NCBI GenBank assembly: GCA_963696385.1
Contig: CAVOKF010000001.1
Coordinates: forward strand, 348,024 to 412,023
DNA length: 64,000 nucleotides
Direction of reading: 5' to 3'
DNA from: an uncultured delta proteobacterium
GTDB taxonomy: Bacteria > Myxococcota_A > Polyangia > Polyangiales > Polyangiaceae
The notes under the pieces were generated by a model. That model was given only the letters and a program-made list of their open reading frames with translations, made no database searches and was not told where the DNA came from. A program made the translations under genes and the position numbers. Below, piece after piece: positions 1 to 64,000 of this stretch (positions within the stretch are counted from its first letter, which is position 1; each line of letters opens with the position of its first letter).

Positions 1-1
1 C

Positions 2-856
2 AAGAAGGTCTGGTTCATCACGGGCGCGGGTCGCGGCATGGGCCTCGACTTCGCAAAGGCGGCGCTGGCGGCCAACCACGCCGTCGTGGCCACGGGCCGG
101 GACCCCGACCGCGTGTCCAGAGCGCTGGGTCCGTCGAACGATCTGCTAACGGTGAAGCTGGACGTCACGCGTCGCGCCGATGCCGAAGCGGCGGTGCGCG
201 CCGGCGTCGATCGGTTCGGGCGCATCGACGTGCTGGTCAACAACGCGGCCAGCTTCTACGCCGGTTACTTCGAGGAGCTGTCGCCGGAGCAGATGGATCG
301 GCAACTGGCGGCGAGCCTCACTGGACCCATGAACGTCACCCGCGCCGTCCTGCCGGTGATGCGCAAGCAGCGCTCGGGGCACGTCCTCGCGATCTCCTCC
401 TCGGCGGGCCTCACGGGCTTCGAGTTCTGCAGCGCCTACGCGGCGTCAAAGTTCGGCCTCGAGGGCTGGATGGAGTCGCTCGCGCCCGAGGTCGAGCCGT
501 TCGGCATCGCTACCACTATCGTCAACCCCGGGTTCTTCCGCACGGAGCTCCTCTCGGAGCAATCGACGAGCTACGCCGAGCCGTCGATCAGCGACTACAG
601 CGAGCGCAGAGCGAAGCAGCTCGAATTCTGGAGAGCCCAGAACGGCAAGCAGGGGGGCGACCCCGCAAAGCTCGCGAAGGCCCTCATCACCCTTACCGAC
701 CAGGAGCGCCCCCCACTGCGCTTCATCGCGGGGGCCGATGCGATCGGGACGGCCGAGCAGACGGTCGCCACGCTTCGGCAGCAGATCGATGCGTACCGCG
801 GCCTATCCTCCTCGCTCGCGTTCGACGAGGCCATCACTGCCGGCAGCGCGACGTAG
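2..856 (+). CDS. SDR family oxidoreductase (5' end outside window)
   Basis: Frame is open from base 2: [14 protein letters not shown] (Rossmann motif), then VNNA and catalytic YAASK. Confidence 0.92.
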
Positions 857-881
857 TCCGACGAAAGAGCAGGTACGAAAC

Positions 882-1108
882 ATGGATCTCAAGCGAAGCG
901 GCTTGCAGCCGTCCCAGAAGGCGCCTGCCGAGCATTTCACCGGCACCGTTCGCCTCGACCCACTGTTCCAGGCGACCGCGCCCGGGCGCGTCGGCGGCGC
1001 GTACGTGACGTTCGAGCCTTGCGCGCGCAGCGACTGGCACACGCACCCGCTCGGGACAGACGCTCATCGTCACGCTCGGGTGTGGTCTTCACCAGCGCTG
1101 GGCAGGAC
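882..1108 (+). pseudogene. Cupin-domain protein, frameshifted and truncated by an IS remnant
   Basis: [17 protein letters not shown], then a +1 shift into [15 protein letters not shown]; stops at the IS end at 1109. Confidence 0.8.
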
Positions 1109-1817
1109 CGCGTGATGTCCGAAAAGCCGTCGCCGCTCTTCACGCAGCCTCGCGACGGTAGAAATTGAGGAGTCCGCCGAGACGCGATCGACACCCGATC
1201 GCGCCAAGCGACGCTTTGTCGTTGCTCGGCGACGGCGTCGGCCTGATGATTTGGCTGCCAAGTCCTTGGTGGTAGCGCTCGGTGTGGTAATGGGCGGCGA
1301 ACTCGCGGATCAGATGCCGCAGGTGGCGCTCGCCGAAGATGACGAAGCGGTCCAAGCACTCGCTGCGGATGCTCTTCACGAAACGCTCGGCGTGGGGGTT
1401 GCAATTTGGACTTCGCGCCGGAATGGGCACGCAGGTCACGCGGCCAGTCTCGAGCAGCGCCGTCCATGCCTCGGTGAACACGGGGTCCCGATCGTGGATC
1501 AGATGGCTCGCGTTTCGCAGAAATCCGTCTACCGGATCCAGAAGATTGCGGGCAATCTGCTTCATCCAATCGCCGTCCGGGGCGATGCGGACCCCGGCGA
1601 TCCGCACGGCGCGGGTCTTGATGCACATGACGAAGAACACCATGGTGCGGACGGTCCCGAACATGCCCAAGACTTCGACGCTGAAGAAGTCGCACGCGTA
1701 CAGCGTCTCCCAGTGGCTTTTGAGGAAGTGCGCCCAGGTCCGTTTGCGATTGCGATCCGGCGCCGGCTCTACGCCGGCGTCCGCCAGGATCGACGATGGG
1801 TTTCCGGACAGGACGCG
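1109..1817 (-). mobile_element. Internally deleted IS element with an rve/integrase-core transposase
   Basis: Imperfect inverted repeats at 1109-1132 and 1794-1817 (19/24 match) flank the 3' half of a transposase. Confidence 0.7.
1140..1793 (-). pseudogene. Integrase-core (rve) DDE transposase, N-terminus missing
   Basis: ACDFF, IHDRD, AERFVKSIRSECLD, HYHTERYHQGLG, RLGGLLNFYRREAA; no real N-terminal HTH region. Confidence 0.82.
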
Positions 1818-2112
1818 TTCCGGAGAGACGAGTCTTTGCGCCACTTTGCTTGACGCTGACGCCGTTACGCGTGATGCTTTCTCGATGACCGAATCTCGGT
1901 CATTTCGATGCTGAGAGATTCGGTAGTGTCCACATGGATGCGATGGGCGCTGTGTGGCGGGCACGCTCTTTTCGTCGAGGAATATCTCACAGGATCGACC
2001 GTTCGAGCCCCCGCTCTGAAGCGTGGCCCATGCGGCGCGGTGTTTCTGGACGAAGCGGTCGCCCGGACGCGTGCGATTGGCCAAGAAAGAACGCGTGGCG
2101 ACCACGGAGTTC

Positions 2113-2643
2113 ATGGCCCCCGAACCCGTCAGCGCATTGCGCATCGTCGAGTGCTCGGCTTCGTCCTACCGGTCGTCGGGGTCCTCGGCCGACCGACTTG
2201 GCCAACCGGCGGGCCGGGGGTTGCTCGTCGACCACGACGATCTCGCGCGAGCAAGCCATGCCAGCATCCTGAGGAGTGCCGGCTGGCTGGTTGTCGAGAA
2301 GCGAGACTCGAAGCAGGCTGCAAGTCCGGACCAAGAAGCTTCGCGAGCTCGGCTTTCGGATCGCGGTCGATGACCTCGGCGCAGGCTACGCGAGGGCTCT
2401 CGCGCTTCACCCTTCTGGAGCCGGACTACGTGAAACTCGACGCGTCCTTAATCCGATCGATCGACGCGTCTCCTCAAAAGCGGAGCATCGTCCGGGCGAT
2501 GTTGCAACTGGCCTCCTGCGACCTCGGCGTGGGCCGTCGAGATGCCCCAGGAGCGCGACGCGCTCGTGGCGCTCGCTGCCGAGATGTTGCAAGGGTTTCT
2601 GTTCGCCCCACCAAGCCGGGGCTTCGTGGAACCTGCGTGGTAG
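2113..2643 (+). pseudogene. Degraded receiver + EAL-domain protein
   Basis: Pieces in different frames: LLVDHDDLARASHASILRSAGW; LRELGFRIAVDDLGAGY; LEPDYVKLDASLIRSID; LQGFLFA. Confidence 0.75.
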
Positions 2644-2793
2644 GCTGCCCGCGTCGGCGACTCGCTTGCGCCACGGCCGGTGGCGATTGGGGCGCCCGAT
2701 GGGCGCGGCCCCCGGTCGCCGTCGACGGGAGCGCGCCCAGAGCCGTGGCGCGCGTCGGAACGTGGAGCGCTGCGTGCAGGGAGGGGCGATCCA

Positions 2794-4833
2794 TTGACTG
2801 AATTCGGGGGTCATCGCCGGGATTCGCGCTCGGAGGGGGGCGGAGAGGCGGCCATTCAAACGGCCTCGCCGTTCCCTCGCGCGATCGGACGCTACGTCTT
2901 GTACGACGAGCTCGCATCGGGGGGCATGGCCGCCGTGCACTTCGGGCGTCTCCTGGGGCCGGCGGGGTTCGCGCGGCCCGTCGCCATCAAGCGTCTTCAT
3001 GCCCAGTACGCGCGCGATCCCGAATTCGTGAGAATGTTCCTCGACGAGGCCCGCCTGGCCGCCCGGATTCAACATCCCAACGTCGTGCCGATGCTGGATG
3101 CTTTGAGGGTCAAAGGCGAAGTGTTTCTCGTGATGGATTACGTGGCAGGCGCCAGCCTGTCGCACCTCAATCGTCTCATGAGGCGGCGCGACGAGCGCAT
3201 CCCGCCGCTCGTCGCCGTGGCCATCGTCGCCGGGATGCTTCAGGGCTTGCACGCGGCTCACGAGGCGAAGGACGAGCAGGGAGCGCACCTCGAGATCGTG
3301 CACCGCGACGTCTCGCCCCAGAACGCCCTGGTCGGAACCGACGGCATCACGCGCCTCATCGACTTCGGGGTCGCGAAGGCGACCGGGCGCCTGCAAAGCA
3401 CGCGCAGCGGTCAGCTCAAGGGCAAGCTTGCCTATATGGCGCCCGAGCAAGTGCGGGGGGAGCCCGTGACCCGCCGTGCGGACGTCTACAGCGCGTCGGT
3501 CATCCTCTGGGAGACGCTGACCTCCAAGCGCCTCTTCGAAGCCGACAACGAAGCGAATCTTCTTTCGAAGATGCTCACGGCGCAGGTGTCCGTTCCGAGC
3601 TCGATCGTTTCGGACCTACCGCGATCCCTCGACCGCGCCGTGATGCGCGGCCTGCACCGCGATCCGGCCAAGCGCTACGAAAGCGCCCGCGAGATGGCCG
3701 CGCACATCGAGGCGTGCATCGGGGTCGCTTCCCCGTCCGAGATCAGCGATTGGCTCGAGCGAACGGTCGGTGACGAGCTGAGAGAGCGTGCCGCTCGGAT
3801 CGAATCGCTCAAGCGCGACGGCGGACAGATCGTCGGCAGCGCCGGGGCGGACAGCTCCACCATCGCTGCGGCCGATGCGCTGACCATCGGCGGCAAGCGC
3901 ATCACGGCGACGTCGCAGACGGCCGTTCGCATTGGACTCTTTCTGAGGGCGCTCGACAACGAATACCAGCACCTTCAGCGCGAGGAATGCCTACACGTCG
4001 CCCGCCGAAACGGCTTCGTCGTGACGGAAGTGAGTGGCCAGAACGATGCCGACATTCAGCGCCGACAGATCGAAGAATGCTTAAGGCAGCCCGACGCCGT
4101 ACGCCCCACGGTCTTTCTCGTCAACCCCGTCGACGAGGGCTCGCTTCGCGACACGGCGATCCGGGCCGCCCAGGCGGGCGTGAACTGGGTCAGCCTCAAC
4201 CGTGACGTGGATTACTTGGACGACTTGCGCCTTGATTTCCCCCATCTCCTGGTTTGCAGTGTGAGCCCCGATCAGCGGCAGGTCGGGCGCATTCAGGGTC
4301 GCCAGCTGCAGATCCTCTTGCCCGAGGGGGGCGACGTCTTGTACGTCCAGGGCCCACCCGGCACGTCGACCGGTCGCATGCGCCTCGAAGCCACGCAGGC
4401 GGAGCTCGCCCATACCGCCGTCCGCCTCATCGTCGAAAGCTCCGATTGGACGATCGAAGGCGCCGCGGAGCTTGCGAGGCGTCGGCTGGGGGGCGGAGGA
4501 CGCGCGATCGGATCGGTCTCGGTCGTCTGCGCACAGAACGACGGCATGGCCATCGGCGCGCGCTCCGTTTTGATGGAGCACAAAGACGAGTGTGGCGCCG
4601 ACGTTTCCCGGACGGTAAGGGCCATTGGCTGCGACGGCACCCCTTCGTACGGGCGGCGGCTGGTGGACGAGGGCTCCCTCGTCGCCACGATCGTCATCCA
4701 CCCGACCACTGGACGGGCCATCGAAGAAATCGCGCTCTGGCTCGAACGCGGTGGCGCCGCGCCAACCGCCATTACGATGGCCGTGAGCTCGTTTCCATCC
4801 CTTCTCGCGCTTCGCGACCGCGATGCCCATTGA
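2794..4833 (+). CDS. Hanks-type Ser/Thr kinase fused to a type I periplasmic-binding-protein (RbsB/LacI-sensor-like) domain
   Basis: VAIK, HRDVSPQN, DFG, YMAPE motifs; C-terminal half has DNEYQ, SPDQRQVG, CAQNDGMAIG, IGCDG. TTG start after GAGGGG RBS is inferred. Confidence 0.88.
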   Translation: MTEFGGHRRDSRSEGGGEAAIQTASPFPRAIGRYVLYDELASGGMAAVHFGRLLGPAGFARPVAIKRLHAQYARDPEFVRMFLDEARLAARIQHPNVVPMLDALRVKGEVFLVMDYVAGASLSHLNRLMRRRDERIPPLVAVAIVAGMLQGLHAAHEAKDEQGAHLEIVHRDVSPQNALVGTDGITRLIDFGVAKATGRLQSTRSGQLKGKLAYMAPEQVRGEPVTRRADVYSASVILWETLTSKRLFEADNEANLLSKMLTAQVSVPSSIVSDLPRSLDRAVMRGLHRDPAKRYESAREMAAHIEACIGVASPSEISDWLERTVGDELRERAARIESLKRDGGQIVGSAGADSSTIAAADALTIGGKRITATSQTAVRIGLFLRALDNEYQHLQREECLHVARRNGFVVTEVSGQNDADIQRRQIEECLRQPDAVRPTVFLVNPVDEGSLRDTAIRAAQAGVNWVSLNRDVDYLDDLRLDFPHLLVCSVSPDQRQVGRIQGRQLQILLPEGGDVLYVQGPPGTSTGRMRLEATQAELAHTAVRLIVESSDWTIEGAAELARRRLGGGGRAIGSVSVVCAQNDGMAIGARSVLMEHKDECGADVSRTVRAIGCDGTPSYGRRLVDEGSLVATIVIHPTTGRAIEEIALWLERGGAAPTAITMAVSSFPSLLALRDRDAH

Positions 4834-4965
4834 GGAGGCTCTCCCAGACGGGGTGAATGGGTGCGACCTCTCGCTCCCAGGGAGCTGATCGCAATTTCTC
4901 GCTCCCGAGGGGGCGGGCGCAGATGCTTCTGGAACGCGCGCTTGTGCCAGTACAGGGAGCCGTTC

Positions 4966-5127
4966 GTGCACAAGAAGAAGACGGGGAAGACCTCGCCGAA
5001 GCCTACGTCGCCAAAGCCATTCGTAATCGTCCGCCCGACGTCGCCGAAAGCGACCGAGAAAGCCTTTGGCGTCGACGCGGAGCGATCGAGGCACATCGAC
5101 GAACTGATTGCGAAGGCCGTCAGTTGA
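4966..5127 (+). CDS. Small Lys-rich hypothetical protein
   Basis: GTG after AGGGAG; three TSPK repeats. Confidence 0.35.
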   Translation: MHKKKTGKTSPKPTSPKPFVIVRPTSPKATEKAFGVDAERSRHIDELIAKAVS

Positions 5128-5503
5128 CGAACGCGTGGTGACGAGTGGCTCGGGGGAGGGCCACACATGTTTTCCTGAATATGCCTTTCGAGAAGAAGGG
5201 CATGTACCGGGACCTGCTCGTTGCTTACGTCAGTGGCCTGGCAGGGTTAGGATTCACGGTAAGGCATTCTCCTCGAATGCGAACCAGGTTGCCGAAGGTC
5301 TAACGACAACGAGCCCAAGCTCGAATGGCATGTTGAAGCGCGGGCATCCCCCCGCGATGCGGCGGTGCCACGCCGCGCGTTCATCCGTCCTAGCGGATGA
5401 CTGGACACTTGACCAGCCTGATGGCTATCGCTACGATTCCGCAGGATAAAAGCAACCGTGTTCTTCGTGCGTTCGTCCCTGGAGGGCCCGTCGAGGAAAG
5501 TAA

Positions 5504-5815
5504 ATGGCAGCGCTGGAACTTCGTCCGAACTGTGAATATTGCGACAAGGACATTCCTCCCGACGCAACGGAGGCTTGCATTTGCAGCTACGAGTGCACCT
5601 TTTGCCGGGATTGCGTCACCAAACTGCAGAACGTCTGCCCCAATTGCGGCGGCGGTTTCGTCTCAAGGCCTATCCGGCCCGCAACGGAATGGCGTCCAGG
5701 TCTTTCCGTCGCCAAACGTCCACCGTCGTACAAACGCGTTCACTTGTCGTACAATGACGATGAGATTGCAAGCCATGTGAAGCGCATCAAGGGCATTCCA
5801 CCCGAAAAACGCTAG
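5504..5815 (+). CDS. DUF1272 family Cys-rich protein
   Basis: LELRPNCEYCDKD...ICSYECTFCRDC...CPNCGGGFVSRPIRP; GAGG RBS. Confidence 0.88.
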   Translation: MAALELRPNCEYCDKDIPPDATEACICSYECTFCRDCVTKLQNVCPNCGGGFVSRPIRPATEWRPGLSVAKRPPSYKRVHLSYNDDEIASHVKRIKGIPPEKR

Positions 5816-6405
5816 AGCGCTGCCGGTTACTCTGGAAGCCTGCCGAGATCACGTTGCGGCAAAGAATCGGGCCATGACGTCTCCCGGCAGCCATCCGGTG
5901 GCATCGAAGCCGGGGGCCTGACTAAGAGCAGCGAGCCGGTAGGGGCAGCCGATCCGTTTCGGGGCTGAAGAGACGGCGGCGGAGCCGGTCACCGATGACC
6001 GCCTGCATCGCTTGCGGTTCGCTGGCAGCATGCCGCCGTTCCTGGCCATGCTGTCCGATGCGTCCGTAGCGGATCGGGACCGTCCAGTCCTCGAGCAGGT
6101 CGCGACCGACGGCGAGTATATGCCATGTTGCTGGCGTGGGTGACGGTCGTAGCGATACCGCGCCGGGGGAGGCAAGGAAGAAGGGAGCGAAGGGGCGGCG
6201 CGGTGGCTCGTCGTCGGCACGCTGCGAGGAAAGGCCAAAACGCCGGGGCGGTGGCGACCTGCCGCGATGCCGCCGCCGAGCACGAGGGCAGAGCGTCTCC
6301 TCGCGTGGAGCCGGCACAAGGCTGCGTCATGATGAGCAGCAGAGGGCCTCGGGGGTGTCCCTCGGGCCAACGACGGGTCGAGCCGGCGAGCGCCACGGAG
6401 GAGAC

Positions 6406-6741
6406 ATGAAGTATCTTGGGATGGATGTGCACGGGAAAGCAACCGACTTTTGTCTGCTCAACGCGGAGGGCGAAGTCGTCGAGAGGGGCAGCCTGCCGAC
6501 GACGGCGCCCGATTTGACGAAGCTGATCCAGAGGCTTTCGTCGATCGACACGCTGCTCTGCGGTCAGGAGGTGGGGACGATGACCTACTTTGTCCATGAC
6601 GTCGTGACGAGCGCGGGAGCGAAGATCCTGTCGTTCAACGCGCAGCATCTTCGGATGATCGCGGCGTCGCGCAAGAAGACCGACAGCCTGCCGGTCGACG
6701 AAGAGCCGCGGAAGCGGGCGCGGAAACATATCGCGTCTTAA
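6406..6741 (+). pseudogene. IS110-family transposase, N-terminal DEDD fragment
   Basis: MKYLGMDVHGK...SRKKTD, then unrelated sequence and a stop; GGAGGAG RBS. Confidence 0.85.
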
Positions 6742-6746
6742 GTGAG

Positions 6747-7181
6747 TCATGCGCTCCGCCGCTTCTCTCTACGCGCCTTCGGCTGTGCGGTGGGCGACGG
6801 CGCGAGCGCGCGCGCCTGATAGCTCTCCGTGCTCGCGAGCTTCATGCTGACGAGGCGGTTCAGCGAGACGGCGCTGTCGGCGGCCTCCATGACGAGCCGG
6901 CGATGAAGGGCAGCTGGGATGCGCACCTTGAAGGTGCCGCTGAATCCCTGGGCCGCGAGCGGCGCGGGGAGCGCCTCGCCGCGGGCGGCCATGTCGGCGG
7001 CGACGTCGCGGACCAGCTTCTCGACACCGTGAAGGGCCTCGTCCCGCGTCGGCGCGAGCCACGAGAGCGACGGGAACTCCGTGCAGAGCCCGACGTACTC
7101 CTGGTCTTCGTCCGACCAGGTCACGCGGTACGTGTACTTGTCCGTGCTGTTGCTCATCTTCTTCTCCATCGGCATCTTCAT
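6747..7181 (-). CDS. hicB: HicB-family antitoxin with C-terminal RHH (start 7181 or 7157)
   Basis: YTYRVTWSDEDQEYVGLCTEFPSLSW...FSGTFKVRIPAALHRRL...SLN. Confidence 0.88.
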   Translation of the reverse strand: MKMPMEKKMSNSTDKYTYRVTWSDEDQEYVGLCTEFPSLSWLAPTRDEALHGVEKLVRDVAADMAARGEALPAPLAAQGFSGTFKVRIPAALHRRLVMEAADSAVSLNRLVSMKLASTESYQARALAPSPTAQPKARREKRRSA

Positions 7182-7192
7182 CCGGTTGCCGT

Positions 7193-7531
7193 TCAGCGGC
7201 GCTTCTTCTTCTTCCCCTTCTTCTTCTCTTCCGGGCGCTCAGTGTCGGCTGGCTCGGTCACCGCCAGCTCGGCGGCCGCTCTCAGCTGGTTCGAGCGCCG
7301 CTCGACGGCCTCGAGGAGCTGCCGCACCTGGTACGCTTTCGCTTTGCCCTTCTCGTCTTGCATGTTCACGCGTGGATTGCCTGGCCACGGCATCTTCCAC
7401 ACGCGGTGGCTCGTCCCCTTCTGTGTGGGCTCGCCGAAGAAGTGGTCGGCGACCTTGCAAGCGTCCGTGAAGCGGACGTTGAAGGGGTTCGCCTTCATCT
7501 CGCTGATGAGCTCCTCGATGGTGGAGGCCAC
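7193..7531 (-). CDS. hicA: HicA-like toxin with basic C-terminal tail
   Basis: NPFNVRFTDACKV...GTSHRVW...VNMQDEKGKAKAYQVRQLL; directly upstream of hicB. Confidence 0.82.
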   Translation of the reverse strand: MASTIEELISEMKANPFNVRFTDACKVADHFFGEPTQKGTSHRVWKMPWPGNPRVNMQDEKGKAKAYQVRQLLEAVERRSNQLRAAAELAVTEPADTERPEEKKKGKKKKRR

Positions 7532-7535
7532 CCAC

Positions 7536-7561
7536 GAATGGTGCCACTAATGGCACCATTC
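7536..7561. promoter_or_regulatory. Probable HicB operator
   Basis: Perfect inverted repeat GAATGGTGCCA-ctaa-TGGCACCATTC next to the hicA start. Confidence 0.7.
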
Positions 7562-7687
7562 GGCAAGGAGCACCGGCGCTCGCTCGACGCCAGCGCCGAG
7601 GAGCCCATCCGGGGAGCGCCCGCGACGAAATCGACGGCCGCGCGAGGCGGGTGCTCCGAGCGCGCGGCTGGGGTAAGTAGCCGCACG

Positions 7688-8053
7688 ATGATTCGCCTCC
7701 GCTTCGTCCAGGAGTACCGCGGTCGGCGCATCGTCACGAACGGCAAGCTCTACGGCATCCAGGGCGAGCTCGTGACCGACTGCCGGTACTTGAACGTCGC
7801 CGGCGCCCGGGCAGCCATCGACTCGGAGACGAACGCCGCCGCACACCGCGCCCACCTCGAGTCGCAGCGCCGGCACTTCTCGGAGTTCCTCGCCCGGGAC
7901 GGCGAGAAGTACGCCTTCGCATGCGAGTGCGGATGGCGCGGCCCGTACAACCAGCTGGCGAAGGAGGGACGCGAGGTCGTCGTCGTGCGATGCCCGAAAT
8001 GCGCGAGCGACGACATCTACCTCGCCTTCGACGACGCCACCGTCGAGCGGTGA
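7688..8053 (+). CDS. Hypothetical protein with a C-terminal zinc ribbon
   Basis: CECGW...RCPKC; coding-like codon usage. Confidence 0.6.
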   Translation: MIRLRFVQEYRGRRIVTNGKLYGIQGELVTDCRYLNVAGARAAIDSETNAAAHRAHLESQRRHFSEFLARDGEKYAFACECGWRGPYNQLAKEGREVVVVRCPKCASDDIYLAFDDATVER

Positions 8054-8218
8054 CCGCTCCTTGTAGTGCCGGTGGACCTGGGCGGGACGGCGATTCACTA
8101 GGCACCCCCTGTGGGAACTCGCACAGCGCGCATCGCTGCCACCACCACAGCCGTAGGCCTTGACCCTGTGTATGAAGTGCTCAGCTTGCTCTCGCCCACG
8201 GGCGAAAGGACCTCAGCC

Positions 8219-8477
8219 ATGGATGAGCAGCAGAAACCCGAGACCCCTCGGTCAGCGCCTTCGGAGTCTCATGACAGCCAAGGGATTCACGCAGAGTTCC
8301 TTGGCGAAGCGGGCGGGCATCGACCGGAGTGAGGTCAACCGCATCGTGAACGACAAGAAGGTGCCCCATCCCGAAGAGCTGGCCCTCTTGGCTCAGGCGC
8401 TTTCGTCCCCGTGGACGAGCTGATGGCGAACCTCGAGCTCGACGGCGACGTCCGCAAAGTCGTGACGTACTTCGAGG
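8219..8477 (+). pseudogene. XRE-family HTH regulator, frameshifted and interrupted
   Basis: MDEQQKPET / LGQRLRSLMTAKGFTQSSLAKRAGIDRSEVNRIVN / PVDELM in different frames. Confidence 0.72.
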
Positions 8478-8951
8478 ACGCTGCATCCAGAGAAGACGCG
8501 GTTGGTGGAGTTTCTGCACCCTGACCGTCGCTCATCGAAAGTCGATGGCGGCGACCGAGGTCCTGGCAGCTTCGACCTACTCGGCTTCACGCACTACTGG
8601 GGCAAGGCTCGCTCCGGCAAGTGGATTGTCAAGCGCAAAACAGCCAAAGACCGCTTCCGTAGAGCGCTGTCGCGGGTCGCGCAATGGTGCAGGGAGCAGC
8701 AGAAGGCACTTGGGCAAAAGCTGCGTGGTCACTACGGATATTACGGAATCACCCGGAATTTCCGAGCCATCACGCTCTTTTGCCGCGAGACTATTGCGTT
8801 GTGGCGCCGGTGGCTCAACCGCCGGTCGCAACGACGCCATATGCCTTGGGAGCGAATGCACCGGCTGCTTGACCGAAGAGCCGGATGCGTGAATTGCGCA
8901 CGTCCGGATCCGAGGGGGGCCGGGGAGGACAGCCTCCTCGGTCTACCCGAC
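8478..8951 (+). mobile_element. 5'-truncated group II intron (end of RT, maturase domain, domains V and VI)
   Basis: TLHPEKTRLVEF, FDLLGFTHYWG, KLRGHYGYYG, WLNRRSQ, followed by the DV/DVI RNA. Confidence 0.9.
8878..8951 (+). ncRNA. Group II intron catalytic domains V and VI
   Basis: GAGCCGGATGCG...CGCACGTCCGGATC hairpin with AGC triad; DVI hairpin ending CTACCCGAC. Confidence 0.88.
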
Positions 8952-9205
8952 GTGCGCCAGGCGTCGCGTCGGCGGCGCTCAACCTCGTCGTGTCGAGGTG
9001 GGCCCACGAGCAGGCCGTTGCCACGAAAGACCCATGGTTCTTCGCCATGTTCGCCAAGCACGCGGACTCGTCACGTCACAATTTGCTCGCTGCGCACGAA
9101 CTCGCGGTGAGGCACAAGCACGTGTGGACCGCGTCGAGGGCTCCTGCAGCGCTTGCCAACACGCTTCTCGACGCCGGCAAGCGGGCTCGTGATGGCCCGT
9201 CGTAA
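8952..9205 (+). pseudogene. 3' fragment of a hypothetical, possibly phage-like, gene
   Basis: Open frame GVASAALNLVVSRWAHE...ADSSRHNLLAAHELA starts at the intron 3' end. Confidence 0.35.
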
Positions 9206-9635
9206 GCGCCATCTTCGAGCCGGCCGAGCGAGTCTGCGACTCCTGCGAAACCGCTAGCGCGGCTCACGCTGGAGATGGTATTCGCCGGCCAAGGCTTCGC
9301 GAACGTCGATGCGAGTCCGCTGCAGACTGCCATCGCGCGTGCCGCCGACGGCTCCCCCTCGACGGCATCCTCGACGCGGACGACAGGGTCCGTCACTTCG
9401 GGTGCGAGTCCCTCGATGCCAGCGTGGCAGTGCAAGTACTTCGGCACCTTCGTGGCAGGCACGCCCTGGCCGACCTGCTGGCGTGGAGTGCTGAGGTTGC
9501 GCGGCTCGTCGGCGAGCTGCCCGAATTTGCGGAAGGACTTGCCACGGCGCTCGCCGCCATCGACGGCGAGATCATGAAGAACGAAACTGGACGAACTGAC
9601 CATGACCGACGAACTTCGAAGCCGTGAGCCGCACA

Positions 9636-9923
9636 ATGAACCCGAAAGGACCGATACAGCCCATGAACTCAGAGTACCTGTTCGGTAGTGGCACTGGTCG
9701 CATCCCCGACGACGAACGCGCACTCATCGATCGCGTGGTCGAGCCGCTCGGCGTCGTCCTGAACAACCAGGACCTTCCAGGCGAGGGTTACCGCTACTGG
9801 TTCGCAGGTCCCAACCGTGGCCATCCGTTCGACCGGGCGCTCGAGCGGCAGGTGTACCAGGCGCTCGCCGAGACGGGCATCACGCGATGGCTCGAGCACG
9901 CGTACGGAATCGAAGTGGGGTGA
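9636..9923 (+). CDS. Hypothetical protein
   Basis: Protein-like composition (LPGEGYRYWFAGPNRGHPFD). Confidence 0.5.
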   Translation: MNPKGPIQPMNSEYLFGSGTGRIPDDERALIDRVVEPLGVVLNNQDLPGEGYRYWFAGPNRGHPFDRALERQVYQALAETGITRWLEHAYGIEVG

Positions 9924-10269
9924 CGCCCGCCGAAACGCATTCGCAAGGGCGCGTCTGCCGGGACTCGAACGCCCGGCACTGAAGAGGCAGCCGATGACCG
10001 ACGAACCACCAGCCAGGGCCAAAAGGCTCGAGCGTCGTCAGCCGACGCAACTGCGGACGCAGCAATCGCAGGCGCGAAGTCCGGCAACGTCGGCGAGCCC
10101 CCGCGTCCGTCCGCCGATGAACTCGGACAAGTAGCCTACAGGGCACAAGCCTCTCGTCTCGGCGGCAGCGCCCGGGACTCGACGGGCCACGGCGACGTCC
10201 ACACATGGGACAAGCTGCGCCGCGGTTCAGCGCGAGCACTGGACGGTCGTCGCGGCGGCAGTCGCGGAG

Positions 10270-10620
10270 GTGGCGGCCTTTGCGGCGAACGTCTGCTTCT
10301 CTTTGGTGAACGGGTTGATCTGCTTCTTGACCGCGTTGTAGCCAGCGTGCAGCGCGCATCTGCACGGTGGCATCGACGGCGCCAAGGTCGGTGACGACGG
10401 CGCGCAGATCGCGGAGGCCCAGCCCTGGCGCGGCGCGTAGCCGCTCGAAGCCGTCGAAGATCTCGACGGCGCCATCCCGCTCGAACGCACACACGGCGGA
10501 GAGCTGGCCGTGCTGCTTGAGCGACGCGCGTCGACAATCGCCTTCTCGTCGACGCGCGCATGAGCGACGAGGGCCCCGTCGAGCGTCGAGAGCGTCTCGG
10601 CGGGATGCTCAACTTCTACC
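10270..10620 (-). pseudogene. Fused fragments: ParB N-terminal domain and an HU-like arm
   Basis: HGQLSAVCAF...VEIFDGFERLRAA (ParB-like) abuts KKQINPFTKEKQTFAAK (HU beta-arm-like). Confidence 0.55.
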
Positions 10621-10696
10621 ACCGACAGGCCGCGTGACAGATGACTTCGTCTCAGCCGAGTTTTGGCACATTACGCGGTAGGGACAGGTCACCTCG

Positions 10697-11374
10697 TCAT
10701 GCCTTCCGTCCGGCTTTCGGCGTCTTGCCCTTCGCTTTCACCTCCGCGTCGTACAGGCGGCGGATGACGTCAACCATCGGCTTGTGGTCGCGCCGCATGG
10801 CGGCCCTACCCGCCCGACCATAGTCTGTCCCGTCGGGCCGCGGGCGCAGCCGAAGGACCGGGGGCATTCCGTAGCGCAGCAGGATGAGGTTCGCCCATAT
10901 CCGGGACGTTCGGCCGTTGCCGTTGGCGAATGGGTGGATGCGAACCCAATCGGAGTGGGCCCACGCTGCGAGTTCGTTCACGGCATTCCGGCCGTCGTCA
11001 TCGAGTGAGTCGCTGTCAGGGTAGCGGTCGTCGAGCAGGGCTATCGCGGCCTGCAGCCGAGATTCGAAGTTTTTGAGCTCGGCCGCGATGTTCCAAGGCA
11101 TGGTGCCCTGGAGGCCCCCAACTTTGACACCGACGGTCGTCAGGCCCGGTTCGCCGCGAAAGTTGCCGACGTAGATCGACTTGCCGGGGTCGAGGCCCTG
11201 CACCATGGTCTTGTGCCACTCGCGTGCGTCTTCGACCGTGGGAATGAGCCGTTTTGTTGCGCTGTCGTGGATGGTCGCGTCGGCCAAGGCCAGATTGGCA
11301 TGCAGCGTTGGGCTGTCGGCGTCCCAATCCGGAAGCGCGGCCTTCTTGCCAGTGGCCGTCTTGCTTGTGGCCAC
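10697..11374 (-). CDS. Fic-domain protein
   Basis: Canonical HPFANGNGRTSR motif. Confidence 0.92.
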   Translation of the reverse strand: MATSKTATGKKAALPDWDADSPTLHANLALADATIHDSATKRLIPTVEDAREWHKTMVQGLDPGKSIYVGNFRGEPGLTTVGVKVGGLQGTMPWNIAAELKNFESRLQAAIALLDDRYPDSDSLDDDGRNAVNELAAWAHSDWVRIHPFANGNGRTSRIWANLILLRYGMPPVLRLRPRPDGTDYGRAGRAAMRRDHKPMVDVIRRLYDAEVKAKGKTPKAGRKA

Positions 11375-11376
11375 CG

Positions 11377-11898
11377 TCAGCTACGCAGAACTTCGCGTAC
11401 CATGGTAACGGCAGGCCCCTCCTGGATCGAGGTGACTGGCTTGTCGACTCGAGGGTGGCGGCTGGCATAGACACCAGCCGGTGGAGTGACGGTCACGAGG
11501 CGACCCTCCATTGGGTCCTCCTTGCCGTAGCGCGCCTCCGCCTCGATGAACGCTTGTCGGGCGGTCGAGAACTCAGGATCAGCAAGCCGGTACGCTTTCA
11601 GCTCGTCGAGCGTGGTGGTAAGTTGAGTCTCTACCTCAGTCGTGCGCCGCGCGATGTACTCGCCCACGGCTTCGTTGACCATCTTGTTGATGGGCTTGTG
11701 GAGGACTCCCTTCAACATGGCGAGACCCTCTTCGAACAGCGGTGCCAGGCGCAACGTTTTCGTGCGCACGGGCGCCTTGACCGGCGTGGCGATCCTCTTG
11801 TCGAGGTGGTCGTGCTTCGTGCTGGCCGTTGCGACGGCTCGCTTCGCCGGGACCTTTGTCCGCATTTTGGCGCGCCCTTGGATGGTAGCTTTGCTCAT
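11377..11898 (-). CDS. Putative Fic antitoxin (RHH-like N-terminus)
   Basis: Ends 2 bp before fic; TKTLRL strand plus helices; C-terminal EDPMEG. Confidence 0.6.
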   Translation of the reverse strand: MSKATIQGRAKMRTKVPAKRAVATASTKHDHLDKRIATPVKAPVRTKTLRLAPLFEEGLAMLKGVLHKPINKMVNEAVGEYIARRTTEVETQLTTTLDELKAYRLADPEFSTARQAFIEAEARYGKEDPMEGRLVTVTPPAGVYASRHPRVDKPVTSIQEGPAVTMVREVLRS

Positions 11899-11924
11899 GA
11901 ATGAAGAGTAGGCGCAAAGCGGTC

Positions 11925-11949
11925 GGTGTCAAATGTCAGTTTTGACACC
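11925..11949. promoter_or_regulatory. Probable operator of the Fic operon
   Basis: GGTGTCAAA-N7-TTTGACACC perfect inverted repeat ~27 bp upstream of the start. Confidence 0.6.
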
Positions 11950-12509
11950 ATGGACACGCTGACCCTCGTTCTCGGTGCGGCCTATACCCGACGTCGAGGT
12001 GCGCGCCGGCTCCTAAAGTGACGGCGAAAGCGCGTCCGAGCAGCCGACCCTCTGCGCTGCCGTCGCCGAGCTCGCGTGCGCGCGGTTGGGATGGCTCCTG
12101 ACGGTCGGCCCCGACCGAGCCCGACGGAATTCTGAAAATCCATTTCGCAAAAATCAGTGACACAAATGACGAAAATCGATCTTCGGGGTGCCACCGCGAT
12201 CCTACTTGGGCGGTAGGAGGCGGAAAAACGACCGCCGCTCGTCCCCGAGTCCGATTGCGCATTCGACCCGAAACGAGGCGAGATCGAGTTCCCGGGCGAG
12301 GTGAAATATGGCGTCCTACAGAACCTACGTCCGGACGGAGCCTACGTCCGCACGTCCAACGTCGTCACGGTCGCTCCTTCGAATCGCCCCATTCGTGCGG
12401 CGTGCGGGGCGGGAGGATGACGCCGAGCACGAGTTCGCCCCGAGCGTTGACCTTCGGCAGGAATCCGCGTGGTCGAACCAATCGGTCCCACCCTGCTCCG
12501 ACCCTCCAG

Positions 12510-12998
12510 CTACGCCTCGACAAGCCGTCGCTGGCGCCGCTTTGGGGCGCTCGCGCTCGGCATCGTGTCCGGTCGTTCGAGTCCAACGCTGACCTCGAGT
12601 CCAAGCGCACGCGCCACCTTCGAAAGCGTCTCGAGACTCGGATTCTCGTCAGGGCTCTCGAGTTTCGCGATCTGTTGCTGGCTGACGCCAGCGAGCTTTC
12701 CGAGCTCAGTCTGTGACAGCCCCGCATCACGTCGCGCCCAACGGATCTGGAGCGCGGCGGCGAGCCCGGGCCGGATGGTTACGTTCGCGACGGACATGCC
12801 CCGAGGCGCGCTCGTGCGCTCAACCGGCCGCGGCGGAACCTTCCCGTCGACGAGATGAGCTTCAAGCCAGCCTTCGAGCGCCTCACGCGCCACCGCGGCG
12901 AGATCTTCGCCGTCCGAGAACGTCTGACACCCGGGACAATCCGGAAACTCGGCCAGCCTGTCCCGGCCGTCCTTCGAGATGTAGGCGACGTAATGCAT
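12510..12998 (-). CDS. hicB: HicB-family antitoxin with C-terminal XRE HTH
   Basis: AEFPDCPGCQTFSDG...REALEGWL; GLSQTELGKLAGVSQQQIAKLE. Confidence 0.9.
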   Translation of the reverse strand: MHYVAYISKDGRDRLAEFPDCPGCQTFSDGEDLAAVAREALEGWLEAHLVDGKVPPRPVERTSAPRGMSVANVTIRPGLAAALQIRWARRDAGLSQTELGKLAGVSQQQIAKLESPDENPSLETLSKVARALGLEVSVGLERPDTMPSASAPKRRQRRLVEA

Positions 12999-13005
12999 GG
13001 GTTCC

Positions 13006-13193
13006 TCAGGTTAGTTTTACGCCCGACTGCCGCTCGATGCTCTTGAGCGTGCCGATGGGATGTCATTTGCGGGGTGCTTCACCGTCACGACCCCAGGCTT
13101 GCTCTCGTGCTTGAAATGCCGGTGTGACCCCTTCGCGCGCGCGAGCGTCCACCCGTCGGCCTCGATGCGACGGATCACCTCGGCCGACCTCAC
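13006..13193 (-). pseudogene. hicA: HicA toxin with a 1-bp deletion near 13057 (absent from the ORF track)
   Basis: VRSAEVIRRIEADGW...KGSHRHFKH...VTVKHPANDIP / IGTLKSIERQSG. Confidence 0.85.
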
Positions 13194-13468
13194 GACCTCA
13201 CATTACTACTTATCGGTTGTAAGTCACGTCTGTCGGGGTCGAAAGAAAAAGGGCCCGAGGCCGAATCGCCTTCTAGCCAGAGGATGCCGCCGCGAGCGTT
13301 TGGCGTGGGCGCGAACGGAAGGGGATGATGTGGCCGAGGGCTCGGTGATCGGTATCCCCTCGGCGGTCGCCGTGCTTGAACGGATGCGAGTTCTCTGGCA
13401 CCGCCGGGTCGGCTTGGCTTGACGCGTCGCTCCCGGCGCGCGATCCGCACATTGGAGTAGTTGCGTAT

Positions 13469-14920
13469 CATACGTTGGTACTTAGGGATTCGGGATCCGG
13501 CGCGCTACGGTGCAAGTGCGAGCGGCTCGAGGCCCATAGCGAGACGTCCGCGCATGCGATCGCGCGCGGGATGGGCGCGGCGAGCGTTGGAATCGAGGAA
13601 CTTGAGCGCTTCGGCGAGGGCACGACGCAATTGGCGCGGTGAGTCGAGGAGGCCGCGGAGGACATCGTCGAAGTAATGCTTGCCGGACGCGGCGGCTCGC
13701 TGGGTCGAAAGCTCCACCCCCAGCGACGCTTCCGCGAAGTGTGCGAGTGAACGCTTCAGAAGGGCTGCGAGCAGGCTCGCCCATATCATCGCTTTCGCGA
13801 TAGCGGCCTTGCCCGTATCGAAGACATGAAGGTTGGCGTGGGATTTGAACTCTTTGAACAGGAGTTCCACCTGCCAGCGGAGGCGATACAAGCCGGCCAC
13901 GTCGGCGGCGGAGAAGCCGTTGCGAGCGAGGTTGGTGTGCAGGTACACGAACGTCTTGGCGTTGCGCTGGCCGCGCTTGTAGATCGCTACAATTCGCCCG
14001 CGATACACGAATGACTTTGCCTGCCATTCGATGTCGAGATCGACCGTGTGGGCCGGAAGCCGGTCCCAGTTCAACGTTTGGCAGAGCAACCTGGGGATGG
14101 GTTTGCCGGCGCTGTCGAAAGCCGCCCGAATGGTGGGTCGAATCTTTTTGGTGCCGCGGACGATAAAGGCGCCGCCCGCTTGATCGACGTCGAAAAAGAA
14201 TTTTTGCTCCTTGTACCCTCGGTCGGCCAGAAAGAGTCGCTCGCGGAGACTCGTGGCCTCGGGACGGTAGGTTCGTTCCGGCTCCTTGTCGGCCGTCAGA
14301 GCGACGATGGGCACATCGTCGTTGAGCACGCTCATGGTGACGTGTAGTTCCACGGCGGCCGGCGAGATTTTCGTAAAGCGGCCCGGCCATGTGCGCCTCA
14401 AGTCGTCCTTGAGCGCGAACGACGTCCCGTCGTGAATGACAATGTCCCGAAAGGTCGACAGTTTGGGGGACACGGCGTGAAGAACCGGCTGGCTCATCTT
14501 CTGTACCGTCGCTTCCAGCAGCATCCGAAACATCTCTGGAAAGGACGTCTTCGCGAGCCGGTTGTGAAAGGGCTTATATCGCAGCGAAATGCCCGCGAAT
14601 CTCCGGAACGTCCGCAGAATATCGGCCAACCACTTGGCCTGGCCCGACCCGAGCGCGGACAGCACCGCCACGACCATCGCCAGCGGCATCACCTTGCGCA
14701 CGCGCCGTAGCCAGCCGCTACGTCTCGCGATCGCGGTCACCTGCTCCTCGCCGAGTACGTCGGTAAGCCGTTTCGCATACACGCCGACTTCGGCGCGTGT
14801 ACCGTTCGATCCGTGCATCGGGGTCTCCTTTCGCGTGTCCCACAACACCGCGTCTAGAGAATCCCCGATGCCTTTGACCTACCCAATTCGTGCACTATGC
14901 ACGTAAGTGATCTACCTATG
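13469..14920 (-). mobile_element. Complete IS4-family insertion sequence (1452 bp)
   Basis: 10-bp direct repeat AGTTGCGTAT at 13459-13468 and 14921-14930; imperfect ends CATACGTTGGTACTTA and CATAGGTAGATCACTTA. Confidence 0.92.
13505..14818 (-). CDS. IS4-family DDE transposase
   Basis: IHDGT, LADRGY, YRLRWQVELLFKEFKS (YREK signature); start uncertain (14818 or 14848). Confidence 0.93.
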   Translation of the reverse strand: MHGSNGTRAEVGVYAKRLTDVLGEEQVTAIARRSGWLRRVRKVMPLAMVVAVLSALGSGQAKWLADILRTFRRFAGISLRYKPFHNRLAKTSFPEMFRMLLEATVQKMSQPVLHAVSPKLSTFRDIVIHDGTSFALKDDLRRTWPGRFTKISPAAVELHVTMSVLNDDVPIVALTADKEPERTYRPEATSLRERLFLADRGYKEQKFFFDVDQAGGAFIVRGTKKIRPTIRAAFDSAGKPIPRLLCQTLNWDRLPAHTVDLDIEWQAKSFVYRGRIVAIYKRGQRNAKTFVYLHTNLARNGFSAADVAGLYRLRWQVELLFKEFKSHANLHVFDTGKAAIAKAMIWASLLAALLKRSLAHFAEASLGVELSTQRAAASGKHYFDDVLRGLLDSPRQLRRALAEALKFLDSNARRAHPARDRMRGRLAMGLEPLALAP

Positions 14921-14981
14921 AGTTGCGTATAGGTCGACTAATGTTGCGATTGTAGCGTTCTATGGCTACCCTGAAGTTGCC

Positions 14982-15479
14982 ATGGACACCACCGCCGCGC
15001 CGCTCGAAGACCTGATCCGTCGGATGACTCCCGTCGCCGCGCCGCCCGATCAGCGCGCCGAGGTCGAGGCGCTGTTCCGCGGGCTCGACACGATGGCGCA
15101 CCCGCCGAAGAAGCGCGCGCCCAAGTGCAAGCTCGTCGGGCCGAAGGGCGAGACGCTCGCGATCCCCGAATCTGTCTTCTACGTGCTCGAGCGCGTAGCT
15201 GAGGTCATGGCCCGCGGCGACTCGATCACGGTCGTGCCGGTCGGGCAGCAGCTGACCACGCAGCAGGCCGCCGATCTTCTGAACGTGTCGCGGCAGTACC
15301 TCGTGCGGCTCCTCGACGAGAAGCGGATCCCGTTCACGAAGACGGGCAAGCATCGGCGCCTCCGGATCGAGGACGTTCTTTCGTTCAAGGAGAACCACGA
15401 TCGGAACCGGCGCGCCGGGATGCGAGAGCTCTCGCAGCTCACGCAAGAGTTTGGTGGCTACGACGCCGAGGTGAAGTAG
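14982..15479 (+). CDS. Excisionase-like (HTH_17) DNA-binding protein, putative antitoxin
   Basis: LTTQQAADLLNVSRQYLVRLLD...KTGKHRR; precedes a PIN gene. Confidence 0.88.
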   Translation: MDTTAAPLEDLIRRMTPVAAPPDQRAEVEALFRGLDTMAHPPKKRAPKCKLVGPKGETLAIPESVFYVLERVAEVMARGDSITVVPVGQQLTTQQAADLLNVSRQYLVRLLDEKRIPFTKTGKHRRLRIEDVLSFKENHDRNRRAGMRELSQLTQEFGGYDAEVK

Positions 15480-15497
15480 AGACTTCATCTCGGCTCG

Positions 15498-15823
15498 ATG
15501 GTCCCTGCGCCCTTCGTCGTCGTCCTCGACGCGAACGTCGTCTTCCCGTTCACGCTGCGAGACACGCTCCTCCGTGCCGCGGCGGCCGGCTTCTACCAGA
15601 TGCGGTGGACGTCGCGGATCCTCGACGAGATGACGCGGAACCTGGTGAGCACCGGGACAATGCCCCAGGAGCGCGCAAACCGGCTCCGCGCAATCATTGA
15701 GCGCGAGTTCCCGGAGGCCGAGGTGACGGGGTACGAGCACCTGATCGACGCGATGCCGAACAATCCGAAGGATCGGCACGTCGCCGCCGCCGCCGTGAAG
15801 GCGGGCGCGCAGGTGATCACCAC
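15498..15823 (+). pseudogene. PIN-domain protein truncated by a relaxase fragment
   Basis: VVLDANV...PKDRHVAAAA...QVIT, then abrupt switch to other sequence. Confidence 0.82.
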
Positions 15824-16230
15824 GAGCGCGCCGGTGTTGAGAAGGACGGCTCCAAGGGCGTGGCGTACGCGGCCGACGGGCCGGCTCGCGTCGAGACCTT
15901 TGAGCAGCCGCGTGCCGGGGAGCGCCACCAATTTCGGTTCATCCTGTCCCCGGAAGACGCCGCGGAGCTCGATCTCACTGCGTACGTCCGGCGCTTCATG
16001 GCTCGGATCGAGCGCGATCTCGATCGCAAGCTCGAATGGTTGGCCGTCAATCACTTCGACACCGACCACCCCCACGCGCACCTCGTGATCCGCGGCGTCG
16101 ACCGAAGCGGTCGCGAGCTCCGGCTCGACCGCGGGTACATCTCGAACGGCTTACGCCGGACCGCGCAGGAGATCGCGACCGAGGAGCTCGGGCCACGGCA
16201 TGACCTCGATATCCAGCGGGCGTATGCCCG
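15824..16230 (+). pseudogene. Internal fragment of a VirD2/MOBP-like relaxase
   Basis: ERAGVEKDG, FRFILSPED, NHFDTDHPHAHLVIRG (3H motif). Confidence 0.85.
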
Positions 16231-16289
16231 GCCCCAACGGAAGAATTCAAAGCACCGGCGCCGTCCACTGCGGAGTGCTTGACGCTCAT

Positions 16290-16305
16290 GTCTGCTATGA
16301 TAGAC
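16290..16305. promoter_or_regulatory. GTCY-N8-RGAC box upstream of the beta-carbonic anhydrase
   Basis: GTCTGCTATGATAGAC. Confidence 0.65.
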
Positions 16306-16445
16306 AAGCGATGCTCGCTGTCGGTGCCCGTCTCGGACGCGCGCCGACGCGATCCGGTCGTGCGCTGCATTGCACTGCATTTGTCCCAATACCCTAAACG
16401 CGGGTCGGGGGCGTCTCCCTGGACCCAACGAACAGGAGGACGATC

Positions 16446-17027
16446 ATGAGCGATATCCGAGACCAGGTCCTGCACGCGAACGGTTCGTACGTCTCCATCT
16501 TCGGCGAAAAGGGCAAGCTGGCGCTGCCGCCCGCCCGGCGATTCGGCATCCTCACGTGCATGGACGGTCGAATCGATCCGGCAAAGCTCGCGGGCCTGAA
16601 GGAGGGCGACGCGCATGTCGTTCGAAACGCCGGCGGTCGCGCGAGCGACGACGCCATCCGATCCATCGTCATCTCCTACAAGCTATTGGGTACGCGCGAG
16701 TGGTTCGTCATTCACCACACCAATTGCGGTATGGAGCTCTTCACCGACGAGATCATTCGCGACCTTCTCGCAGCAAGCTTGAAGACCGCGGCCTACGACG
16801 GAAAGAAGTGGAAGGACAGCGGCGAGGGCGCGGGCTCGCGCCAAGGCGACTTCATCGACTGGCTCACGATCAAGAACCAGGCCGAGAGCGTCACGACCGA
16901 TGTCGAGCGGATCCGCAAGCATCCTCTCGTTCCACGCGAAATCCCCCTTTACGGCTTCGTGTATCAGGTCGAAAGCGGTCGCCTCGTCGAGGTGCCCGAA
17001 GCCACCGCGATCGGGCGTCCTTCCTGA
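16446..17027 (+). CDS. Beta-class carbonic anhydrase (clade D / COS-hydrolase-like)
   Basis: TCMDGR, RNAGGR, HHTNCGM; AGGAGG RBS. Confidence 0.92.
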
Positions 17028-17285
17028 CTCGCGGGCAACGCCGTGCTTCGGCCTGCCGGGTGCGGAGGGTTGCCGAACCCTGGGTTCGGTTGGGCTGCCG
17101 ACCTCCGCCCGACGCGGGCCGCGCTCCACCTCAGAATGTTTTCTGAACGTTGCCCTTGCAGCGGGAGTCTTCCGTCCGCAGCTTGCGGGTAGGCGCCGCA
17201 TGTGGACGGCGCGACTCGAGCCTCGGATGAATTCGCCCAGGAAGCGAAACGGCTTGGACCGCAACGATGAAACCATGAGGGGCTG

Positions 17286-17951
17286 TTGGTGTCGGAGCGC
17301 GTTCACGTTGGACCGGAGGCGATCGGCACCCCTCTGCGGGGCCCCGCGGCCATCACGTCATTCCTAAGTGCCAAAGCGAAGATGCGACCGTCTGCCACCG
17401 GACTCTCGAGCGCAAGCTCGCCGTCGTTGCTTGCAACGCCTCCGCTGCATGACCCTCCGAGGACCGGCGAAGAAGCCCCGAAGATTTTGGAAAATGACGT
17501 CGACCACGTGCTTGCCTCGTGGCGTCACATCGCCATAGCTTTTTGGCGCCGCGAGACGAGACCGGACGCGATCGAGCGACTGGGCCTGGCCCTGCGTGCC
17601 CTGCAAGACGCCACGGGTCACGCGCCGGGGCTCTTCATGGTGATCGGTGAAAGCGCTCCTCTGCCGTCCGCCGAGGCGCGCGCGCTGAGCGCAACGGTAC
17701 TCCGCAGGTTGCCGCTCGCGTTTTCCGTCGTGACCTTCGAGGGCGCCGGCTTCCGAGCCGCGGCGGTCCGCGCGGTCGTTGCGGGTATTTCGCTGCTTGC
17801 GAAGGTTCCGTATCCATACAAATCATTCGCCAGCATCGAAGATGCGTCGACGTGGGTCGCGATGCGCACACGGGCGGACGGCGAAGCCTCGGTGCCGGCG
17901 AAGGCTCTCATGGTCGCTGTACACGGCGCCCAGGGGGCCCGCGCAGGCTAA
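17286..17951 (+). CDS. Hypothetical protein (STAS/SEC14-like, myxobacterial type); start uncertain
   Basis: LPSAEARA...EGAGFRAAAVRAVVAG...F..IEDA..W. Confidence 0.6.
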   Translation: MVSERVHVGPEAIGTPLRGPAAITSFLSAKAKMRPSATGLSSASSPSLLATPPLHDPPRTGEEAPKILENDVDHVLASWRHIAIAFWRRETRPDAIERLGLALRALQDATGHAPGLFMVIGESAPLPSAEARALSATVLRRLPLAFSVVTFEGAGFRAAAVRAVVAGISLLAKVPYPYKSFASIEDASTWVAMRTRADGEASVPAKALMVAVHGAQGARAG

Positions 17952-18107
17952 CCGAAGCGGCCGAACCGTTGGGCCGGCGCCCTGCCGGGTCTCGCGCCGT
18001 GCCCAGTGCGAGCCCTCGCCTTGTATCTGACCTCGGCGCAGGGGTGAGTTCGACGCCTTTGCCGACGAGTCGATGCTTTGCGCGGACGACGTGCGCATCG
18101 AATGCCC

Positions 18108-18425
18108 GTCCCGATGGTCGATCCCCGTAGCATGCCCACACAAGCCGGTAGAACCTCGCCCCACACTTTGCGTTTCTTCTCGCTTCCCTCGCGCGACCCC
18201 GGCGTCGACCGGGCCCGGTACGCCGTCGACCTTGCGCTCCATTGCCTAGGCGGCATCGAGCCGGCAACGGAGATTCGTGACCTGGTCGCCCAGGCCGAAC
18301 TGCTGAGAGACGAAATCAGCAGTTGGACCGCACACCCACCGTCTTCTGAAACGCGGGAGGCCGTTATGTGCGGCGCTCTGTCGATTCAAGTCGCCGCGCT
18401 GAGCCTTCTCGGCAAAGGCCGCTGA
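18108..18425 (+). CDS. Small hypothetical protein; start uncertain
   Basis: Helical, protein-like 3' half (LRDEISSWTAHPPS..REAVM). Confidence 0.4.
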   Translation, partial: VPMVDPRSMPTQAGRTSPHTLRFFSLPSRDPGVDRARYAVDLALHCLGGIEPATEIRDLVAQAELLRDEISSWTAHPPSSETREAVMCGALSIQVAALSLLGKGR

Positions 18426-18571
18426 GCGCCGCTCGACGCCAACCAGGCCCGCAGCCGTACCGTGTCGCCGGGACACGTCGTTCGCGGCAAGAGATGGGGC
18501 AAGGCCGACGCCGACGGAACCGGGATCGGCCCGGGACGCCGGAGATCGACCTTGTCCGAGCGTCTGCGCGT

Positions 18572-20195
18572 TTACTGCGTTACGGCGGTGACGGGCGAAC
18601 GGCCGATCTCGTGGCCGAATCGGTCTTTCGCGACGACGCGAACGAATTTCGGATCGCCCTCGAGCGGGATGGCGGTGTCAAGACCGTCCCACGTCGAGGA
18701 TGCCAGCAGGCGAGGGTCGCCGGAGGCGCCGTCGCCGCTGCCGATGACGTCCCAGCGCGCGACTTCGGTCGCGCCGTTCCAGATCGCGTGCACGGTGGTC
18801 GTGCCGCCGGCCGCCTGGGCCGTGGCCGTCGGCAACGTGTCCGGCTTTCCGACCCACTCGAATCGATACGCGCGGTAGGAGTCGAAGCCCGCCGCGAGAC
18901 TCGCGTCGAAGAGGAGATTGCCTTCGAAGTCGAACTCGGAGAACCGCGGGACGGCGCCCCAGCCGACAAACGTGTCGCCGTTGTCCAGAGCCTGACTGCC
19001 GCCCTGAGAGGCGGCTGACAGATGGTCGGAATGGACGAACGATCGCACGAGTGTCGCCGTCTTGGTCGCGTCGTCTCGCCGCACCCAGATGACGCGCGAG
19101 TAGGGCAGAACGGGCGTACCGTTCGATTCGTTGTCGAAGATTCGAATCGTGTCCCGATCGACAGCAGTCGGGTTGTGCTGCCAGGCGAAGGCCACGTTCG
19201 GTCCGAGCGTGAAGTCGCTCGCTTTGCCGCCGAGACGCCAGATGACATCGCCCGTGTGTCGATTGAGCTTGTAAACCGTCCACGTGTGCCGCGACGAAAT
19301 CAGCAAGTTGCCGTCCTCGTCGGGGCTTACGGCGTTGATATGAAAGTAGTCGTACGGGGTCGTGGCCAAGGCAGGGACCGGTTCGTAGCTGTCGACCAGC
19401 GGCACGTGGTCGAGGCTGTGCCACTCGAACAGGACCTGTCCGCTCGCAATGTCGATTTCCTGGACGATCCCGTCGATGACCAGTCCGCTGGTCGAACCCC
19501 CGACCGACGACAGGTCACGGGTCACGGCGTCGTATACGGTGATGAGCGCCGTCCCCTCCGGCGTCAGTCTGAACTCGTGCTGGTCGGCGTCGAGCCCATG
19601 GCCAGCCGTGACCGTCGCGATGACGTTGTAGCGGTTATTGAGGATGTAATCGGTGGTCAGGCCCTGAGCGAGACCGCCGAACCCTTTGCCCTGCGACCAG
19701 GTGAGAACCGGCTCGCCCCGGTAGCTTTGAACCCGAAAGTCCGCGGCGGCCTGCCCGTTCGTGATGGGCAAAAACCATACAGGGCGGCCCTGGTCGTCGA
19801 GGATCTCAGGCCCCTCTTGACCGGCCGGTGCGGCCGGACTTCAGCGGCGCCTTTAAAGTGATCCACTTCCGGGCGTTCTCGTGATCCACGTCATGGTCCC
19901 AGCGCAACGCCGGCGGCGGCGGGCGGGCCCGCGTCCGCGCCGCCGCTCGGTATCGCCAGCGAGGCGGTACTGATCGGCGCAATGAAGATCAGCCCATGAG
20001 CCGCTCGGGGGCTGGACTGAAGGACCGTGATCGGCGGGGGATTGATCGGGACTGGAGCCGCGGTCGGGACCGGAGCCGCGGTGGACGACGCAGCGCTCGA
20101 AGAATCCGCGCGGGCCAACACGCTGAGCAGGCCGAGCGCAACAAGCCCTGCACCGCCAACGTGGGCATTCGAAACGACCTATGGAAAGACGTCAT
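18572..20195 (-). pseudogene. Arylsulfotransferase (ASST) family protein with disrupted 5' region
   Basis: DQHEF, DYFHINAV, AWQHNP, SQGGSQ motifs; signal region frameshifted; ~55-bp insert with stops at 19841-19893. Confidence 0.85.
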
Positions 20196-20294
20196 GACTG
20201 GGAACCTCCTCGTGGGAACGTTTCCCGAACCGCGACGCCGCAGCGTTCTTTTTGCGACGCCGTAGCTAGGAACAGTGGGGGCGGCGCCGGCGGG

Positions 20295-21689
20295 TCATGT
20301 CGATCCCAAGGACGAAGGCGATGCGCCGGAGTGGTGGACAGGGGCGCTGCGCGCCTTCGGCGTTTGAGAAAACTGATTGGCCGGACGCTTGAGGCCCAGG
20401 TGATCGCGCAACGTTTTTCCCTCGTACTCGGTGCGGAAAATGCCCCGCTTCTGCAGATGCGGAACGACCCGATTGATGAAGTGCTCCAGCGAGTCCGGGA
20501 TGAACGACGGCTTCATGTTGAAGCCGTCGGCACCCTCGTGGACGAACCAGTCTTCGAGCTGGTCGGCGATGTCCACCGGCGTTCCCACGACGATGCGGTG
20601 TCCCTGCACGGCCGAGAAGCGCAAAATGAGCTCCCGGATGCTGAGGTTTTCGCGTTGGGCAAGCGCGATGGCCTGGCGCCAACGGCCCTTTCCGTTAACC
20701 GGCTCGGGCAGATCGGTCGGCATGGGACCGTCCAGCGGATACTTGGAAACATCGACACCGAAGAATTGCTTCGATCCCGATACGTCGACGGCGTCCCGGT
20801 ACGATTCGTACTTCTCTTGCGCTTCCTGCCGCGACGAACCGATGTGGAAGAACAAGCCGGGAGTGACCTTGAGGTCGTCGGGGTCGCGACCGTATTTGGC
20901 CAGACGTCCCTTCACGTCGCGGTAAAACGATTGCGCCTCTTCGAGCGTTTGTGCAGCCGCGTAAATCACCTCGGCGTACTGGGCCGCGAACTCGCGTCCG
21001 GCATCGGAATTGCCGGCCTGAAAGAAAACCGGGTACCCCTGGATCGGCCGTGCGATATCGAGGAGCGCGTCCACCGAAAAGTGCTTGCCGTGGTGATGAA
21101 GGGGGTGAGAGCTCTTGGGGTCGAAGAAGATGCCCGTTTCCTTGTTTGGACGATCGAACGCTCCGTCGTCCCAGCTGTCCCACAGCTTCTTCGTCACGTC
21201 GACGAACTCTCCCGCGCGCTCGTAGCGCCCGTCGTGGTCGAGGCCGTCCCGGACTCCGAAGGATTGCGCCGCTCCTTCCGAGAGCGACGAGACGATGTTC
21301 CAGCCCGATCGGCCCGCCGTGAGGTGATCGAGCGAAGCGAGGCGCCGTGCCACGTTGTACGGCTCATTGAAATTGGTGTTGATGGTCGCCACGAGGCCGA
21401 TGCGATTCGTGATTCCGGCAAGAGCGGCCACCAAGGAGGTCGGTTCGAAATGGCCGCCGTGCGGCCTGCCGCCCACGCCACGGATCTCGGCGCCGCCCTG
21501 AGCCACGAAATCCGCGAAGAACGCGAAATCAAATTTTCCGCGCTCGAGCAGCTTGACGATGCTCGCCCACTCCTCGAATTGGGGATTGCCACCGGCGTGG
21601 ACCTCCGGCCGGCGCCAGGCGTGCCCGTGGGTACCAAATTGCTGCACGAAGACCGACAGTGACAGCTGACGCTTCTTCTTCTGGCTCAT
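20295..21689 (-). CDS. LLM flavin-dependent monooxygenase, NtaA/SnaA/DszA family
   Basis: ERGKFDFAFFAD, FEP, PYNVARRLASLDHLTAGRSGWNIVSS, QAGNS, TLRDHLGL. Confidence 0.93.
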   Translation of the reverse strand: MSQKKKRQLSLSVFVQQFGTHGHAWRRPEVHAGGNPQFEEWASIVKLLERGKFDFAFFADFVAQGGAEIRGVGGRPHGGHFEPTSLVAALAGITNRIGLVATINTNFNEPYNVARRLASLDHLTAGRSGWNIVSSLSEGAAQSFGVRDGLDHDGRYERAGEFVDVTKKLWDSWDDGAFDRPNKETGIFFDPKSSHPLHHHGKHFSVDALLDIARPIQGYPVFFQAGNSDAGREFAAQYAEVIYAAAQTLEEAQSFYRDVKGRLAKYGRDPDDLKVTPGLFFHIGSSRQEAQEKYESYRDAVDVSGSKQFFGVDVSKYPLDGPMPTDLPEPVNGKGRWRQAIALAQRENLSIRELILRFSAVQGHRIVVGTPVDIADQLEDWFVHEGADGFNMKPSFIPDSLEHFINRVVPHLQKRGIFRTEYEGKTLRDHLGLKRPANQFSQTPKARSAPVHHSGASPSSLGST

Positions 21690-21776
21690 GACGCTTCCTC
21701 GCGATTTCTTCCTGCAACGATCGCTCGAGCCGGTCGACTTTCGACCGGACTCGAGCGATCCCGAAAGTGAAGCCGA

Positions 21777-22859
21777 TCAGGCGGCGCGAACGTTCTCGAG
21801 CGTGCGTGCCGCTTCTTCCAACGGGCGCCGATCGATCCAGGCGTCGAGGTCGAAGTCTCGATCGAGGACTCCGTGGACGAGCAGGAAGTCCTTTTGCTGC
21901 CGGAAGAGATCGACGCGATCGGCCGACAAATCGGGCGCAAGCGACTGATGAAAGCCGGCCCGATAGGCTTTTGCGACGCCCTCGGCCGTGGCGCCCGTCT
22001 CGCTCTGGAGGATCTCTTGCACTCCTTTCAAGTTGGTCTTGGCCCACTCCGCGGCGCGAAGCGTCTGGCGCAGGAACCGAACGAGCAAGTCGTAGTGGTG
22101 CTCCAAGAAGTATTCGTGCACCGTGACCGGGCGTGGTGTGCCGTTGTTCACCCGAAAGCGCCGCTCGGGCAGCTTGTCGAGATCGATGCCGACGACGAAG
22201 CCGTGCTTCGCCGCCCCGTCGGCCGCCGGGGCGCCCTTGACGTAGATGGCGTCGACCTCGCCCCGGGCGAGCGGCTCGAAGCTCGGCCAGAAGCTACCGT
22301 AGTTGTCGCGAGCGTTTGCATCGGGGGTCCGGTCTTGCCCAGCGCCTACTTCGACCAAGTGCACGTCCTTTAGCGTGAGACCGACGGAGGCGAGCGCGCC
22401 GTCGTAGCCATGGAGGCTCATGTGCCGCGCGATGCTTCGCCCACGCCGATTCTCAGCAATATCGACCGGATTGAAAGCCGGCAGGGCGAGGCGCCGACCC
22501 TTCAATTGCTGCGGCGAACGGATGTCGGAATCGGGCCGTACGAGAATCGATTGACCCTCGTCGATCCAGGTGAGGCCGATGAGACGCGTCGGGGCGCCCT
22601 GCGCCTTGGCCGGAATCGCAAAGAGATTTCCGCCTTCGCGAATGAGCGTGGACAGCTGGTGATCGTAATGGTGATGGCGGAGCTCCTTGCCGGCGTCTTC
22701 CTGCAGGGTGCGAAGGGCAATGCCGTCATTTTTGAACTCGGCGGTCAGATAGCCGAGCTTGTAGGCGATGCCGGACGCGGTGGGCACACCGCCCCGGCCA
22801 CCCCCGGCGCAGCGTGTGAACCAGATCTCATCGATTTTGGATTTCGGCGTGATGGCCAT
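21777..22859 (-). CDS. DszB-like (desulfinase / SBP-fold) protein 1 with Gly-rich insertion
   Basis: WFTRC(AGGGRGG)VPTA, HYDH, IREGGN, TRLIGLTW; no signal peptide. Confidence 0.8.
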   Translation of the reverse strand: MAITPKSKIDEIWFTRCAGGGRGGVPTASGIAYKLGYLTAEFKNDGIALRTLQEDAGKELRHHHYDHQLSTLIREGGNLFAIPAKAQGAPTRLIGLTWIDEGQSILVRPDSDIRSPQQLKGRRLALPAFNPVDIAENRRGRSIARHMSLHGYDGALASVGLTLKDVHLVEVGAGQDRTPDANARDNYGSFWPSFEPLARGEVDAIYVKGAPAADGAAKHGFVVGIDLDKLPERRFRVNNGTPRPVTVHEYFLEHHYDLLVRFLRQTLRAAEWAKTNLKGVQEILQSETGATAEGVAKAYRAGFHQSLAPDLSADRVDLFRQQKDFLLVHGVLDRDFDLDAWIDRRPLEEAARTLENVRAA

Positions 22860-22906
22860 GGGGTCGTTTCTCCGTTGGAGTTTGGGGCGCGCTTCGGACC
22901 GGATGA

Positions 22907-22942
22907 TGACTTTTATTTGGACCCATGTCCATCATAAAAGAC
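22907..22942. promoter_or_regulatory. GTCY-N8-RGAC box with a partner site
   Basis: GTCCATCATAAAAGAC at 22927; TGACTTTTATTTGGAC at 22907. Confidence 0.7.
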
Positions 22943-23074
22943 ACACGCTCAAAGGTCCGCCGCGCGCCCATTCGCTCGGAGACCGCTCTCGACGGCGCGG
23001 GCGGCGCCTTCTAGTCTTTCTGCGCAGACAGCCGAGCCGGCCCCGCGCCGGCCCTCACAGCCGGAGGGCCTCTC

Positions 23075-23980
23075 ATGGGAAACGACCGATCTCTCACTCA
23101 GGCCAGTGACTTCCATCCCGAAGTGTTGAGGCTCTTCGACCAGTACGTCCACAACGTCATCGACCGACATGCTTTTCTCGCCGGCGCGGCCCCATTCGCC
23201 GTGGGTGGGGTGACGGCGGCGAGCCTTCTCGAGGCGCTGCGTCCCCGGTTCGCCGAGGCTCAGCACGTGCCGAAGGAAGACCCGCGCCTCCACGGCGAGA
23301 CCGTCGAGTTCGCGTCGCCGCAAGGCTACGGCAAAGGCCGCGGCTATCTCGTGCGGCCGGCGGCCAAGGCTTTGGCCAAGCTGCCGACGGTGCTCGTCGT
23401 GCACGAGAACCGCGGGTTGAATCCTCACATCGAGGACGTCGCCCGGCGGCTTGCGCTCGAACATTTCGTTGCCTTCGCACCCGATGCCCTTTTCCCATTG
23501 GGGGGGTATCCCGGCGACGAAGACAGGGCGCGGGAAATGTTCTCGAAGCTCGACCCCTCCAAGACGCGGGAAGACTTCGTCGCTGCGGCGGGCTTCTCGC
23601 GGAGCCGGCCCGAGAGCAAAGGCAAGCTCGGCGTCGTGGGCTTCTGCTATGGCGGCGGCATCGCCAACTTTCTTGCGACGCGGCTGCCGGACCTCGACGC
23701 CGCAGTGCCGTTTTACGGCAGCGCCCCGCCCTCGGACAAGGTCGCCGCCATTCGGGCGCCGCTCCTCATCCATTTTGCCGAAAACGACGAGCGCATCAAC
23801 GGCGCATGGCCGGCCTACGAGACCGCGCTCAAAGCGGCCGGCGTGAAGTACGAAGCGTGCACCTATCCGGCGACGCAACACGGATTTCACAACGACACCA
23901 CGCCGCGCTACGACCCCGCGGCCGCCCAGCTCGCCTGGCAGCGTACCCTCGCCTTCTTGAACCGCACGCTGCGCGCCTAG
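23075..23980 (+). CDS. Dienelactone hydrolase family protein (YghX-like)
   Basis: VVHENRGLNPHIEDVARR, GFCYGG, QHGFHND. Confidence 0.92.
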   Translation: MGNDRSLTQASDFHPEVLRLFDQYVHNVIDRHAFLAGAAPFAVGGVTAASLLEALRPRFAEAQHVPKEDPRLHGETVEFASPQGYGKGRGYLVRPAAKALAKLPTVLVVHENRGLNPHIEDVARRLALEHFVAFAPDALFPLGGYPGDEDRAREMFSKLDPSKTREDFVAAAGFSRSRPESKGKLGVVGFCYGGGIANFLATRLPDLDAAVPFYGSAPPSDKVAAIRAPLLIHFAENDERINGAWPAYETALKAAGVKYEACTYPATQHGFHNDTTPRYDPAAAQLAWQRTLAFLNRTLRA

Positions 23981-24015
23981 AGCACCGAACGTGGTCGTGC
24001 CCGCTCCCGCGCCAC

Positions 24016-25785
24016 TCACGCGGACAGCTCGCCGGTTCGGGCCCCTTCCGTCTGAATGGTGAAGAGCTTCGCATAGAGGCCGCCTGCCCGTCCTGCGAGC
24101 GCCGCGTGACGGCCCTGTTCGAGGACGCTGCCGTCCTTGATCACCAATATTTGGTCGGCATTCATCACGGTGCTCAGGCGGTGGGCAATGATGACCGAGC
24201 TTCGTCCCCGCAGTAACCGTTGGAGCCCGCGCTGCACCAGATGCTCGGACTCGGAATCCAGGGCACTCGTGGCCTCGTCCAAGATGATCATCTCCGGCTC
24301 CTTGAGGAGCGCCCGAGCGACGGCGATCCGCTGCTTCTCACCGCCGGACAGCTTGACGCCCCGCTCCCCCACCAGCGTGGCGTACTGATCCGGCAGATGC
24401 TGGATGAAGTCATCCGCGTGGGCTGCAACGGCCGCCTGACGTACCTCGTCCAACGAGGCGGCCGGCTTGGCGAACGCGATGTTTTCGGCGACGTTGTCGT
24501 TGAACAGTGCGACGTCCTGAAGGACGACCCCGAGCTTGCTGCGAACGGAGCGCTGACGGTAGCGGCGCATGTCGAGGCCGTTCACGAGCACACGGCCCTC
24601 GGTCGGATCGTAGAACCGCATGAGGAGCTTGACGATCGTCGTCTTTCCGCTGCCGCTCGGCCCCACGAGGGCAAGCGATTGACCCTTGCCTAGCGAGAAT
24701 GACACGTCGCGCAGCGCATAGACGCTCTTGCCCGGGTAGCGAAAGCTCACGCGCTCGAACGCGATGGTGTCCAGCCTCTCGAGTTCCAGAGCGTCCGGCG
24801 CATCGGTGAGCTCGGCCTCCACGTCCAAGAGCTCGACCAGTCGCTCAGCGCTGCTCTCGACCTCACCCATCTGATTGACCTGACGCGAAATGGGGGTGAT
24901 GGTGTTGATGAGGGTCTGAGTCAGGGTCAGCACGAGCAGGATGTCCCCTGCGGTGTACCGACCCGCCAATGCGCCGCGTGCCGTGACCGCCACTGCGGCG
25001 AAGACTCCCAAGGCGTTTGCGATGTTCAGTGCCAGCGCCGAACGCCACTCGGTGCGGTGTAGGGCGTCTCGCGTCACCTTCCACTGCGCCTGGGTCTTGT
25101 CGTATCGCTGCTTGACGGCGAGCTCGCCCCCAAAGCTGCGAACGGTCGCGATGTTGCCCACCATTTCGGCCAGCAGGCCGGTCATTCGTCCCGCGAGCGC
25201 CTGCCAGCCACGCCGGTGCGGCTTGGTCCAACCGACCGTCCGGTGCGAAATTACCAAGTTGAACAGCACGACGCACGTCAAAATGGCACCGATGAGCGGG
25301 ACCCTGGTGAGGAGCAGTCCGATGATGAAGAGCATTTGGAGAATGCTCGCGAGCGTGCCCTCGGTCAGGGACATGAGCCACATGGTGATCTGGGTGATCG
25401 CTCCGAAGCGATCCATGATCTCACCGACCCGCATCTTCTCGAAGTAGTCGATCGACAAGCGGGTCATGTTGTCGAACACACGCTGCCGAAAGGTGCTGAC
25501 GGCATCGAGCCACAGATCGTCGGCCTGACGGTCCTGCATCGCGCCCAACAGCACGACCGCCAACCGAAACGCGAAGAAGGCCGCAATCAACACAGTGATC
25601 TGGTGTGCGGCTTGCGGCCGGGAAAGCCGGTGCGACAGCAAACCCGACAGCACGTCGACGATCATCTTGTAGAGTTGTGGGGTTGCCGTGCCGATGGCTC
25701 CGAGAGCCGTTCCGACGACGAAAACGCCGATGACCCGTCCGCGATACTCGGGGATGAACCGAACCGCTCGCCAGATGTTCTTCAT
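24016..25785 (-). CDS. Type IV (exporter-fold) ABC half-transporter
   Basis: TM domain plus GPSGSGKT, LSGGE, ILDEAT; start taken at MKNIW after GAGG. Confidence 0.92.
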   Translation of the reverse strand: MKNIWRAVRFIPEYRGRVIGVFVVGTALGAIGTATPQLYKMIVDVLSGLLSHRLSRPQAAHQITVLIAAFFAFRLAVVLLGAMQDRQADDLWLDAVSTFRQRVFDNMTRLSIDYFEKMRVGEIMDRFGAITQITMWLMSLTEGTLASILQMLFIIGLLLTRVPLIGAILTCVVLFNLVISHRTVGWTKPHRRGWQALAGRMTGLLAEMVGNIATVRSFGGELAVKQRYDKTQAQWKVTRDALHRTEWRSALALNIANALGVFAAVAVTARGALAGRYTAGDILLVLTLTQTLINTITPISRQVNQMGEVESSAERLVELLDVEAELTDAPDALELERLDTIAFERVSFRYPGKSVYALRDVSFSLGKGQSLALVGPSGSGKTTIVKLLMRFYDPTEGRVLVNGLDMRRYRQRSVRSKLGVVLQDVALFNDNVAENIAFAKPAASLDEVRQAAVAAHADDFIQHLPDQYATLVGERGVKLSGGEKQRIAVARALLKEPEMIILDEATSALDSESEHLVQRGLQRLLRGRSSVIIAHRLSTVMNADQILVIKDGSVLEQGRHAALAGRAGGLYAKLFTIQTEGARTGELSA

Positions 25786-25807
25786 GCAGGCAACCTCATG
25801 GGCCCCC

Positions 25808-27679
25808 TCACGCGCTGGCCGCTTCGGGGCGGGCACCCGGCAGAAATCCGTCCACCTGACGGCTCCAGAGGTGCGCATACGTGCCGCCCCGCGACCGAAG
25901 ATCGGCGTGCGTCCCGTCCTCGACGATGCGCCCCGCGTCGAACACGAGGATGCGATCGAGGTGCGCGATGGTCGATAGCCGGTGCGCGACGACGATGACC
26001 GTCTTTTTCGCCATCAAGTCTTCGAGGCTGCTCTGCAGGCGCTTTTCCGTCACCGAATCGAGACTCGAGGTGGCTTCGTCGAGGATGAGAATCGGGGCAT
26101 TTTTCAGAATGACGCGCGCGATTGCGATGCGCTGTCTCTGCCCGCCCGACAGCTTGACGCCACGCTCGCCCACGAGCGAGTCGTAGCCGTCGCCGAGGGC
26201 TGCGATGAAATCGTGCGCATGCGCCCGGCGTGCAGCGGTCTCCACGTCCTGGACGCCCGCGCCCGGGCGCCCGTATGCGATGTTCTCCCGAAGCGTCCGG
26301 TGAAAGAGGGTGGGTTCCTGCGGGATGAGGCCGATCTGCTCGTGCAGCGAGCTCAAGCTGACGGCACGAATGTCGACTCCGTCGACCGAGATGCTTCCCT
26401 TCTGCGGGTCGTACAGCCTCAAAATAAGATTGACCAGGGTCGACTTGCCCGAGCCCGAATAGCCTACGAGGCCTACCCGCTCTCCGGGGCGAATCGTCAG
26501 GTCAAGCCGGTCGAAGACGTTCGATCCAGAACGGTAGGCGAACGTCACCCCGGCGAAGCGAATTTCGCCGCGCCGCACGACGAGCGGGGTCGCGTCGGCC
26601 CTCTCGGTCAAGTCGTGGGGGCGGACAATCGTGCGCACGCCATTTTCGATGTTGCCCACGTACTCGAAGAACTCCATGAAGCGTCGGCCGAGGTTGCGCG
26701 CTTCGGTGATGATGAGAAGCGCCATGCTCGTGCTCATCACGAAGGAGCCGAGGTCGATCCGCCCGCGACGCCACAGCGCCAACGAGAACCAAAGCGTACC
26801 GACCTTAAGCGTCAGCGCGGAGAGATGCTGAAACCAGCGAATGCGCTCAGTGTGTGCGTGCGCGACCCGGGCCGCGCCGACCTCGGATTCGAGATAGCCG
26901 TCCACGTAGCGTCGCTCGAAGAGAAGTCTCGCGAAGAGGCGCACGCTCGACACGTTGGCGACCGAGTCCACGAGCTTTCCGCTCGTGACGCTCCGTGCGG
27001 CCGCATGCCGGCGCGCATACGGCTGGCAGCTCTTGGCGAGGACGTAGGAGACCGAAACGAAGACGACGGCCCAAACCCCGACGAACGCCGCGAGCGCGCC
27101 GTTCGCACGAGAGACGAACGTCACGGCCACCGTCAGCGTGATGGCAATGGGCCAGAAATCGAAGAGCAGGGCCCAGAGCGACTGGGTCACGCCAAGAGCG
27201 GTCTCGGAGATTCGATGGGCCAACGCGCCGGCGAACGAATCGTTGAAGTAGCTCTGAGCGTGGTGTTGCAGGTACGCGTGTAGATCGTTGGTGACCTTCT
27301 GCCGGAGCCGGGGGCTCACCGTAAACTGGCAGTTTCCGGCGACACGGCTGAAGACGACCTCGGCAACGCTCAGTGCGACAAAGGCGCCGACTATCCTCGG
27401 CAGGCCGGGAGGAGCGCCTACGCCCGACGCGACCTTTCGCGTGATGCTGCCCAGGGCGTACGGGATCGAGATGCTCACCGCCGCAGAGCCGGTCTCCAAG
27501 AGGAAGGTAGCGAGGTACCACCAGCGGAAGAACCTGACGTAACGGCAGGCAAAGCGGAACGGCGTATCGGGCAGGTCCGGCGGCGACGCACCGCGTGCGT
27601 CCGGCACGGGCTGGCCGGCGACGCCGCGGCGAGCGTCGGACGATCGCTCCAGGCCGGATTCGGTAACCGCACAGCTCAT
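25808..27679 (-). CDS. Type IV ABC half-transporter
   Basis: TM domain plus GYSGSGKS, LSGGQ, ILDEAT. Confidence 0.92.
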   Translation of the reverse strand: MSCAVTESGLERSSDARRGVAGQPVPDARGASPPDLPDTPFRFACRYVRFFRWWYLATFLLETGSAAVSISIPYALGSITRKVASGVGAPPGLPRIVGAFVALSVAEVVFSRVAGNCQFTVSPRLRQKVTNDLHAYLQHHAQSYFNDSFAGALAHRISETALGVTQSLWALLFDFWPIAITLTVAVTFVSRANGALAAFVGVWAVVFVSVSYVLAKSCQPYARRHAAARSVTSGKLVDSVANVSSVRLFARLLFERRYVDGYLESEVGAARVAHAHTERIRWFQHLSALTLKVGTLWFSLALWRRGRIDLGSFVMSTSMALLIITEARNLGRRFMEFFEYVGNIENGVRTIVRPHDLTERADATPLVVRRGEIRFAGVTFAYRSGSNVFDRLDLTIRPGERVGLVGYSGSGKSTLVNLILRLYDPQKGSISVDGVDIRAVSLSSLHEQIGLIPQEPTLFHRTLRENIAYGRPGAGVQDVETAARRAHAHDFIAALGDGYDSLVGERGVKLSGGQRQRIAIARVILKNAPILILDEATSSLDSVTEKRLQSSLEDLMAKKTVIVVAHRLSTIAHLDRILVFDAGRIVEDGTHADLRSRGGTYAHLWSRQVDGFLPGARPEAASA

Positions 27680-27708
27680 CGGCGTTCACCACCATACCAC
27701 GGAAGCGC

Positions 27709-27795
27709 GTCTCATTCAGAAGACTGATGCGAATCATGCCAAGCCACGGCGCATTGGGACGCATTTATTGCAGACCTATGTCTTTTGCTACAGAC
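27709..27795. promoter_or_regulatory. Two GTCY-N8-RGAC boxes in a divergent promoter
   Basis: GTCTCATTCAGAAGAC at 27709; GTCTTTTGCTACAGAC at 27780 with a half-site ending AGAC at 27760-27775. Confidence 0.7.
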
Positions 27796-27844
27796 TGAAG
27801 CCTCATTCGGGAGTAGAGAGCATGGGGAGTCTTCGGAGAGGGTC

Positions 27845-28885
27845 ATGAGTCGAACCTCGTTGAACGCCAACATCCTGGCCGTCGTCGTCGGCCTCTCGGG
27901 ACTTTTTTGGGCTTGTGACTCGCCGAAGAAGTCCCAAGGGATCGCGCCTGAGCCCGCGCCGGGCGACTCTCCACCGATCGTCATCCGATTCAGCGACCCA
28001 GGCAATGCGGGGGTCTTCGCGTACGCGAAGCGCGAAGGCATTCTCGCCCGAGAGCTCGCGAAGGTCGACGCGACTATCGAGTGGGTGCCGGGTGGCGGGT
28101 CGTTCAGTGCCACCGCCGATGCGATGAACTCGGGGGCCATCAACGCATCGGGCGGAGCGGTCAGTCCGATCGTCGGAGCGCTGTCGCACAAGCTGCCGTT
28201 TCGCATCTACGCGGTCTCGGATCCGGGCGGCACGCGGCGAGCCGGCATCGTGTCTCCGGCTTCGAGCTCGATCCGGACGGTCCAGGATCTGGTGGGCAAA
28301 CGCGTCGCCGTCAATCTGGCCGCGCATGGCGACTACATCCTGCTAAAGGCTCTGTCGCACGCTGGCGTCCCGGCCGGATCCGTCACCCGGGTGCCGATCC
28401 AGCCCCCGGATGCCGCGGCGGCGTTCGCGAGCGGCAAGATCGACGCGTGGTCGACGTTCGGCGTGTACTTCTCCACCGCCGTCCGCAACGGGGCACACGT
28501 CGTTGCCACGGAGGACGAGATTCAGTCCGACGATGTTGGCGTGCTTTCGGCGAACGCCGCCGTCCTGGAGAAAGGCCCTCGGGCCTTCCAGGTGATCTTG
28601 AAGGTCTCGCAGGAACTCACCGAGATCGCGCACCAGAGCCCGGAAAAATTCGAAAACGTCTTCACCGAAAAGGGGCCGACCGCTCTTTCGGGCGAAGAGC
28701 TCCGGACGGCGACCGAAGAGACCCGCACGCTGCCTGCCTTTCGCATTCCGAACGCTGCCGACCGAATCCGGATTGCCAACGTGGCGAGGTTGCTTTTTGA
28801 CAACCATTCGATCGATCGCGACATCTCGGTTGCCGAAATCGTCTTCGACATCGACGAGGCGGCCAAGAGAGCCTCCGCCAACTGA
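27845..28885 (+). CDS. SsuA-like ABC substrate-binding lipoprotein
   Basis: Lipobox FWAC; SIRTVQDLVGKRVA; AAAAFASGKIDAW. Confidence 0.88.
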   Translation: MSRTSLNANILAVVVGLSGLFWACDSPKKSQGIAPEPAPGDSPPIVIRFSDPGNAGVFAYAKREGILARELAKVDATIEWVPGGGSFSATADAMNSGAINASGGAVSPIVGALSHKLPFRIYAVSDPGGTRRAGIVSPASSSIRTVQDLVGKRVAVNLAAHGDYILLKALSHAGVPAGSVTRVPIQPPDAAAAFASGKIDAWSTFGVYFSTAVRNGAHVVATEDEIQSDDVGVLSANAAVLEKGPRAFQVILKVSQELTEIAHQSPEKFENVFTEKGPTALSGEELRTATEETRTLPAFRIPNAADRIRIANVARLLFDNHSIDRDISVAEIVFDIDEAAKRASAN

Positions 28886-28940
28886 ACGGCTCGACGGCTT
28901 CGGCGGAGAGACGACCGCGATCGCGCCCGACAGGCAGCCC

Positions 28941-29903
28941 ATGCAGCAAAAGCCCGCTTCCCTCTTCCGCCCCTTCTCCATCGAGTCCATCGAGTCGCCC
29001 TCTCCCGCCGCTTTGTCTCCAACGGCGGAGTTTCCCGCTCCAGCGGTGGGACGGCGGCCGGCTTCGACCGCGCCGGTCACGGCGCCGGCGCCCACCCCGC
29101 GTCTCGAACGGCCCGTGTTTCTGGGCACGAGACCCCGCTCGCGCGCCCTTTCGGTGTCGGTGCGCGCGAGCGTCCCGTCGGTGCTTCTCGTCGGCTGGTG
29201 GTACGGGACGCGATCGGGGGCCATTCCGGCCGCCGTTTTCGCCTCGCCGGGCGACGTCGTCCGTGCGCTGATGGAGATCCACGATACCGGTCAGCTGCGC
29301 GAGTTTCTCGAGGCATCGCTGATGCGTGCAGGGCTTGGCGTCGCTTTGGGGGTCTCGGCGGGTCTGGTCTTGGGCGTCGGAGCCGGTCTTTCGGCGTTGG
29401 GAGAGGAGATCGTCGACCCGACGATGCAGATGATCCGCGCCGTCCCCTTCCTGGCGATGGTGCCGCTCTTCATCTCCTGGTTCGGAATCGATGAGACCTT
29501 CAAGGTGGCACTCATCGGAGTCGCATCGGCATTTCCGATGTATGCGTATTCCTACTTGGGAGTGCGCAACGTGGATCGCAAAGTGGTCGAAATGGCTCGA
29601 TGCTTCGGACTGCGCGGGTGGGGGCTCTTGTCGCGCATCATCTTGCCGAGCGCGCTGCCCAGTCTGCTCATGGCTCTGCGGATCTGCCTGGCGGTGAGCG
29701 TCATCGGCCTCATCGGCGCGGAGCAAGTCGGCACGACGAAGGGCATCGGCTACCTCGTTCTTCTCGCGAAGCAATACTACCGGCAGGACTACATGGTGCT
29801 GTGCATCGTGCTGTACGCCGCTCTGGGATTGGTGTTCGATCTGTTCATCCGCACGGTCGAGCGTGTCACGATGCCTTGGCGTCGCCACACGGCGGCACGA
29901 TGA
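28941..29903 (+). CDS. SsuC-like ABC permease
   Basis: VPFLAMVPLFISWFG, GVRNVD, ILPSALP, AEQ. Confidence 0.9.
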   Translation: MQQKPASLFRPFSIESIESPSPAALSPTAEFPAPAVGRRPASTAPVTAPAPTPRLERPVFLGTRPRSRALSVSVRASVPSVLLVGWWYGTRSGAIPAAVFASPGDVVRALMEIHDTGQLREFLEASLMRAGLGVALGVSAGLVLGVGAGLSALGEEIVDPTMQMIRAVPFLAMVPLFISWFGIDETFKVALIGVASAFPMYAYSYLGVRNVDRKVVEMARCFGLRGWGLLSRIILPSALPSLLMALRICLAVSVIGLIGAEQVGTTKGIGYLVLLAKQYYRQDYMVLCIVLYAALGLVFDLFIRTVERVTMPWRRHTAAR

Positions 29904-30667
29904 TGCAGCCATCGCCGGCAGTGGCGTCGCACGATCGCGCCCGATCGGAAGGCGACGATCTGGCGATTCGAATTTCGGGCGTCTCGAAGCGATTCGGCGC
30001 GAAAGTGATCCTCGACCGAATCGATCTCGAGATTCGGCGCGGGCAGTTCGTGGTGCTCCTCGGTCCGAGCGGCACCGGCAAGACGACGTTGCTCCGGATC
30101 CTCGCTGGGCTCGAAGAGGCCGACCAAGGGGTCGTGCTCGTGCCCCGGGTGAGGACGATTGTGTATCAGGAGCCGCGTCTCGTTCAATCGATGCGCGTCG
30201 CCGCGAACGTGGCGATCGGGCAGCCGCGCACCCAAGCGACTCGCGACGCCGCGCTCCGCGCTCTCTCGGAGGTCGGACTTCAGGATCACGCCCGCGCGTG
30301 GCCCGCGACGCTGTCGGGTGGCGAAGCCCAGCGCGTTGCGCTGGCTCGTGCGCTCGTGCGAAGTCCCGATCTGCTGCTGCTCGACGAGCCGTTCGCCTCG
30401 CTTGATGCATTGACGCGCTTGCAGATGCAGGATCTGGTGGTCCGACTCGTCGCCGTGCACCGGCCGGCGGCATTGCTCGTGACGCACGATCCGGACGAGG
30501 CGCTCTGTCTGGCCGATCGCATCTTGATCCTCCGATCGGGCAGCTTCGCTCTCGACCTTCGGATCACCGCATCGCGCCAGCACGACCGCAACGATGCCGA
30601 GTTTCTGCGAACTCGCCGCCTGCTTCTCGAGACGCTCGGGGTCCTGCCGCCCGCCGTCGGCCGCTAG
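29900..30667 (+). CDS. SsuB-like ABC ATP-binding protein
   Basis: GPSGTGKT, LSGGE, LLDEPF; ATGA overlap with the permease. Confidence 0.92.
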   Translation: MMQPSPAVASHDRARSEGDDLAIRISGVSKRFGAKVILDRIDLEIRRGQFVVLLGPSGTGKTTLLRILAGLEEADQGVVLVPRVRTIVYQEPRLVQSMRVAANVAIGQPRTQATRDAALRALSEVGLQDHARAWPATLSGGEAQRVALARALVRSPDLLLLDEPFASLDALTRLQMQDLVVRLVAVHRPAALLVTHDPDEALCLADRILILRSGSFALDLRITASRQHDRNDAEFLRTRRLLLETLGVLPPAVGR

Positions 30668-30695
30668 AGCGCGGAACGGCACGAAGCGTCCCCTG

Positions 30696-32609
30696 CTATG
30701 CGACCCGGCCGACGGCGTCCTGCTCCGACGCCACGGCCTCGCCGCTGTTGGGTGCGCCCTGGCCCCGTTCATAAGCCGCGTGAATTTCGGCGTAGAAGCC
30801 ACCGCGCGCCAGAAGCTCGTCGTGCGAGCCGAGCTCACACAGCTGACCATTGCGGATGACGGCAATGCGGTCGGCGTCGCGGATCGTCGCCAACCGATGT
30901 GCAATGACGAGCGCGGTGCGGCTGGCGCACAGCTCTCGAAGCGCTTGTTGGATGCGTCGTTCGGTCTGCACGTCAATCGCGGACGTGGCCTCGTCGAGCA
31001 CGAGCACGGCGGGGTCGGACAGGTAGGCCCTCACGAGGCAAACGATTTGGCGTTGTCCGTGACTGAGGTTTGCCCCAAGCGGGCCCACCTCGGTGTGGTA
31101 GCCGTTGGGCAGCCGACGCAAGAGCTCGTCGACACGCAGCTTGCGCGCGGCTTCAACGACTTCGGCGTCGGTCGCCCCGGGAGCCCCGAGCTTGAGGTTG
31201 TCGAGGACCGTGCCGCTGAAGAGGACGTTGTCCTGCAAGACCACACCGACGTGCCGGCGCAAATGGTGCTGGGCCAGATCTCGGATGTCGACCCCATCGA
31301 GCCGCACGGCGCCCTCTTGCGGCTCGTAGAACCGAGTCAGAAGCTGCATGAGCGTGCTCTTGCCGTGACCGGTGGGCCCGACGATCGCGACACGCTCTCC
31401 CGGCTGCACGCGGAGCGACAAATCTCGGATCACAGGGCCGCGTCGCTTCGCATCGTAGGCAAACGTCACACGATCGAACTCGACCTCTCCACGCACCTGT
31501 GCGATTTGGAGCGGTTCGGCGCGGTCGACAATCTCGGGCATCGTGTCGAGCAGAAGAAAAATTCGCTGGGCTACCGCCGTGCCTGCGGCGTAGCGCTCGA
31601 ACAGGTCCCCGAGCTCCTGAAGGGGACCGAGAAACAGGTAAATGTAGAACAGGGCCGCGGCAAACTGACCCAACGATATGCCGCCCAACGCCATCATCCG
31701 ACTTCCGACGACGACGACGATCGCCATTCCGCAGGTTGCCAAGACCCCCGTGAACGGCGGAAACCAGCTCGTTTTTACGTTGCCGCGGATGAGCGTCCAC
31801 GTGAAGTCGTTCAGCAGCGTCTGGTAGCGCCCGCGATTCAGGTCTTCTCGCCCGGTCTGTTGGAGCACACGGACCCCGTTGACCGATTCGACGAGGTGCG
31901 ACGTGAATCGACTGCGACGCTCCGCCACCCGGCCCCAGTTTCGGGACGCGAGCCGATGAAACAACCAGATCGCCGGGGCGAGCAGGGGCACGAGGCAAGC
32001 CACCCCCCAGAAGAGGCCGGGCGCGATCGAGTAGAGCAGCGCTCCGGACACGGCACAGCGCAGGACCGCCGAGAGCAGCTCGGGAGGGCCCTGGATGAGC
32101 AGCGGCTCGAGCGTATCCACGTCGCGATCGGCGCGCGAGACGATCCGGCCCAATTTCGTCCTGTCGAAATAGCGAATGCTGAGCGTCTGAACGTGCGCGA
32201 ACACCTGGCGCCGTAGCTCGTTCAATACACGGATCGCCGCGCGGCCTGCGATGAACTGGCTGACGCCGGAAAGTGCAAATCGCGCCGCCCAGGTCAAGGC
32301 GAGAGCCAGGATCATCGCGCCCAACAAGCGAGGATCCGTCTTCCAACCCCTCGCGCCGTGCGAGAGCCCGTGGTCGATCGCTTCGCGAAGGATCCAGGGC
32401 CGGAGAAAGACCGTGACGACGATGACGCACTCGATCGCGATGACCGTCGCCACGTGGCCGCCCACCGGACGCAGCAGCGGCGTCATCCGGCGGAACATGT
32501 TGCGATCGAGAACCGTTTGCGCAAGCTCCTGCTCGATCGCCAGATCGCCGTGTGCCTTGTCGTTGGCAATCGCTTCGCGCGAACGATTGGTGGGGTCAAG
32601 CCGCGGCAT
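30696..32609 (-). CDS. Type IV ABC half-transporter (non-consensus signature)
   Basis: GPTGHGKS, LSHGQ, VLDEAT. Confidence 0.92.
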   Translation of the reverse strand: MPRLDPTNRSREAIANDKAHGDLAIEQELAQTVLDRNMFRRMTPLLRPVGGHVATVIAIECVIVVTVFLRPWILREAIDHGLSHGARGWKTDPRLLGAMILALALTWAARFALSGVSQFIAGRAAIRVLNELRRQVFAHVQTLSIRYFDRTKLGRIVSRADRDVDTLEPLLIQGPPELLSAVLRCAVSGALLYSIAPGLFWGVACLVPLLAPAIWLFHRLASRNWGRVAERRSRFTSHLVESVNGVRVLQQTGREDLNRGRYQTLLNDFTWTLIRGNVKTSWFPPFTGVLATCGMAIVVVVGSRMMALGGISLGQFAAALFYIYLFLGPLQELGDLFERYAAGTAVAQRIFLLLDTMPEIVDRAEPLQIAQVRGEVEFDRVTFAYDAKRRGPVIRDLSLRVQPGERVAIVGPTGHGKSTLMQLLTRFYEPQEGAVRLDGVDIRDLAQHHLRRHVGVVLQDNVLFSGTVLDNLKLGAPGATDAEVVEAARKLRVDELLRRLPNGYHTEVGPLGANLSHGQRQIVCLVRAYLSDPAVLVLDEATSAIDVQTERRIQQALRELCASRTALVIAHRLATIRDADRIAVIRNGQLCELGSHDELLARGGFYAEIHAAYERGQGAPNSGEAVASEQDAVGRVA

Positions 32610-34506
32610 CTTCGATTCCAAGGAGCTCGCGATAGTCGGGGCTCTTTCGCGACAGCTCGGCGTGCGTCCCGGCGGCGACGATGCGACCGCTGGCGAGCAC
32701 GACGATGCGGTCGGCGAACATCGCCGTCGAAGGCTTGCTCGCGACGATCAGCATGGTGGTGGGAACACCGGTCGCCGTACCGAGATTTCTGACGTTGTGA
32801 AGAATCCTCTGTTCGGTGATCGCATCGAGCGCGCTCGTGGAGTCGTCCAGGATGAGGATCGAAGGCCTGGCGAGCAGCGCTCTCGCAAGCGCGATCCGCT
32901 GCCGCTGCCCGCCCGAAAGCGTCACCCCGCGATCGCCGATCACCGTGTCGAGGCCGTCCGGCAGATTGCGCAGCACATCTTCGGCCGCGGCGAGCCGCAA
33001 GGCCTCGCGCACTTCGTCGTCGGAAGCGACGGTGCGGCCCATGCGCACGTTGGCCGCGAGCGTGTCGGAGAAAAGAAAGCAATCCTGGGACGCCACGTGG
33101 ACTCGGCGCCGCAGATCGTGCAGGTCGAGCGAGCGAACGTCCAAGAAGCCGCCGGCCTCGGAGCCGATGCGAACGTCGCCGGACTGTGGATCGAGAAGTC
33201 GCGGGAGCAGGGCCGCCAGGGTGCTCTTTCCGGAGCCGGTTGCCCCGACCAGCGCCAAGGTCTCGCCCGGGTACAGCGTCAGCGAGCAGGATCGCAAGAC
33301 GTCCTCGCCTTGGCCACCGCCCGAGACGCGCACGTCCTGCAGCCGCGCGCCGAGCGGACCGGCAGGCAGCACGCGATCGCCGGATGCGATGGGCGTGTCG
33401 GCGTCGAGCAAGTCCATAATTCGGGCCGCCGACGACCGCGCGTCGGCGAAGACCTGGATGATGCGCCCGATGCCTTCGATGCGAAAAATGAGGGTATTCA
33501 TCGCAAGCAGGGAGGCGACCAGTTCCCCGACGGTGAGCCGGCCGCGGCCGACGAGCGAGGCACCCATCGCAAACACCCAGACCTGACCGAGCGCCACGAC
33601 GGTCTGGGGCACGGGAACTCTCGAGGCCGAGTAGCGAAGCGCCCCGACCGCGCGGGACGCAAACGTGGACACGAGACCCTTCAAGCGCTCGATACGGGAC
33701 GACTCGAGGCGAAAGGCCTTGATGACGCGCACTCCACCGACGCCCTCGAGCAGATCCTGGCTCACCGCGTCGTACGCGTCGCTCACGGCGCGATCCAGCC
33801 CGACCAGACGGTCGGCGACGCGAGCGAAAATCGCGATGCCCACGGCGGTCAGGGCGAGCGGCACGACGGCGAGCAGGGGGCTATACCAGGCAAGGACGGC
33901 GAGGGACGCGACGATGACCATCGCGGTCTCGATGACGTTACGCCAGAAGCTGACGAGGGCGTCACGCACCTTGTCGGCGTCGCGCGTCGTGCGCGCGACC
34001 ATCTCGCCGGCGCCATGGCGCAGGTGGTAGCCGACGTCGAGCCGCTGCACTTGGACGAGGATCGAGTCGCGAAGTCGAAACAGCAGCTCCTGACCCGTCA
34101 TGAGAGAGACGATGCCGGCGACGTACTGCAAGAGCGCGCGGGCGGCCGCCACGCCGATCAGCACCCCGGCCCACACGTAGGCGCGCGTGAGGTCGACGTG
34201 TGTCGCGCCGGTCCGGACGGCGGCGCGCCCGTGCTCGACGTCATTGACGGCGCACCCGACCAGGTATTGGTAGAGGGTCAGGCTGGCGTTGACCACCAGG
34301 AAAAGCCCGAAAGCCGCCGCGAATCGCCACGGCATCGTCCGGTAGATCGCCAGACAGCGGAGCAGCGGGTGGGCCGTGCGTACGCCAGGGCGCCGCACCA
34401 TCGAAACCGCTGCCGTGGTGGGGCCGACCGAGACGGCGGACGCCGTGAACGCGGCGTCGCGTGGGCGGCTTCGCGCCGCCCCGCCCGGGCTGCTTTGGGC
34501 CGACAT
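32596..34506 (-). CDS. Type IV ABC half-transporter (degenerate Walker B and H-switch)
   Basis: GATGSGKS, LSGGQ, ILDDST, VASK; GAGGAG RBS before MSAQ. Confidence 0.92.
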   Translation of the reverse strand: MSAQSSPGGAARSRPRDAAFTASAVSVGPTTAAVSMVRRPGVRTAHPLLRCLAIYRTMPWRFAAAFGLFLVVNASLTLYQYLVGCAVNDVEHGRAAVRTGATHVDLTRAYVWAGVLIGVAAARALLQYVAGIVSLMTGQELLFRLRDSILVQVQRLDVGYHLRHGAGEMVARTTRDADKVRDALVSFWRNVIETAMVIVASLAVLAWYSPLLAVVPLALTAVGIAIFARVADRLVGLDRAVSDAYDAVSQDLLEGVGGVRVIKAFRLESSRIERLKGLVSTFASRAVGALRYSASRVPVPQTVVALGQVWVFAMGASLVGRGRLTVGELVASLLAMNTLIFRIEGIGRIIQVFADARSSAARIMDLLDADTPIASGDRVLPAGPLGARLQDVRVSGGGQGEDVLRSCSLTLYPGETLALVGATGSGKSTLAALLPRLLDPQSGDVRIGSEAGGFLDVRSLDLHDLRRRVHVASQDCFLFSDTLAANVRMGRTVASDDEVREALRLAAAEDVLRNLPDGLDTVIGDRGVTLSGGQRQRIALARALLARPSILILDDSTSALDAITEQRILHNVRNLGTATGVPTTMLIVASKPSTAMFADRIVVLASGRIVAAGTHAELSRKSPDYRELLGIEDAAA

Positions 34507-34542
34507 GGGTGTCTCCTCGAGCCGGATTGCGTGTGGGAGCAA

Positions 34543-34950
34543 CTATTCGTTCAGGGTCACGACCGAGAGCTTCGACACACCGGCGCGATCGACAGCGGCC
34601 ATGACCTTCGCCACGAGTCCATAATTGGACGATTCGTCGGCGCTCAGATGAACCGCGAGATCCGGCTGGGCGCCGTGCAGCGCCTTGAGCTCCGACTCGA
34701 TGCGGGCCAGGGACGTTTCGGTCTTGTCCACGTAGACGCGACCTTGGGCATCGACGCTGAGTGTGACGGCTTTCTTCGTTTCGATCGGGGCGGTCGTCGC
34801 GGTTTTGGGCAACTGCACCTTGATGGCGTTCGCCAGGAGAGGAGCGGTCACGATGAAGACGACGAGCAACACGAGCATGACGTCGACAAGGGGAGTGACG
34901 TTGATCTCGCTCATCACGTCGTCGGCGTCGCCTTGGGTCTGGATGACCAT
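34543..34950 (-). CDS. exbD: Biopolymer transporter ExbD
   Basis: SEINVTPLVDVMLVLLVVFIVTAP. Confidence 0.95.
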   Translation of the reverse strand: MVIQTQGDADDVMSEINVTPLVDVMLVLLVVFIVTAPLLANAIKVQLPKTATTAPIETKKAVTLSVDAQGRVYVDKTETSLARIESELKALHGAQPDLAVHLSADESSNYGLVAKVMAAVDRAGVSKLSVVTLNE

Positions 34951-35666
34951 CAGGCGCTCGCCGCGCGACTGCGGATCGCGATGGCCGGGTTCGACGGCCG
35001 TTCGGAGTCCGACGCCTTGTCGACCAGAGCACTCACGATGGCGGTATTGACGAGCGTGTTGGCGAAATCCTCGAGATCGGAGGTGAGGCCCTTCAGCCGA
35101 CGGACGAAGTAGTTGTAGGCCAGAACCGCCGGCACAGCGACCGCGATGCCGATTGCCGTGGCCACCAGAGCTTCGCCGATCGGCCCCGCCACCACCTCGA
35201 GGCTGGCCGATCCGGCGCCGCTGATCCGCTGAAGCGCGTGGATGATGCCGAGCACGGTACCGAAGAGACCGACGAACGGCGCGGTGGCCCCAATGCTCGC
35301 CAGAACCGGCAAGGCCGACTCGACCGTGTGCTTCTCGCGCTGGATCTGCTGACGCAGGCTTCGTTCGAGAACGTCCTTGCGCACGTCGAACGCCGCGCGG
35401 TCATTCCTGATCGGCTCGGAGCCGTCCCCCCAGGCCTCGACGCCTGCCAACGCGACCCGCGCCATCGGTCCGGCGTGCTTGGTGAGCTGCTCGACCGCCG
35501 GGAGGCGCGAGACCTTCCCGAACACCCGCGCAAACAAGCGGTTCTGCCGAGCGATGCGCCCGTTCTGGAGCGCCTTGACAATCACGAGCGCCCACGTGAG
35601 CGCGGAGGCCACCAGCAGGAGGACGAACGTTGCTTTGACAACGACGAAAGTCACAGAATCGGACAT
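34950..35666 (-). CDS. exbB: MotA/TolQ/ExbB proton channel protein
   Basis: TAPFVGLFGTVLGI, IGEALVATAIGIAVAVPA. Confidence 0.94.
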   Translation of the reverse strand: MSDSVTFVVVKATFVLLLVASALTWALVIVKALQNGRIARQNRLFARVFGKVSRLPAVEQLTKHAGPMARVALAGVEAWGDGSEPIRNDRAAFDVRKDVLERSLRQQIQREKHTVESALPVLASIGATAPFVGLFGTVLGIIHALQRISGAGSASLEVVAGPIGEALVATAIGIAVAVPAVLAYNYFVRRLKGLTSDLEDFANTLVNTAIVSALVDKASDSERPSNPAIAIRSRAASA

Positions 35667-35685
35667 GGTGTGATTGCTCCCACGC

Positions 35686-36468
35686 TTATTGCAAATGAAA
35701 CTCGATCGGAACCGTGACCCACCCCATGACGGGTTGGCCACCTTGGGTGGCTGGAACGAAGGTCCAGAGCTTGACCGCCTCGAGTGCCGCCTCGTCGAGA
35801 ACGTCGTGGCCACTCGATGTCTGCACCGTGACGTCTCCGGCGCGGCCCGTCGCGGCGACCCGGACCCGCAGGAACACGGTGCCCTGCCAATTCTCCCGTT
35901 TCGCCAAATGGGGGTAAGCCGGACGCGGATTCTTGAGATAGTTCGCCCCCTCCTTTGCCTGCACGATCGGAGGAGGAGGCGCGGGCGGAGCTGGGGCTGC
36001 GACGACGACCGGCGCGGGCTCGGCGGCCGCGGGCGGAAGATCCCCATCATCGGCTGCCGGAGCGACGACGTCCGACAGGGCCTCGGGGGGGCGATCCGCT
36101 GGCTTGCTGGTCGCCGGCCGAGGAGTCGGCGGTACCGTGAATGGGGGGGCGGGCTTGGGCGGAGCCGTGGCCTGCGGAGGCACGACCACGGGAGTCGGCG
36201 GCGGCGGAGGCCGCACCATCTCGATCTCGATCTGCGAGGGCACGGCGCGACGCACGCCGTGCGACGTCACGGACGCAAGGCGCAGGGCAATGGCCGCATG
36301 CACGAAAATAGAGGCGGCGAAGACGAAAGGAAATGCTCGCCGCGCGAGATCGGGCACCGCCTCGGCAAACGCGGATCCAACGGCCCCATCGGGAGACCGC
36401 GCCGCGGCCAAGACGGCCTCGAGCGGGACGACGGGGATACCCGACCGGCCTGCCTTGTCTTGGAACAT
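35686..36468 (-). CDS. tonB: Energy transducer TonB (start 36468-36570)
   Basis: TM segment with SxxxH, Pro-rich linker, PAYP...SSG..LDEAA..AV..W.F.PA. Confidence 0.92.
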   Translation of the reverse strand: MFQDKAGRSGIPVVPLEAVLAAARSPDGAVGSAFAEAVPDLARRAFPFVFAASIFVHAAIALRLASVTSHGVRRAVPSQIEIEMVRPPPPPTPVVVPPQATAPPKPAPPFTVPPTPRPATSKPADRPPEALSDVVAPAADDGDLPPAAAEPAPVVVAAPAPPAPPPPIVQAKEGANYLKNPRPAYPHLAKRENWQGTVFLRVRVAATGRAGDVTVQTSSGHDVLDEAALEAVKLWTFVPATQGGQPVMGWVTVPIEFHLQ

Positions 36469-36570
36469 CGGGTTTTCCTGGTAGGCGGAGCGGTGCCGGT
36501 CCCCCCCGTCCCCGCGGGGTGACACCGAGTCATCGATTGGATGAACCGTGGGCATTGTGGCCCTACCCAT

Positions 36571-36606
36571 CTTCCGAGTCAAGGACAATGGTCTACTATA
36601 GCAGAC
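36571..36606. promoter_or_regulatory. GTCY-N8-RGAC box upstream of tonB
   Basis: GTCTACTATAGCAGAC at 36591; half-site ending GGAC 20 bp earlier. Confidence 0.7.
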
Positions 36607-36653
36607 ATTCGCCCGGGGGCCGTGGCTTCGGCCCCCGAGGTCCCGTGTCGACG

Positions 36654-37719
36654 TCAAGGGTTCGCGACGGCACCCTCGACGGAGGCTTTTCGCCCTTGTT
36701 GCCCGATCGCTTTCTTGGCCGCGGCGAGCGGGCGAGGATCGATCCAGCTGCGCACGTCGAAATGGGCGGGCAAAAACCCGTGATCGAACAGGAAGGTGGT
36801 GAAGTCGGCGAGTGCCTCGATCGACGACTCGTCCAGGTCCGTCTTCAAGTGGGTGTTCGCGTCGTTGCCGTACGCGAGACGCACCCAGCGGTCCGAGGAA
36901 CCCGTTTCACGAGCCAGGTAGGCGATCGCATCGTCGGCGTGGTCTTCGGCCCAGAGCCCTGCGAGCACGACTCGGCGGATGACGCGCGCCACGATGTCCG
37001 GGTGGTCGTCCAACAGATGGGCGTCGACCGTCAATGTCCGCGGCGAGTGGTTGTTCGCGCGAGCGCGCGGATCCGGATGATTCCATACATCGAAGACCAC
37101 GTGCGCGCCGATGGCGTCCGCGACTTCGAGGCCCCGCGACCCCTTGTGGAAGATGACGTCGACGTCACCGGTCTTCAAGGCTTGCACCTCCAACAAGCGG
37201 TCGGCGCCGGGACCCTGCCCGAGCTGCCCAGGGCGATCGAACGAGGTCTCGGGGCGCGGGATCTCGACGAGCTCCACGTCATTTTCCGTGAGCCCTTCGA
37301 GCCCGAGGGCAACGATGTACGCGCGCAGCGTCGTCGCCTTCCAGAAGTCGATGCTGTCGTTCGGACGCGTGGCGATGCCGAGCCGACGGCCTTTGAGGTC
37401 TTTGATCGTCCGGATCTTCGATTCGGGCAGCGAGAGAATCACCTGGGACTCGTCGGTCCACGTCAGACCGACCAGCCGCGTCTGTCGGCCCGCTGCGCGC
37501 GCCCAGAATCGCCGGAATGCTGCCGCCCTGCCGAAACGAGTTGTCCAGGTTGTGATCGAAGTGCGACGCGCGCACCGACCGGTCGCCGCTGTCGCGAACG
37601 GAGGCGAGCCGGATGCCATCCTTGGCGAACTCCTCCTCAATCCAGCCGAGCTGCACTGCAATCCCTACAGGGGTCGGCACGGGGCAACGGGTATACCAAA
37701 GCGTCTCGAGCTTGCTCAT
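36654..37719 (-). CDS. DszB-like protein 2 (+1 frameshift at 37506-37510, probably an artefact)
   Basis: LWYTRCPVPT, HFDH, FRQGGSIPA / WARAAGRQTRLVGLTW; removing one base rejoins the two frames. Confidence 0.8.
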
Positions 37720-37768
37720 GGTCATCTCCTTGAGTGAGTGCCTCACCCGAACACGAGCCGAGGGCATT

Positions 37769-37784
37769 GTCCATCTTAGGAGAC
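37769..37784. promoter_or_regulatory. GTCY-N8-RGAC box
   Basis: GTCCATCTTAGGAGAC. Confidence 0.7.
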
Positions 37785-37870
37785 ACACGAGCACTTGAAT
37801 GACGACCGATTTCCCGCCTCGCACAACGGCCGTGCCTCGCGCAAGCGGGCGGAACCGGCGGCCCCTACAA

Positions 37871-37886
37871 GTCTTTTATCGTAGAC
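37871..37886. promoter_or_regulatory. GTCY-N8-RGAC box
   Basis: GTCTTTTATCGTAGAC. Confidence 0.65.
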
Positions 37887-37970
37887 GTTACCGCGCCTTT
37901 TGCCAGAGTTCGCGCTCATCCCGCGCAGGCCGGGCGGGTGACGCGGCCCCGAGCCGCGTCGTCCGAGACG

Positions 37971-39080
37971 TCATCGACCGAGCCAGTAGCCGCGCAGGCC
38001 GAGATCGTCGATCGCTGCCAGGACGAACCGGTCGTCGTAGCAGTCTCGGAAATCGAACGTGTGATCGATCATTCGCTTGTCCGCCGCGTAGGCGATGGCC
38101 TTCTGGTAGTGACTGAGGACGGGCGCGGCGAACAACGGCGACCACCGCTCGCGCCAGGAGCCCGTCTCGTACTCGCGCCGGACCACACTCGCCGGAGTGC
38201 CGTTGCGCGTTGCGGACTGGATCATCGCTTCTCGGTTTTCGTCTTTGGACTCCCACGCGCTCGCTTTAACGTAGGCGGTAGCGACGAGCTGCGTGAGATC
38301 CGGATGGCGATCCACGAAGTCTGCGGCCGCCCAAAGGCCGCCCAGCATCTTCCAGTCGAGCGGCGCGTCGGCCGTCGACCAGAGGATCTTGCCAACCCCC
38401 TTGTCCACCAGGATGAATGCGCTACTGGTCGTGCAGAGCGCATCCACTTTGCGGGCGGCCAGGGCGGCCGCGCCGGCTTCGGGGTTCAGGTTGAGGACCG
38501 TGAAGTCCGCGTACGTGAGACCCGCCGAGTCGACGAGCCTCGCGAAGGGTAGCTCCCAGGGCCGCCCTCGATGGATCGCGATGCGCTGGCCCTTGAGGTC
38601 CGCTATCGACTTCGCCGTCGAGTCGGGTGGGACGACCAGGTACGCGTCGCTGCCCCGCCCACTCGGAACGATGAGCTTCGTGTGCACGCCCGCGGCGTTG
38701 GCAATGATTGACGGAAGCTCGCCGTAGCCCGCGAAGTCGATGCTGTGGTTGGCGAATGCCTCGTTGGTCATCGGACCGACGTTGGCGTTCGGCATCGGCA
38801 CCCACTCGAGCCGGGCGTTTCGCTTCGCCAGCTCGCGCTCAAGCCACCCGTCCTCGACCACGAGTGCGGGCGCTCCGGTCAGGCTCGGCAAGCTGCTCGT
38901 GTTCCCCGTCGAGGTCGGCGAACCGCCTGCAAGGGAGCCGACGTACGCAATCCGGACGACCCGGCCGGCAGGCCTCGCCCACGGTTTGCGCACGAACGCG
39001 GTCAGCAAGCCCACCGCCACGACCGCGGCAGCGCCGATCACGGCGGCCCGGCGCAGGACGCCCCTTTTCTCGCTGTTCAC
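37971..39080 (-). CDS. SsuA-like ABC substrate-binding protein
   Basis: RR plus hydrophobic leader; IDFAGYGELPS; KSIADLKGQRIA. Confidence 0.88.
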   Translation of the reverse strand: MNSEKRGVLRRAAVIGAAAVVAVGLLTAFVRKPWARPAGRVVRIAYVGSLAGGSPTSTGNTSSLPSLTGAPALVVEDGWLERELAKRNARLEWVPMPNANVGPMTNEAFANHSIDFAGYGELPSIIANAAGVHTKLIVPSGRGSDAYLVVPPDSTAKSIADLKGQRIAIHRGRPWELPFARLVDSAGLTYADFTVLNLNPEAGAAALAARKVDALCTTSSAFILVDKGVGKILWSTADAPLDWKMLGGLWAAADFVDRHPDLTQLVATAYVKASAWESKDENREAMIQSATRNGTPASVVRREYETGSWRERWSPLFAAPVLSHYQKAIAYAADKRMIDHTFDFRDCYDDRFVLAAIDDLGLRGYWLGR

Positions 39081-40219
39081 TCGGCGCTCGCTCGGACCAC
39101 GGTCGCGCCCCGTACGAGCGGCAGGACCTCCTCACCCACGCGAAGGGCCTCTTCGAGAGCCGGCGTGCTCGACAGGATGAAGCCCTCGACCCCGGCCCGG
39201 ATGTACCCGTCGATGCACTCGGCGGCCTGCTCGTAGCTTCCGACGAAGCCCAGGGGAGAGCCCTGGCTGAGAAGGGTGCCGAACCCGGCCCAAAGGTTCT
39301 CGACGACCAGGTCCTCGACTTTTTGGCCGCGCTTGGGCGGGGCCCGGAAGGAACCGACGGCGTCCCCTGCCCCGCGCCGCCGGGCGCGCGCTTCGTGCGC
39401 GTCCCAATCCACCTGGGCCCAGGCACGGCGCACCTCGGCCCACGCCTCCTCGGGCGTCCGCCGCGCCAGGATGTTGAATCGCACGGCCGGCTTGACGTTG
39501 CGTCCGTCTTTGGAGGCCAGTTCCTTTACCCGCGCGAATTTCTTTCGAAGGTTGTCGAAGGGCTCGAGGTGAGTGAGGTCGTAATCGGCGTGCTTGCCCT
39601 GAGCGGCCAACGCCGCATCCGACGAACCAACGAAGTAAAGCTCCGGCCAGACCTGTCCGGCGAGAGGCGGAGGCAGCCGCGCGTCCTCGACCTGGAAAAA
39701 CTTGCCTTGGTAGCTGAAGGAGGCACCGTTCCAGACCCCCTTGAACACATCGAGGAATTCCGTCGTCCGGACGTAACGGTCGTCGTGCGCAATGCGGTCC
39801 CCCCACCAGAGCTGCTGGGGGCCGCCCCCGCCTGTAATGATGTTGAAGAGCAGTCGACCTCCCGAAAGGCGTTGCAAGCTCGCCGAGGCCTTTGCGGCGT
39901 AGAGCGGATCGAACCACATCGGCTGGTACGCGATCATGAAACGGAGCGTCTTCGTGTAGCGCGCGACCGACGATGCGATGACCCATGGGTCCTCGGAGTC
40001 GGGGAACGACGGAATGAGCGCGCCGTCGAAGCCGGCGATCTCGGCGGACTTCGCCACCTCGAGGAGATAGTCGTGGTACGGCTTGCCGTCGGGCTCTCCG
40101 CCGACGAGCCCCGGGGTCTGATTGCCCTCGAGAAGGGGCCCCCACGTCCCGCGCGTGTAGGTCGGCTTCGCCAGATCGGCCTTGTCCCCGTGCACGGGGA
40201 TTCTCCAATGAAATTGCAT
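39077..40219 (-). CDS. LLM monooxygenase, SsuD-like
   Basis: WRIPVHGD, AEIAGFDGALIP, EDPW, RLSGGRLLFNIITG, NLWAG, LEEALRVGE. Confidence 0.9.
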   Translation of the reverse strand: MQFHWRIPVHGDKADLAKPTYTRGTWGPLLEGNQTPGLVGGEPDGKPYHDYLLEVAKSAEIAGFDGALIPSFPDSEDPWVIASSVARYTKTLRFMIAYQPMWFDPLYAAKASASLQRLSGGRLLFNIITGGGGPQQLWWGDRIAHDDRYVRTTEFLDVFKGVWNGASFSYQGKFFQVEDARLPPPLAGQVWPELYFVGSSDAALAAQGKHADYDLTHLEPFDNLRKKFARVKELASKDGRNVKPAVRFNILARRTPEEAWAEVRRAWAQVDWDAHEARARRRGAGDAVGSFRAPPKRGQKVEDLVVENLWAGFGTLLSQGSPLGFVGSYEQAAECIDGYIRAGVEGFILSSTPALEEALRVGEEVLPLVRGATVVRASAE

Positions 40220-40244
40220 GGGTTTCTCCGGTAGGAATGTCGCC

Positions 40245-41364
40245 TCAAACGGCCCGACGCGAGACTTCCGAAGTTCGGGCCCGGACGAGCGGGAGGAGCT
40301 GTTCGCCGATCCGGTATGCCTCTTCGAGGTGCGGGTTGGCGGAGAGGACGAAGGTCGACACCCCCGCCTTCACGTACTCGGCAACGGAGTCCGCGAGAAT
40401 CGACGTATCCCCCGACGAAGCCTACCGAAGGCCCCGGTCGCACCCGCCCGAACCCGGACCACAGATGCGTGCCGATGACCCGATCGTCGAACTCACGCGG
40501 CGACCCGACCGGCGCGACCGCAGCCGAGATGGGCACGGTCTTGTCGGTCGCGTCCTGCCACTCGCGGCGGACGTCGTGCCACGCCTCGTCGCTCGACGGC
40601 CGAGCGACCACGTCGGCCTCGATGCCGTAGCGGAGCGTCCGACCGTGCGCGGCCGCCAAGCGATCGATCTCGGCGATGCGCGCACGCACCGACTCGACCG
40701 GGCCGAGCGGCAGGATGTGCACGTCGGCGTGGCGCGCGCTGACCGCGAGCGCATCGTCCGGCCCGTCCGAAAGATACACGCGCGGGAACGCCTCGCCCTG
40801 GAGCGCCGCCGCGAAGCCGCCGTCTTGGACCTCGTAGTAGCGGCCCTTGTACGTAAACGGCGGCTCTGTCCAGAAGCCGCGGGCGAGGTCGAGAAGCTCG
40901 CTCGTCCGTGCGATTTGCTCGGCGACGCTCCACCTTCGCCCGTGCCACGGACGCGTCCCCTGATCGTCCTCCGTCGCGAGGTGCCAAGCCAGACGGCCCC
41001 CGCTCAAGCGTTGGAAGCTGACGGCGATCTTCGCGGCGTACACGGCCGAGATCAACGGCGCTCGGAGCGACGGGACGAATGTCAAACGGCGCACCTCGCG
41101 GGCGAGCGAACCCGCGACGACGAGCGGCTCTTCGCCCGCGGGGCTCTGCGGGATCCAGAGGCCGTCGAGGCCCGTGAGCTCCGCGGCCCGCGCGATCTGC
41201 GACAGCTGGTCGTAATACGTGTAGCCGTCTCGCTGCACGCCGGTCCGGGCATAGGGGTGCGGCAGTTTCCGATCGGGCGAATAGTCTCCTCGCGTCCACC
41301 GATCCGCACGGATCGCGCGCCCGTCCCCGGAGGGAGGCAAGCGCCAGAGCACTTCGATCGTCAC
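40245..41364 (-). CDS. Second, divergent SsuD-like LLM protein (+1 frameshift at 40397-40401, probably an artefact)
   Basis: WRLPPSGD...RLSGGRL...HLWSG; corrected frame continues NPHLEEAYRIGEQLLP to a stop at 40245. Confidence 0.82.
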
Positions 41365-41436
41365 GGCATCACTCCGGAATCACGCAGCAGACGCTCCGCT
41401 GCGCCGCTGAGGTTTCCACCGCTCTAGCATCCATGT

Positions 41437-41452
41437 GTCTCCAATACCAGAC
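41437..41452. promoter_or_regulatory. GTCY-N8-RGAC box upstream of the LLM pair
   Basis: GTCTCCAATACCAGAC. Confidence 0.7.
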
Positions 41453-41473
41453 ATATCCAGGCCAGGGACGGAT

Positions 41474-42343
41474 CTATGGACGTCGCGGGCCGGAGACGGC
41501 CGCGGGCCGGTCCGGGACTGCGCCACGCCGCCCGTCTTCGCCGCCGACGTGAAACTCATCGAGCAAGTCCTGTTTGATGTGCAGGAAGTCCGGGTGGGCG
41601 CGAGCGCGAGGGTAGGGCAGATCGACCTCTAGCCGCTTGCGGATACGGCCGGGTCTAGAATCCATCACCACCACCCGCTGACCGAGAAATACGGCCTCTT
41701 CGATGTCGTGCGTCACCAGAATCATCGTGACGTTCTCGGCGCGCCACAGCCGCTGCAGCTCACCCTGCAGATGCAAGCGCGTCAACGCGTCGAGCGCTCC
41801 GAACGGCTCATCGAGCAAGAGGATGTTCGGCTTGCTGACGATCGCACGCGCGATGGCCGCCCGCTGCGCCATGCCGCCGGAGAGCTGACGGGGGTAGGCG
41901 CGTTCGAACCCCTCCAACCCGACCAGGCGAATGTGCTCGGCCACCGTCTTGCGCTTGTCGTCCTGGGAGCCCGCCCGTGCGCTCAATCCGAGGGCGATGT
42001 TGTCCGCTACGGTCAGCCACGGGAAAAGTCGGTGCTCTTGAAAGACAATGCCGCGCTCGAGACCGGGCTCGCGGATCGGCCGGCCATCCAAGAGAATGGC
42101 GCCGTCGTAGTCGGCGTCGAGACCGACGATGAGCCGCAGCAGCGTCGACTTGCCGCAGCCGCTCGCGCCGACAATCGCCGTAAACGAGCCGGGAGGCGCC
42201 TCGAGGTCGATTCCCGCGAGCACCGGAAGAACGCGCCCCTCGAGACGATACGACTTGGACACACCGCGTACGCTGAGCGTGCCCGCCCCGTTGCGCATGG
42301 CGTTCGATTCGAAATCGATCGGCTGAGCGGCCATGCGGCTCAT
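41474..42343 (-). CDS. SsuB/TauB-like ABC ATP-binding protein
   Basis: GASGCGKS, FQEHRLFPW, LSGGM, LLDEPFGALD. Confidence 0.93.
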   Translation of the reverse strand: MSRMAAQPIDFESNAMRNGAGTLSVRGVSKSYRLEGRVLPVLAGIDLEAPPGSFTAIVGASGCGKSTLLRLIVGLDADYDGAILLDGRPIREPGLERGIVFQEHRLFPWLTVADNIALGLSARAGSQDDKRKTVAEHIRLVGLEGFERAYPRQLSGGMAQRAAIARAIVSKPNILLLDEPFGALDALTRLHLQGELQRLWRAENVTMILVTHDIEEAVFLGQRVVVMDSRPGRIRKRLEVDLPYPRARAHPDFLHIKQDLLDEFHVGGEDGRRGAVPDRPAAVSGPRRP

Positions 42344-42344
42344 C

Positions 42345-42474
42345 GTCTATCATGCCGGACACTGCCGGCCCAGCGGCGAGGCGATGGCCCGCGTGCCGGC
42401 AGGGTCCGCGCGAAGTCCCGTGGGGCCCGGCGCGTGATGTCCATCATCAAAGACTCCCGTCCTTGACTTCGTGA
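42345..42474. promoter_or_regulatory. Two GTCY-N8-RGAC boxes in a divergent promoter
   Basis: GTCTATCATGCCGGAC at 42345; GTCCATCATCAAAGAC at 42439; GTCC half-site at 42459. Confidence 0.7.
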
Positions 42475-43370
42475 CCGAAGTCAATCAGTGTTCGGCGTGG
42501 ACGCGGGATGAGGGCCGGGCCTCGGCCCGGCCAACCGTCATGAGTGCATCGAGCTATGGCATCGCGGGGACCGTCGCCGCCTCGGGTCCATCGCGTCCAC
42601 GCGCACGGTTTGGGAGCGCTCGGCTGCGCGCCGTGGCCGTGCCGTTGGCTGCACCCGCGGCGCTGTTCGCATGTTGGACGCTCGCCGTCTCTCACGGGGT
42701 CGTCTCTCCTCAGATCTTGGTCTCGCCCATGCAAGTCGTTCGGGCGTTCGGCTCTCTGTGGTCGACCGGCGAGCTCACCCATCACCTGATTCGGTCGCTG
42801 TTCCGCCTTGTCACCGGTTTCGGCATCGGGGCGGGGCTCGGTTTGGCGGTGGGTCTCGCCATGGGCGTCTCGCCCCGCGTCGAGCATTCCGTGGCGCCGT
42901 CCTTTCACGCGGCCCGACAAATCCCTTCGATTGCGCTGATTCCGCTGCTCATTCTGATCCTGGGCGTCGGCGAGCCTCTCAAGATCGTCATCGTGGCGAA
43001 ATCGTCCTTTTTTCCGGTCGCCCTCGCGGTCATCCATGGGTTGAAGCAAGTTCCGCGCGCCTATCTCGACATTGCCGCCGTTCATCGACTTACCCGCTGG
43101 GATCGGATCTGCAGGCTTTTGATCCCGGCGACGGCGCCGCCTCTCGTCGCCGGACTGCGGATTGCGCTCGGTCGCTCCTGGCTCGTTCTGGTGGCGAGCG
43201 AGCTCATGGCGGCGGATTCCGGGCTCGGCCAAATGATGGAAATGGGGCGCCAGATGTTTCGCATGGACGTCGTGATGGTGGGGGTCTTTCTGACGGGAAC
43301 GATCGGGTTGGTTCTGGACCAGAGCGTGCGGCTGTTCGAGCGCCGGCTGGCGCAATGGAAGCGCTCGTGA
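42471..43370 (+). CDS. SsuC-like ABC permease (start may be 42540)
   Basis: QIPSIALIPL, LVLVASELMAADSGLG. Confidence 0.9.
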   Translation: MTEVNQCSAWTRDEGRASARPTVMSASSYGIAGTVAASGPSRPRARFGSARLRAVAVPLAAPAALFACWTLAVSHGVVSPQILVSPMQVVRAFGSLWSTGELTHHLIRSLFRLVTGFGIGAGLGLAVGLAMGVSPRVEHSVAPSFHAARQIPSIALIPLLILILGVGEPLKIVIVAKSSFFPVALAVIHGLKQVPRAYLDIAAVHRLTRWDRICRLLIPATAPPLVAGLRIALGRSWLVLVASELMAADSGLGQMMEMGRQMFRMDVVMVGVFLTGTIGLVLDQSVRLFERRLAQWKRS

Positions 43371-44161
43371 AGGCGCCCAGGCAGAGCCCGAGACGCCGGG
43401 TGTCGCGGATCGCCCTGGGCGTGTGGATTCCGCTGGCGATGATCGGCACGTGGGTCCTCGTGTCCCGCCATCAGGCCTGTTCTTACGCGTGCGTCTCGCC
43501 GTCGACCTTGGGCCGAGGGTTCGTCGAAGTGATCGCAACCGGCGAGCTGCCGTCCGCGCTCGCCGGGACGTTCGAAAAGACGTTGCTCGCGTTGTGTTTG
43601 GGGGCGCCCGCCGGGCTGCTCGTCGGCGGCGCGCTCGGAGCGTCGCGGATGATCGACCGGGCCATCGGACCGTTGTTTCATGCTTTCCGGCAGGTGCCGT
43701 TTCTCGGTCTGGCTCCACTCATGGCTCTCTGGTTTGGCACCGGACGGCTGGCCCAAGTCATCCTGACGGTGCTCGCCGTCGTCTACCCGGTCGTGCTGAG
43801 CACCTACGAGGGCATCCGTGCCATCGATCCCAAGTACCTGGAGGTCGCTCGCGTCATGAAGCTCGGCAACGACCAGATCCTCGCTGCAGTGACGGTCCCG
43901 GCCGTCGCCCCGTACGTCTACGCCGGGGTCTCGCACGCCATCCCGTTCGCATGGATCGCGACGGTGGGCGGCGAGCTGTTGCTCCCCTCCGGCGTCGGGA
44001 TCGGGACGATGATGGCGACGTCCGAAGCGGGAGGTCGACTGGACCTCGTTCTCGTGTGCACACTGACCGTCGCCGCCGCGAGCCTTTGCGTCGATCGCGC
44101 GCTCGTGCGGGTCGGCCGCAGGATGATGCTCTGGCGCGACGACGCTTCGAATCGGCTCTGA
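43367..44161 (+). CDS. Second SsuC-like ABC permease
   Basis: QVPFLGLAPLMALWFG, AWIATVGGELL; GTGA overlap. Confidence 0.9.
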   Translation: MKAPRQSPRRRVSRIALGVWIPLAMIGTWVLVSRHQACSYACVSPSTLGRGFVEVIATGELPSALAGTFEKTLLALCLGAPAGLLVGGALGASRMIDRAIGPLFHAFRQVPFLGLAPLMALWFGTGRLAQVILTVLAVVYPVVLSTYEGIRAIDPKYLEVARVMKLGNDQILAAVTVPAVAPYVYAGVSHAIPFAWIATVGGELLLPSGVGIGTMMATSEAGGRLDLVLVCTLTVAAASLCVDRALVRVGRRMMLWRDDASNRL

Positions 44162-44282
44162 TCGCCCGCTGCGCCCGCGGGCCCCCCCTTGGTTCATGCG
44201 CCCGCGCACGGATCGACGGCCGGTCCCAGGGTCGCTCTTCGGGGGGGCGGCCGCACCGCTCGTCGGAGCCGTGCCGGATTGA

Positions 44283-44385
44283 GTCTCTTGTACAGGACTC
44301 ATCGATACTGGATTAAGCCGGGAAATACAACCCTAACGTCCGCCAAAAAGTCACTGTACCGTCGCTTATGTCTATTATTCTGGAC
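44283..44385. promoter_or_regulatory. Two GTCY-N8-RGAC boxes upstream of the TonB-dependent receptor
   Basis: GTCTCTTGTACAGGAC at 44283; GTCTATTATTCTGGAC at 44370. Confidence 0.72.
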
Positions 44386-44418
44386 ATGCCCGCCACGGCT
44401 GTGGTTGGTTGCTTCCGG

Positions 44419-46923
44419 ATGGCCTTCCGCACCTTCACCGCAACCGAGACCCGTCCCGCCGGCGCCCCGCGGAGAATGCCGCTGGGCCTCTGCGCGAGGC
44501 CGCGCGCATGGATTTGGATCGCGATCGTCGTGGCCTTGCCGACGATCCTCACCGCCCGTCGGGCTGGAGCCCAGACCGGCGCCGGTGCCGGCCCGGACGG
44601 AGGAGCCGGACCGACCGACGAAGGCGGTGCGTGGGCCGCATCCAGCCCCGAGGCCGGCCCCTCGGCACCGCCCATTGCGAGCCCCGGCGCGGTCGGCGCC
44701 GGTTGGGACGATGCCGGCGTGGCGCCGGAGCCCGACGCCGGGCCTGCCGGCAAGGCGGGAGGCCCCGAGTCGGCGACCGCGCTTGCGTCCGTCGTCGTCA
44801 CGGCGGAGAAGCGCGAGGAAAACATCCAGCAGGTGCCGCTGTCGATCACAGCCGTCAGCCAGGACGAGCTACGCGACCAAGACATCCGCGCGTCGACCGA
44901 CGTCGCCAAGCTCGTGCCCAACATGTCGTCGGCGACCAGCGAAGGCCGCAGCCGGCCGCGCTGGTTCATTCGCGGCATCGGCATCAACGACCCGAGTACG
45001 AACGGCGTCAGCCCGATCGGCGTTTACTTCGACGAGGTCTACGAGAACTTTACCCTGGCGCAGTCCTTTCCGCTGTTCGATCTCGAGCGTGTCGAGGTGC
45101 TGCGGGGGCCCCAAGGCACTCTCTGGGGCAAGAACACGACCGGCGGCGCGATCAGCTTCATCTCGCGAAAGCCTAGCTTCGAATACGACGGCTACACGCA
45201 GGCGACGGCCGGCGACTACGGCGAGTTCGGTGTTCAAGGCGCCGGCGGAGGGGCGGTCATCAAGGATCGCATCGCGGCTCGAGCGTCGTTTTTCTACGAA
45301 TCGCGCAATGGTTGGGTGACCAATGTCTACAACAACACGCCGCAGGGAAGCCTGCGTGACGCCGCAGGACGCCTGCAGGTGTTGCTGATTCCGGTCGACA
45401 AGCTCGAGATCACGCTGAGCGCGCACGTGCGCCACAACGACGGCCAGAGCCAAGCGACCTACATCGTGGCGCAGAACGGCGGCCCCGTTCCCGGGTTGAA
45501 CGGATTCAAGGAAGGAAGCCGCTTCTACACCTACGACATCAACGGTCCCGCCACGGACGTCGACAACCACGAAGGCGGGCTGGCCAACATCCGGTGGGAG
45601 CTCGGACCGGGCGCTACATTGACCTCGATTTCGGCGTACGACGACGCGAGCCGCACGACGGCCGGTGGGACCGGCCCGCTCGAACAATCGGACGGATATG
45701 CCTACGCCCACGCCAAACAGTTCACGCAGGAACTAAGACTTGCGCCGACCCAGGTCGACCGGCTCAGTTGGGTGGTCGGCGGGCACTACTTTCGAGAAGG
45801 CCTGTTCTCGAACACGGCGGCCGCGACCTTGCCCGCGATCCCCCAGCCGGTCGGGTACGGCACGTACTACTCGGACACGGCTTTCATTCAGACCAGCCAG
45901 AGCTTCGCAGGGTTCGCCAACGCGACGTACGATTTCATCGAATGGTTTCGACTGGCGCTCGGCGCGCGTTGGACGACCGAAACCAAGGACATCAACCTCG
46001 GCGCCGTCAACACGGGCGCGCGGGGGGCGGCCGTCTGGAACAACGTCGGCGACTGGTGGCTGCGTCAGTCCGTGCAGACGCCGCTGCATGTTTCAGCCAC
46101 GCAGGTCGACAGCCGGACATGGAGCAGTCCTTCGTTCGACGCTTCGCCGTCGTTCAACATTTCCAAAGACCTGATGGCGTATTTCCACTACGGACACGGA
46201 TTCCGCGGCGGCACGTACTACGGCGGCGTCAACGCGCAGTCGAACGTTTCGGTCGTCGGCCCAGAGACTGTCGACGCGTTCGAGGTCGGGGCGAAGGCCA
46301 AAACCTTGAGCGACCGGTTGAGCGCGACGATTGCGGGTTTTCATTACGCGTACCACGACATCCAAGTCCTCGTGAACGCCCAGACGGCGAGCAACACCGT
46401 TTCGGCGACGATCCTTCAAAATGCGGGCGGCGGCACGGTGAACGGGGCCGAGATCGAGGCGGAAGCGATTCCCGTCGACAACCTGCGGCTTCACGGCAAT
46501 GTCGGCCTGCTCGGAACGCGCTACGACGGGTTCACGGCCGTCAACAACAACGAAGTGGTGAACGCTTCGGGCAATCAATTCACCCGGTCGCCTCACGTGA
46601 CGGCGCTCGTCGACGCGCAATACCGAATTCTGCTGCCGGGATCGACGTCGCTCGTGCCCGGAACGGACTGGGAATACACGAGTCACTTTTTCTTCAACGC
46701 CGTCGACCAGCAGAACCCGAATTTGCAGCAAAATGGATACGTGCTGGGCAATGCGCGCCTCTCGTTTTTCACCTGGCACGACGCGCTCGAGCTTCAGCTC
46801 TGGATCCACAACATCACCAACGAGGCCTACAAGATCCTGGCGACCCAGGGGGTACCCGGCGTTCAGAGCTGGGTGTTCGGGCCGCCGCGGATGTTCGGCG
46901 CTACGGCCACCGCAAAGTTCTGA
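44419..46923 (+). CDS. TonB-dependent receptor (start uncertain, 44386-44476)
   Basis: VVVTAEKR TonB box, RVEVLRGPQGTLWGKN plug motif, C-terminal Phe. Confidence 0.95.
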   Translation: MAFRTFTATETRPAGAPRRMPLGLCARPRAWIWIAIVVALPTILTARRAGAQTGAGAGPDGGAGPTDEGGAWAASSPEAGPSAPPIASPGAVGAGWDDAGVAPEPDAGPAGKAGGPESATALASVVVTAEKREENIQQVPLSITAVSQDELRDQDIRASTDVAKLVPNMSSATSEGRSRPRWFIRGIGINDPSTNGVSPIGVYFDEVYENFTLAQSFPLFDLERVEVLRGPQGTLWGKNTTGGAISFISRKPSFEYDGYTQATAGDYGEFGVQGAGGGAVIKDRIAARASFFYESRNGWVTNVYNNTPQGSLRDAAGRLQVLLIPVDKLEITLSAHVRHNDGQSQATYIVAQNGGPVPGLNGFKEGSRFYTYDINGPATDVDNHEGGLANIRWELGPGATLTSISAYDDASRTTAGGTGPLEQSDGYAYAHAKQFTQELRLAPTQVDRLSWVVGGHYFREGLFSNTAAATLPAIPQPVGYGTYYSDTAFIQTSQSFAGFANATYDFIEWFRLALGARWTTETKDINLGAVNTGARGAAVWNNVGDWWLRQSVQTPLHVSATQVDSRTWSSPSFDASPSFNISKDLMAYFHYGHGFRGGTYYGGVNAQSNVSVVGPETVDAFEVGAKAKTLSDRLSATIAGFHYAYHDIQVLVNAQTASNTVSATILQNAGGGTVNGAEIEAEAIPVDNLRLHGNVGLLGTRYDGFTAVNNNEVVNASGNQFTRSPHVTALVDAQYRILLPGSTSLVPGTDWEYTSHFFFNAVDQQNPNLQQNGYVLGNARLSFFTWHDALELQLWIHNITNEAYKILATQGVPGVQSWVFGPPRMFGATATAKF

Positions 46924-46972
46924 TTGGCTTCGAACCCAGGACCGTGAGCAAACCCACAAAGGAAACGATTTC

Positions 46973-47476
46973 ATGCAGCCTCGTCAAGCTTCAAGCGCTT
47001 TCATTGCCTTGCTCGTATCCGCAACGCTCACGGCGTGCACCGACGACGACACGCTGCCGACTCCCCCCGAGTCTCCCGATTCAAGCGTGACCGACGCCGC
47101 CTCGGACGGATCGGAGTCGGACGCGCCGTCCGACGCGCCCGGAGACGGCGCTGCCGATGCCTCACCGTCCTCCGACGCAGCGGTGGATGCACCGCCGGAC
47201 GCGGCCGACGCGTCTCCCGAGGGGGCATCCGACGCCTCCGCGGAGCCCGTCGACGCATCGCCGGACGCTGCAGACGCGTTTGCGGATGTGCTCGACGCGT
47301 CGTCGGCCGAAGACGCGTCCGACGCGGCGGTGGACGGGACGTCCCCGTCGGGGGTCGATGCTTCGGATGCGGCAGTCGAGGATTCGCCCGCGGATGCGCC
47401 TGCTGCCGCCGACTCGAGTGCGGATGCCGACGCCGCGACCGCAGCGGATGGCGCTGCGGACTCGGCCGAGCCATAG
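46973..47476 (+). CDS. Low-complexity Asp/Ala/Ser-rich lipoprotein
   Basis: Lipobox LTAC, then many DAS/DAA/PDA repeats; AAGGA RBS. Confidence 0.7.
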   Translation: MQPRQASSAFIALLVSATLTACTDDDTLPTPPESPDSSVTDAASDGSESDAPSDAPGDGAADASPSSDAAVDAPPDAADASPEGASDASAEPVDASPDAADAFADVLDASSAEDASDAAVDGTSPSGVDASDAAVEDSPADAPAAADSSADADAATAADGAADSAEP

Positions 47477-47503
47477 TCCGCCGAGCGCGCGCATGGGTTC
47501 GTT

Positions 47504-47554
47504 CCACTTTTGCGCCGAATGGAGCCTGCGCATGGGTCGTTCGGCTTCGGACCC
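47504..47554 (+). repeat. 51-bp copy of the msmA 3' end (other copy at 59575-59625)
   Basis: 48/51 identical by direct comparison. Confidence 0.85.
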
Positions 47555-47650
47555 AGCGATCCGTCGCCAAACCGCGACCGATAGGGCCAGCGACGCATCG
47601 GATGCCGACGACGGCGAGAGGGGCGCGCGCTGACGCGCCGGGAGGACCGG

Positions 47651-48263
47651 ATCGATCAAGATTTGGGGACATTCGAGGTCGTCGAACGTTCAAAAGGTAC
47701 TTTGGGCGGCCGACGAACTCGGCCTGATCTACGAACGGATCGAGGCGGGCGGCACATTCGGCAAAAACAAGACACCGGAATACCTGGCGCTCAACCCGAA
47801 CGGGCTCGTGCCCACGCTCGAGGACGAAGGACTCGTCGTCTGGGAAAGTCACGCGATCGTCCGGTACCTCTACCTGCGATACGGCAATGCCGGTGCGGCC
47901 CCCGCGTCTTTTTCGAAGGCCGATCGCTGGACCGACTGGCAACAGACCACACTGTGGCCCCCCGTGCGGAGCCTCGTCGTGCAACTGGTGCGAACCCCTG
48001 AGAAAGACCGCGACCCCAAGGCAATTGCGCTCGCGTCGGAGCAAGTGGTCGCCGCGCTCCGGTTGCTCGACGCGCATCTGAGCAAGAGCGCGTTTGTCGC
48101 CGGCGACTCATTCGGATTCGGTGACATTCCTCTCGGAATCGCCGTCCAGCGCTGGGTGCACTTGCCTGTTCTGCGCCCCACACTCCCCAACGTGGAACGT
48201 TGGTACGGCAGCTTTCAATCGCGGCCACCTTTCAAGAAGTGGGTGGCACACCCCCTCGCTTAG
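47651..48263 (+). CDS. Glutathione S-transferase (GstB-like); start codon reads ATCG instead of ATG
   Basis: GGAGG RBS, then IKIWG..SSNVQKVLW...LNPNGLVPTL...WESHAI. Confidence 0.88.
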
Positions 48264-48327
48264 ATTCTGCCTCCCCACCGAGACGGGGGCGGCTCTCGGT
48301 GAGACGGCAGCGTCGTCTTCGGAAAGG

Positions 48328-49014
48328 TCAGTTGGCTCGGGCCGGCCTTGCGGCATCGTCGGACCTGACGTGAACCGCATATCGTTCGACGTAGTAGCTG
48401 GTTGGATTCTGCTCAATTTTCACTGCGGGAAGCTTTGCGATCTGCTCGCTGTAGCGCTTCAGACGATCGATCGGACGGGCGAGAACGCTTCCGCGAAGCT
48501 GCTCGAGCGCCGGCCACCGCTCGAACCAGGGGTAAAGCGCGAAGTCCACGAGGCTCGGCGCCGGACCGAAGAAGTACGGGCCGTCGGCAGACGCTTTTGC
48601 GAAGCCCTCGCGATCGAGAAATTCGAGCGCCGTGCGAAACTCGCTCCGCGCCGCGTCTCGCAGTGCTTCGGTGGATCCACGCAAGAGCGCGCCGAAGGCC
48701 GTCACGAAACGGGTGTTCGCCCAATCGATCCACAGCCGTGCCACGGCTCGGCGGGCCGGACCGTCCGGCAGAAGGGGAGGGCTCGGAAAGACCTCGTCGA
48801 GGTACTCGTTGATGACAACAGATTCCCAGATGCGGTTGCCGTCATGTTCGATAGCCGGCACCTTGCCATAGCCCGATACGCTCGAAAACCAAGCGGGCTT
48901 GTTCCTCAGGTCGATTTCGCGAAGCTCGAAGTCCACACCCTTATGGGAGAGCACCAACCTGGTTCGATGCGCGAAGGGACACGCACGTGCACTGAACAAT
49001 GTCAACTTAGCCAT
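48328..49014 (-). CDS. Cys-type (omega-like) glutathione S-transferase
   Basis: ACPFAHR, GKVPAI, WESVVINEYLDE, SLVDFALYPWFER. Confidence 0.9.
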   Translation of the reverse strand: MAKLTLFSARACPFAHRTRLVLSHKGVDFELREIDLRNKPAWFSSVSGYGKVPAIEHDGNRIWESVVINEYLDEVFPSPPLLPDGPARRAVARLWIDWANTRFVTAFGALLRGSTEALRDAARSEFRTALEFLDREGFAKASADGPYFFGPAPSLVDFALYPWFERWPALEQLRGSVLARPIDRLKRYSEQIAKLPAVKIEQNPTSYYVERYAVHVRSDDAARPARAN

Positions 49015-49148
49015 GAAAGTCTCCGATCGTGGAACGCGGTCTTTATCCGCAAGCCGTGCACCCGGCGGGGGGCACGCGTGCCGTGCGAGCGGGCGACATC
49101 GGTTCGCCGCAAGCACGAGAATCGCCTCCGCATGGGTATCTCGTCGAT

Positions 49149-49164
49149 GTCCCGTTTACAAGAC
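49149..49164. promoter_or_regulatory. GTCY-N8-RGAC box upstream of the omega-like GST
   Basis: GTCCCGTTTACAAGAC. Confidence 0.6.
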
Positions 49165-49563
49165 CCATTGTGACCGGTCACGCGTACCCTGGGTTCCCGG
49201 GTATCCACCGCCCTTACGCCTTCGAGCACGAGGGTCTTTTCAACCAATCAGCCCATTTGGAGCGGACCGAAGGCGTGGAGCATGCGGACCCAACATTCGG
49301 CGACCGCGTTGTCAATCTCCTGCGCCGCCCGAGCTGTCGTGCCGTACGAACGCGTGCGGACCGACCGCCGGGCAACCCGCGCCACCGTCCGTTCCACCGC
49401 AATCGCTTCCGCTCGAGTCGCCTGCCGTGCCGTCATGGCCAACCTCCTGTTTGCGCGGTCCGAGGGAGGGCGCCGGCACCCCGCCAACCCCGGGCGCCCC
49501 GCGAGCCTGGCCCAGAAACGTCTCTGATTCAAGACATTGGGGAGAAGCGAAGTCGCCGGCGAA

Positions 49564-50821
49564 TTACCTCGAGACGACCCGCTCCGAGCTCCGATCGGGC
49601 GCGTGGCCAACCTTCGATGCCAAACCGAGCATGTGGCCGAGCTTGGACTGCTTCGCCGACAGATAGGCGATGTTTTCGGCGTTGGGGGCCGTGACGAGCG
49701 CCACGCGTTCGACGATTCGCAACGGGTAGCCTTCCAGGGCCGCGAATTTAGCGGGGTTGTTGCTCATGAGTCGGATGGTCGTCAGTCCGAGCGACGTGAG
49801 AATCTGCGCTCCGACGTCGTATCGACGCGAGTCGAATCGGAAGCCCGAGTTCGAGGTTGGCTTCGACCGTGTCACGGCCCTCGTCCTGCAATTGGTATGC
49901 GTGAAGCTTGTTGATCAGGCCGATGCCGCGTCCCTCGTGACCTCGCAGGTAGACGACGACTCCGCGACCGCACTCGGCCACGTGCGCCAGCGCCGCATCG
50001 AGTTGGGCACCGCAGTCGCACCGGATCGAGCCGAAGAGGTCCCCCGTCAAGCATTCGGAGTGAACGCGTACCAATACGTTCTCTTTGCCCCTCACGTCGC
50101 CGCGGATGAGCACGACGTGCTCGCCGCCGTCGATGCAGTCTCGAAACACGCGCACGTTGAACGGCCCATGGCGCGTCGGCAATCGGGCCTCGGCAACGGC
50201 CTCGACCCGCGACTCGGTCCGGCGGCGGTAGGCCACGAGGTCGTCGATGCGGATCAGCGCGAGACGGTGCTCCACCGCAAAAGCCGACAGGGCCGCGGGC
50301 CGCATCATCGTCCCGTCGTCGTGGGTGAGCTCGCACAGGGCTCCAACCGGCGTCAGGCCGGCGAGACGCGCCAGATCCGATGCCGCTTCCGTATGTCCGC
50401 GCCGGCGCAACACACCGCCGTCGCGCACCCGAAGAGGAAACACGTGCCCCGGTCGAACGAAGTCGTGTGCCGTGCTCTCGGGACTGCCGAGCGCATGAAT
50501 GGTGGTCGCGCGGTCTGCCGCACAAATTCCGGTCGTTGTTCCACGCCGCGCATCCACCGAGACTGTGAACGCCGTACCGTGCGCCTCCTGCCCCTGGGGC
50601 ACCATGAGCGGCAGGTTGAGCATGTCGCAGCGCTCACCGGGCAGCGCAACGCACAGCACGCCGCTCGTGTATCGAAGGACGAATCGGATGACTTCCGGCG
50701 TCGCGGTCTCGGCGGCGACGATGAGATCGCCTTCGTTCTCACGCTCCGCATCGTCGAGGACCACGACAGGCTCGCCGCGCTGGGTCCTCCGGATAGCCTC
50801 TTCAACCTTCGAATACGGCAT
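49564..50821 (-). CDS. ribBA: Bifunctional DHBP synthase / GTP cyclohydrolase II (+1 frameshift at 49834-49838, probably an artefact)
   Basis: [37 protein letters not shown] / [12 protein letters not shown]...MSNNP. Confidence 0.93.
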
Positions 50822-50844
50822 GTTCGACGTGCCTCGCCGCAGGT

Positions 50845-50880
50845 GTCTACCATAATGGAACACTGTCTACAATTCGGGGA
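50845..50880. promoter_or_regulatory. Tandem degenerate boxes between ribBA and the regulator
   Basis: GTCTACCATAATGGAA at 50845; GTCTACAATTCGGGGA at 50865. Confidence 0.6.
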
Positions 50881-51150
50881 GGGACGTAGCCCTCGCCGGC
50901 CTCCGCGACGACCGACCGAGCCGACCGCGACTCGGCCGTCGACGGCCGGCTGCCGGACAATGCGGCCGTGCCTCACGGCCAAGGCTCAAGGGAGCGATGA
51001 CCCCGACCCCGACTACCCGACCCCGACCCACCTCCGGACTCTCGAGGCGGAAAGCACGCCGAGCGTGGCCGATGCGAGGGCCCCGCGGGCGAGACCCCCG
51101 TCCACCAATTGTTTGCGGGTCGGTTGGTTCTCGCATTACATTTGACGTTA

Positions 51151-51840
51151 ATGGGCCCGCCGGCACCCGGCCGCAAATCCAGCCCTCGAGTCGCTTCGCC
51201 CTCTCCGGATCGGACGCCCCCGTCCCCGAACAAGCCCGCCGGTCGCCCCAAAGTCGACGGGCTCGGCGACGACGTGGGCGCGGCCGTGCTGGCCCGGCGC
51301 GTCGCAGACAGTCTGCGCGTCCTGCGAAAGGAGCGCGGATTGTCGTTGGACGAGCTCGCGCTGGCGAGCGGTGTGAGCCGCGCCGCTCTGTCGCAGATCG
51401 AGACGTGCCAATCGAATCCGAGCTTGTCGGTGCTCTGGAAGATCGCGGTCGGACTGAAGGTGCCCTTCAATACCCTGCTCGGACCGGATGAGTCGGAGAC
51501 CGCTCGACTCTTGAAGTCCGGAGATTCGACGCCGCTCCGTACGAGCGACGGGCGCGTCGAGAGCCGACTGCTGTCGCCTTCGGGAGCCTCTGCTCGGCTG
51601 GAGATCTACGAACTTCGCTTTCACGCCAAGGGTATTCTTCACAGCGAACCCCATGGACTGGGTGCGCACGAGACCGTCATCTTGCTCACCGGTGCGCTCC
51701 GGGTCAGCGTGCGCAACCAGAACTACGATTTGACGCCGGGCGACACGCTTTTCTTCGAGGCGAACGCGGCGCACTCGTACGAAAATCGGAGCTCGCACGA
51801 GAGTCGCTGTCTCGATGTCATCGGCTACGGGCTGACCTAA
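51151..51840 (+). CDS. XRE-HTH + cupin transcriptional regulator (SutR/PuuR-like architecture)
   Basis: GLSLDELALASGVSRAALSQIE...NPSL; SEPH..G..E; GDTLFF...HSYEN. Confidence 0.92.
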   Translation: MGPPAPGRKSSPRVASPSPDRTPPSPNKPAGRPKVDGLGDDVGAAVLARRVADSLRVLRKERGLSLDELALASGVSRAALSQIETCQSNPSLSVLWKIAVGLKVPFNTLLGPDESETARLLKSGDSTPLRTSDGRVESRLLSPSGASARLEIYELRFHAKGILHSEPHGLGAHETVILLTGALRVSVRNQNYDLTPGDTLFFEANAAHSYENRSSHESRCLDVIGYGLT

Positions 51841-51939
51841 CTCGTCGAGGAGCCCGATCGGGACCTCGTCGGCTGCTGCCGCCCGAGGCGTCCCCATTCG
51901 GGCCTGCCGCGTGCCGGCCCGCGGCGGGTGCGGACCCGA

Positions 51940-53727
51940 TCAGACCACGTAGTACAAGTCCGACCGCAGCCCGTCGGCAGGCGCCGTCAAACCGTAGCAG
52001 TGGGGGCACGCTCGGACGGCTGCAGGCGTCACGTGCCCGTAGGCGAACCGCACCGCCTCGATGGTCGAGGAACCGGGCCGCAGCGGGTCGCTCGCGAACA
52101 CGCGCTCGGCCGGCAGCCACCGATCGAAGCGAAGGTTCTGCATCGCGCGTGCAATGTCGTCGCGAACACCGCTCAGAAGCACGAGCACCTGGTCGCGGTC
52201 CATCTGTCGAAGAAAGTGCTCGAGCTTCTCCATGCAGACCAGGTCAGGGTTGCGAGTCCTGCGCAGGCGCAGCACGACGACCCTCGCGCCGGAGGTGGTG
52301 GCGGCGGCGGCCACCTCTTCGAAGAACCCGTCAAGCTCCGGCGCCGCGCCGAAGAAGAGCTCCCCCTCGACATCGTAGATCAGAACCGCCCGGCAGGGCG
52401 GGTCGGAGGGAAGGCGCCGCCGGATGACCCGATCGGCACCCAGCCACAGCTCGGTGGTTCGAAGACGAGAGGCTCGCGGAAGGAACAGAAGAATGGAGAG
52501 GCCGACGCCAATCAGGATCGAGAACTCGATGCTCACGAGCAACGCGGCCAGCGCGGTCACGAGCACCAGCCCGGCATCGTAGCGGGACGCGCGGAGTGCG
52601 TATCCGAGTCGTTTCCAGTCGATGAGCCGAGCGGCCGTGACGAGCAAGAGGCCCGCCAAGGCCGCTTTCGGAACGTATCGGGCCAGGGGGGCCGCCACCA
52701 CGACCACGAAGGCCACGGCGAGCGAAGCGAAGATGCCGGACGCGCGCGTCGCGGCCCCAGCCTGGTAGTTGATCGCCGATCGTGTCAGCGAGCCAGAGCC
52801 GGGCAAGCTCTGAAAGAAGCCACCGCCGAGATTCGCCAGGCCTTCGGCCAGGCACTGCCGATTGAAGTCAATCGTCTGGCCCGAGTGGTACGCGATGGAC
52901 TTGGCGATCGCCATGGCCTCCAGCAGCCCGAGAAGGGCGATCGCCAGCGCACTGCCCGACATTTCGCGCACCCAGCCGAACTTGATCTCCGGAATATGCG
53001 GCCAGGGCAGACCGCTCGGCACACTGCCGACGACCGACACCCGCGCCTCATGCCCTGGCGTGGGAACCGACCAGCCGAGCGCAGAGGCAGCCGTCGCCGC
53101 CACGACGAGTGCGACGAACATGTCGAGCTGCGGCAGCCGATGCTTTCGCACGACCTTCCGAAGCAAGACGACCAACACGACGGTGCCGGAGGCCACGGCG
53201 AGCGATCGAACGTTGACGGGCCCACCTGCCGTCAGCGTCAGGTAGAGTCGATGGATCACCAGCTTGTGGCCCCCGCCCCGGTCCGGCATCCCGACGACAT
53301 TTCCCACCTGGCCCAGGGCCACGAGCAAACCGGCTCCGGCCATGAATCCGATCACCACGGATTCGGAAATATACCGGGTCAGATCGCCCAGACGAAAGAC
53401 GGCAATCAAGATCTGTAGGGACCCCGCCATGATACCGAGCAAAAACATCGCCTCGGTCGCCTCGGGGCGCGCTTCGGGGTCGAAGAAGGCAAGGGCGCTG
53501 AAGACGACGAGCGAAATCGCGTTGGTGGGACCATTGATGAGGTGAGACGACGAGCCGAATACCGACGCGATCGCGGTAACGACGATGGCGGAATACAACC
53601 CGTAGCGCGGGTCGACGCCGGCGATGAGAGCGTAGGCCATGGCCTGCGGGAGCGAGATCGCCGCGACCGTGATCCCGGCCAAGCCATCGCGACGGAGTTC
53701 GTCGTATCCGTATGCAGCCCGGGTCAT
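51940..53727 (-). CDS. sulP: SulP/SLC26 sulfate permease with STAS domain
   Basis: AGITVAAISLPQAMAYA, GLYSA, GSLTRSA, GELFFG. Confidence 0.93.
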   Translation of the reverse strand: MTRAAYGYDELRRDGLAGITVAAISLPQAMAYALIAGVDPRYGLYSAIVVTAIASVFGSSSHLINGPTNAISLVVFSALAFFDPEARPEATEAMFLLGIMAGSLQILIAVFRLGDLTRYISESVVIGFMAGAGLLVALGQVGNVVGMPDRGGGHKLVIHRLYLTLTAGGPVNVRSLAVASGTVVLVVLLRKVVRKHRLPQLDMFVALVVAATAASALGWSVPTPGHEARVSVVGSVPSGLPWPHIPEIKFGWVREMSGSALAIALLGLLEAMAIAKSIAYHSGQTIDFNRQCLAEGLANLGGGFFQSLPGSGSLTRSAINYQAGAATRASGIFASLAVAFVVVVAAPLARYVPKAALAGLLLVTAARLIDWKRLGYALRASRYDAGLVLVTALAALLVSIEFSILIGVGLSILLFLPRASRLRTTELWLGADRVIRRRLPSDPPCRAVLIYDVEGELFFGAAPELDGFFEEVAAAATTSGARVVVLRLRRTRNPDLVCMEKLEHFLRQMDRDQVLVLLSGVRDDIARAMQNLRFDRWLPAERVFASDPLRPGSSTIEAVRFAYGHVTPAAVRACPHCYGLTAPADGLRSDLYYVV

Positions 53728-54875
53728 TTCGCCCTGGGCTTGCAGACGACATCGAAGATCCCGTTTTCGGAGAAGAATCGATCCTCGGCGTCGGCCCAAT
53801 GCTTTGCCACGAGTGTAATGGGGAAGAGGTCGACGGGAGGGAATCGGTCGCCGTGTTTCTTGAACACCTCGACACTCACGGGCCGGTACCCGTTCCGAGC
53901 GATGATCTCTTGCCCTTCGTCGGTGTAGAGAAACGATAGATAGGCCTCGGCGAGCGCCCGCGTGCCTTTGCGCTCGACGTTGGCGTCCACCCACGCGACG
54001 TACGGCTCTGCGCGAATGCTCACGGGGGGAACCACGACGTCGAGCTCGCCCTTGGACGCTTCGGCCTCGCGCCAAGCCTCGTTTTCCCACGTCACTTGAA
54101 CGTCGCCCACCCCTTCTTGTGCAAACGTTCGCGTCGCGTCGCGCGCACCGTCGTCGAGAGCGGCGACGTGATCGCACAGATCGGAGACGTACGCGCGTGC
54201 CGCATCGTCGTCGCCGCCGCGGCGAAGCACCGCCCCCCACGCCGCGAGTAAGCTCAGCCGCCCGTTTCCGGACGTCTTCGGGTTCGGCGTCACCACCGAA
54301 ACGCCCCGGCGAACAAGGTCCGGCCAATCATGAATGGCCGCCGGATTGCCCTTGTGAACCACGAACACAATCGTCGACGTATACGGCACAGAATTGTTGG
54401 GAAGCCGCCCGGCCCAGCCGGGCGCGATCCATCCCCGCTTGCGAAGCGCGTCGATGTCCGAGTACATCGCCAGCGTCACGACGTCCGCAGCAAGACCGTC
54501 GGCGACCGCGCGTGCTTGACGCGACGAGCCCCCGTGGGACTGTCGAATCTCGACCATCTTGCCCGTGCGGTGTCGGTAAGCGAGAGCGAACCGCTCGTTC
54601 AGATCGCGATACAGCTCGCGCGTCGGGTCGTAGGACACGTTGAGAAATGCGCCACCGACATCCTGAGCCCCGACGTTTTTTCCAAACACCACGGCAATCG
54701 ACACCGCCACGGCCAAGAGCGCCGCGACGTTGAGCCAGCGGTTCGGCCACGGACTGCCCGGCCGGAGCGACCGGATCTCGGAGTGAGGGTTCCCAGGTTG
54801 CGCACCACCCTGCGGGGATCTCACGGGTCGATTGGGGAACCATCGGGCCGGAAAACGCCGTTTCACGCGAAGCAT
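53724..54875 (-). CDS. sbp: Sulfate/thiosulfate-binding protein (start uncertain)
   Basis: LNVSYDPTRELY, QSHGGSSRQAR, PNPKTSG, TWENEA. Confidence 0.93.
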   Translation of the reverse strand: MLRVKRRFPARWFPNRPVRSPQGGAQPGNPHSEIRSLRPGSPWPNRWLNVAALLAVAVSIAVVFGKNVGAQDVGGAFLNVSYDPTRELYRDLNERFALAYRHRTGKMVEIRQSHGGSSRQARAVADGLAADVVTLAMYSDIDALRKRGWIAPGWAGRLPNNSVPYTSTIVFVVHKGNPAAIHDWPDLVRRGVSVVTPNPKTSGNGRLSLLAAWGAVLRRGGDDDAARAYVSDLCDHVAALDDGARDATRTFAQEGVGDVQVTWENEAWREAEASKGELDVVVPPVSIRAEPYVAWVDANVERKGTRALAEAYLSFLYTDEGQEIIARNGYRPVSVEVFKKHGDRFPPVDLFPITLVAKHWADAEDRFFSENGIFDVVCKPRAK

Positions 54876-54909
54876 CTATCATTACGGACGCGTGTCTTTC
54901 AATAGGAGA
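54874..54909. promoter_or_regulatory. Tandem degenerate boxes between sbp and cysK
   Basis: ATCTATCATTACGGAC at 54874; GTCTTTCAATAGGAGA at 54894. Confidence 0.55.
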
Positions 54910-55206
54910 GACCCGCGCCGGACGTTGGACAGCGCGCGCCCCAACCCGGGGGCCACACGAGCGACGCGCGAATGATTTGCGCGGCCGCGCCGGAGATGCG
55001 TGGGATTCGCGGGGGGAAGACCGGCCGATCCCCACGCGATCGCCCTCGAGGTCGCCCAAAACCCGAACGACGCGGGCGGGGCCACGGCGGCGCGGGGGAC
55101 GACGTTGGAGCGAAGGCGTGTCTCGTGCTACGAACGCCCGACGCGGGCTCGGCCGGTTGTCCCGATCGAGGACCACCCCGGCCGCACGGTCTCGCGGAAG
55201 GATGTC

Positions 55207-56184
55207 ATGGCCCACTGGTTCGAAGACAACGCTCAGTCCATCGGCCGCACGCCGCTCGTGCGCATCAATCACCTGCAAGACCGCCCGCGCGCCCGGATCC
55301 TCGCCAAGATCGAGGGACGCAACCCCGCGTATTCCGTCAAGTGCCGCCTCGGAGCGGCCATGGTGTGGGACGCCGAGAAGCGGGGTGTCCTCGGACCTGG
55401 CAAGGAGATCATCGAGCCGACCAGCGGCAACACCGGAATCGCGCTCGCGTTCGTCGCCGCCGCTCGCGGATACCCCCTCACGCTGACCATGCCCGAGACC
55501 ATGAGCATCGAGCGGCGCAAGCTCTTGGCTGCGTACGGCGCCAAACTCGTCCTGACCGAGGGGCCCAAAGGGATGAGCGGCGCCGTCGCGAAGTCCGAAG
55601 AGATCGCCGCTTCGAATCCGGCGCGCTACGTGCTTTTGCAGCAATTCAAGAATCCGGCGAACCCGGCGATTCATGAAACGACCACGGGACCGGAAATTTG
55701 GGAAGACACGGGAGGCGACGTCGACATCCTGGTCTCCGGGGTGGGCACCGGCGGCACGATCACGGGCGTTTCGCGCTACTTCGAGAAGACACGCGGAAAG
55801 CCCCTTCTCTCAGTGGCCGTCGAGCCCACGAACAGTCCCGTCATCGCGCAGAAGCGCGCGGGCCAGAACCTGGTACCCGGACCGCACAAGATTCAGGGAA
55901 TCGGCGCTGGCTTCATTCCCGACGTGCTGGACCTTTCGCTTGTCGATCAGGTGGAGGCCGTGACGAACGAGGAGGCGATCGACTACGCGCGCCGGCTCAC
56001 GCGCCGGGAGGGGATCCTGTCCGGGATATCGAGCGGGGCGGCGGTCGCCGTCGCGGTGCGGCTCGCCGCGCGGGCCGAACACGAAGGAAAAACCATCGTC
56101 GTCGTGCTGCCGGATTCGGGCGAGCGTTACCTCAGCACGGTCCTCTTCGAGGGGATCTACGACGCGCAGGGAATCGCGACTTGA
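55207..56184 (+). CDS. cysK: Cysteine synthase A
   Basis: [38 protein letters not shown]. Confidence 0.96.
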
Positions 56185-57131
56185 GCGAGAGAACGACAAC
56201 GACGGAGTCCCGACCCGGCGCCCGCCCCGCGACCTGGACGCTCGGCGCGGTGGTGGAGGCCATCTGCCGGGCGAACGAGGGCAGCCGGACGGGCACGTTC
56301 GGACGGCGGCCGCTCCCCTCGCGATCGGCGGTCGCCGAGCTCGTCTCGGGGCTCCGAGCGGCGCTGTTTCCCTGGCATTTCGGCCCATCGGACCTGTCCG
56401 GCGAAGGGCTGGTCTATTACGTCGGTCGGACTCTCGACGCGTCGTTGGCCGTGCTCGAGGATCAGGTTCGGGTGGGCCTGCTGTTCGAGGGCCAGCACGG
56501 CGAGGCCGTCAGTGATGCGGATGCCCCTCGCGCGACGGCGATCGTGCACGCGTTCGCGTCCCGGCTTCCCGCATTGCGGGAGATGCTCGAGAGCGATGCG
56601 CGCGCCGCTTACGAAGGGGACCCGGCCGCCACAAGCGCGGACGAGACGAATTTCTCCTATGCGGGCATGACGGCCATCACCTACCACAGGATCGCCCACG
56701 AACTTCACCGGCTCGGGGTCCCGCTGATTCCGCGCATGATCTCCGAGCTCGCCCACTCCGTCACCGGCATCGACATCCATCCGGGAGCCGCGATCGGTCC
56801 GCGGTTTTTCATCGACCACGGTACCGGCGTGGTGATCGGGGAAACCTGCATCATCGGCGAGCATGTCCGCCTCTACCAGGGCGTCACGCTCGGAGCCAAA
56901 AGCTTTCCGACCGACGACCATGGGAACCCGGTCAAGGGCATCCCGCGCCACCCCATCGTCGAAGACGACGTCATCGTCTACGCGGGAGCGACCGTCCTGG
57001 GTCGGATCACGGTCGGACGTGGCTCGAGCGTCGGGGGCAACGTCTGGCTCACGCATAGCATCGCGCCCGGCACGCACGTCAGCCAGGCCCAGCTGCGTCA
57101 TGAGGTCTTCAACGACGGGGCGGGAATCTAG
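56181..57131 (+). CDS. cysE: Serine O-acetyltransferase (CysE/EpsC type)
   Basis: [41 protein letters not shown] overlap with cysK. Confidence 0.93.
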
Positions 57132-57309
57132 TGACCGGGCACCTGCTGCATGCGCTGGGGCACAAGGCAGAGGCCGCGCACGCGTAGGAGCTTGCCATCG
57201 GCCTGTGCGAGGATCCCGAGACACGGGATTTCCTGCAACGCCAGGCGCGGTAGGCGGCTCAGTGCGCAAAGAGCGCAGACGCCGAGCGACGCGATCGACG
57301 TGCGCCCGG

Positions 57310-57650
57310 TGATGAAGGGCATGTGCCCGAAGGACAAGGAGGCGAAGCCCGGCAAGATCTTCGCCTGCGCGGTGCTCGGGAGCACCCAGACGGAAGAGGC
57401 ATGGGTCGAGGTGATGGACCGGATCGATGCCGAGACCCAGGGTCGATTCCCGGAGCCGTCGTTGCTCGGGGGCCTTCGCCTCGAGCCACCGACGAGCGGA
57501 CGGCGCATCGTGACACGGGGGGACAGGCGCGCAACGTTCGACGGACCGTTCCTCGAGAGCAAGGAGGTCATCGGAGGACTATTCTTCGTGCGCATGACGA
57601 GCCTCGACGACGCGGTGCGGTGGGCCGGCGCGTGCCACGCGCGCGGACAT
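57310..57650 (+). pseudogene. YciI/DGPF-domain fragment
   Basis: DGPFLESKEVIGG..F....LDDAVRWA; ends unclear. Confidence 0.6.
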
Positions 57651-57947
57651 GCTCGAGCGCACGGGAGGGGACCCACGACCCGACCTGGAGAGAGCGATCT
57701 CGCTCGCGACCAACGATGGCGAGAAGCGGCTGCTCGAGCGACGGCTCCGCGATCGTGTCGCGCGCACGCAGCCCTCTTGAGATCGGACGCGCCGGGCACC
57801 GGGGGTCGGCGTCCGCAGCGCGTGAGGTCCCTCATCAAACCCCGACGTGCGGATCCAGAGCAACTCGTGGCGCTCGGCGCGGGCTTCGGGTGAGCGTCCG
57901 CCCGCCATAGGCCCTCATCTGGCGTAATGCTATCGTCCGTGCGAGTC

Positions 57948-58229
57948 ATGGCGAAGGCCACCTGGAATGGCGCCGTGTTGGCCGAAAGTCTCGAGACCGT
58001 GGTCGTCGAGGGAAATCACTATTTCCCCGAGGCATCGATCCATCGGGAGTACTTCGTGCCGAGTGAGACGCACACGACATGCGCGTGGAAGGGCGTCGCA
58101 AGCTACTATGACGTGGTCGTCCAGGGTCGGTGCAACGCCGACGCCGCTTGGTTCTACCCGAGTCCGTCGGACGCAGCCAAAAGCATTCGGGGTCGGGTCG
58201 CCTTCTGGAAGGGTGTGGACGTGCGGTGA
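57948..58229 (+). CDS. DUF427 family protein
   Basis: AES..TVVVEGNHYFP, TTCAWKGVASYY, AAWFYP, VAFW. Confidence 0.9.
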   Translation: MAKATWNGAVLAESLETVVVEGNHYFPEASIHREYFVPSETHTTCAWKGVASYYDVVVQGRCNADAAWFYPSPSDAAKSIRGRVAFWKGVDVR

Positions 58230-58266
58230 GGCTGCCTGGAGCGCCGTCTCGAAACGGATTCTCGGA

Positions 58267-58836
58267 CTACCCGCATGCGGGCGCATCGACCGCGGCGGAC
58301 TCGCGGTCTGCGAGCCACGGCGACGAGTCCATCGATGGGCGGTCTCGAAGCACCAGACGCACCGTGACGAGCCGGCAGGCCATGGGGACAACGGCCCGAC
58401 CCCCGATGACCGCAATCGGCTCCAGGTCTCGCTCGAGCGCGTCGCATCGCGACGCCGAAACGATCTCGCGCGACGTCAGCCATACCCGAACGGATCGATC
58501 CGAAGCGCCGTTGCAGGCGAGGCGCACGATCACGCCCAGACCCACGTCGGCGCGTTTGAGGGCCACGAACGCGACGGCCGCATCGTCGCAGAGCACGAGC
58601 AATCCGGCCAGGTGCTTGAGCGGGCGGAGCGCCACGGGCAGCCACGCCAAATCGAGTCGAAGCCGCATCGCGGGCGAAATGCACGGCTCGATCGTGACGA
58701 ACAGCGCGGCTTGATGCGTCTGTTCCTCGTCGACCGTTCCCCCGATGGGATGCGCCAGAACCGGTAGCCACCCGAAGGCGCGCTCTTTGGGGGCGTTGCG
58801 CGCGACGATCCACTCAAGTGCGTGATCGGGGCTCAA
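58267..58836 (-). CDS. Hypothetical protein or gene remnant
   Basis: Long ORF with protein-like composition; no recognisable motif. Confidence 0.35.
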   Translation of the reverse strand: MSPDHALEWIVARNAPKERAFGWLPVLAHPIGGTVDEEQTHQAALFVTIEPCISPAMRLRLDLAWLPVALRPLKHLAGLLVLCDDAAVAFVALKRADVGLGVIVRLACNGASDRSVRVWLTSREIVSASRCDALERDLEPIAVIGGRAVVPMACRLVTVRLVLRDRPSMDSSPWLADRESAAVDAPACG

Positions 58837-59009
58837 GGAAACGGCCGTCGGCGCTTCGAAGCCGACGTGGCGAGTAGCCGGTCGAAAGCGTATCGATCAA
58901 CGAAGAGCCGCGGAAACCGCGGCGGTCACATATAACTCGTTAGGGGCTTCCGCCGTCGCTGTAATGGCGAACCGATTTGAAGGCTTCCGTTGTCACCGAG
59001 CCGCGAACC

Positions 59010-59650
59010 CGATTTGGCAAGTCATCGTGCGCACGAATTACAAATTGTGGCACGATACCAATAGCGAATTTTATCACGACTTCATTCATTACTTCAATCG
59101 CGTGACCGGGATGCAGCAACGGGGGTACTTCGAACGCAAGTACGTGCCCTTTCCCAATGGAAACGCGACGGTCGGGTCGATGCAGGTGAAGTACGACCAG
59201 TACGAAGGCGGTGAGGAGCGCATCGGTTGGCCGGGCCTTGCGGCCGGCGGGTGGGTCCTCGTCGATATTTTCCCGGGCATGACGTTCAACTTGCGCACGT
59301 CCGTGCTTCGAATCGATACCGCCATCCCGCTCGGAACCAACGAAACGATGATCGAGCTCCGAGGTCTCGCGTTGGCCCGGGACTCTCGGGAAGAACGCGC
59401 TCTTCGCATCCGCGATCACAATGCCATATGGGGACCCTTCGGTCGCAACCTGCATGAAGATCTGCTCGCCGTGACGGGCCAAGGGACGGCCCTGCGTGAC
59501 GGTGGGACCGACGTTCGCTGGCTGATCCACGCACGAGAAGAGGGCATGACCATCCACGACGAAGGCGGAATGCGCCACTTTTACGCCGAGTGGAGCCGGC
59601 GCATGGGTCGTTCGGCTTCGGACCCGTTTGCCGAGCGAGGCGGCCCGTGA
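59010..59650 (+). pseudogene. msmA: Methanesulfonate monooxygenase-like alpha subunit, catalytic half only (Rieske domain missing)
   Basis: NYKLWHDTNSEFYHDFIH, WGPFGRNLHEDL, IHDEGGMRHFYAEW; no CxH..CxxH upstream. Confidence 0.8.
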
Positions 59651-60102
59651 GAACGGTCGTCGAAAAGCTCGTGTACCGATCGTGCCTTTTGTTGGACGAC
59701 CTCGATTTCGAAGGCTTTCTGAGCCTTTGCGATGCCGATTTTCGCTACATCCTCCAGGCGTACGCCCCAGAGATTCGGCGCGACATGGTGTGGCTCGATC
59801 ACGATCGAGCGGGCATGCAGACACTATTTCGCAACCTACCGCGGCACCACAGCGATCCCTCGCCTTTGACCCGCCACGCGACCGTGTACACGGTGACGTT
59901 CGACGAACCGAACACACGGGCCACCGTCGTGTCCGCATTGCAGGTCTTTCGGACGGCCCTGGACGGCGGCGCAACGTCGCTCTTTGCCGTGGGAAAGCTG
60001 CACGACACCGTGAATCTCGCCGGCGGGTCGGCGCTCCTGGCGAGGCGAGCGATCCGGCTCGATACGCGCCAACTCGGGATCGGCAGCCACATTCCATTGT
60101 GA
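59647..60102 (+). CDS. msmB: Methanesulfonate monooxygenase-like beta subunit
   Basis: LVYRSCLLLD, AYAPEIRRDMVWL, LPRHHSD..LTRH, LDTRQLG; GTGA overlap. Confidence 0.8.
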   Translation: MRTVVEKLVYRSCLLLDDLDFEGFLSLCDADFRYILQAYAPEIRRDMVWLDHDRAGMQTLFRNLPRHHSDPSPLTRHATVYTVTFDEPNTRATVVSALQVFRTALDGGATSLFAVGKLHDTVNLAGGSALLARRAIRLDTRQLGIGSHIPL

Positions 60103-60148
60103 GGCTGCGCGTCGCCGCCGACAGGGCGGAACCCGTCGACCGGCCGTC

Positions 60149-61219
60149 TCAGACTCGGAGGTCCTGACTTTCCGGCACAGGCCCTCTCGACGCCGCGCGC
60201 GCCCGCAGTCGCTCCTGCGCCGCCCGGAGGGGTCGATCGTCGATCCATGCATCGTAATCAAAGTCGCGATCGAGAAAACCATAGGTGAGCTGAAAGTCCT
60301 TCTGCTGCCGGAAAAGCGCGACGCGCTCGCTCGATAGGTCCGGCGCAAGCGCAAGATGAAAGCCGCCGCGATAGGCCTCTTCGACCCCCTGCGAACTGGC
60401 GCGCGTCTCACCTTGCAGAACCTTGTGAACTCCTTCGACGTTGGTCTTGGCCCATTCGGCAGCACGAAGAGTCTGGTAGAGGAAGCGCACAAGCAGGTCG
60501 AAGTGGTCGGCCAGAAGGCTCTCGTGCACGGTGATGGGGCGCGGCGTCCCGTTGTTCACGCGAAAGCGGCGTTCCGGAAGCCGATCGAGGTCGATCCCGA
60601 CGACGGCCCCATGGCGGCGTGCGGCATCCGCCGCCGAAGCGCCCTTTACGTAGACCGCGTCGACCTCGCCCTTGATGAGCGGATCGAGCCCCTCCCAGAT
60701 CCCGCCGAGGCCGTCGCGCCGATTGTCGGAAGCACCGCGCCCGACCTCGACGAGTCGAACGTCGTCGAGCGTCAGGCCGACCGACGCGAGCGCGCCCTTG
60801 TAGCCCGCGAGGCTCATGCCTCGCGCAATGCTGCGACCACGGCGATTTTCGGCGAGGTCGGAGGCACGAAAGGCAGGTAGCGCGAGTCGCTTGCCTTTCA
60901 AGTGCTCCGGCGAGGTTATGGCTTCGCCGGGCCGCACGAGGATCGACTGCCACTCGTCAATCCATGTCAGGCCGACGAGCCGCGACGGGGCTCCTTGAGC
61001 CTTCGCGGGGATAGCAAGAAGATTGCCGCCCTCGCGAATCAGCGTTGGCAGCTCGTGGTCGTAATGATGCCGGGCGAGCTCGCCGCCTGCATCTTGCAAG
61101 GTTCGAACCCGAATCCCGTCTGGTTTGAACTCGTCATCGAGCCAGCCAAGCTTGTAGGCCAGGCCTGTGGCCGTGGGAACGGGGCAGCGGGTGAACCATA
61201 GGGTGTCCAACGCGGTCAT
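60149..61219 (-). CDS. DszB-like protein 3
   Basis: LWFTRCPVPTA, HYDH, IREGGN; paralog of 21777-22859; no signal peptide. Confidence 0.82.
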   Translation of the reverse strand: MTALDTLWFTRCPVPTATGLAYKLGWLDDEFKPDGIRVRTLQDAGGELARHHYDHELPTLIREGGNLLAIPAKAQGAPSRLVGLTWIDEWQSILVRPGEAITSPEHLKGKRLALPAFRASDLAENRRGRSIARGMSLAGYKGALASVGLTLDDVRLVEVGRGASDNRRDGLGGIWEGLDPLIKGEVDAVYVKGASAADAARRHGAVVGIDLDRLPERRFRVNNGTPRPITVHESLLADHFDLLVRFLYQTLRAAEWAKTNVEGVHKVLQGETRASSQGVEEAYRGGFHLALAPDLSSERVALFRQQKDFQLTYGFLDRDFDYDAWIDDRPLRAAQERLRARAASRGPVPESQDLRV

Positions 61220-61314
61220 GGAGTTTTCTCCGATCGAGAAACCTTGGAGGTCGTTTCGTGGTCACGGCCCGATCTTCGGATCCGGACCCAGGCTCAAAGC
61301 GTCGACGCTCTCGG

Positions 61315-62037
61315 TCAATGGCCGGCATGCGGCAAGAAGCCCAAGGCGCGCGCCTGCTCGGTCAACCCGCTCATCTTGAACTGCTGCGCCAGGACCCCGG
61401 GACCGTAGTCGCGCGACCCACCAAGGCTCTCGGCGAGGAGCTGAAGGCGCGCGCCTTCTTCGAGAATCAGAATGAACTCGGCGGTCTTGCGCAGACCGCC
61501 CTTGCCCCAAACCGTCGCGCCTCCGTTCGCCTCCAGAATGGCCGGAGTGTGCGGATCGATCTGAAGCCGATCGAGAATGAAGTCCTGCTCGGCCTGGCGT
61601 CGATCCAAGTAGACCGGTATCTCGCGGCTGAGAAGATACCGCTGCACAGGTACGTAGCGAATGGGCAAGGTCCGCTGGGTTTGCGCCCACGCACCCAAAC
61701 ACGGCGAATGGACGTGCGAAACGGTCGTGATGTCGGGGTGCTGCTCGAGGATTTTCGAGTAGCGGCCCTGGCCGCCCCCACCCGCCTCGCCGAGATAGGC
61801 GGTGCCGTCGAAGCCAAATACGCGGGGCACGAGCGCCTTCCCGCGCTCGAAGGGGCCCGGGTCATGAATCGCGACAAACTTGCTCTCCCCCGGGATGCGC
61901 TCGACGAACCCCACGGTCCCATTGGCGGTGATCGTCCCCGTCTCGCGAAAGACTCGAAACGCGAGCTCGGCCTCCTCAGTGGCCCTCTTGACGAACGCGA
62001 CGGCTTTCGGACCGAGACTGTTCGCTGCTCGACTCAT
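61315..62037 (-). CDS. Class II aldolase/adducin-like protein
   Basis: HPDITTVSHVHSP, AILEANGGATVWG, LEEGA. Confidence 0.8.
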   Translation of the reverse strand: MSRAANSLGPKAVAFVKRATEEAELAFRVFRETGTITANGTVGFVERIPGESKFVAIHDPGPFERGKALVPRVFGFDGTAYLGEAGGGGQGRYSKILEQHPDITTVSHVHSPCLGAWAQTQRTLPIRYVPVQRYLLSREIPVYLDRRQAEQDFILDRLQIDPHTPAILEANGGATVWGKGGLRKTAEFILILEEGARLQLLAESLGGSRDYGPGVLAQQFKMSGLTEQARALGFLPHAGH

Positions 62038-62088
62038 GTTCTCACCTTTCGCTTCGGTCGCGCGGCGCGCGCCCTTGCCCGTCGCCAC

Positions 62089-62124
62089 GTCTATCATACA
62101 GGACACGCATGCGCAAGGTCGGAC
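62089..62124. promoter_or_regulatory. GTCY-N8-RGAC box with partner half-site
   Basis: GTCTATCATACAGGAC at 62089; GGAC half-site ending 62124. Confidence 0.7.
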
Positions 62125-62150
62125 GACAGCCACCGCCGGTCGTCGTAACC

Positions 62151-63103
62151 TCAGGCTGCGTGCGTCGATGCCGCGTCGAGCGACGTCGTCAGCCGATCCA
62201 CCTCAACGAGGTCGGGGCCGGTGAGCTCCCAGCGTGCGGCGTCGACGTTCGATCGCACTTGCTGCGGCGTCGTGGCGCCGGGAATCACCGAAGCCACGCC
62301 GGGTCGTGCGACCAGCCAGGAAAGCGCCAATTCCAACAGGGTATGACCCCGCGACGCCGCGAACGCGGCCAACCGGTCCGAAAGGGTGAGTCTCGCTTCG
62401 TTCAGAAACCTCGTCGCGAATCGTGCAGCCGGATCCGACAGACGCGTTCCGGCGGGCGGGACCTCTCCACGCCGGTACTTGCCCGTCAGCAGGCCGCTTG
62501 CGAGTGGGAAATACGGCAGAAACGCCATACCGCGCGCGACGCACTCTGCCAAAACGGCTCGCTCCGGCTCCCGGTGGAGCAAGCTGTACTCGTTTTGGAG
62601 ACTGACGAACCGCGCAGCGCTCGGAGGGCGCCCGCCCTCCGCCGATCGGATCTGCTCCACCGTGAAGTTCGAACACCCAATCTCGCGCACCTTTCCCGCA
62701 GCGACCAGATCGTTCAGCGCTCCCAGCGTTTCGGCGATCGGAACGCCGGGGTCCGGACGGTGCAATTGATACAGATCGACCCAATCCGTTCCCAGGCGCC
62801 GCAAGCTGTCTTCCAGCGCACGTCGCACGTATTCGGGCCTTGCGCCCTGCCGGGAGTCATCGACTTTCGAGCCGAACTTCGTCGCCACGACGACGGATTT
62901 GCGGCGCTCGCCGAGGGCCCGCCCGAGATACTCCTCGCTACGCGTCTCGCCGTAGCGATCGGCCGTGTCGAAGAACGTAATTCCGACATCGATCGCGGCG
63001 TCGACCACTCGCGCCGTGCGCGCCGGGTCGAGTCGCACGCCGAAGTTGTTGCACCCCAGCCCGACCACCGACACGGCCAGCGAACCAATTTTCGCGTTTC
63101 CAA
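62151..63103 (-). CDS. Aldo/keto reductase (1-bp loss in an A-run near the start)
   Basis: AAGGAG RBS, TTG-ETRK / IGSLAVSVVGLGCNNFG, FDTADRYG, DLYQLH, GCSN, IPGAT. Confidence 0.88.
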
Positions 63104-63189
63104 CGTCGTTCTCCTTCGTGACGCACTCCGGACGAATGGGCGACGGAACGCCCTTCCCACGTGTCCAGGCTAACGATGCAGGCCGGATG

Positions 63190-64000
63190 GGTAGGGCGTC
63201 GGCGCCGTTTCCGGCGTGGCGACGGCGCGCCCGGCCGTTACGCTGTCGCTCGCCGTGTGTCGGTCCAGCAGAGCCAAGACGGCGAGGAGCGCCAACGGAC
63301 ATAGGTAATCTCCGCCGCGCTCGACCCACTCCCACGTGTCCCTGAGACAATCCGAAATCGGGTAAAGAAGCTGCTCGCGATCTTCCATGTGCCGATTCCC
63401 AACAGGAGAAATCGCGACGGCCAGAAGCAGACCGCGAGGGCCACCGCCATTTCGATTCCGCCGAGCCAGTGCAAGAACACCCGGCCGGCAGGAACCCCGA
63501 TCGACTGCCAGTGGTCGATGAGGACTCTCTTTTCCTGAATCCGTGCGAACCCCCCGTACCGAGCAACAGAAGCGCAATGGACACCCGAAGAACCCATGCC
63601 ACCCGGCCAACCGCCGCGGGCCGCACGGTTCGGGCCTCGATCCGCTGGAACCAACGAACGCTTGGTTGGCTCGCCGCCACGAGAAGGGCGAGGGGGGGTC
63701 CATAGTTGCCGGCGCGCTCGAAAAACTCCCACCACCCCAGGCCAGCCCATGGCCGCAAGAGCGCTGTGAATAAAGTCCACCGAACCATGTATCCGAGGAG
63801 CGCTCGGCAAGGAAACACCAGTACCGCCGCACCCAGCGTGATATCCACTGCCCCGACGAAGGGCATGGTCTTCCAAGCCACCGACGGGGAGATACCCAAC
63901 GCGCCATAAAAAGGCAGCCATCCCGCCTTGGTGAGGACCCCCCACGCACCGTGACCGATGAAGCATGACTGCGTGAGAGGGTGAGCGACAGCCATGGCAG
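63190..64000 (-). pseudogene. Internally duplicated membrane protein with two frameshifts (5' end at window edge)
   Basis: CFIGHGAWG...WEFFERAGNY recurs as LLLLG.GGF...WEWVERGGDY in shifting frames. Confidence 0.65.

Follow-up and report, generated by a model that had tools for sequence, protein, structure and literature searches.

A 46-kb sulfur-uptake and sulfur-releasing gene block in a Polyangiaceae myxobacterium, with a shared palindrome that points to a SutR-type regulator

Introduction

The Escherichia coli sulfur regulator SutR has been little studied, and the classical regulators of sulfur starvation are activators. An EcoCyc table (PMC5210515) places SutR among the regulators of sulfur metabolism, and an excerpt of PMC8464067 reports a palindromic ChIP-exo motif, with the strongest peak (S/N 1345) at SutR's own promoter. 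XRE-cupin factors in general are described in a section of PMC7901475 as dimers that bind palindromes and act as local inhibitors. Among sulfur-related proteins, the roles of the DszB catalytic residues C27, H60 and RXGG are taken from PMC6100217. MsmA is defined, in an excerpt of PMC4433239, by an X26 spacer in its Rieske motif, and SrpI is induced under sulfur starvation in Synechococcus according to an excerpt of PMC8049743.

Here, we describe a sulfur-uptake and sulfur-releasing block (or island) of about 36 genes and 46 kb in the window, a 64,000-nt stretch of DNA from a soil myxobacterium of the Polyangiaceae. An earlier note on this DNA, which contrasted the block with operons under LysR or sigma-54 control, named no regulator; the evidence below points to an XRE-cupin protein of the SutR type. 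The note's attribution to a myxobacterium is borne out by the nearest named record, a Polyangiaceae MAG with 99-100% protein identity. Gene calling used Pfam and NCBIfam family profiles and our own gene calls, and NCBIfam scores were compared with the family cutoffs. The window's own genome (G000) was compared with a sister genome (G003), a genome of the same genus (G008) and a named Myxococcales MAG (G041).

Gene content of the block

The block opens with a beta-carbonic-anhydrase-like gene (16446..17027, +; Pfam Pro_CA), whose PDB matches are 5ZTP (6e-38), the COS hydrolase 3VQJ (5e-29) and the CS2 hydrolase 3TEN (3e-27); sequence comparison places its product in the clade that holds the COS and CS2 hydrolases. 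It is followed by an arylsulfotransferase (ASST) gene (18572..19771, -; Arylsulfotran_2, 9e-54), whose 5' part runs on in another frame to about 20049 according to tblastn against a paralogue on contig C5, and by an FMN-dependent LLM monooxygenase of the NtaA/DmoA (DszA) family (20295..21689, -; TIGR03860, 505.6 bits against a cutoff of 279.7). Next come the first of three DszB-like desulfinase homologues (21777..22859, -) and a YghX-like dienelactone hydrolase (DLH; 23075..23980, +; Pfam DLH 4e-45; NF041440 383 bits, under the cutoff of 460). This DszB-like protein and the other two (36654..37727 and 60149-61219, both -) have DszB (2DE2/2DE3) as their sole PDB sequence match. Residues C27, H60 and R70-x-G-G of DszB correspond to conserved positions in the DszB-like proteins, and the Cys, His and RXGG of homologue 1 are conserved, so that the predicted catalytic residues are intact.

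Transport genes occupy much of the centre. An exporter-fold (type IV) ABC half-transporter pair (24016-25785 and 25808-27679, -; ABC_membrane and ABC_tran) is followed by Ssu-type ABC importer 1, consisting of binding protein, permease and ATPase (27860..30667, +; best NCBIfam matches SsuA_fam, SsuC and SsuB, all below cutoff). A single operon (30696..36525, -; Pfam) then joins TonB-ExbB-ExbD (36525-34543) to exporter-fold ABC pair 2 (32596-34542 and 30696-32621; ABC_membrane and ABC_tran), whose PDB matches include TmrAB and TM287/288 and whose orthologues, at 52-62% identity, adjoin DszB-like genes in other phyla. Beyond DszB-like 2 lies an operon (37971..41364, -) of two SsuD-like LLM monooxygenases (41364-~40270, frameshifted near 40399, and 40219-39077; both below the NCBIfam cutoff) and an SsuA-like binding protein (39080-37971; Pfam and NCBIfam, below cutoff). 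The binding protein belongs to Ssu-type importer 2 (37971-39080 plus 41474-44161), together with an ATPase (41474..42343, -) and two permeases (42633..44161, +), whose Pfam assignments are accompanied by NCBIfam SsuB and SsuC matches below cutoff. A TonB-dependent receptor follows (44368..46923, +; Plug domain; TonB-siderophore subfamily, below cutoff); it must in fact begin downstream of the operator site at 44370.

The right part encodes two glutathione S-transferases, GST 1 (47650..48263, +; Pfam), which as assembled has no start codon, and the SspA-like GST 2 (48328..49116, -; Pfam and NCBIfam). Then come RibBA of riboflavin synthesis (49748..50863, -; Pfam and NCBIfam), an XRE(HTH_3)-cupin regulator of the SutR family (51274..51840, +; Pfam), a sulfate-binding protein (sbp) with a SulP/STAS permease (51940..54824, -; Pfam and NCBIfam), and cysK with a cysE-like acetyltransferase gene (55000..57131, +; cysK TIGR01139, 447 bits against 351). 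Rieske oxygenase alpha (58964-59650, catalytic domain only) and beta genes (58964..60102, +; Pfam), a run (60149..62097, -) of DszB-like 3 and a class II aldolase-fold protein (61315-62040/62097, -), and an AKR (62151-63074) complete the block. Twelve of the 13 gene classes that the earlier note had listed are present. The exception, its "msmAB", is a pair of generic Rieske oxygenase genes: the window's truncated alpha subunit has no Rieske domain, and the full copy on contig C2 carries CXH-X17-CXXH, not the MsmA-defining X26 spacer. The beta-carbonic-anhydrase-like, XRE-cupin and AKR genes are members that the list did not contain.

The combination of DszB-like, LLM, class II aldolase-fold and exporter-fold ABC pair genes (with Ssu ABC and TonB-dependent receptor/ExbBD genes as additions) recurs, as a synteny check confirmed, in 79 loci from eight taxonomic groups. 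Judged by homology, the enzyme core (DszB-like protein, flavin monooxygenase, aldolase-fold protein and exporter-fold ABC pair) is conserved across phyla.

Assembly and duplication

Four genes of the block are out of frame in the present assembly. Three owe this to 1-nt indels contradicted by the sister genome or by RNA contigs, and the fourth case is the 5' part of the ASST gene. DszB-like 2 is split by an extra base near 37507 that is found in this assembly only and is missing from RNA contig X2, while an RNA contig without base 47653 gives GST 1 an ATG behind GGAGGA. RNA contigs near-identical to parts of 37003-49253 occur in peat metatranscriptome libraries, in which DNA carry-over is possible.

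The contig ends inside a module of about 5 kb (59017..64000; Rieske alpha/beta, DszB-like, aldolase-fold and AKR) that exists in three copies at 99.3-99.6% identity, and it is at the repeat boundary near 59017 that the Rieske alpha gene is truncated. The stretch 57132-58980 holds IS/MITE debris, and parts of the block have recently been duplicated segmentally within the genome.

A shared palindrome

Most of the genes share a 16-bp palindrome, GTCY-N8-RGAC, with an AT-rich centre around TATA and flanks that often read TGTCT...AGACA. It is enriched: the window holds 17 exact matches, a number reached by none of 100 shuffles (mean 5.94, sd 2.46, maximum 14), and the bare pattern occurs genome-wide at 3.7 per 64 kb. 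Since 16 of the 17 matches fall within 16290-62104, the boundaries that the note gave the block are those of the first and last site. The palindrome precedes about 14 transcription units. That nearly all genes stand behind it is somewhat generous: by our gene calls, 25 of 36 belong to a same-strand run whose first gene has a site of at least 17 bits in front of it (27 with ASST and the ORF 17487-17951), but a position weight matrix (PWM) scan of the window found no operator site for GST 1, the XRE-cupin regulator or the Rieske pair.

The first site (16290..16305, 25.9 bits) lies 140 bp upstream of the beta-carbonic-anhydrase-like gene. The divergent DszB-like/DLH promoter region contains one at 22927..22942 (26.9 bits) and a weak second at 23014, and the space between ABC pair 1 and importer 1 one at 27780..27795 (18.3 bits) and a weak one at 27709. 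Single sites are found 8 bp upstream of the TTGACT -35 box of the TonB operon (36591..36606, 22.3 bits) and upstream of the LLM operon (41437..41452, 22.6 bits). Paired sites lie upstream of DszB-like 2 (37769..37886; 37769, 19.7 bits, and 37871, 24.1 bits), in the divergent ATPase/permease region (42345..42454; 42345, 17.7 bits, and 42439, 22.8 bits), ahead of the TonB-dependent receptor (44283..44385; 44283, 18.2 bits, and 44370, 26.4 bits) and upstream of GST 2 (49149..49535; 49149, 17.5 bits, and 49520, 21.9 bits). RibBA has a weak site at 50845 (14.4 bits), and sbp-sulP and cysK-cysE share another in their divergent region (54874..54889, 11.2 bits). The last site is at 62089..62104 (22.5 bits).

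Scanning the 6.94-Mb genome with the PWM gave 31 sites of at least 17 bits, of which the 14 in the window are circular, because the matrix was built from 16 window sites, and the 17 outside are independent. Twelve of these 17 directly flank sulfur genes, two lie in a cluster on contig C8 beside genes without family, and three are not evidently related to sulfur. The sulfur loci comprise a second XRE-cupin-cysK-cysE/ASST locus, rhodanese-SrpI encapsulin-cysteine desulfurase, sbp-cysTWA/cysK, YeeE-like/porin, FMN reductase/sigma-54 activator-SsuA, an NMT1_2 ABC importer, Rieske alpha/FAD-Fer4 and aldolase-fold/LLM genes; on contig C7, a DszC/SfnB-like gene and an FMN reductase gene stand behind a site.

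The operator is conserved in three species. G041, with proteins 35-85% identical, has 28 pattern matches against 11 in the control, and about 18 PWM sites fall within its own island of about 60 kb with the same gene classes, including an XRE-cupin gene that shares 57% identity with that of the window and has a site immediately in front of it. G008 has 21 matches against 3, with sites at orthologues of the porin, rhodanese, NMT1_2 importer, EBP-SsuA and beta-carbonic-anhydrase-like genes (the last also site-headed in G041) and at a Cys/Met PLP enzyme and MetA pair; RibBA there adjoins a DszC-like/LLM cluster. Three further genomes (G034, G038 and G040) are near background (5 against 1, 4 against 2 and 3 against 0), with XRE-cupin homologues present (E 1e-38 to 1e-56). 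Among the 79 DszB-like loci, sites of at least 17 bits occur in 12 of the 16 labelled Myxococcota and in one of the 63 others, labelled a Cellulomonas MAG; the PWM scan found none in the remaining 62, which carry the same enzyme genes.

Could the palindrome be a REP/MITE-like mobile or structural repeat, spread by recent duplications, instead of an operator? The segmental duplications and the IS/MITE debris would suit such an origin, which is nevertheless highly improbable: the sites have only a 16-20 bp core in common while their flanks differ, they recur at orthologous promoters in genomes with 35-85% identical proteins, and 65 of the 66 sites scoring at least 17 bits in the regions retrieved from three genomes fall outside our called genes, many less than 100 bp from start codons.

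The gene list also bears on the function of the regulon. Its members include GSTs, DLH, AKR, a Rieske oxygenase and, in G008, AhpC, which could serve to detoxify aromatic or xenobiotic sulfur compounds, to catabolise them for carbon or to counter redox stress, and Pseudomonas co-induces sulfur-starvation and antioxidant genes according to an excerpt of PMC12581299. We consider this improbable as an alternative to a nutritional sulfur-starvation response, given that the operator also heads sbp-cysTWA, cysK, cysE, YeeE-like transporters, the SrpI encapsulin operon and Met-synthesis genes, and that Pfam revealed no ring-cleavage or central catabolic genes in the window.

The candidate regulator

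XRE-cupin is the sole transcription-factor family that Pfam found in the window's island, and its member there is the likely regulator and a candidate binder of the palindrome. It aligns with E. coli SutR over the full length at 36% identity (E 5e-32), as does a c-type paralogue of G000 at 38% (E 4e-37), and the recognition helices of both are near-identical to that of SutR. The E. coli sutR promoter contains two 16-bp imperfect palindromes whose GT..TTATA..AC layout is common to the myxobacterial operator; under an assumed coordinate offset, the SutR ChIP-exo peak would fall on the palindrome there. G000 carries four XRE-cupin paralogues, one in the island and three elsewhere. Three of the four are in site-rich loci, and both the twin on contig C5 and the encapsulin-linked paralogue have a site within about 350 bp.

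The link between regulator and operator is indirect, and the near-background pattern counts of G034, G038 and G040, which have XRE-cupin homologues, speak against it. The window's own gene has no strong site upstream, no XRE-cupin gene adjoins a site in G008, and no PWM site of at least 13 bits lies within 10 kb of the orthologues in 11 of 13 loci of relatives or at G000's own c-type locus. Perhaps, then, another factor binds the palindrome of a regulon that is genuine and serves sulfur supply, a reading that we regard as rather unlikely. One candidate is the sigma-54 activator, which lies beside sites in G000 (contig C7), G008 and G041 and whose gene has an upstream site in the first two and lies within the G041 island; others are an OmpR-type winged-helix protein at a G008 site and an unlinked regulator. 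Sigma-54 promoter matches, however, number 19 against 19.7 expected, with none in palindrome-bearing spacers; an activator would not be expected to bind across a -10 box; Pfam found no LysR-type gene in the island; and the palindrome layout is that of the E. coli sutR promoter.

Sign of regulation

If a SutR-family protein does bind the operator, it could repress or activate. Three rhodanese promoters, from two species, have TTGCnn and TATAGT/TATACT separated by 16-17 nt. In each, the palindrome is centred on the -10 box, and the site is followed by the start codon after 2-3 nt. An operator that covers the -10 box and transcription start at three conserved promoters argues against activation, as does the description of characterised XRE-cupin proteins as inhibitors in a section of PMC7901475. 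At the TonB operon (by 8 bp) and at one G041 promoter, by contrast, the site stands just upstream of a -35 box, and G041 L144:833 and L141:15520 show comparable geometry. This position is typical of activators, the class to which the classical sulfur-starvation regulators belong, and E. coli SutR carries the label "dual regulator" in RefSeq. Activation at sulfur shortage by the same regulator and operator, as in CysB/Cbl-type systems, is thus a serious though tentative possibility. Of 39 single-direction sites, 18 have a -10-like TAnnnT oriented toward the gene and 11 have one oriented away from it, a weak bias. On balance, repression relieved at sulfur shortage seems somewhat likelier than activation.

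A possible scavenging pathway

Under the SutR-type reading, XRE-cupin dimers would bind the palindrome as their operator while the cupin domain senses sulfur status. By analogy, the TonB-dependent receptor, energised by the TonB-ExbBD of the island itself, would admit scarce organosulfur compounds through the outer membrane, and the two Ssu-type importers would carry them across the inner membrane. The exporter-fold ABC pairs may also take part, although such proteins are normally exporters. FMNH2-dependent LLM monooxygenases of DszA and SsuD type, with flavin supplied by RibBA and an FMN reductase encoded elsewhere in the genome, would oxygenate the substrates and either free sulfite directly or leave a sulfinate, from which the cytoplasmic DszB-like desulfinases would release sulfite. 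Sulfite and sulfide would enter cysteine via CysK/CysE, and sulfate could be taken up by Sbp-SulP. The order of oxygenation and then desulfination, as earlier proposed, fits both the DszA-family LLM gene that adjoins a DszB-like gene with C27/H60/RXGG intact and the DszC-like and FMN-reductase genes behind the same operator on another contig. The SsuD, SsuA, SsuC and SsuB matches, all under NCBIfam cutoffs, count against this scheme.

Conclusions

The observation behind the earlier note is confirmed; its interpretation as an integrated sulfur-starvation system is supported in part. "Integrated" does not describe a block that is one cluster of a dispersed regulon, runs off its contig into a three-copy repeat and bears marks of recent duplication and rearrangement. 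The placement of the operator ahead of canonical sulfur-assimilation genes elsewhere in the genome ties the block to sulfur supply and not to carbon catabolism. This Polyangiaceae myxobacterium probably has a sulfur-scavenging regulon under a SutR-family operator, and the 46-kb block would, with similar probability, be the largest cluster of that genome-wide regulon, not a self-contained unit.

A palindrome shared by the island promoters

The source genome comprises 6.94 Mb in 8 contigs at 66% G+C, and the window is the terminal 64 kb of contig C1. Its assignment to the myxobacteria was borne out, the closest named record being 'MAG: Polyangiaceae bacterium', with proteins 99-100% identical. 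Because the high G+C content generates many spurious open reading frames, genes were called by a codon-usage score; 72 ORFs were compared with Pfam, and 42 proteins (36 from the window and 6 from other loci) with NCBIfam.

Reading of the intergenic spacers uncovered a 16-bp palindrome, GTCY-N8-RGAC, with 17 exact matches in the window against 5.94±2.46 in 100 shuffled sequences (maximum 14), and 16 of the 17 fall within the island at 16290-62104. Alignment of the sites in both orientations widens the consensus to (A/G)TGTCT..TATA..AGACA(T/C), around a centre rich in A/T. A first guess at the palindrome, GCGACTCGAGTCGC, taken from shared 8-mers, was rejected (23 matches at up to 3 mismatches, 18.2 expected), and no exact palindrome with arms of 6-7 nt was found to recur at least 4 times.

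A symmetric 20-bp position weight matrix (PWM) was trained on 16 window sites. Sites of at least 17 bits head same-strand runs that hold 25 of the 36 island genes by our own gene calls, or 27 if two doubtful ones are counted. Weaker sites precede ribBA (14.4 bits) and lie, as a common site, between sbp-sulP and cysK-cysE (11.2 bits), while the PWM scan of the window found no site at the head of GST1, the XRE-cupin regulator gene or the Rieske pair. Downstream of the sbp gene (53724-54824), in the same orientation, comes a SulP/STAS permease gene (51940-53727) in place of cysTWA, an unusual pairing.

The inventory of 16.3-63 kb proposed in the earlier note held for 12 of its 13 gene classes. 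The exception is 'msmAB', which is in fact a Rieske oxygenase alpha/beta pair; the window alpha subunit consists of the catalytic domain only, with no Rieske domain detected by Pfam. A full-length alpha gene on contig C2 (L001:5076-6299) encodes a CXH-X17-CXXH motif, whereas the MsmA alpha subunit is defined by a spacer of X26, CXH-X26-CXXH (PMC4433239).

Outside the island, the flank at 1-16000 is crowded with mobile and toxin-antitoxin genes (rve_3, IS110, DDE transposases, HicB, Fic, PIN), and it also encodes a protein in which a Ser/Thr kinase is joined to a periplasmic-binding domain.

A predicted genome-wide regulon

In the whole genome, 31 PWM sites reach 17 bits, 14 of them inside the window and 17 elsewhere. 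The window sites are circular as support, since the matrix was trained on window sites; the 17 outside places were therefore fetched, and the 94 ORFs found there were scanned against Pfam. Twelve of the 17 outside sites directly flank sulfur genes. On contig C5, a twin of the XRE-cupin-cysK-cysE unit lies opposite a second arylsulfotransferase (ASST) gene, and a 25.7-bit site serves an operon of rhodanese, SrpI (a family 2A encapsulin) and cysteine desulfurase beside a third XRE-cupin gene. Other sites accompany sbp-cysTWA opposite cysK, YeeE/YedE-like transporters with an O/P-type porin (two occurrences), an NMT1_2 ABC importer, and a full Rieske alpha gene opposite an AprA-like flavoprotein with ferredoxin. 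On C7, an FMN reductase gene stands opposite a sigma-54 activator-SsuA gene, followed by a DszC/SfnB-like gene, and C8 carries more aldolase-fold, LLM, DszB-like and TonB-dependent receptor (TBDR) genes. Two further outside sites lie in the C8 cluster next to genes without a family, and three (C6:428010, C5:1207206 and C1:260978) have no evident sulfur link.

Two of these loci have features of their own. The encapsulin operon occupies 3025-7016 of locus L005 (C5:529000-542000) together with its own XRE-cupin gene, and its 25.7-bit site covers what appears to be the -10 box of a leaderless rhodanese gene. At 6760-8769 of locus L008 (C7:514000-527000), a 669-residue ORF joins an N-terminal sigma-54 activator AAA+ domain to a C-terminal SsuA-type domain that scores above the TIGR01728 cutoff; it would be a genuine fusion or else two genes that lack an intervening stop, and it has an orthologue in G008, a genome of the same genus.

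The ~46-kb organosulfur-scavenging island described in the earlier note is thus real and richer than was stated, but it does not stand alone: the window holds the largest cluster of what reads as a genome-wide sulfur-scavenging regulon with a defined predicted operator, present in at least three myxobacterial species.

Probable assembly errors and the history of the island

Four island genes are disrupted by one-base insertions in the assembly (37507, 40399, 47653 and 19819-19945). In the middle DszB-like gene the reading frame is broken by a single additional A, a base missing from both G003 (a near-twin sister genome) and an RNA contig, and the second SsuD-like LLM gene has an extra A of the same kind; both insertions lie in the context AGAATCG, where G003 reads AGATCG. 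In GST1, dropping base 47653, which lies within GGATCGATC, restores an ATG, and an RNA contig also lacks it. These insertions look like assembly errors near GATC rather than pseudogenes or gene decay, with the appearance of a systematic long-read error; possibly, the error-prone GATC context is a methylated motif.

The genome carries a module of about 5 kb, containing Rieske alpha/beta, DszB-like, aldolase-fold and AKR genes, three times (59017-64000; C2:758-5709; C8:882463-886522), the copies being 99.3-99.6% identical and the contigs breaking within them. Window positions 59017-63965 match C2:5709-758 at 99.4%, positions 59941-64000 match the end of C8 at 99.6%, and the C8 and C2 copies differ by 22 mismatches over 4 kb. 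Because the contig breaks inside a module present three times, the island probably extends past the contig end. Just before the module, 57132-58980 holds repeats that recur on many contigs. The C5 locus has a second copy of the island's ASST gene and of its regulator-cysK-cysE unit. Upstream of GST1, 51 bp left over from the 3' end of the Rieske alpha gene (47504-47554, 94% identical) mark a past rearrangement.

Conservation of the operator and of the gene combination

How far does the operator extend beyond this genome? A stricter pattern, GTCYNNNATNNNRGAC, has 36 matches in the source genome, of which 23 are strong PWM sites. Among 41 genomes counted (the source and 40 relatives), matches exceeded those of the reversed pattern by 36 to 2 in the source and 42 to 3 in G003, the reversed-pattern control being imperfect and the related genomes non-independent samples. 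The excess is moderate in most genomes of the same genus, and in most of the order's other families the counts come close to background. One unpublished genome, G010, entered only these pattern counts and the tallies of XRE-cupin homologues, and none of the claims depends on it.

In G008, assembled in 3 contigs, there are 21 pattern matches against 3 in the control. PWM sites there lie at orthologues of the porin, two rhodaneses, and the NMT1_2 importer with Rieske alpha/beta and flavoprotein; at an activator-SsuA/DszC-like/RibBA cluster; at an LLM gene opposite AhpC; and between the beta-CA-like gene and a unit encoding a Cys/Met PLP enzyme and a homoserine acyltransferase. The named Myxococcales MAG G041 (the 9.5-Mb record of locus L052) has 28 matches against 11 in the reversed control, 10 of them packed into 41 kb. 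Sampling of 75 kb around this cluster and of five further 20-kb regions revealed an island of about 60 kb punctuated by some 18 PWM sites of at least 17 bits. Its genes encode an FMN reductase, a sigma-54 activator, two HTH_3 proteins, an aldolase-fold protein, four DszB-like proteins, ExbBD, an LLM, exporter-fold ABC pairs, a TBDR, SsuABC, a GST and a dienelactone hydrolase. Across the regions examined, 65 of 66 sites of at least 17 bits lie outside called genes. By this evidence the predicted operator is conserved in at least three myxobacterial species.

An alignment of three DszB-like proteins retrieved 419 relatives from the genome collection, and 79 loci were kept. Sites of at least 17 bits occur in 12 of the 16 loci labelled Myxococcota and in one attributed to a Cellulomonas MAG; the remaining 62 loci, from Methylococcaceae, Methylophilaceae, Oxalobacteraceae, Sphingomonadales, Pseudomonas and Actinomycetota, have no such site. 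A locus under the label of an uncultured Cellulomonas sp. MAG (L073; 70% G+C) has DszB-like and beta-CA-like genes at 75% and 76% identity, together with three sites of 15-22 bits that resemble the operator, and may be a myxobacterial contig in the wrong bin.

The island proteins were then compared with the 79 loci by tblastn (at least 40% identity over at least half of the query), the counts being lower bounds because the loci vary in length. Matches were found in at least 36 loci for the aldolase-fold protein, 37 for the SsuD-like LLM, 24 for the DszA-type LLM, 27 for the second-type DszB-like protein, 24 and 25 for the two proteins of ABC pair 2 (30696-34542), and 7 for ExbB. The XRE-cupin matched in none, and neither did the TBDR (14 at a looser cut). 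ABC pair 2 is present in Methylococcaceae, Methylophilaceae, Sphingomonadales and others, and in none of the 23 Actinomycetota loci. Together with the site counts, these results indicate that the enzyme and transport core is widely shared and the operator lineage-specific; the core has probably spread by horizontal transfer. Our literature search on DszB-like proteins in sulfur-starvation clusters found only the 4S pathway and Gordonia work, with no published account of a DszB-like/DszA-like sulfur-starvation operon, and the accessible part of a Rhodococcus RNA-seq study (PMC13689224) yielded nothing on aldolase or DszB paralogues.

The candidate regulator

Sulfur-release operons are commonly placed under LysR or sigma-54 control. 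Among the 72 window ORFs no match to the LysR family was found (a distant LysR regulator may still act), and a search for the -24/-12 sigma-54 promoter TGGCAC-N5-TTGCW with up to 2 mismatches gave 19 matches against 19.7 expected, none of them in a site-bearing spacer. The only transcription-factor family that Pfam detects in the window's island is the HTH_3-cupin type, represented by the XRE-cupin gene at 51274-51840.

This gene is one of four XRE-cupin paralogues in the genome. The C5 twin is 97-99% identical to it, a copy on C3 beside siroheme-synthase and NMT1_2 genes is 57% identical, and the copy by the encapsulin operon is 38% identical. The recognition helix is near-identical among the window, C5 and C3 proteins, and C3-type homologues of about 55% identity were found in all 24 genomes of the genus that were sampled. 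Both the HTH_3 and cupin domains are present in the window protein, which is similar to E. coli SutR (YdcN) over its full length (36% identity, E 5e-32, by BLASTP; 38%, E 4e-37, for the C3 copy).

The E. coli ydcO-sutR spacer contains two imperfect 16-bp palindromes (L162:11091-11106 and 11124-11139), with outer GT...AC and central TTATA as here. With a presumed genome-version offset of 1977 bp, the ChIP-exo peak of SutR would centre on the first of them. SutR is curated as a regulator of sulfur metabolism (PMC5210515); PMC8464067 reports a palindromic ChIP-exo motif and a strongest in vivo peak at SutR's own promoter (S/N 1345).

Is the regulator always found next to its presumed sites? In G041, one HTH_3 gene encodes an XRE-cupin 57% identical to that of the window, with a site directly upstream. 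In G008, no XRE-cupin gene adjoins any site. The surroundings of XRE-cupin orthologues, in 20-kb stretches from 13 loci in 10 other genomes and from the c-type locus of the source genome, were scanned with the PWM; sites of at least 13 bits within 10 kb were detected only in L045 (17.8 bits), plus weak matches in L046, so that adjacency of regulator and site is not general. In three other families, XRE-cupin homologues are present and pattern matches few. Indirect support for the pairing comes from co-location in two species and from the similar layout of the palindromes at E. coli sutR. On balance, it seems fairly likely that the palindrome is bound by a SutR-type XRE-cupin, and a SutR-type regulator of the sulfur-scavenging regulon is plausible.

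The sign of regulation

In three rhodanese promoters (L005:6315 in the source genome; L153:4626 and L160:7326 in G008), TTGCnn is followed after 16-17 nt by TATAGT or TATACT, the centre of the palindrome coincides with this -10 box, and the start codon lies 2-3 nt past the site. A -10 box under the palindrome with a start codon so close implies leaderless transcripts with an operator over the -10 region, and hence repression. The TonB operon shows another geometry, its site lying upstream of a TTGACT -35 box and ending 8 bp before it, and two G041 promoters are similar; across 39 sites, -10-like hexamers show a weak bias in orientation relative to the downstream gene (18 versus 11). On balance, repression is slightly favoured over activation. 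Four metatranscriptome runs from two studies contained 0-9% of sampled words, a measure of the presence of near-identical sequence only; likewise, RNA-library contigs that match stretches of 37003-37722, 41071-43565 and 46716-49253, differing at 0-8 positions, speak only to presence of the sequence.

Enzymes and transporters

For all three NMT1-like proteins, DszB is the sole PDB match (E 3e-11 to 6e-10). The catalytic Cys27 of DszB, in SNCPVP, aligns with TRCPVP in the product of 60149-61219; this Cys is invariant in three full-length paralogues and present in the N-terminal frame of 36654-37727. In the alignment with 2DE2, H60 corresponds to His and R70-F-G-G to R-E-G-G, and H52, R62, G64 and G65 are invariant in an alignment of the DszB-like proteins (A3); the roles of C27, H60 and R70-x-G-G in DszB are described in PMC6100217. 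The conserved Cys motif starts at residues 8-25, and two SsuA-like proteins have N-terminal extensions of ~60-70 residues; by inspection, the DszB-like proteins appear to be cytoplasmic and free of a signal peptide.

The LLM encoded at 20295-21689 belongs to the NtaA/DmoA, DszA family (TIGR03860, 505.6 bits against a cutoff of 279.7). The LLM at 39077-40219 scores 244-246 bits against TIGR03565 and NF001939 cutoffs of 510-518, and the second scores 116 bits; by these scores both are classed as SsuD-like, not SsuD. All four ABC half-transporters are fused ABC_membrane and ABC_tran proteins with PDB matches that include ABCB1, TmrAB and TM287/288, and are predicted to be of the ABCB/TmrAB type.

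The search with the aldolase-fold protein yields a fold alone and no reaction. Its model (pLDDT 90.3) retrieves 1JDI (L-ribulose-5-P epimerase, TM 0.72-0.77), FucA, pyruvic oxime dioxygenase and NovR in Foldseek, while comparison with PDB sequences gave no match at E up to 0.1. An HxH is invariant, and the presumed position of the third metal-binding His, placed by comparison with FucA, reads E-x-N-G-G in 20 of 20 homologues. The beta-CA-like gene (16446-17027) has one of the strongest operator sites; in G008 the gene has kept its operator, and in G041 there is a site close by. The protein falls in the COS/CS2 hydrolase clade (PDB 3VQJ, 5e-29; 3TEN, 3e-27) and may yield sulfide from COS.

Comparison with known systems

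The sulfur-starvation response of E. coli is run by CysB/Cbl. In E. coli and Pseudomonas, the CysB/Cbl ssu/tau regulon brings sulfonate ABC uptake, an FMNH2-dependent LLM monooxygenase, flavin reductase, a sulfate-binding protein and the synthesis of cysteine under the control of a single nutritional signal, the same logic as in the island regulon, and TonB-dependent receptors are known in Pseudomonas sulfate-ester regulons. The island differs in that it has no LysR-type regulator, its Ssu components fall below NCBIfam equivalog cutoffs, and it adds DszB-like and aldolase-fold proteins, exporter-fold ABC pairs, its own TonB-ExbBD, ribBA and the beta-CA-like gene.

The likeness to the dszABC(D) '4S' pathway of Rhodococcus is a DszA-family LLM gene adjoining a DszB-like gene with C27, H60 and RXGG, and this regulon also includes an FMN reductase gene and a DszC-like gene that scores 363 bits (cutoff 850). 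However, the kinship to DszB is distant (E 3e-11 to 6e-10), the DszC-like gene is sub-cutoff and unlinked, and the aldolase-fold and ABC partner genes are missing from dsz. Uptake by TBDR and ABC transporters suggests that the natural substrates would be water-soluble rather than dibenzothiophene.

SutR shares its two-domain architecture and a near-identical recognition helix with the island XRE-cupin. In E. coli, the only strong ChIP-exo site is SutR's own promoter, the other peaks among those listed having S/N below 21 (available part of PMC8464067), whereas here the motif is found at no fewer than 31 sites and accompanies entire pathways of uptake and desulfurisation; the half-site is GTCT here and GTsC there, and there are four paralogues here. 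PsdR, PauR and ErfA of Pseudomonas belong to the same family; PMC7901475 describes them as local and highly specialised inhibitors of transcription that attach to palindromes as dimers, while here one motif spans dozens of promoters. The family 2A encapsulin SrpI with cysteine desulfurase cargo has its counterpart in the C5 operon, outside the window and beside an XRE-cupin paralogue. In Synechococcus, sulfur starvation induces SrpI, rhodanese genes commonly accompany it, and the available parts of these sources (PMC8049743; Andreas & Giessen preprint) name no regulator for the operons.

Implications

Perhaps the SutR-family XRE-cupins are the master sulfur-starvation regulators of Polyangiaceae-type myxobacteria, in place of CysB/Cbl, with a regulon that would hold an undescribed, widely transferred desulfurisation route together with a COS-to-sulfide enzyme of the beta-CA clade. 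This joint reading is tentative, and so is the route within it, which would proceed from TBDR uptake through exporter-fold ABC pairs acting as importers to a DszA-type LLM, a DszB-like desulfinase and the aldolase-fold metalloenzyme. No paper describing a sulfur regulon in myxobacteria, or one under an XRE-cupin, came up in our searches. The short, well-defined operator makes the whole regulon legible from sequence, and a direct test would require one protein and one 16-bp probe. For the SutR family, little understood even in E. coli, the regulon offers a possible function. It also sets at least four widespread, uncharacterised families in a context of sulfur acquisition: the cytoplasmic DszB-like proteins, the aldolase-fold protein that partners them, the exporter-fold ABC pair (at 52-62% identity between phyla) and a beta-CA-clade protein. 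For these four families, that context narrows the search for substrates, in sulfur-poor soils and peat.

Follow-up and report, generated by a model that had tools for sequence, protein, structure and literature searches.

A 16-bp palindrome as candidate operator of SutR-family XRE-cupin regulators ahead of sulfur genes in a Polyangiaceae genome

Genes and predicted operators of the island

The window analysed here is a 64-kb stretch of DNA from an uncultured soil-dwelling member of the Polyangiaceae, in which motif scanning and Pfam searches point to an organosulfur-scavenging island, and predicted regulon, at positions 16290..62124. Proteins of the island contain 0.60% Cys and 1.10% Met, versus 1.04% and 1.57% genome-wide, and no Rfam match was found within it. 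The operator motif, GTCY-N8-RGAC, is a 16-bp palindrome. Every one of the 14 exact sites listed in the initial annotation was recovered by our scan of the window, and the sites at 50845 and 54874 are, as it said, one mismatch away. The scan added exact matches at 12922, 23014 and 49520; the weight-matrix scores of the first two are low (7.3 and 8.2), and the third is a good predicted operator (49520..49535, score 17.9) that had been overlooked.

The first predicted operator of the island (16290..16305, score 21.6) lies 140 bp ahead of a beta-carbonic-anhydrase-family gene (16446-17027). The next one (22927..22942, score 23.4; weak partner at 22907-22922) separates an operon encoding an SsuA-like binding protein and an NtaA-DmoA monooxygenase from a divergent dienelactone hydrolase gene. 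Two weaker sites (27709..27724, score 13.2; 27780..27795, score 13.6, with a partner at 27760-27775) occupy the divergent region between an ABC exporter pair and an SsuABC-like importer. The tonB-exbB-exbD and ABC genes are preceded by a site at 36591..36606 (score 22.0; partner 36571-36586), and two sites (37769..37784, score 16.6; 37871..37886, score 22.1) lie upstream of a binding-protein-like ORF (36654-37661) for which Pfam gave no match. Two luciferase-like (SsuD-type) monooxygenases and a binding protein, encoded on the minus strand from 41364 down to 37971, stand behind the operator predicted at 41437..41452 (score 17.7). An ABC ATPase gene (41474-42334) has a site 11 bp ahead of it (42345..42360, score 17.8), and divergent ABC permease genes have one at 42439..42454 (score 19.8), whose partner (42459-42474) is the weakest of all (-10.7). 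Predicted operators are also found upstream of a TonB-dependent receptor gene (44476-46923), which has two (44283..44298, score 17.4; 44370..44385, score 22.4), and of a glutathione S-transferase gene (48328-48954; operator 49149..49164, score 17.3). A tandem pair (50845..50880, sites 50845 and 50865) is located upstream, at 24 bp from the start of ribBA and at about 290 bp from that of an XRE-cupin regulator gene, so that the tandem site initially proposed for the upstream region of this regulator is indeed there; a similar pair recurs at the paralogous locus on contig C5. Another pair (54874..54909, sites 54874 and 54894) is located between the divergent sbp-sulP and cysK-cysE genes. The last operator, with its weak partner at 62109 (62089..62124, score 21.9), precedes a class II aldolase-like gene and a binding protein gene, a block with repeats on contigs C2 and C8.

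The window holds 17 exact matches, compared to a mean of 5.94 in 100 dinucleotide shuffles (sd 2.46, maximum 14). Among spacers of 0-20, spacer 8 alone is enriched (17 matches versus 2-9 for the others). Genome-wide, intergenic matches number 123 for spacer 8 and 45-84 for other spacers; coding and intergenic matches taken together are not enriched (398 versus 319-557). Scanning the genome with the weight matrix gave 70 sites scoring at least 13, of which 47 are intergenic, counts that are circular because the matrix was trained on sites of the same genome. Matrix sites fall in sulfur clusters on contigs C1, C2, C5, C7, and C8, and about 35 strong sites lie ahead of sulfur operons on five contigs, the window's own and four others. 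The predicted regulon is genome-wide and not confined to the island of the window.

Seven partner sites had been reported exactly 20 bp away from operators. These partners exist but are weak, with scores from -10.7 to 3.4 and only one above 0 (six of the seven are inside the top 3% of the intergenic background), and the tandem arrangement concerns a minority of sites. Counting partners by mismatches at the window's 18 sites gave 7 at offset 20 and up to 6 at other offsets, an unconvincing result that made a pooled matrix test necessary. Among 165 pooled sites, a partner was found at offset 20 in 21 of 330 flanks and at offset 21 in 7, while the remaining offsets between 15 and 35 each gave 0-4 partners per 330 flanks; 26 pairs were counted, about one site in six, with the partner on either side. 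The 20-bp tandem spacing is therefore real and is a minority feature. Since it is present at about one in six sites, the cooperative binding of two dimers initially put forward, although consistent with the partner spacing, would be a modifier at most.

The XRE-cupin regulator and its paralogues

The XRE-cupin ORF of the island (copy A, 51151..51840, plus strand) is intact and encodes a protein of 229 aa, assigned from Pfam, invariant columns and a model, with an N-terminal HTH_3 domain (PF01381, E 1e-13) and a C-terminal cupin domain (PF07883, E 7e-10). The predicted structure shows five helices followed by a beta barrel (mean pLDDT 80) behind a disordered N-terminal segment of 40 aa, and places Arg77 in the recognition helix and His168, Glu174 and His208 in the cupin. 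The description of this protein as the only intact regulator of the island holds for the ORFs submitted to Pfam (56 + 14 ORFs), but the genome carries four full-length XRE-cupin paralogues of this type. Copy A has a 99% twin on C5, the core paralogue, B, is encoded at C3:621272-621892, and paralogue C at C5:535308-536015. B-type matches occur in 29 of the 30 genus genomes, and their genes often adjoin cysD/cysH. A and B have identical recognition-helix residues and a diverged cupin domain, with 57% overall identity. A quick tree places A among proteins from other genera and apart from B. As some of its rows are duplicates and its root is on a long branch, this tree is not used here to name a donor or a sequence of events. 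Genomes with the core paralogue only still have strong sites ahead of sulfur genes and, given also the four paralogues, copy A is not the sole or original regulator. Thus, the family named in the initial annotation stands as the candidate, while the window gene as its sole or original member does not. Paralogue B is likely the ancestral regulator and the window gene an extra island copy.

Could B (or C) alone run the regulon, copy A being a passenger or having a local role with another effector? The wide occurrence of B, often beside cysD/cysH, the sites of B-only genomes, and the separate grouping and diverged cupin domain of copy A favor this reading, which we nevertheless judge unlikely: the recognition-helix residues of A and B do not differ, strict matches are most numerous in the three genomes whose A copies are closest (19, 26, and 31, with each palindromic site counted twice), and the copy A gene is covered by RNA-library contigs (presence only, from 4 of 14 runs). 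Site counts also climb with sulfur-gene number, which confounds their link to copy A.

Linkage of the palindrome to the family and comparison with known systems

De novo motif recovery around 80 homologous XRE-cupin loci returned the same palindrome, with 77 of 79 sites intergenic though intergenic DNA represents 13.5%. A site is present in 46 of these loci and missing from the other 34, and permuted matrices yield 1-29 sites. In a matrix-free dyad count on the same loci, four nested pieces of the palindrome were within the top five. The 80 loci were retrieved by a pattern that includes the recognition helix, and the invariance of this helix among them is by construction. Targets in homologue loci include OAH/OAS sulfhydrylase, cysC, TauD, DszC-like, ribBA, SsuA and cysS genes, and DUF2325 has a site at 7 of its 13 loci. 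Sites scoring at least 8 were found upstream of the regulator's own gene in 18/32 B, 11/14 C, and 32/80 A-group cases, versus 3.4% of 1500 random upstream windows. A palindrome beside its own gene, a trait of XRE-cupins, is thus also seen here, though none precedes this genome's own B gene (best score 1.0). Among distant loci, 5 of 9 A/B-type genes have sites; 3 of 9 C-type genes do as well, which led us to discard the view that the motif is not used by paralogue C.

Outside the order, the co-occurrence of regulator and motif rests on 20 loci, and kin genomes are not statistically independent. Across the phylum, a regulator match was detected in at least 26 of 301 genomes (11 candidates scored per genome). 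No strict match was found in seven genus genomes and five more distant genomes that have the regulator, and a test anchored on cysD/cysH (site score of at least 12) gave 3 of 24 regulator-bearing genomes versus 0 of 17 without it, a non-significant difference (Fisher p = 0.25).

The initial annotation had compared the window protein to E. coli SutR (YdcN, b1434), and both do share the XRE-HTH and cupin architecture. They are 34% identical over 180 aa (E 5e-31), and the cupin metal residues of SutR (His117, Glu123, His157) are invariant in 9 sequences; by full-length similarity and these residues, copy A can be placed in the SutR/YdcN (VC1968-like) subfamily. Strict orthology to SutR was rejected, given the Arg helix and the sulfur-assimilation neighbours in place of ydcO; the tree was built from sequences other than SutR. 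SutR has been tied to sulfur utilisation (Yamamoto 2015, as cited in PMC10781874 and PMC8464067). ChIP-exo yielded 62 SutR peaks, of which that at sutR stands out with a signal of 1345, the next reaching 141 (PMC8464067 Dataset S4). The center of the sutR peak is 0.5 bp from that of a 16-bp palindrome located upstream of the gene, which has the same outer bases, A/T center and geometry as the myxobacterial motif and shares its top dyad, with one base pair changed. For seven weaker peaks, the best 16-mer was at most 1.5 bp from the center in five, with low scores (-2.7 to 9.8). In SutR relatives with a Lys helix, the SutR box was present in 62 of the 64 distinct upstream regions, and position 3 is G or A in 119/124 half-sites; at Arg-helix myxobacterial loci it is C in 116/130. 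The base-pair change thus appears to track the recognition-helix residue (Lys34 in SutR, Arg77 in copy A), in what is a single evolutionary contrast. The two systems also differ in pairing, SutR boxes being 27-40 bp apart (mostly 31-32) and myxobacterial sites 20-21 bp, and in scale, since one local site dominates the SutR signal whereas the strong sites described above are spread over five contigs.

The best PDB match to the family profile is V. cholerae VC1968 (PDB 1Y9Q; E 9e-35, full length), whose helix is Lys-type whereas that of copy A is Arg-type. This protein is a dimer with Zn (PMC2684688) and carries D-methionine in its cupin pocket (PMC7901475), which is a hint only as to the effector. 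No operator or regulon for VC1968 was found in the literature surveyed.

CysB is the master sulfur regulator of E. coli; CysB and Cbl (LysR) and CymR (Rrf2) target sulfate/sulfonate uptake, desulfonation and cysteine synthesis, a set similar to the one found here, but their protein families are unrelated to XRE-cupins. Another repressor of this kind (Rrf2/CymR-like, LysR, GntR or as yet unnamed) binding the palindrome, with the XRE-cupin genes as mere regulon members, seems improbable. An Rrf2 gene does accompany the regulator at 13 of the 80 loci, sites ahead of XRE-cupin genes would suit targets as well as autoregulation, and our survey of regulator families left out GntR, TetR, IclR and others. 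However, a CymR/Rrf2 regulon was not supported, as the sulfur-linked Rrf2 query has no match in this genome (at E 1e-15, it matches one of the 30 genus genomes); the one Rrf2 above the cut-off here is away from sulfur genes. The six LysR loci scanned, of eight in this 96% complete genome, gave no CysB/Cbl match at E 1e-40. Moreover, the box of the same shape is bound in vivo by SutR, and in family-less genomes strict matches are, by our reading, mostly coding or ahead of non-sulfur genes. The proposal of an XRE-cupin sulfur regulon rather than a CysB/Cbl one is well supported, as the motif travels with the family across Myxococcota and the geometry of the SutR box matches.

Predicted overlap with promoters and proposed mode of control

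At 94 oriented sites, a -10 pattern is directed toward the gene in 39 cases and away from it in 15, and the start triplet of the -35 element peaks at spacers 16-17 (22 sites versus 0-7 elsewhere). Eleven sites end 2-3 bp ahead of the called start codon, as in leaderless promoters. Judging from these patterns, the core of the motif is probably a sigma-70 -10 box facing the gene. This identity was not part of the initial annotation.

The P. aeruginosa XRE-cupins (ErfA, PsdR, PauR, PA1359, and others) share their architecture with copy A and, in the sections of PMC7901475 considered here, bind palindromic core-promoter sites, one beside their own gene, and repress by occlusion; section 7 gives the precedent for dimeric repressors occluding promoters. 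They mostly have one or two local targets, PauR (29 genes) being the exception. Those sections give none of them a sulfur regulon, and report no regulon result for PA2312. With its 70 matrix sites of at least 13, the predicted regulon of this genome departs from such local action. That the XRE-cupin would occupy the sites as an activator or dual regulator is very unlikely. Repression is the rule for every P. aeruginosa XRE-cupin whose regulon has been determined (same sections). Although SutR is a dual regulator by its RefSeq name and many promoters look weak, because a clear -35 start is found at only 22 of the 94 sites, an operator centered on the -10 hexamer leaves little room for polymerase. 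A promoter signature alone (extended -10 or alternative sigma element, with no repressor) would explain the orientation of the core, but is hardly credible given that the flanks form an exact inverted repeat with more information than the core, that dyad symmetry is not normal for promoter elements, and that a site known to be bound by a protein, that of SutR, has this symmetry as well.

We consider it probable that the palindrome is the operator of SutR/YdcN-family XRE-cupins acting as genome-wide sulfur-starvation repressors that occlude sigma-70 -10 boxes. The motif before sulfur genes and its likeness to the SutR site make a SutR-type protein a likely master repressor in this lineage. A dimer would use its recognition helix to read the pair of outer half-sites, which are spaced by one helical turn; in this helix, the Arg (Lys in SutR) would select the base pair at position 3/14, and the bound dimer would block RNA polymerase. 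Binding would be switched by a small-molecule ligand of the metal pocket in the cupin domain. By family precedent, this ligand is most likely an inducer that accumulates under sulfur shortage, O-acetylserine for example, though cysteine or methionine as co-repressor is nearly as likely. Copy A and its C5 twin, which share the recognition-helix residues of B, probably serve the same sites; paralogue C would be a target and probably a binder. Where a second dimer sits 20-21 bp away, repression would be strengthened.

On balance, we lean toward a broader proposal in which the Arg-helix SutR branch would take the place of CysB and CymR, serving as master repressor of the sulfur-starvation response in Polyangiaceae and, here and there, in other Myxococcota. 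The cascade under its control would include sigma-54 activators, another XRE-cupin and a sulfur store formed by a family 2A encapsulin. A single change from Lys to Arg would have retuned the operator, from which new sulfur-scavenging genes could in turn be read off, among them those for DUF2325, a Rieske oxygenase, a secreted haloperoxidase-like protein and a class II aldolase-like protein.

Literature searches found no published account of how myxobacteria sense sulfur shortage, and the present analysis provides named candidate proteins and an exact site for this control. It also offers a recognition rule of one residue and one base pair, and functional leads for unknown genes found repeatedly behind the site, such as DUF2325. 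If the proposal is true, global control of a nutrient regulon is within reach of a family whose described repressors act mostly locally.

Organosulfur island and its surroundings

The source genome, a 6.94-Mb assembly (96% complete, about 65% G+C), has Polyangiaceae MAGs as its nearest named relatives, and the window lies at the end of its contig C1. From 16.3 kb onward the window is occupied by an organosulfur-scavenging island with transport genes (SsuABC-like importers, TonB/ExbBD, a TonB-dependent receptor, sbp and sulP) and enzyme genes (an arylsulfotransferase, three luciferase-like monooxygenases, two GSTs, ribBA, cysK and cysE), their boundaries coming from a purpose-made hexamer gene caller that misplaces some start codons. 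The island proteins are poorer in both Cys and Met (0.60% and 1.10%) than the genome average (1.04% and 1.57%).

Left of the island, a mobile region (6400-16300) holds HicB-like, Fic, DDE transposase, excisionase-like and relaxase-fragment genes, together with Rfam matches to a group II intron domain and a type II hammerhead ribozyme (8876-8951 and 9928-9996). Within the island, ribBA (49564-50821) is broken by a frameshift near 49835, where a base is absent in one RNA contig; since the window and the RNA contigs also disagree by indels at 47553, 47653, 48284, 48855 and 49066, all of these may reflect faulty assembly or differences between strains. The end of a multi-copy element (58869-58980; copies on contigs C4, C6, C7 and C8) directly precedes a shortened Rieske oxygenase alpha gene; it is covered by RNA contigs at very high depth with loose ends, and an Rfam search of it returned no match. 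An aldolase/binding-protein/Rieske block, found three times at contig ends with >99% identity (window 59017-64000; C2 758-5709; C8 882463-886522), is either a repeat of recent origin or an overlap in the assembly. A paralogous module on C5 (626750-633685), 87-96% identical to window 49564-57134 and 18046-20338, contains a regulator, cysK, cysE and an arylsulfotransferase, ribBA being mostly missing.

A recurrent palindrome upstream of sulfur genes

The initial annotation had proposed a recurrent operator, GTCY-N8-RGAC, and the counts bear out the motif: the 16-bp pattern occurs 17 times in the window against 5.9 expected, a number reached in none of 100 shuffles. The 8-bp spacer is the sole enriched one, and its genome-wide excess is confined to intergenic DNA. 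A symmetric weight matrix trained on 34 sites of the source genome (17 from the window, 17 picked elsewhere) yields 70 hits scoring at least 13 in that genome, 47 of them intergenic, a result that is circular here. Outside the window, strong hits precede a second cysK/sbp-cysTWA locus, YeeE/YedE transporters, two sigma-54 activators, an arylsulfotransferase and the XRE-cupin gene C. Another precedes a gene that we take from its sequence to be rhodanese-like; next come a family 2A encapsulin and its cysteine desulfurase. This rhodanese-like gene appears leaderless in several genomes, and one locus (L031, 7025-11016) clusters C, the rhodanese-like gene, the encapsulin and the cargo desulfurase with two operators.

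In the best 80 of 519 homologue loci, 79 sites score at least 13, of which 77 are intergenic, and 46 of the 80 loci carry at least one; 30 permuted matrices gave 1-29 sites each. Four of the top five entries in a matrix-free dyad count over the same loci are nested parts of this palindrome. Sulfur genes and DUF2325 stand behind these sites, and sites upstream of regulator genes are far above background, lying at one fixed offset in many genes of the core paralogue, B. Counting against this linkage, the source genome's own B gene has no upstream site, and a test anchored on cysD/cysH was not significant. Also on that side, among 20 distant loci, sites were found at five of nine A/B-type genes (A being the XRE-cupin gene of the window, 51151-51840) and three of nine C-type genes.

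DUF2325 genes (e.g. L038 8517-8837; L193 5488-5835) recur across many genomes behind either the operator or cysK and are candidates for a sulfur-starvation protein. In a single case, a perfect operator copy lies 35 bp upstream of a phage-repressor-like gene (L101 4586-5356) whose product has a peptidase S24 domain and a similar Arg-Ala helix start. In the distant Myxococcota loci L283, L284 and L286, the regulator sits with operators between aspartate kinase/homoserine dehydrogenase and OAH sulfhydrylase-metA, a setting that suggests control of methionine synthesis.

The 20-bp tandem arrangement also claimed initially gives a weak signal in the window alone. Over 165 distinct sites pooled from the source genome and the fetched loci, partners peak at offsets 20 (21 of 330 flanks) and 21 (7), against 0-4 elsewhere. 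With 26 pairs, tandem sites are thus real, but degenerate and a minority; where sites could be oriented, seven partners lie downstream and six upstream.

Linkage to the XRE-cupin family

Of the four full-length XRE-cupins in the genome, A is the window's own; C5 encodes a 99% copy of it as well as C (38%), and B (57%) lies on C3. A and B have the same recognition-helix residues, and a quick tree separates the C clade (support 99) from a wide A-group clade (99), the window protein branching with proteins from other genera. RNA-library contigs from four peat runs, which give no starts or levels, partly cover the regulator gene and several targets. The genome-survey tallies include two unpublished genomes, G010 and G027, neither being the sole basis of any claim. 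The regulator has matches in 29 of the 30 genus genomes, in 35 of 36 from the family and in 3 of 24 from the order's other families, and many bearers have B no more than a few kb from cysD or cysH. Strict-pattern matches number 19, 26 and 31 in the three genomes whose A copies are closest, and at most 12 in other family members; 21 genomes devoid of the XRE-cupin family have 0-4. The reversed control gave 0-3, and 12 regulator-bearing genomes have no match. Judged from N-terminal sequences, sites precede sulfur genes in B-only genomes, and mostly fall within coding DNA or before unrelated genes in regulator-free ones.

LysR and Rrf2 proteins were surveyed as other possible owners of the motif. 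An Rrf2 gene does lie near the regulator in 13 of the 80 homologue loci, but it was not found in the source genome and was found in only one of 30 genus genomes. As for CysB/Cbl, none of the LysR proteins scanned, from six of the eight LysR loci, matches either.

Probable promoter overlap and likeness to the SutR box

Judged by its sequence, the motif core is very likely part of a promoter. In the 94 sites that adjoin a single gene start, a -10 pattern at positions 7-12 points toward the gene in 39 and away in 15 (binomial p = 0.0015, kin not being independent); some pooled sites were retrieved by a pattern fixing part of the core, which biases core content, not direction. A -35 start triplet occurs 22 times at spacers 16-17, against 0-7 at any other single spacer between 12 and 23. 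Eleven sites, one from a regulator-free genome, end 2-3 bp ahead of the called start codon, a leaderless-promoter layout.

In E. coli, two 16-bp palindromes with this shape lie 32 bp apart between ydcO and sutR. After shifting genome-version coordinates by assumed offsets, the top SutR peak is centred 0.5 bp from the centre of the first. Dataset S4 of PMC8464067 lists 62 SutR peaks, with a signal of 1345 at the sutR site and 141 at the next; the original SutR work is cited in PMC10781874, PMC8464067 and PMC4797297. Among SutR relatives (79 of 80 metagenome loci scanned, giving 64 distinct upstream regions), all have the helix Lys and 62 of 64 regions contain the box; position 3 is G or A in 119 of its 124 half-sites. 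When no base is fixed at this position, 116 of the 130 half-sites of 65 myxobacterial sites carry C, and the same 12-bp-spaced dyad ranks in the top three of both sets of loci. This likeness, correlative and a single evolutionary contrast, is the strongest evidence that the XRE-cupin family binds the motif.

P. aeruginosa XRE-cupins are described as blocking polymerase by a dimer at the promoter (PMC7901475), and by analogy a dimer over the -10 box would do the same here. The predicted structure confirms the two-domain fold, and that alone. The cupin domain keeps a His/Glu/His set, and the closest solved relative, 1Y9Q, is reported with bound Zn (PMC2684688) and D-methionine (PMC7901475), which makes an effector resembling an amino acid likely. 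An inducer, for instance O-acetylserine, would match the family's pattern of release upon ligand binding, with co-repression by cysteine or methionine nearly as plausible.

At the level of titles and listings, with most subscription papers outside coverage, we found no published account of a myxobacterial or XRE-cupin sulfur regulon. The protein family, the operator shape and the repression mode are already known; the variant box, the global scale and the lineage are new.
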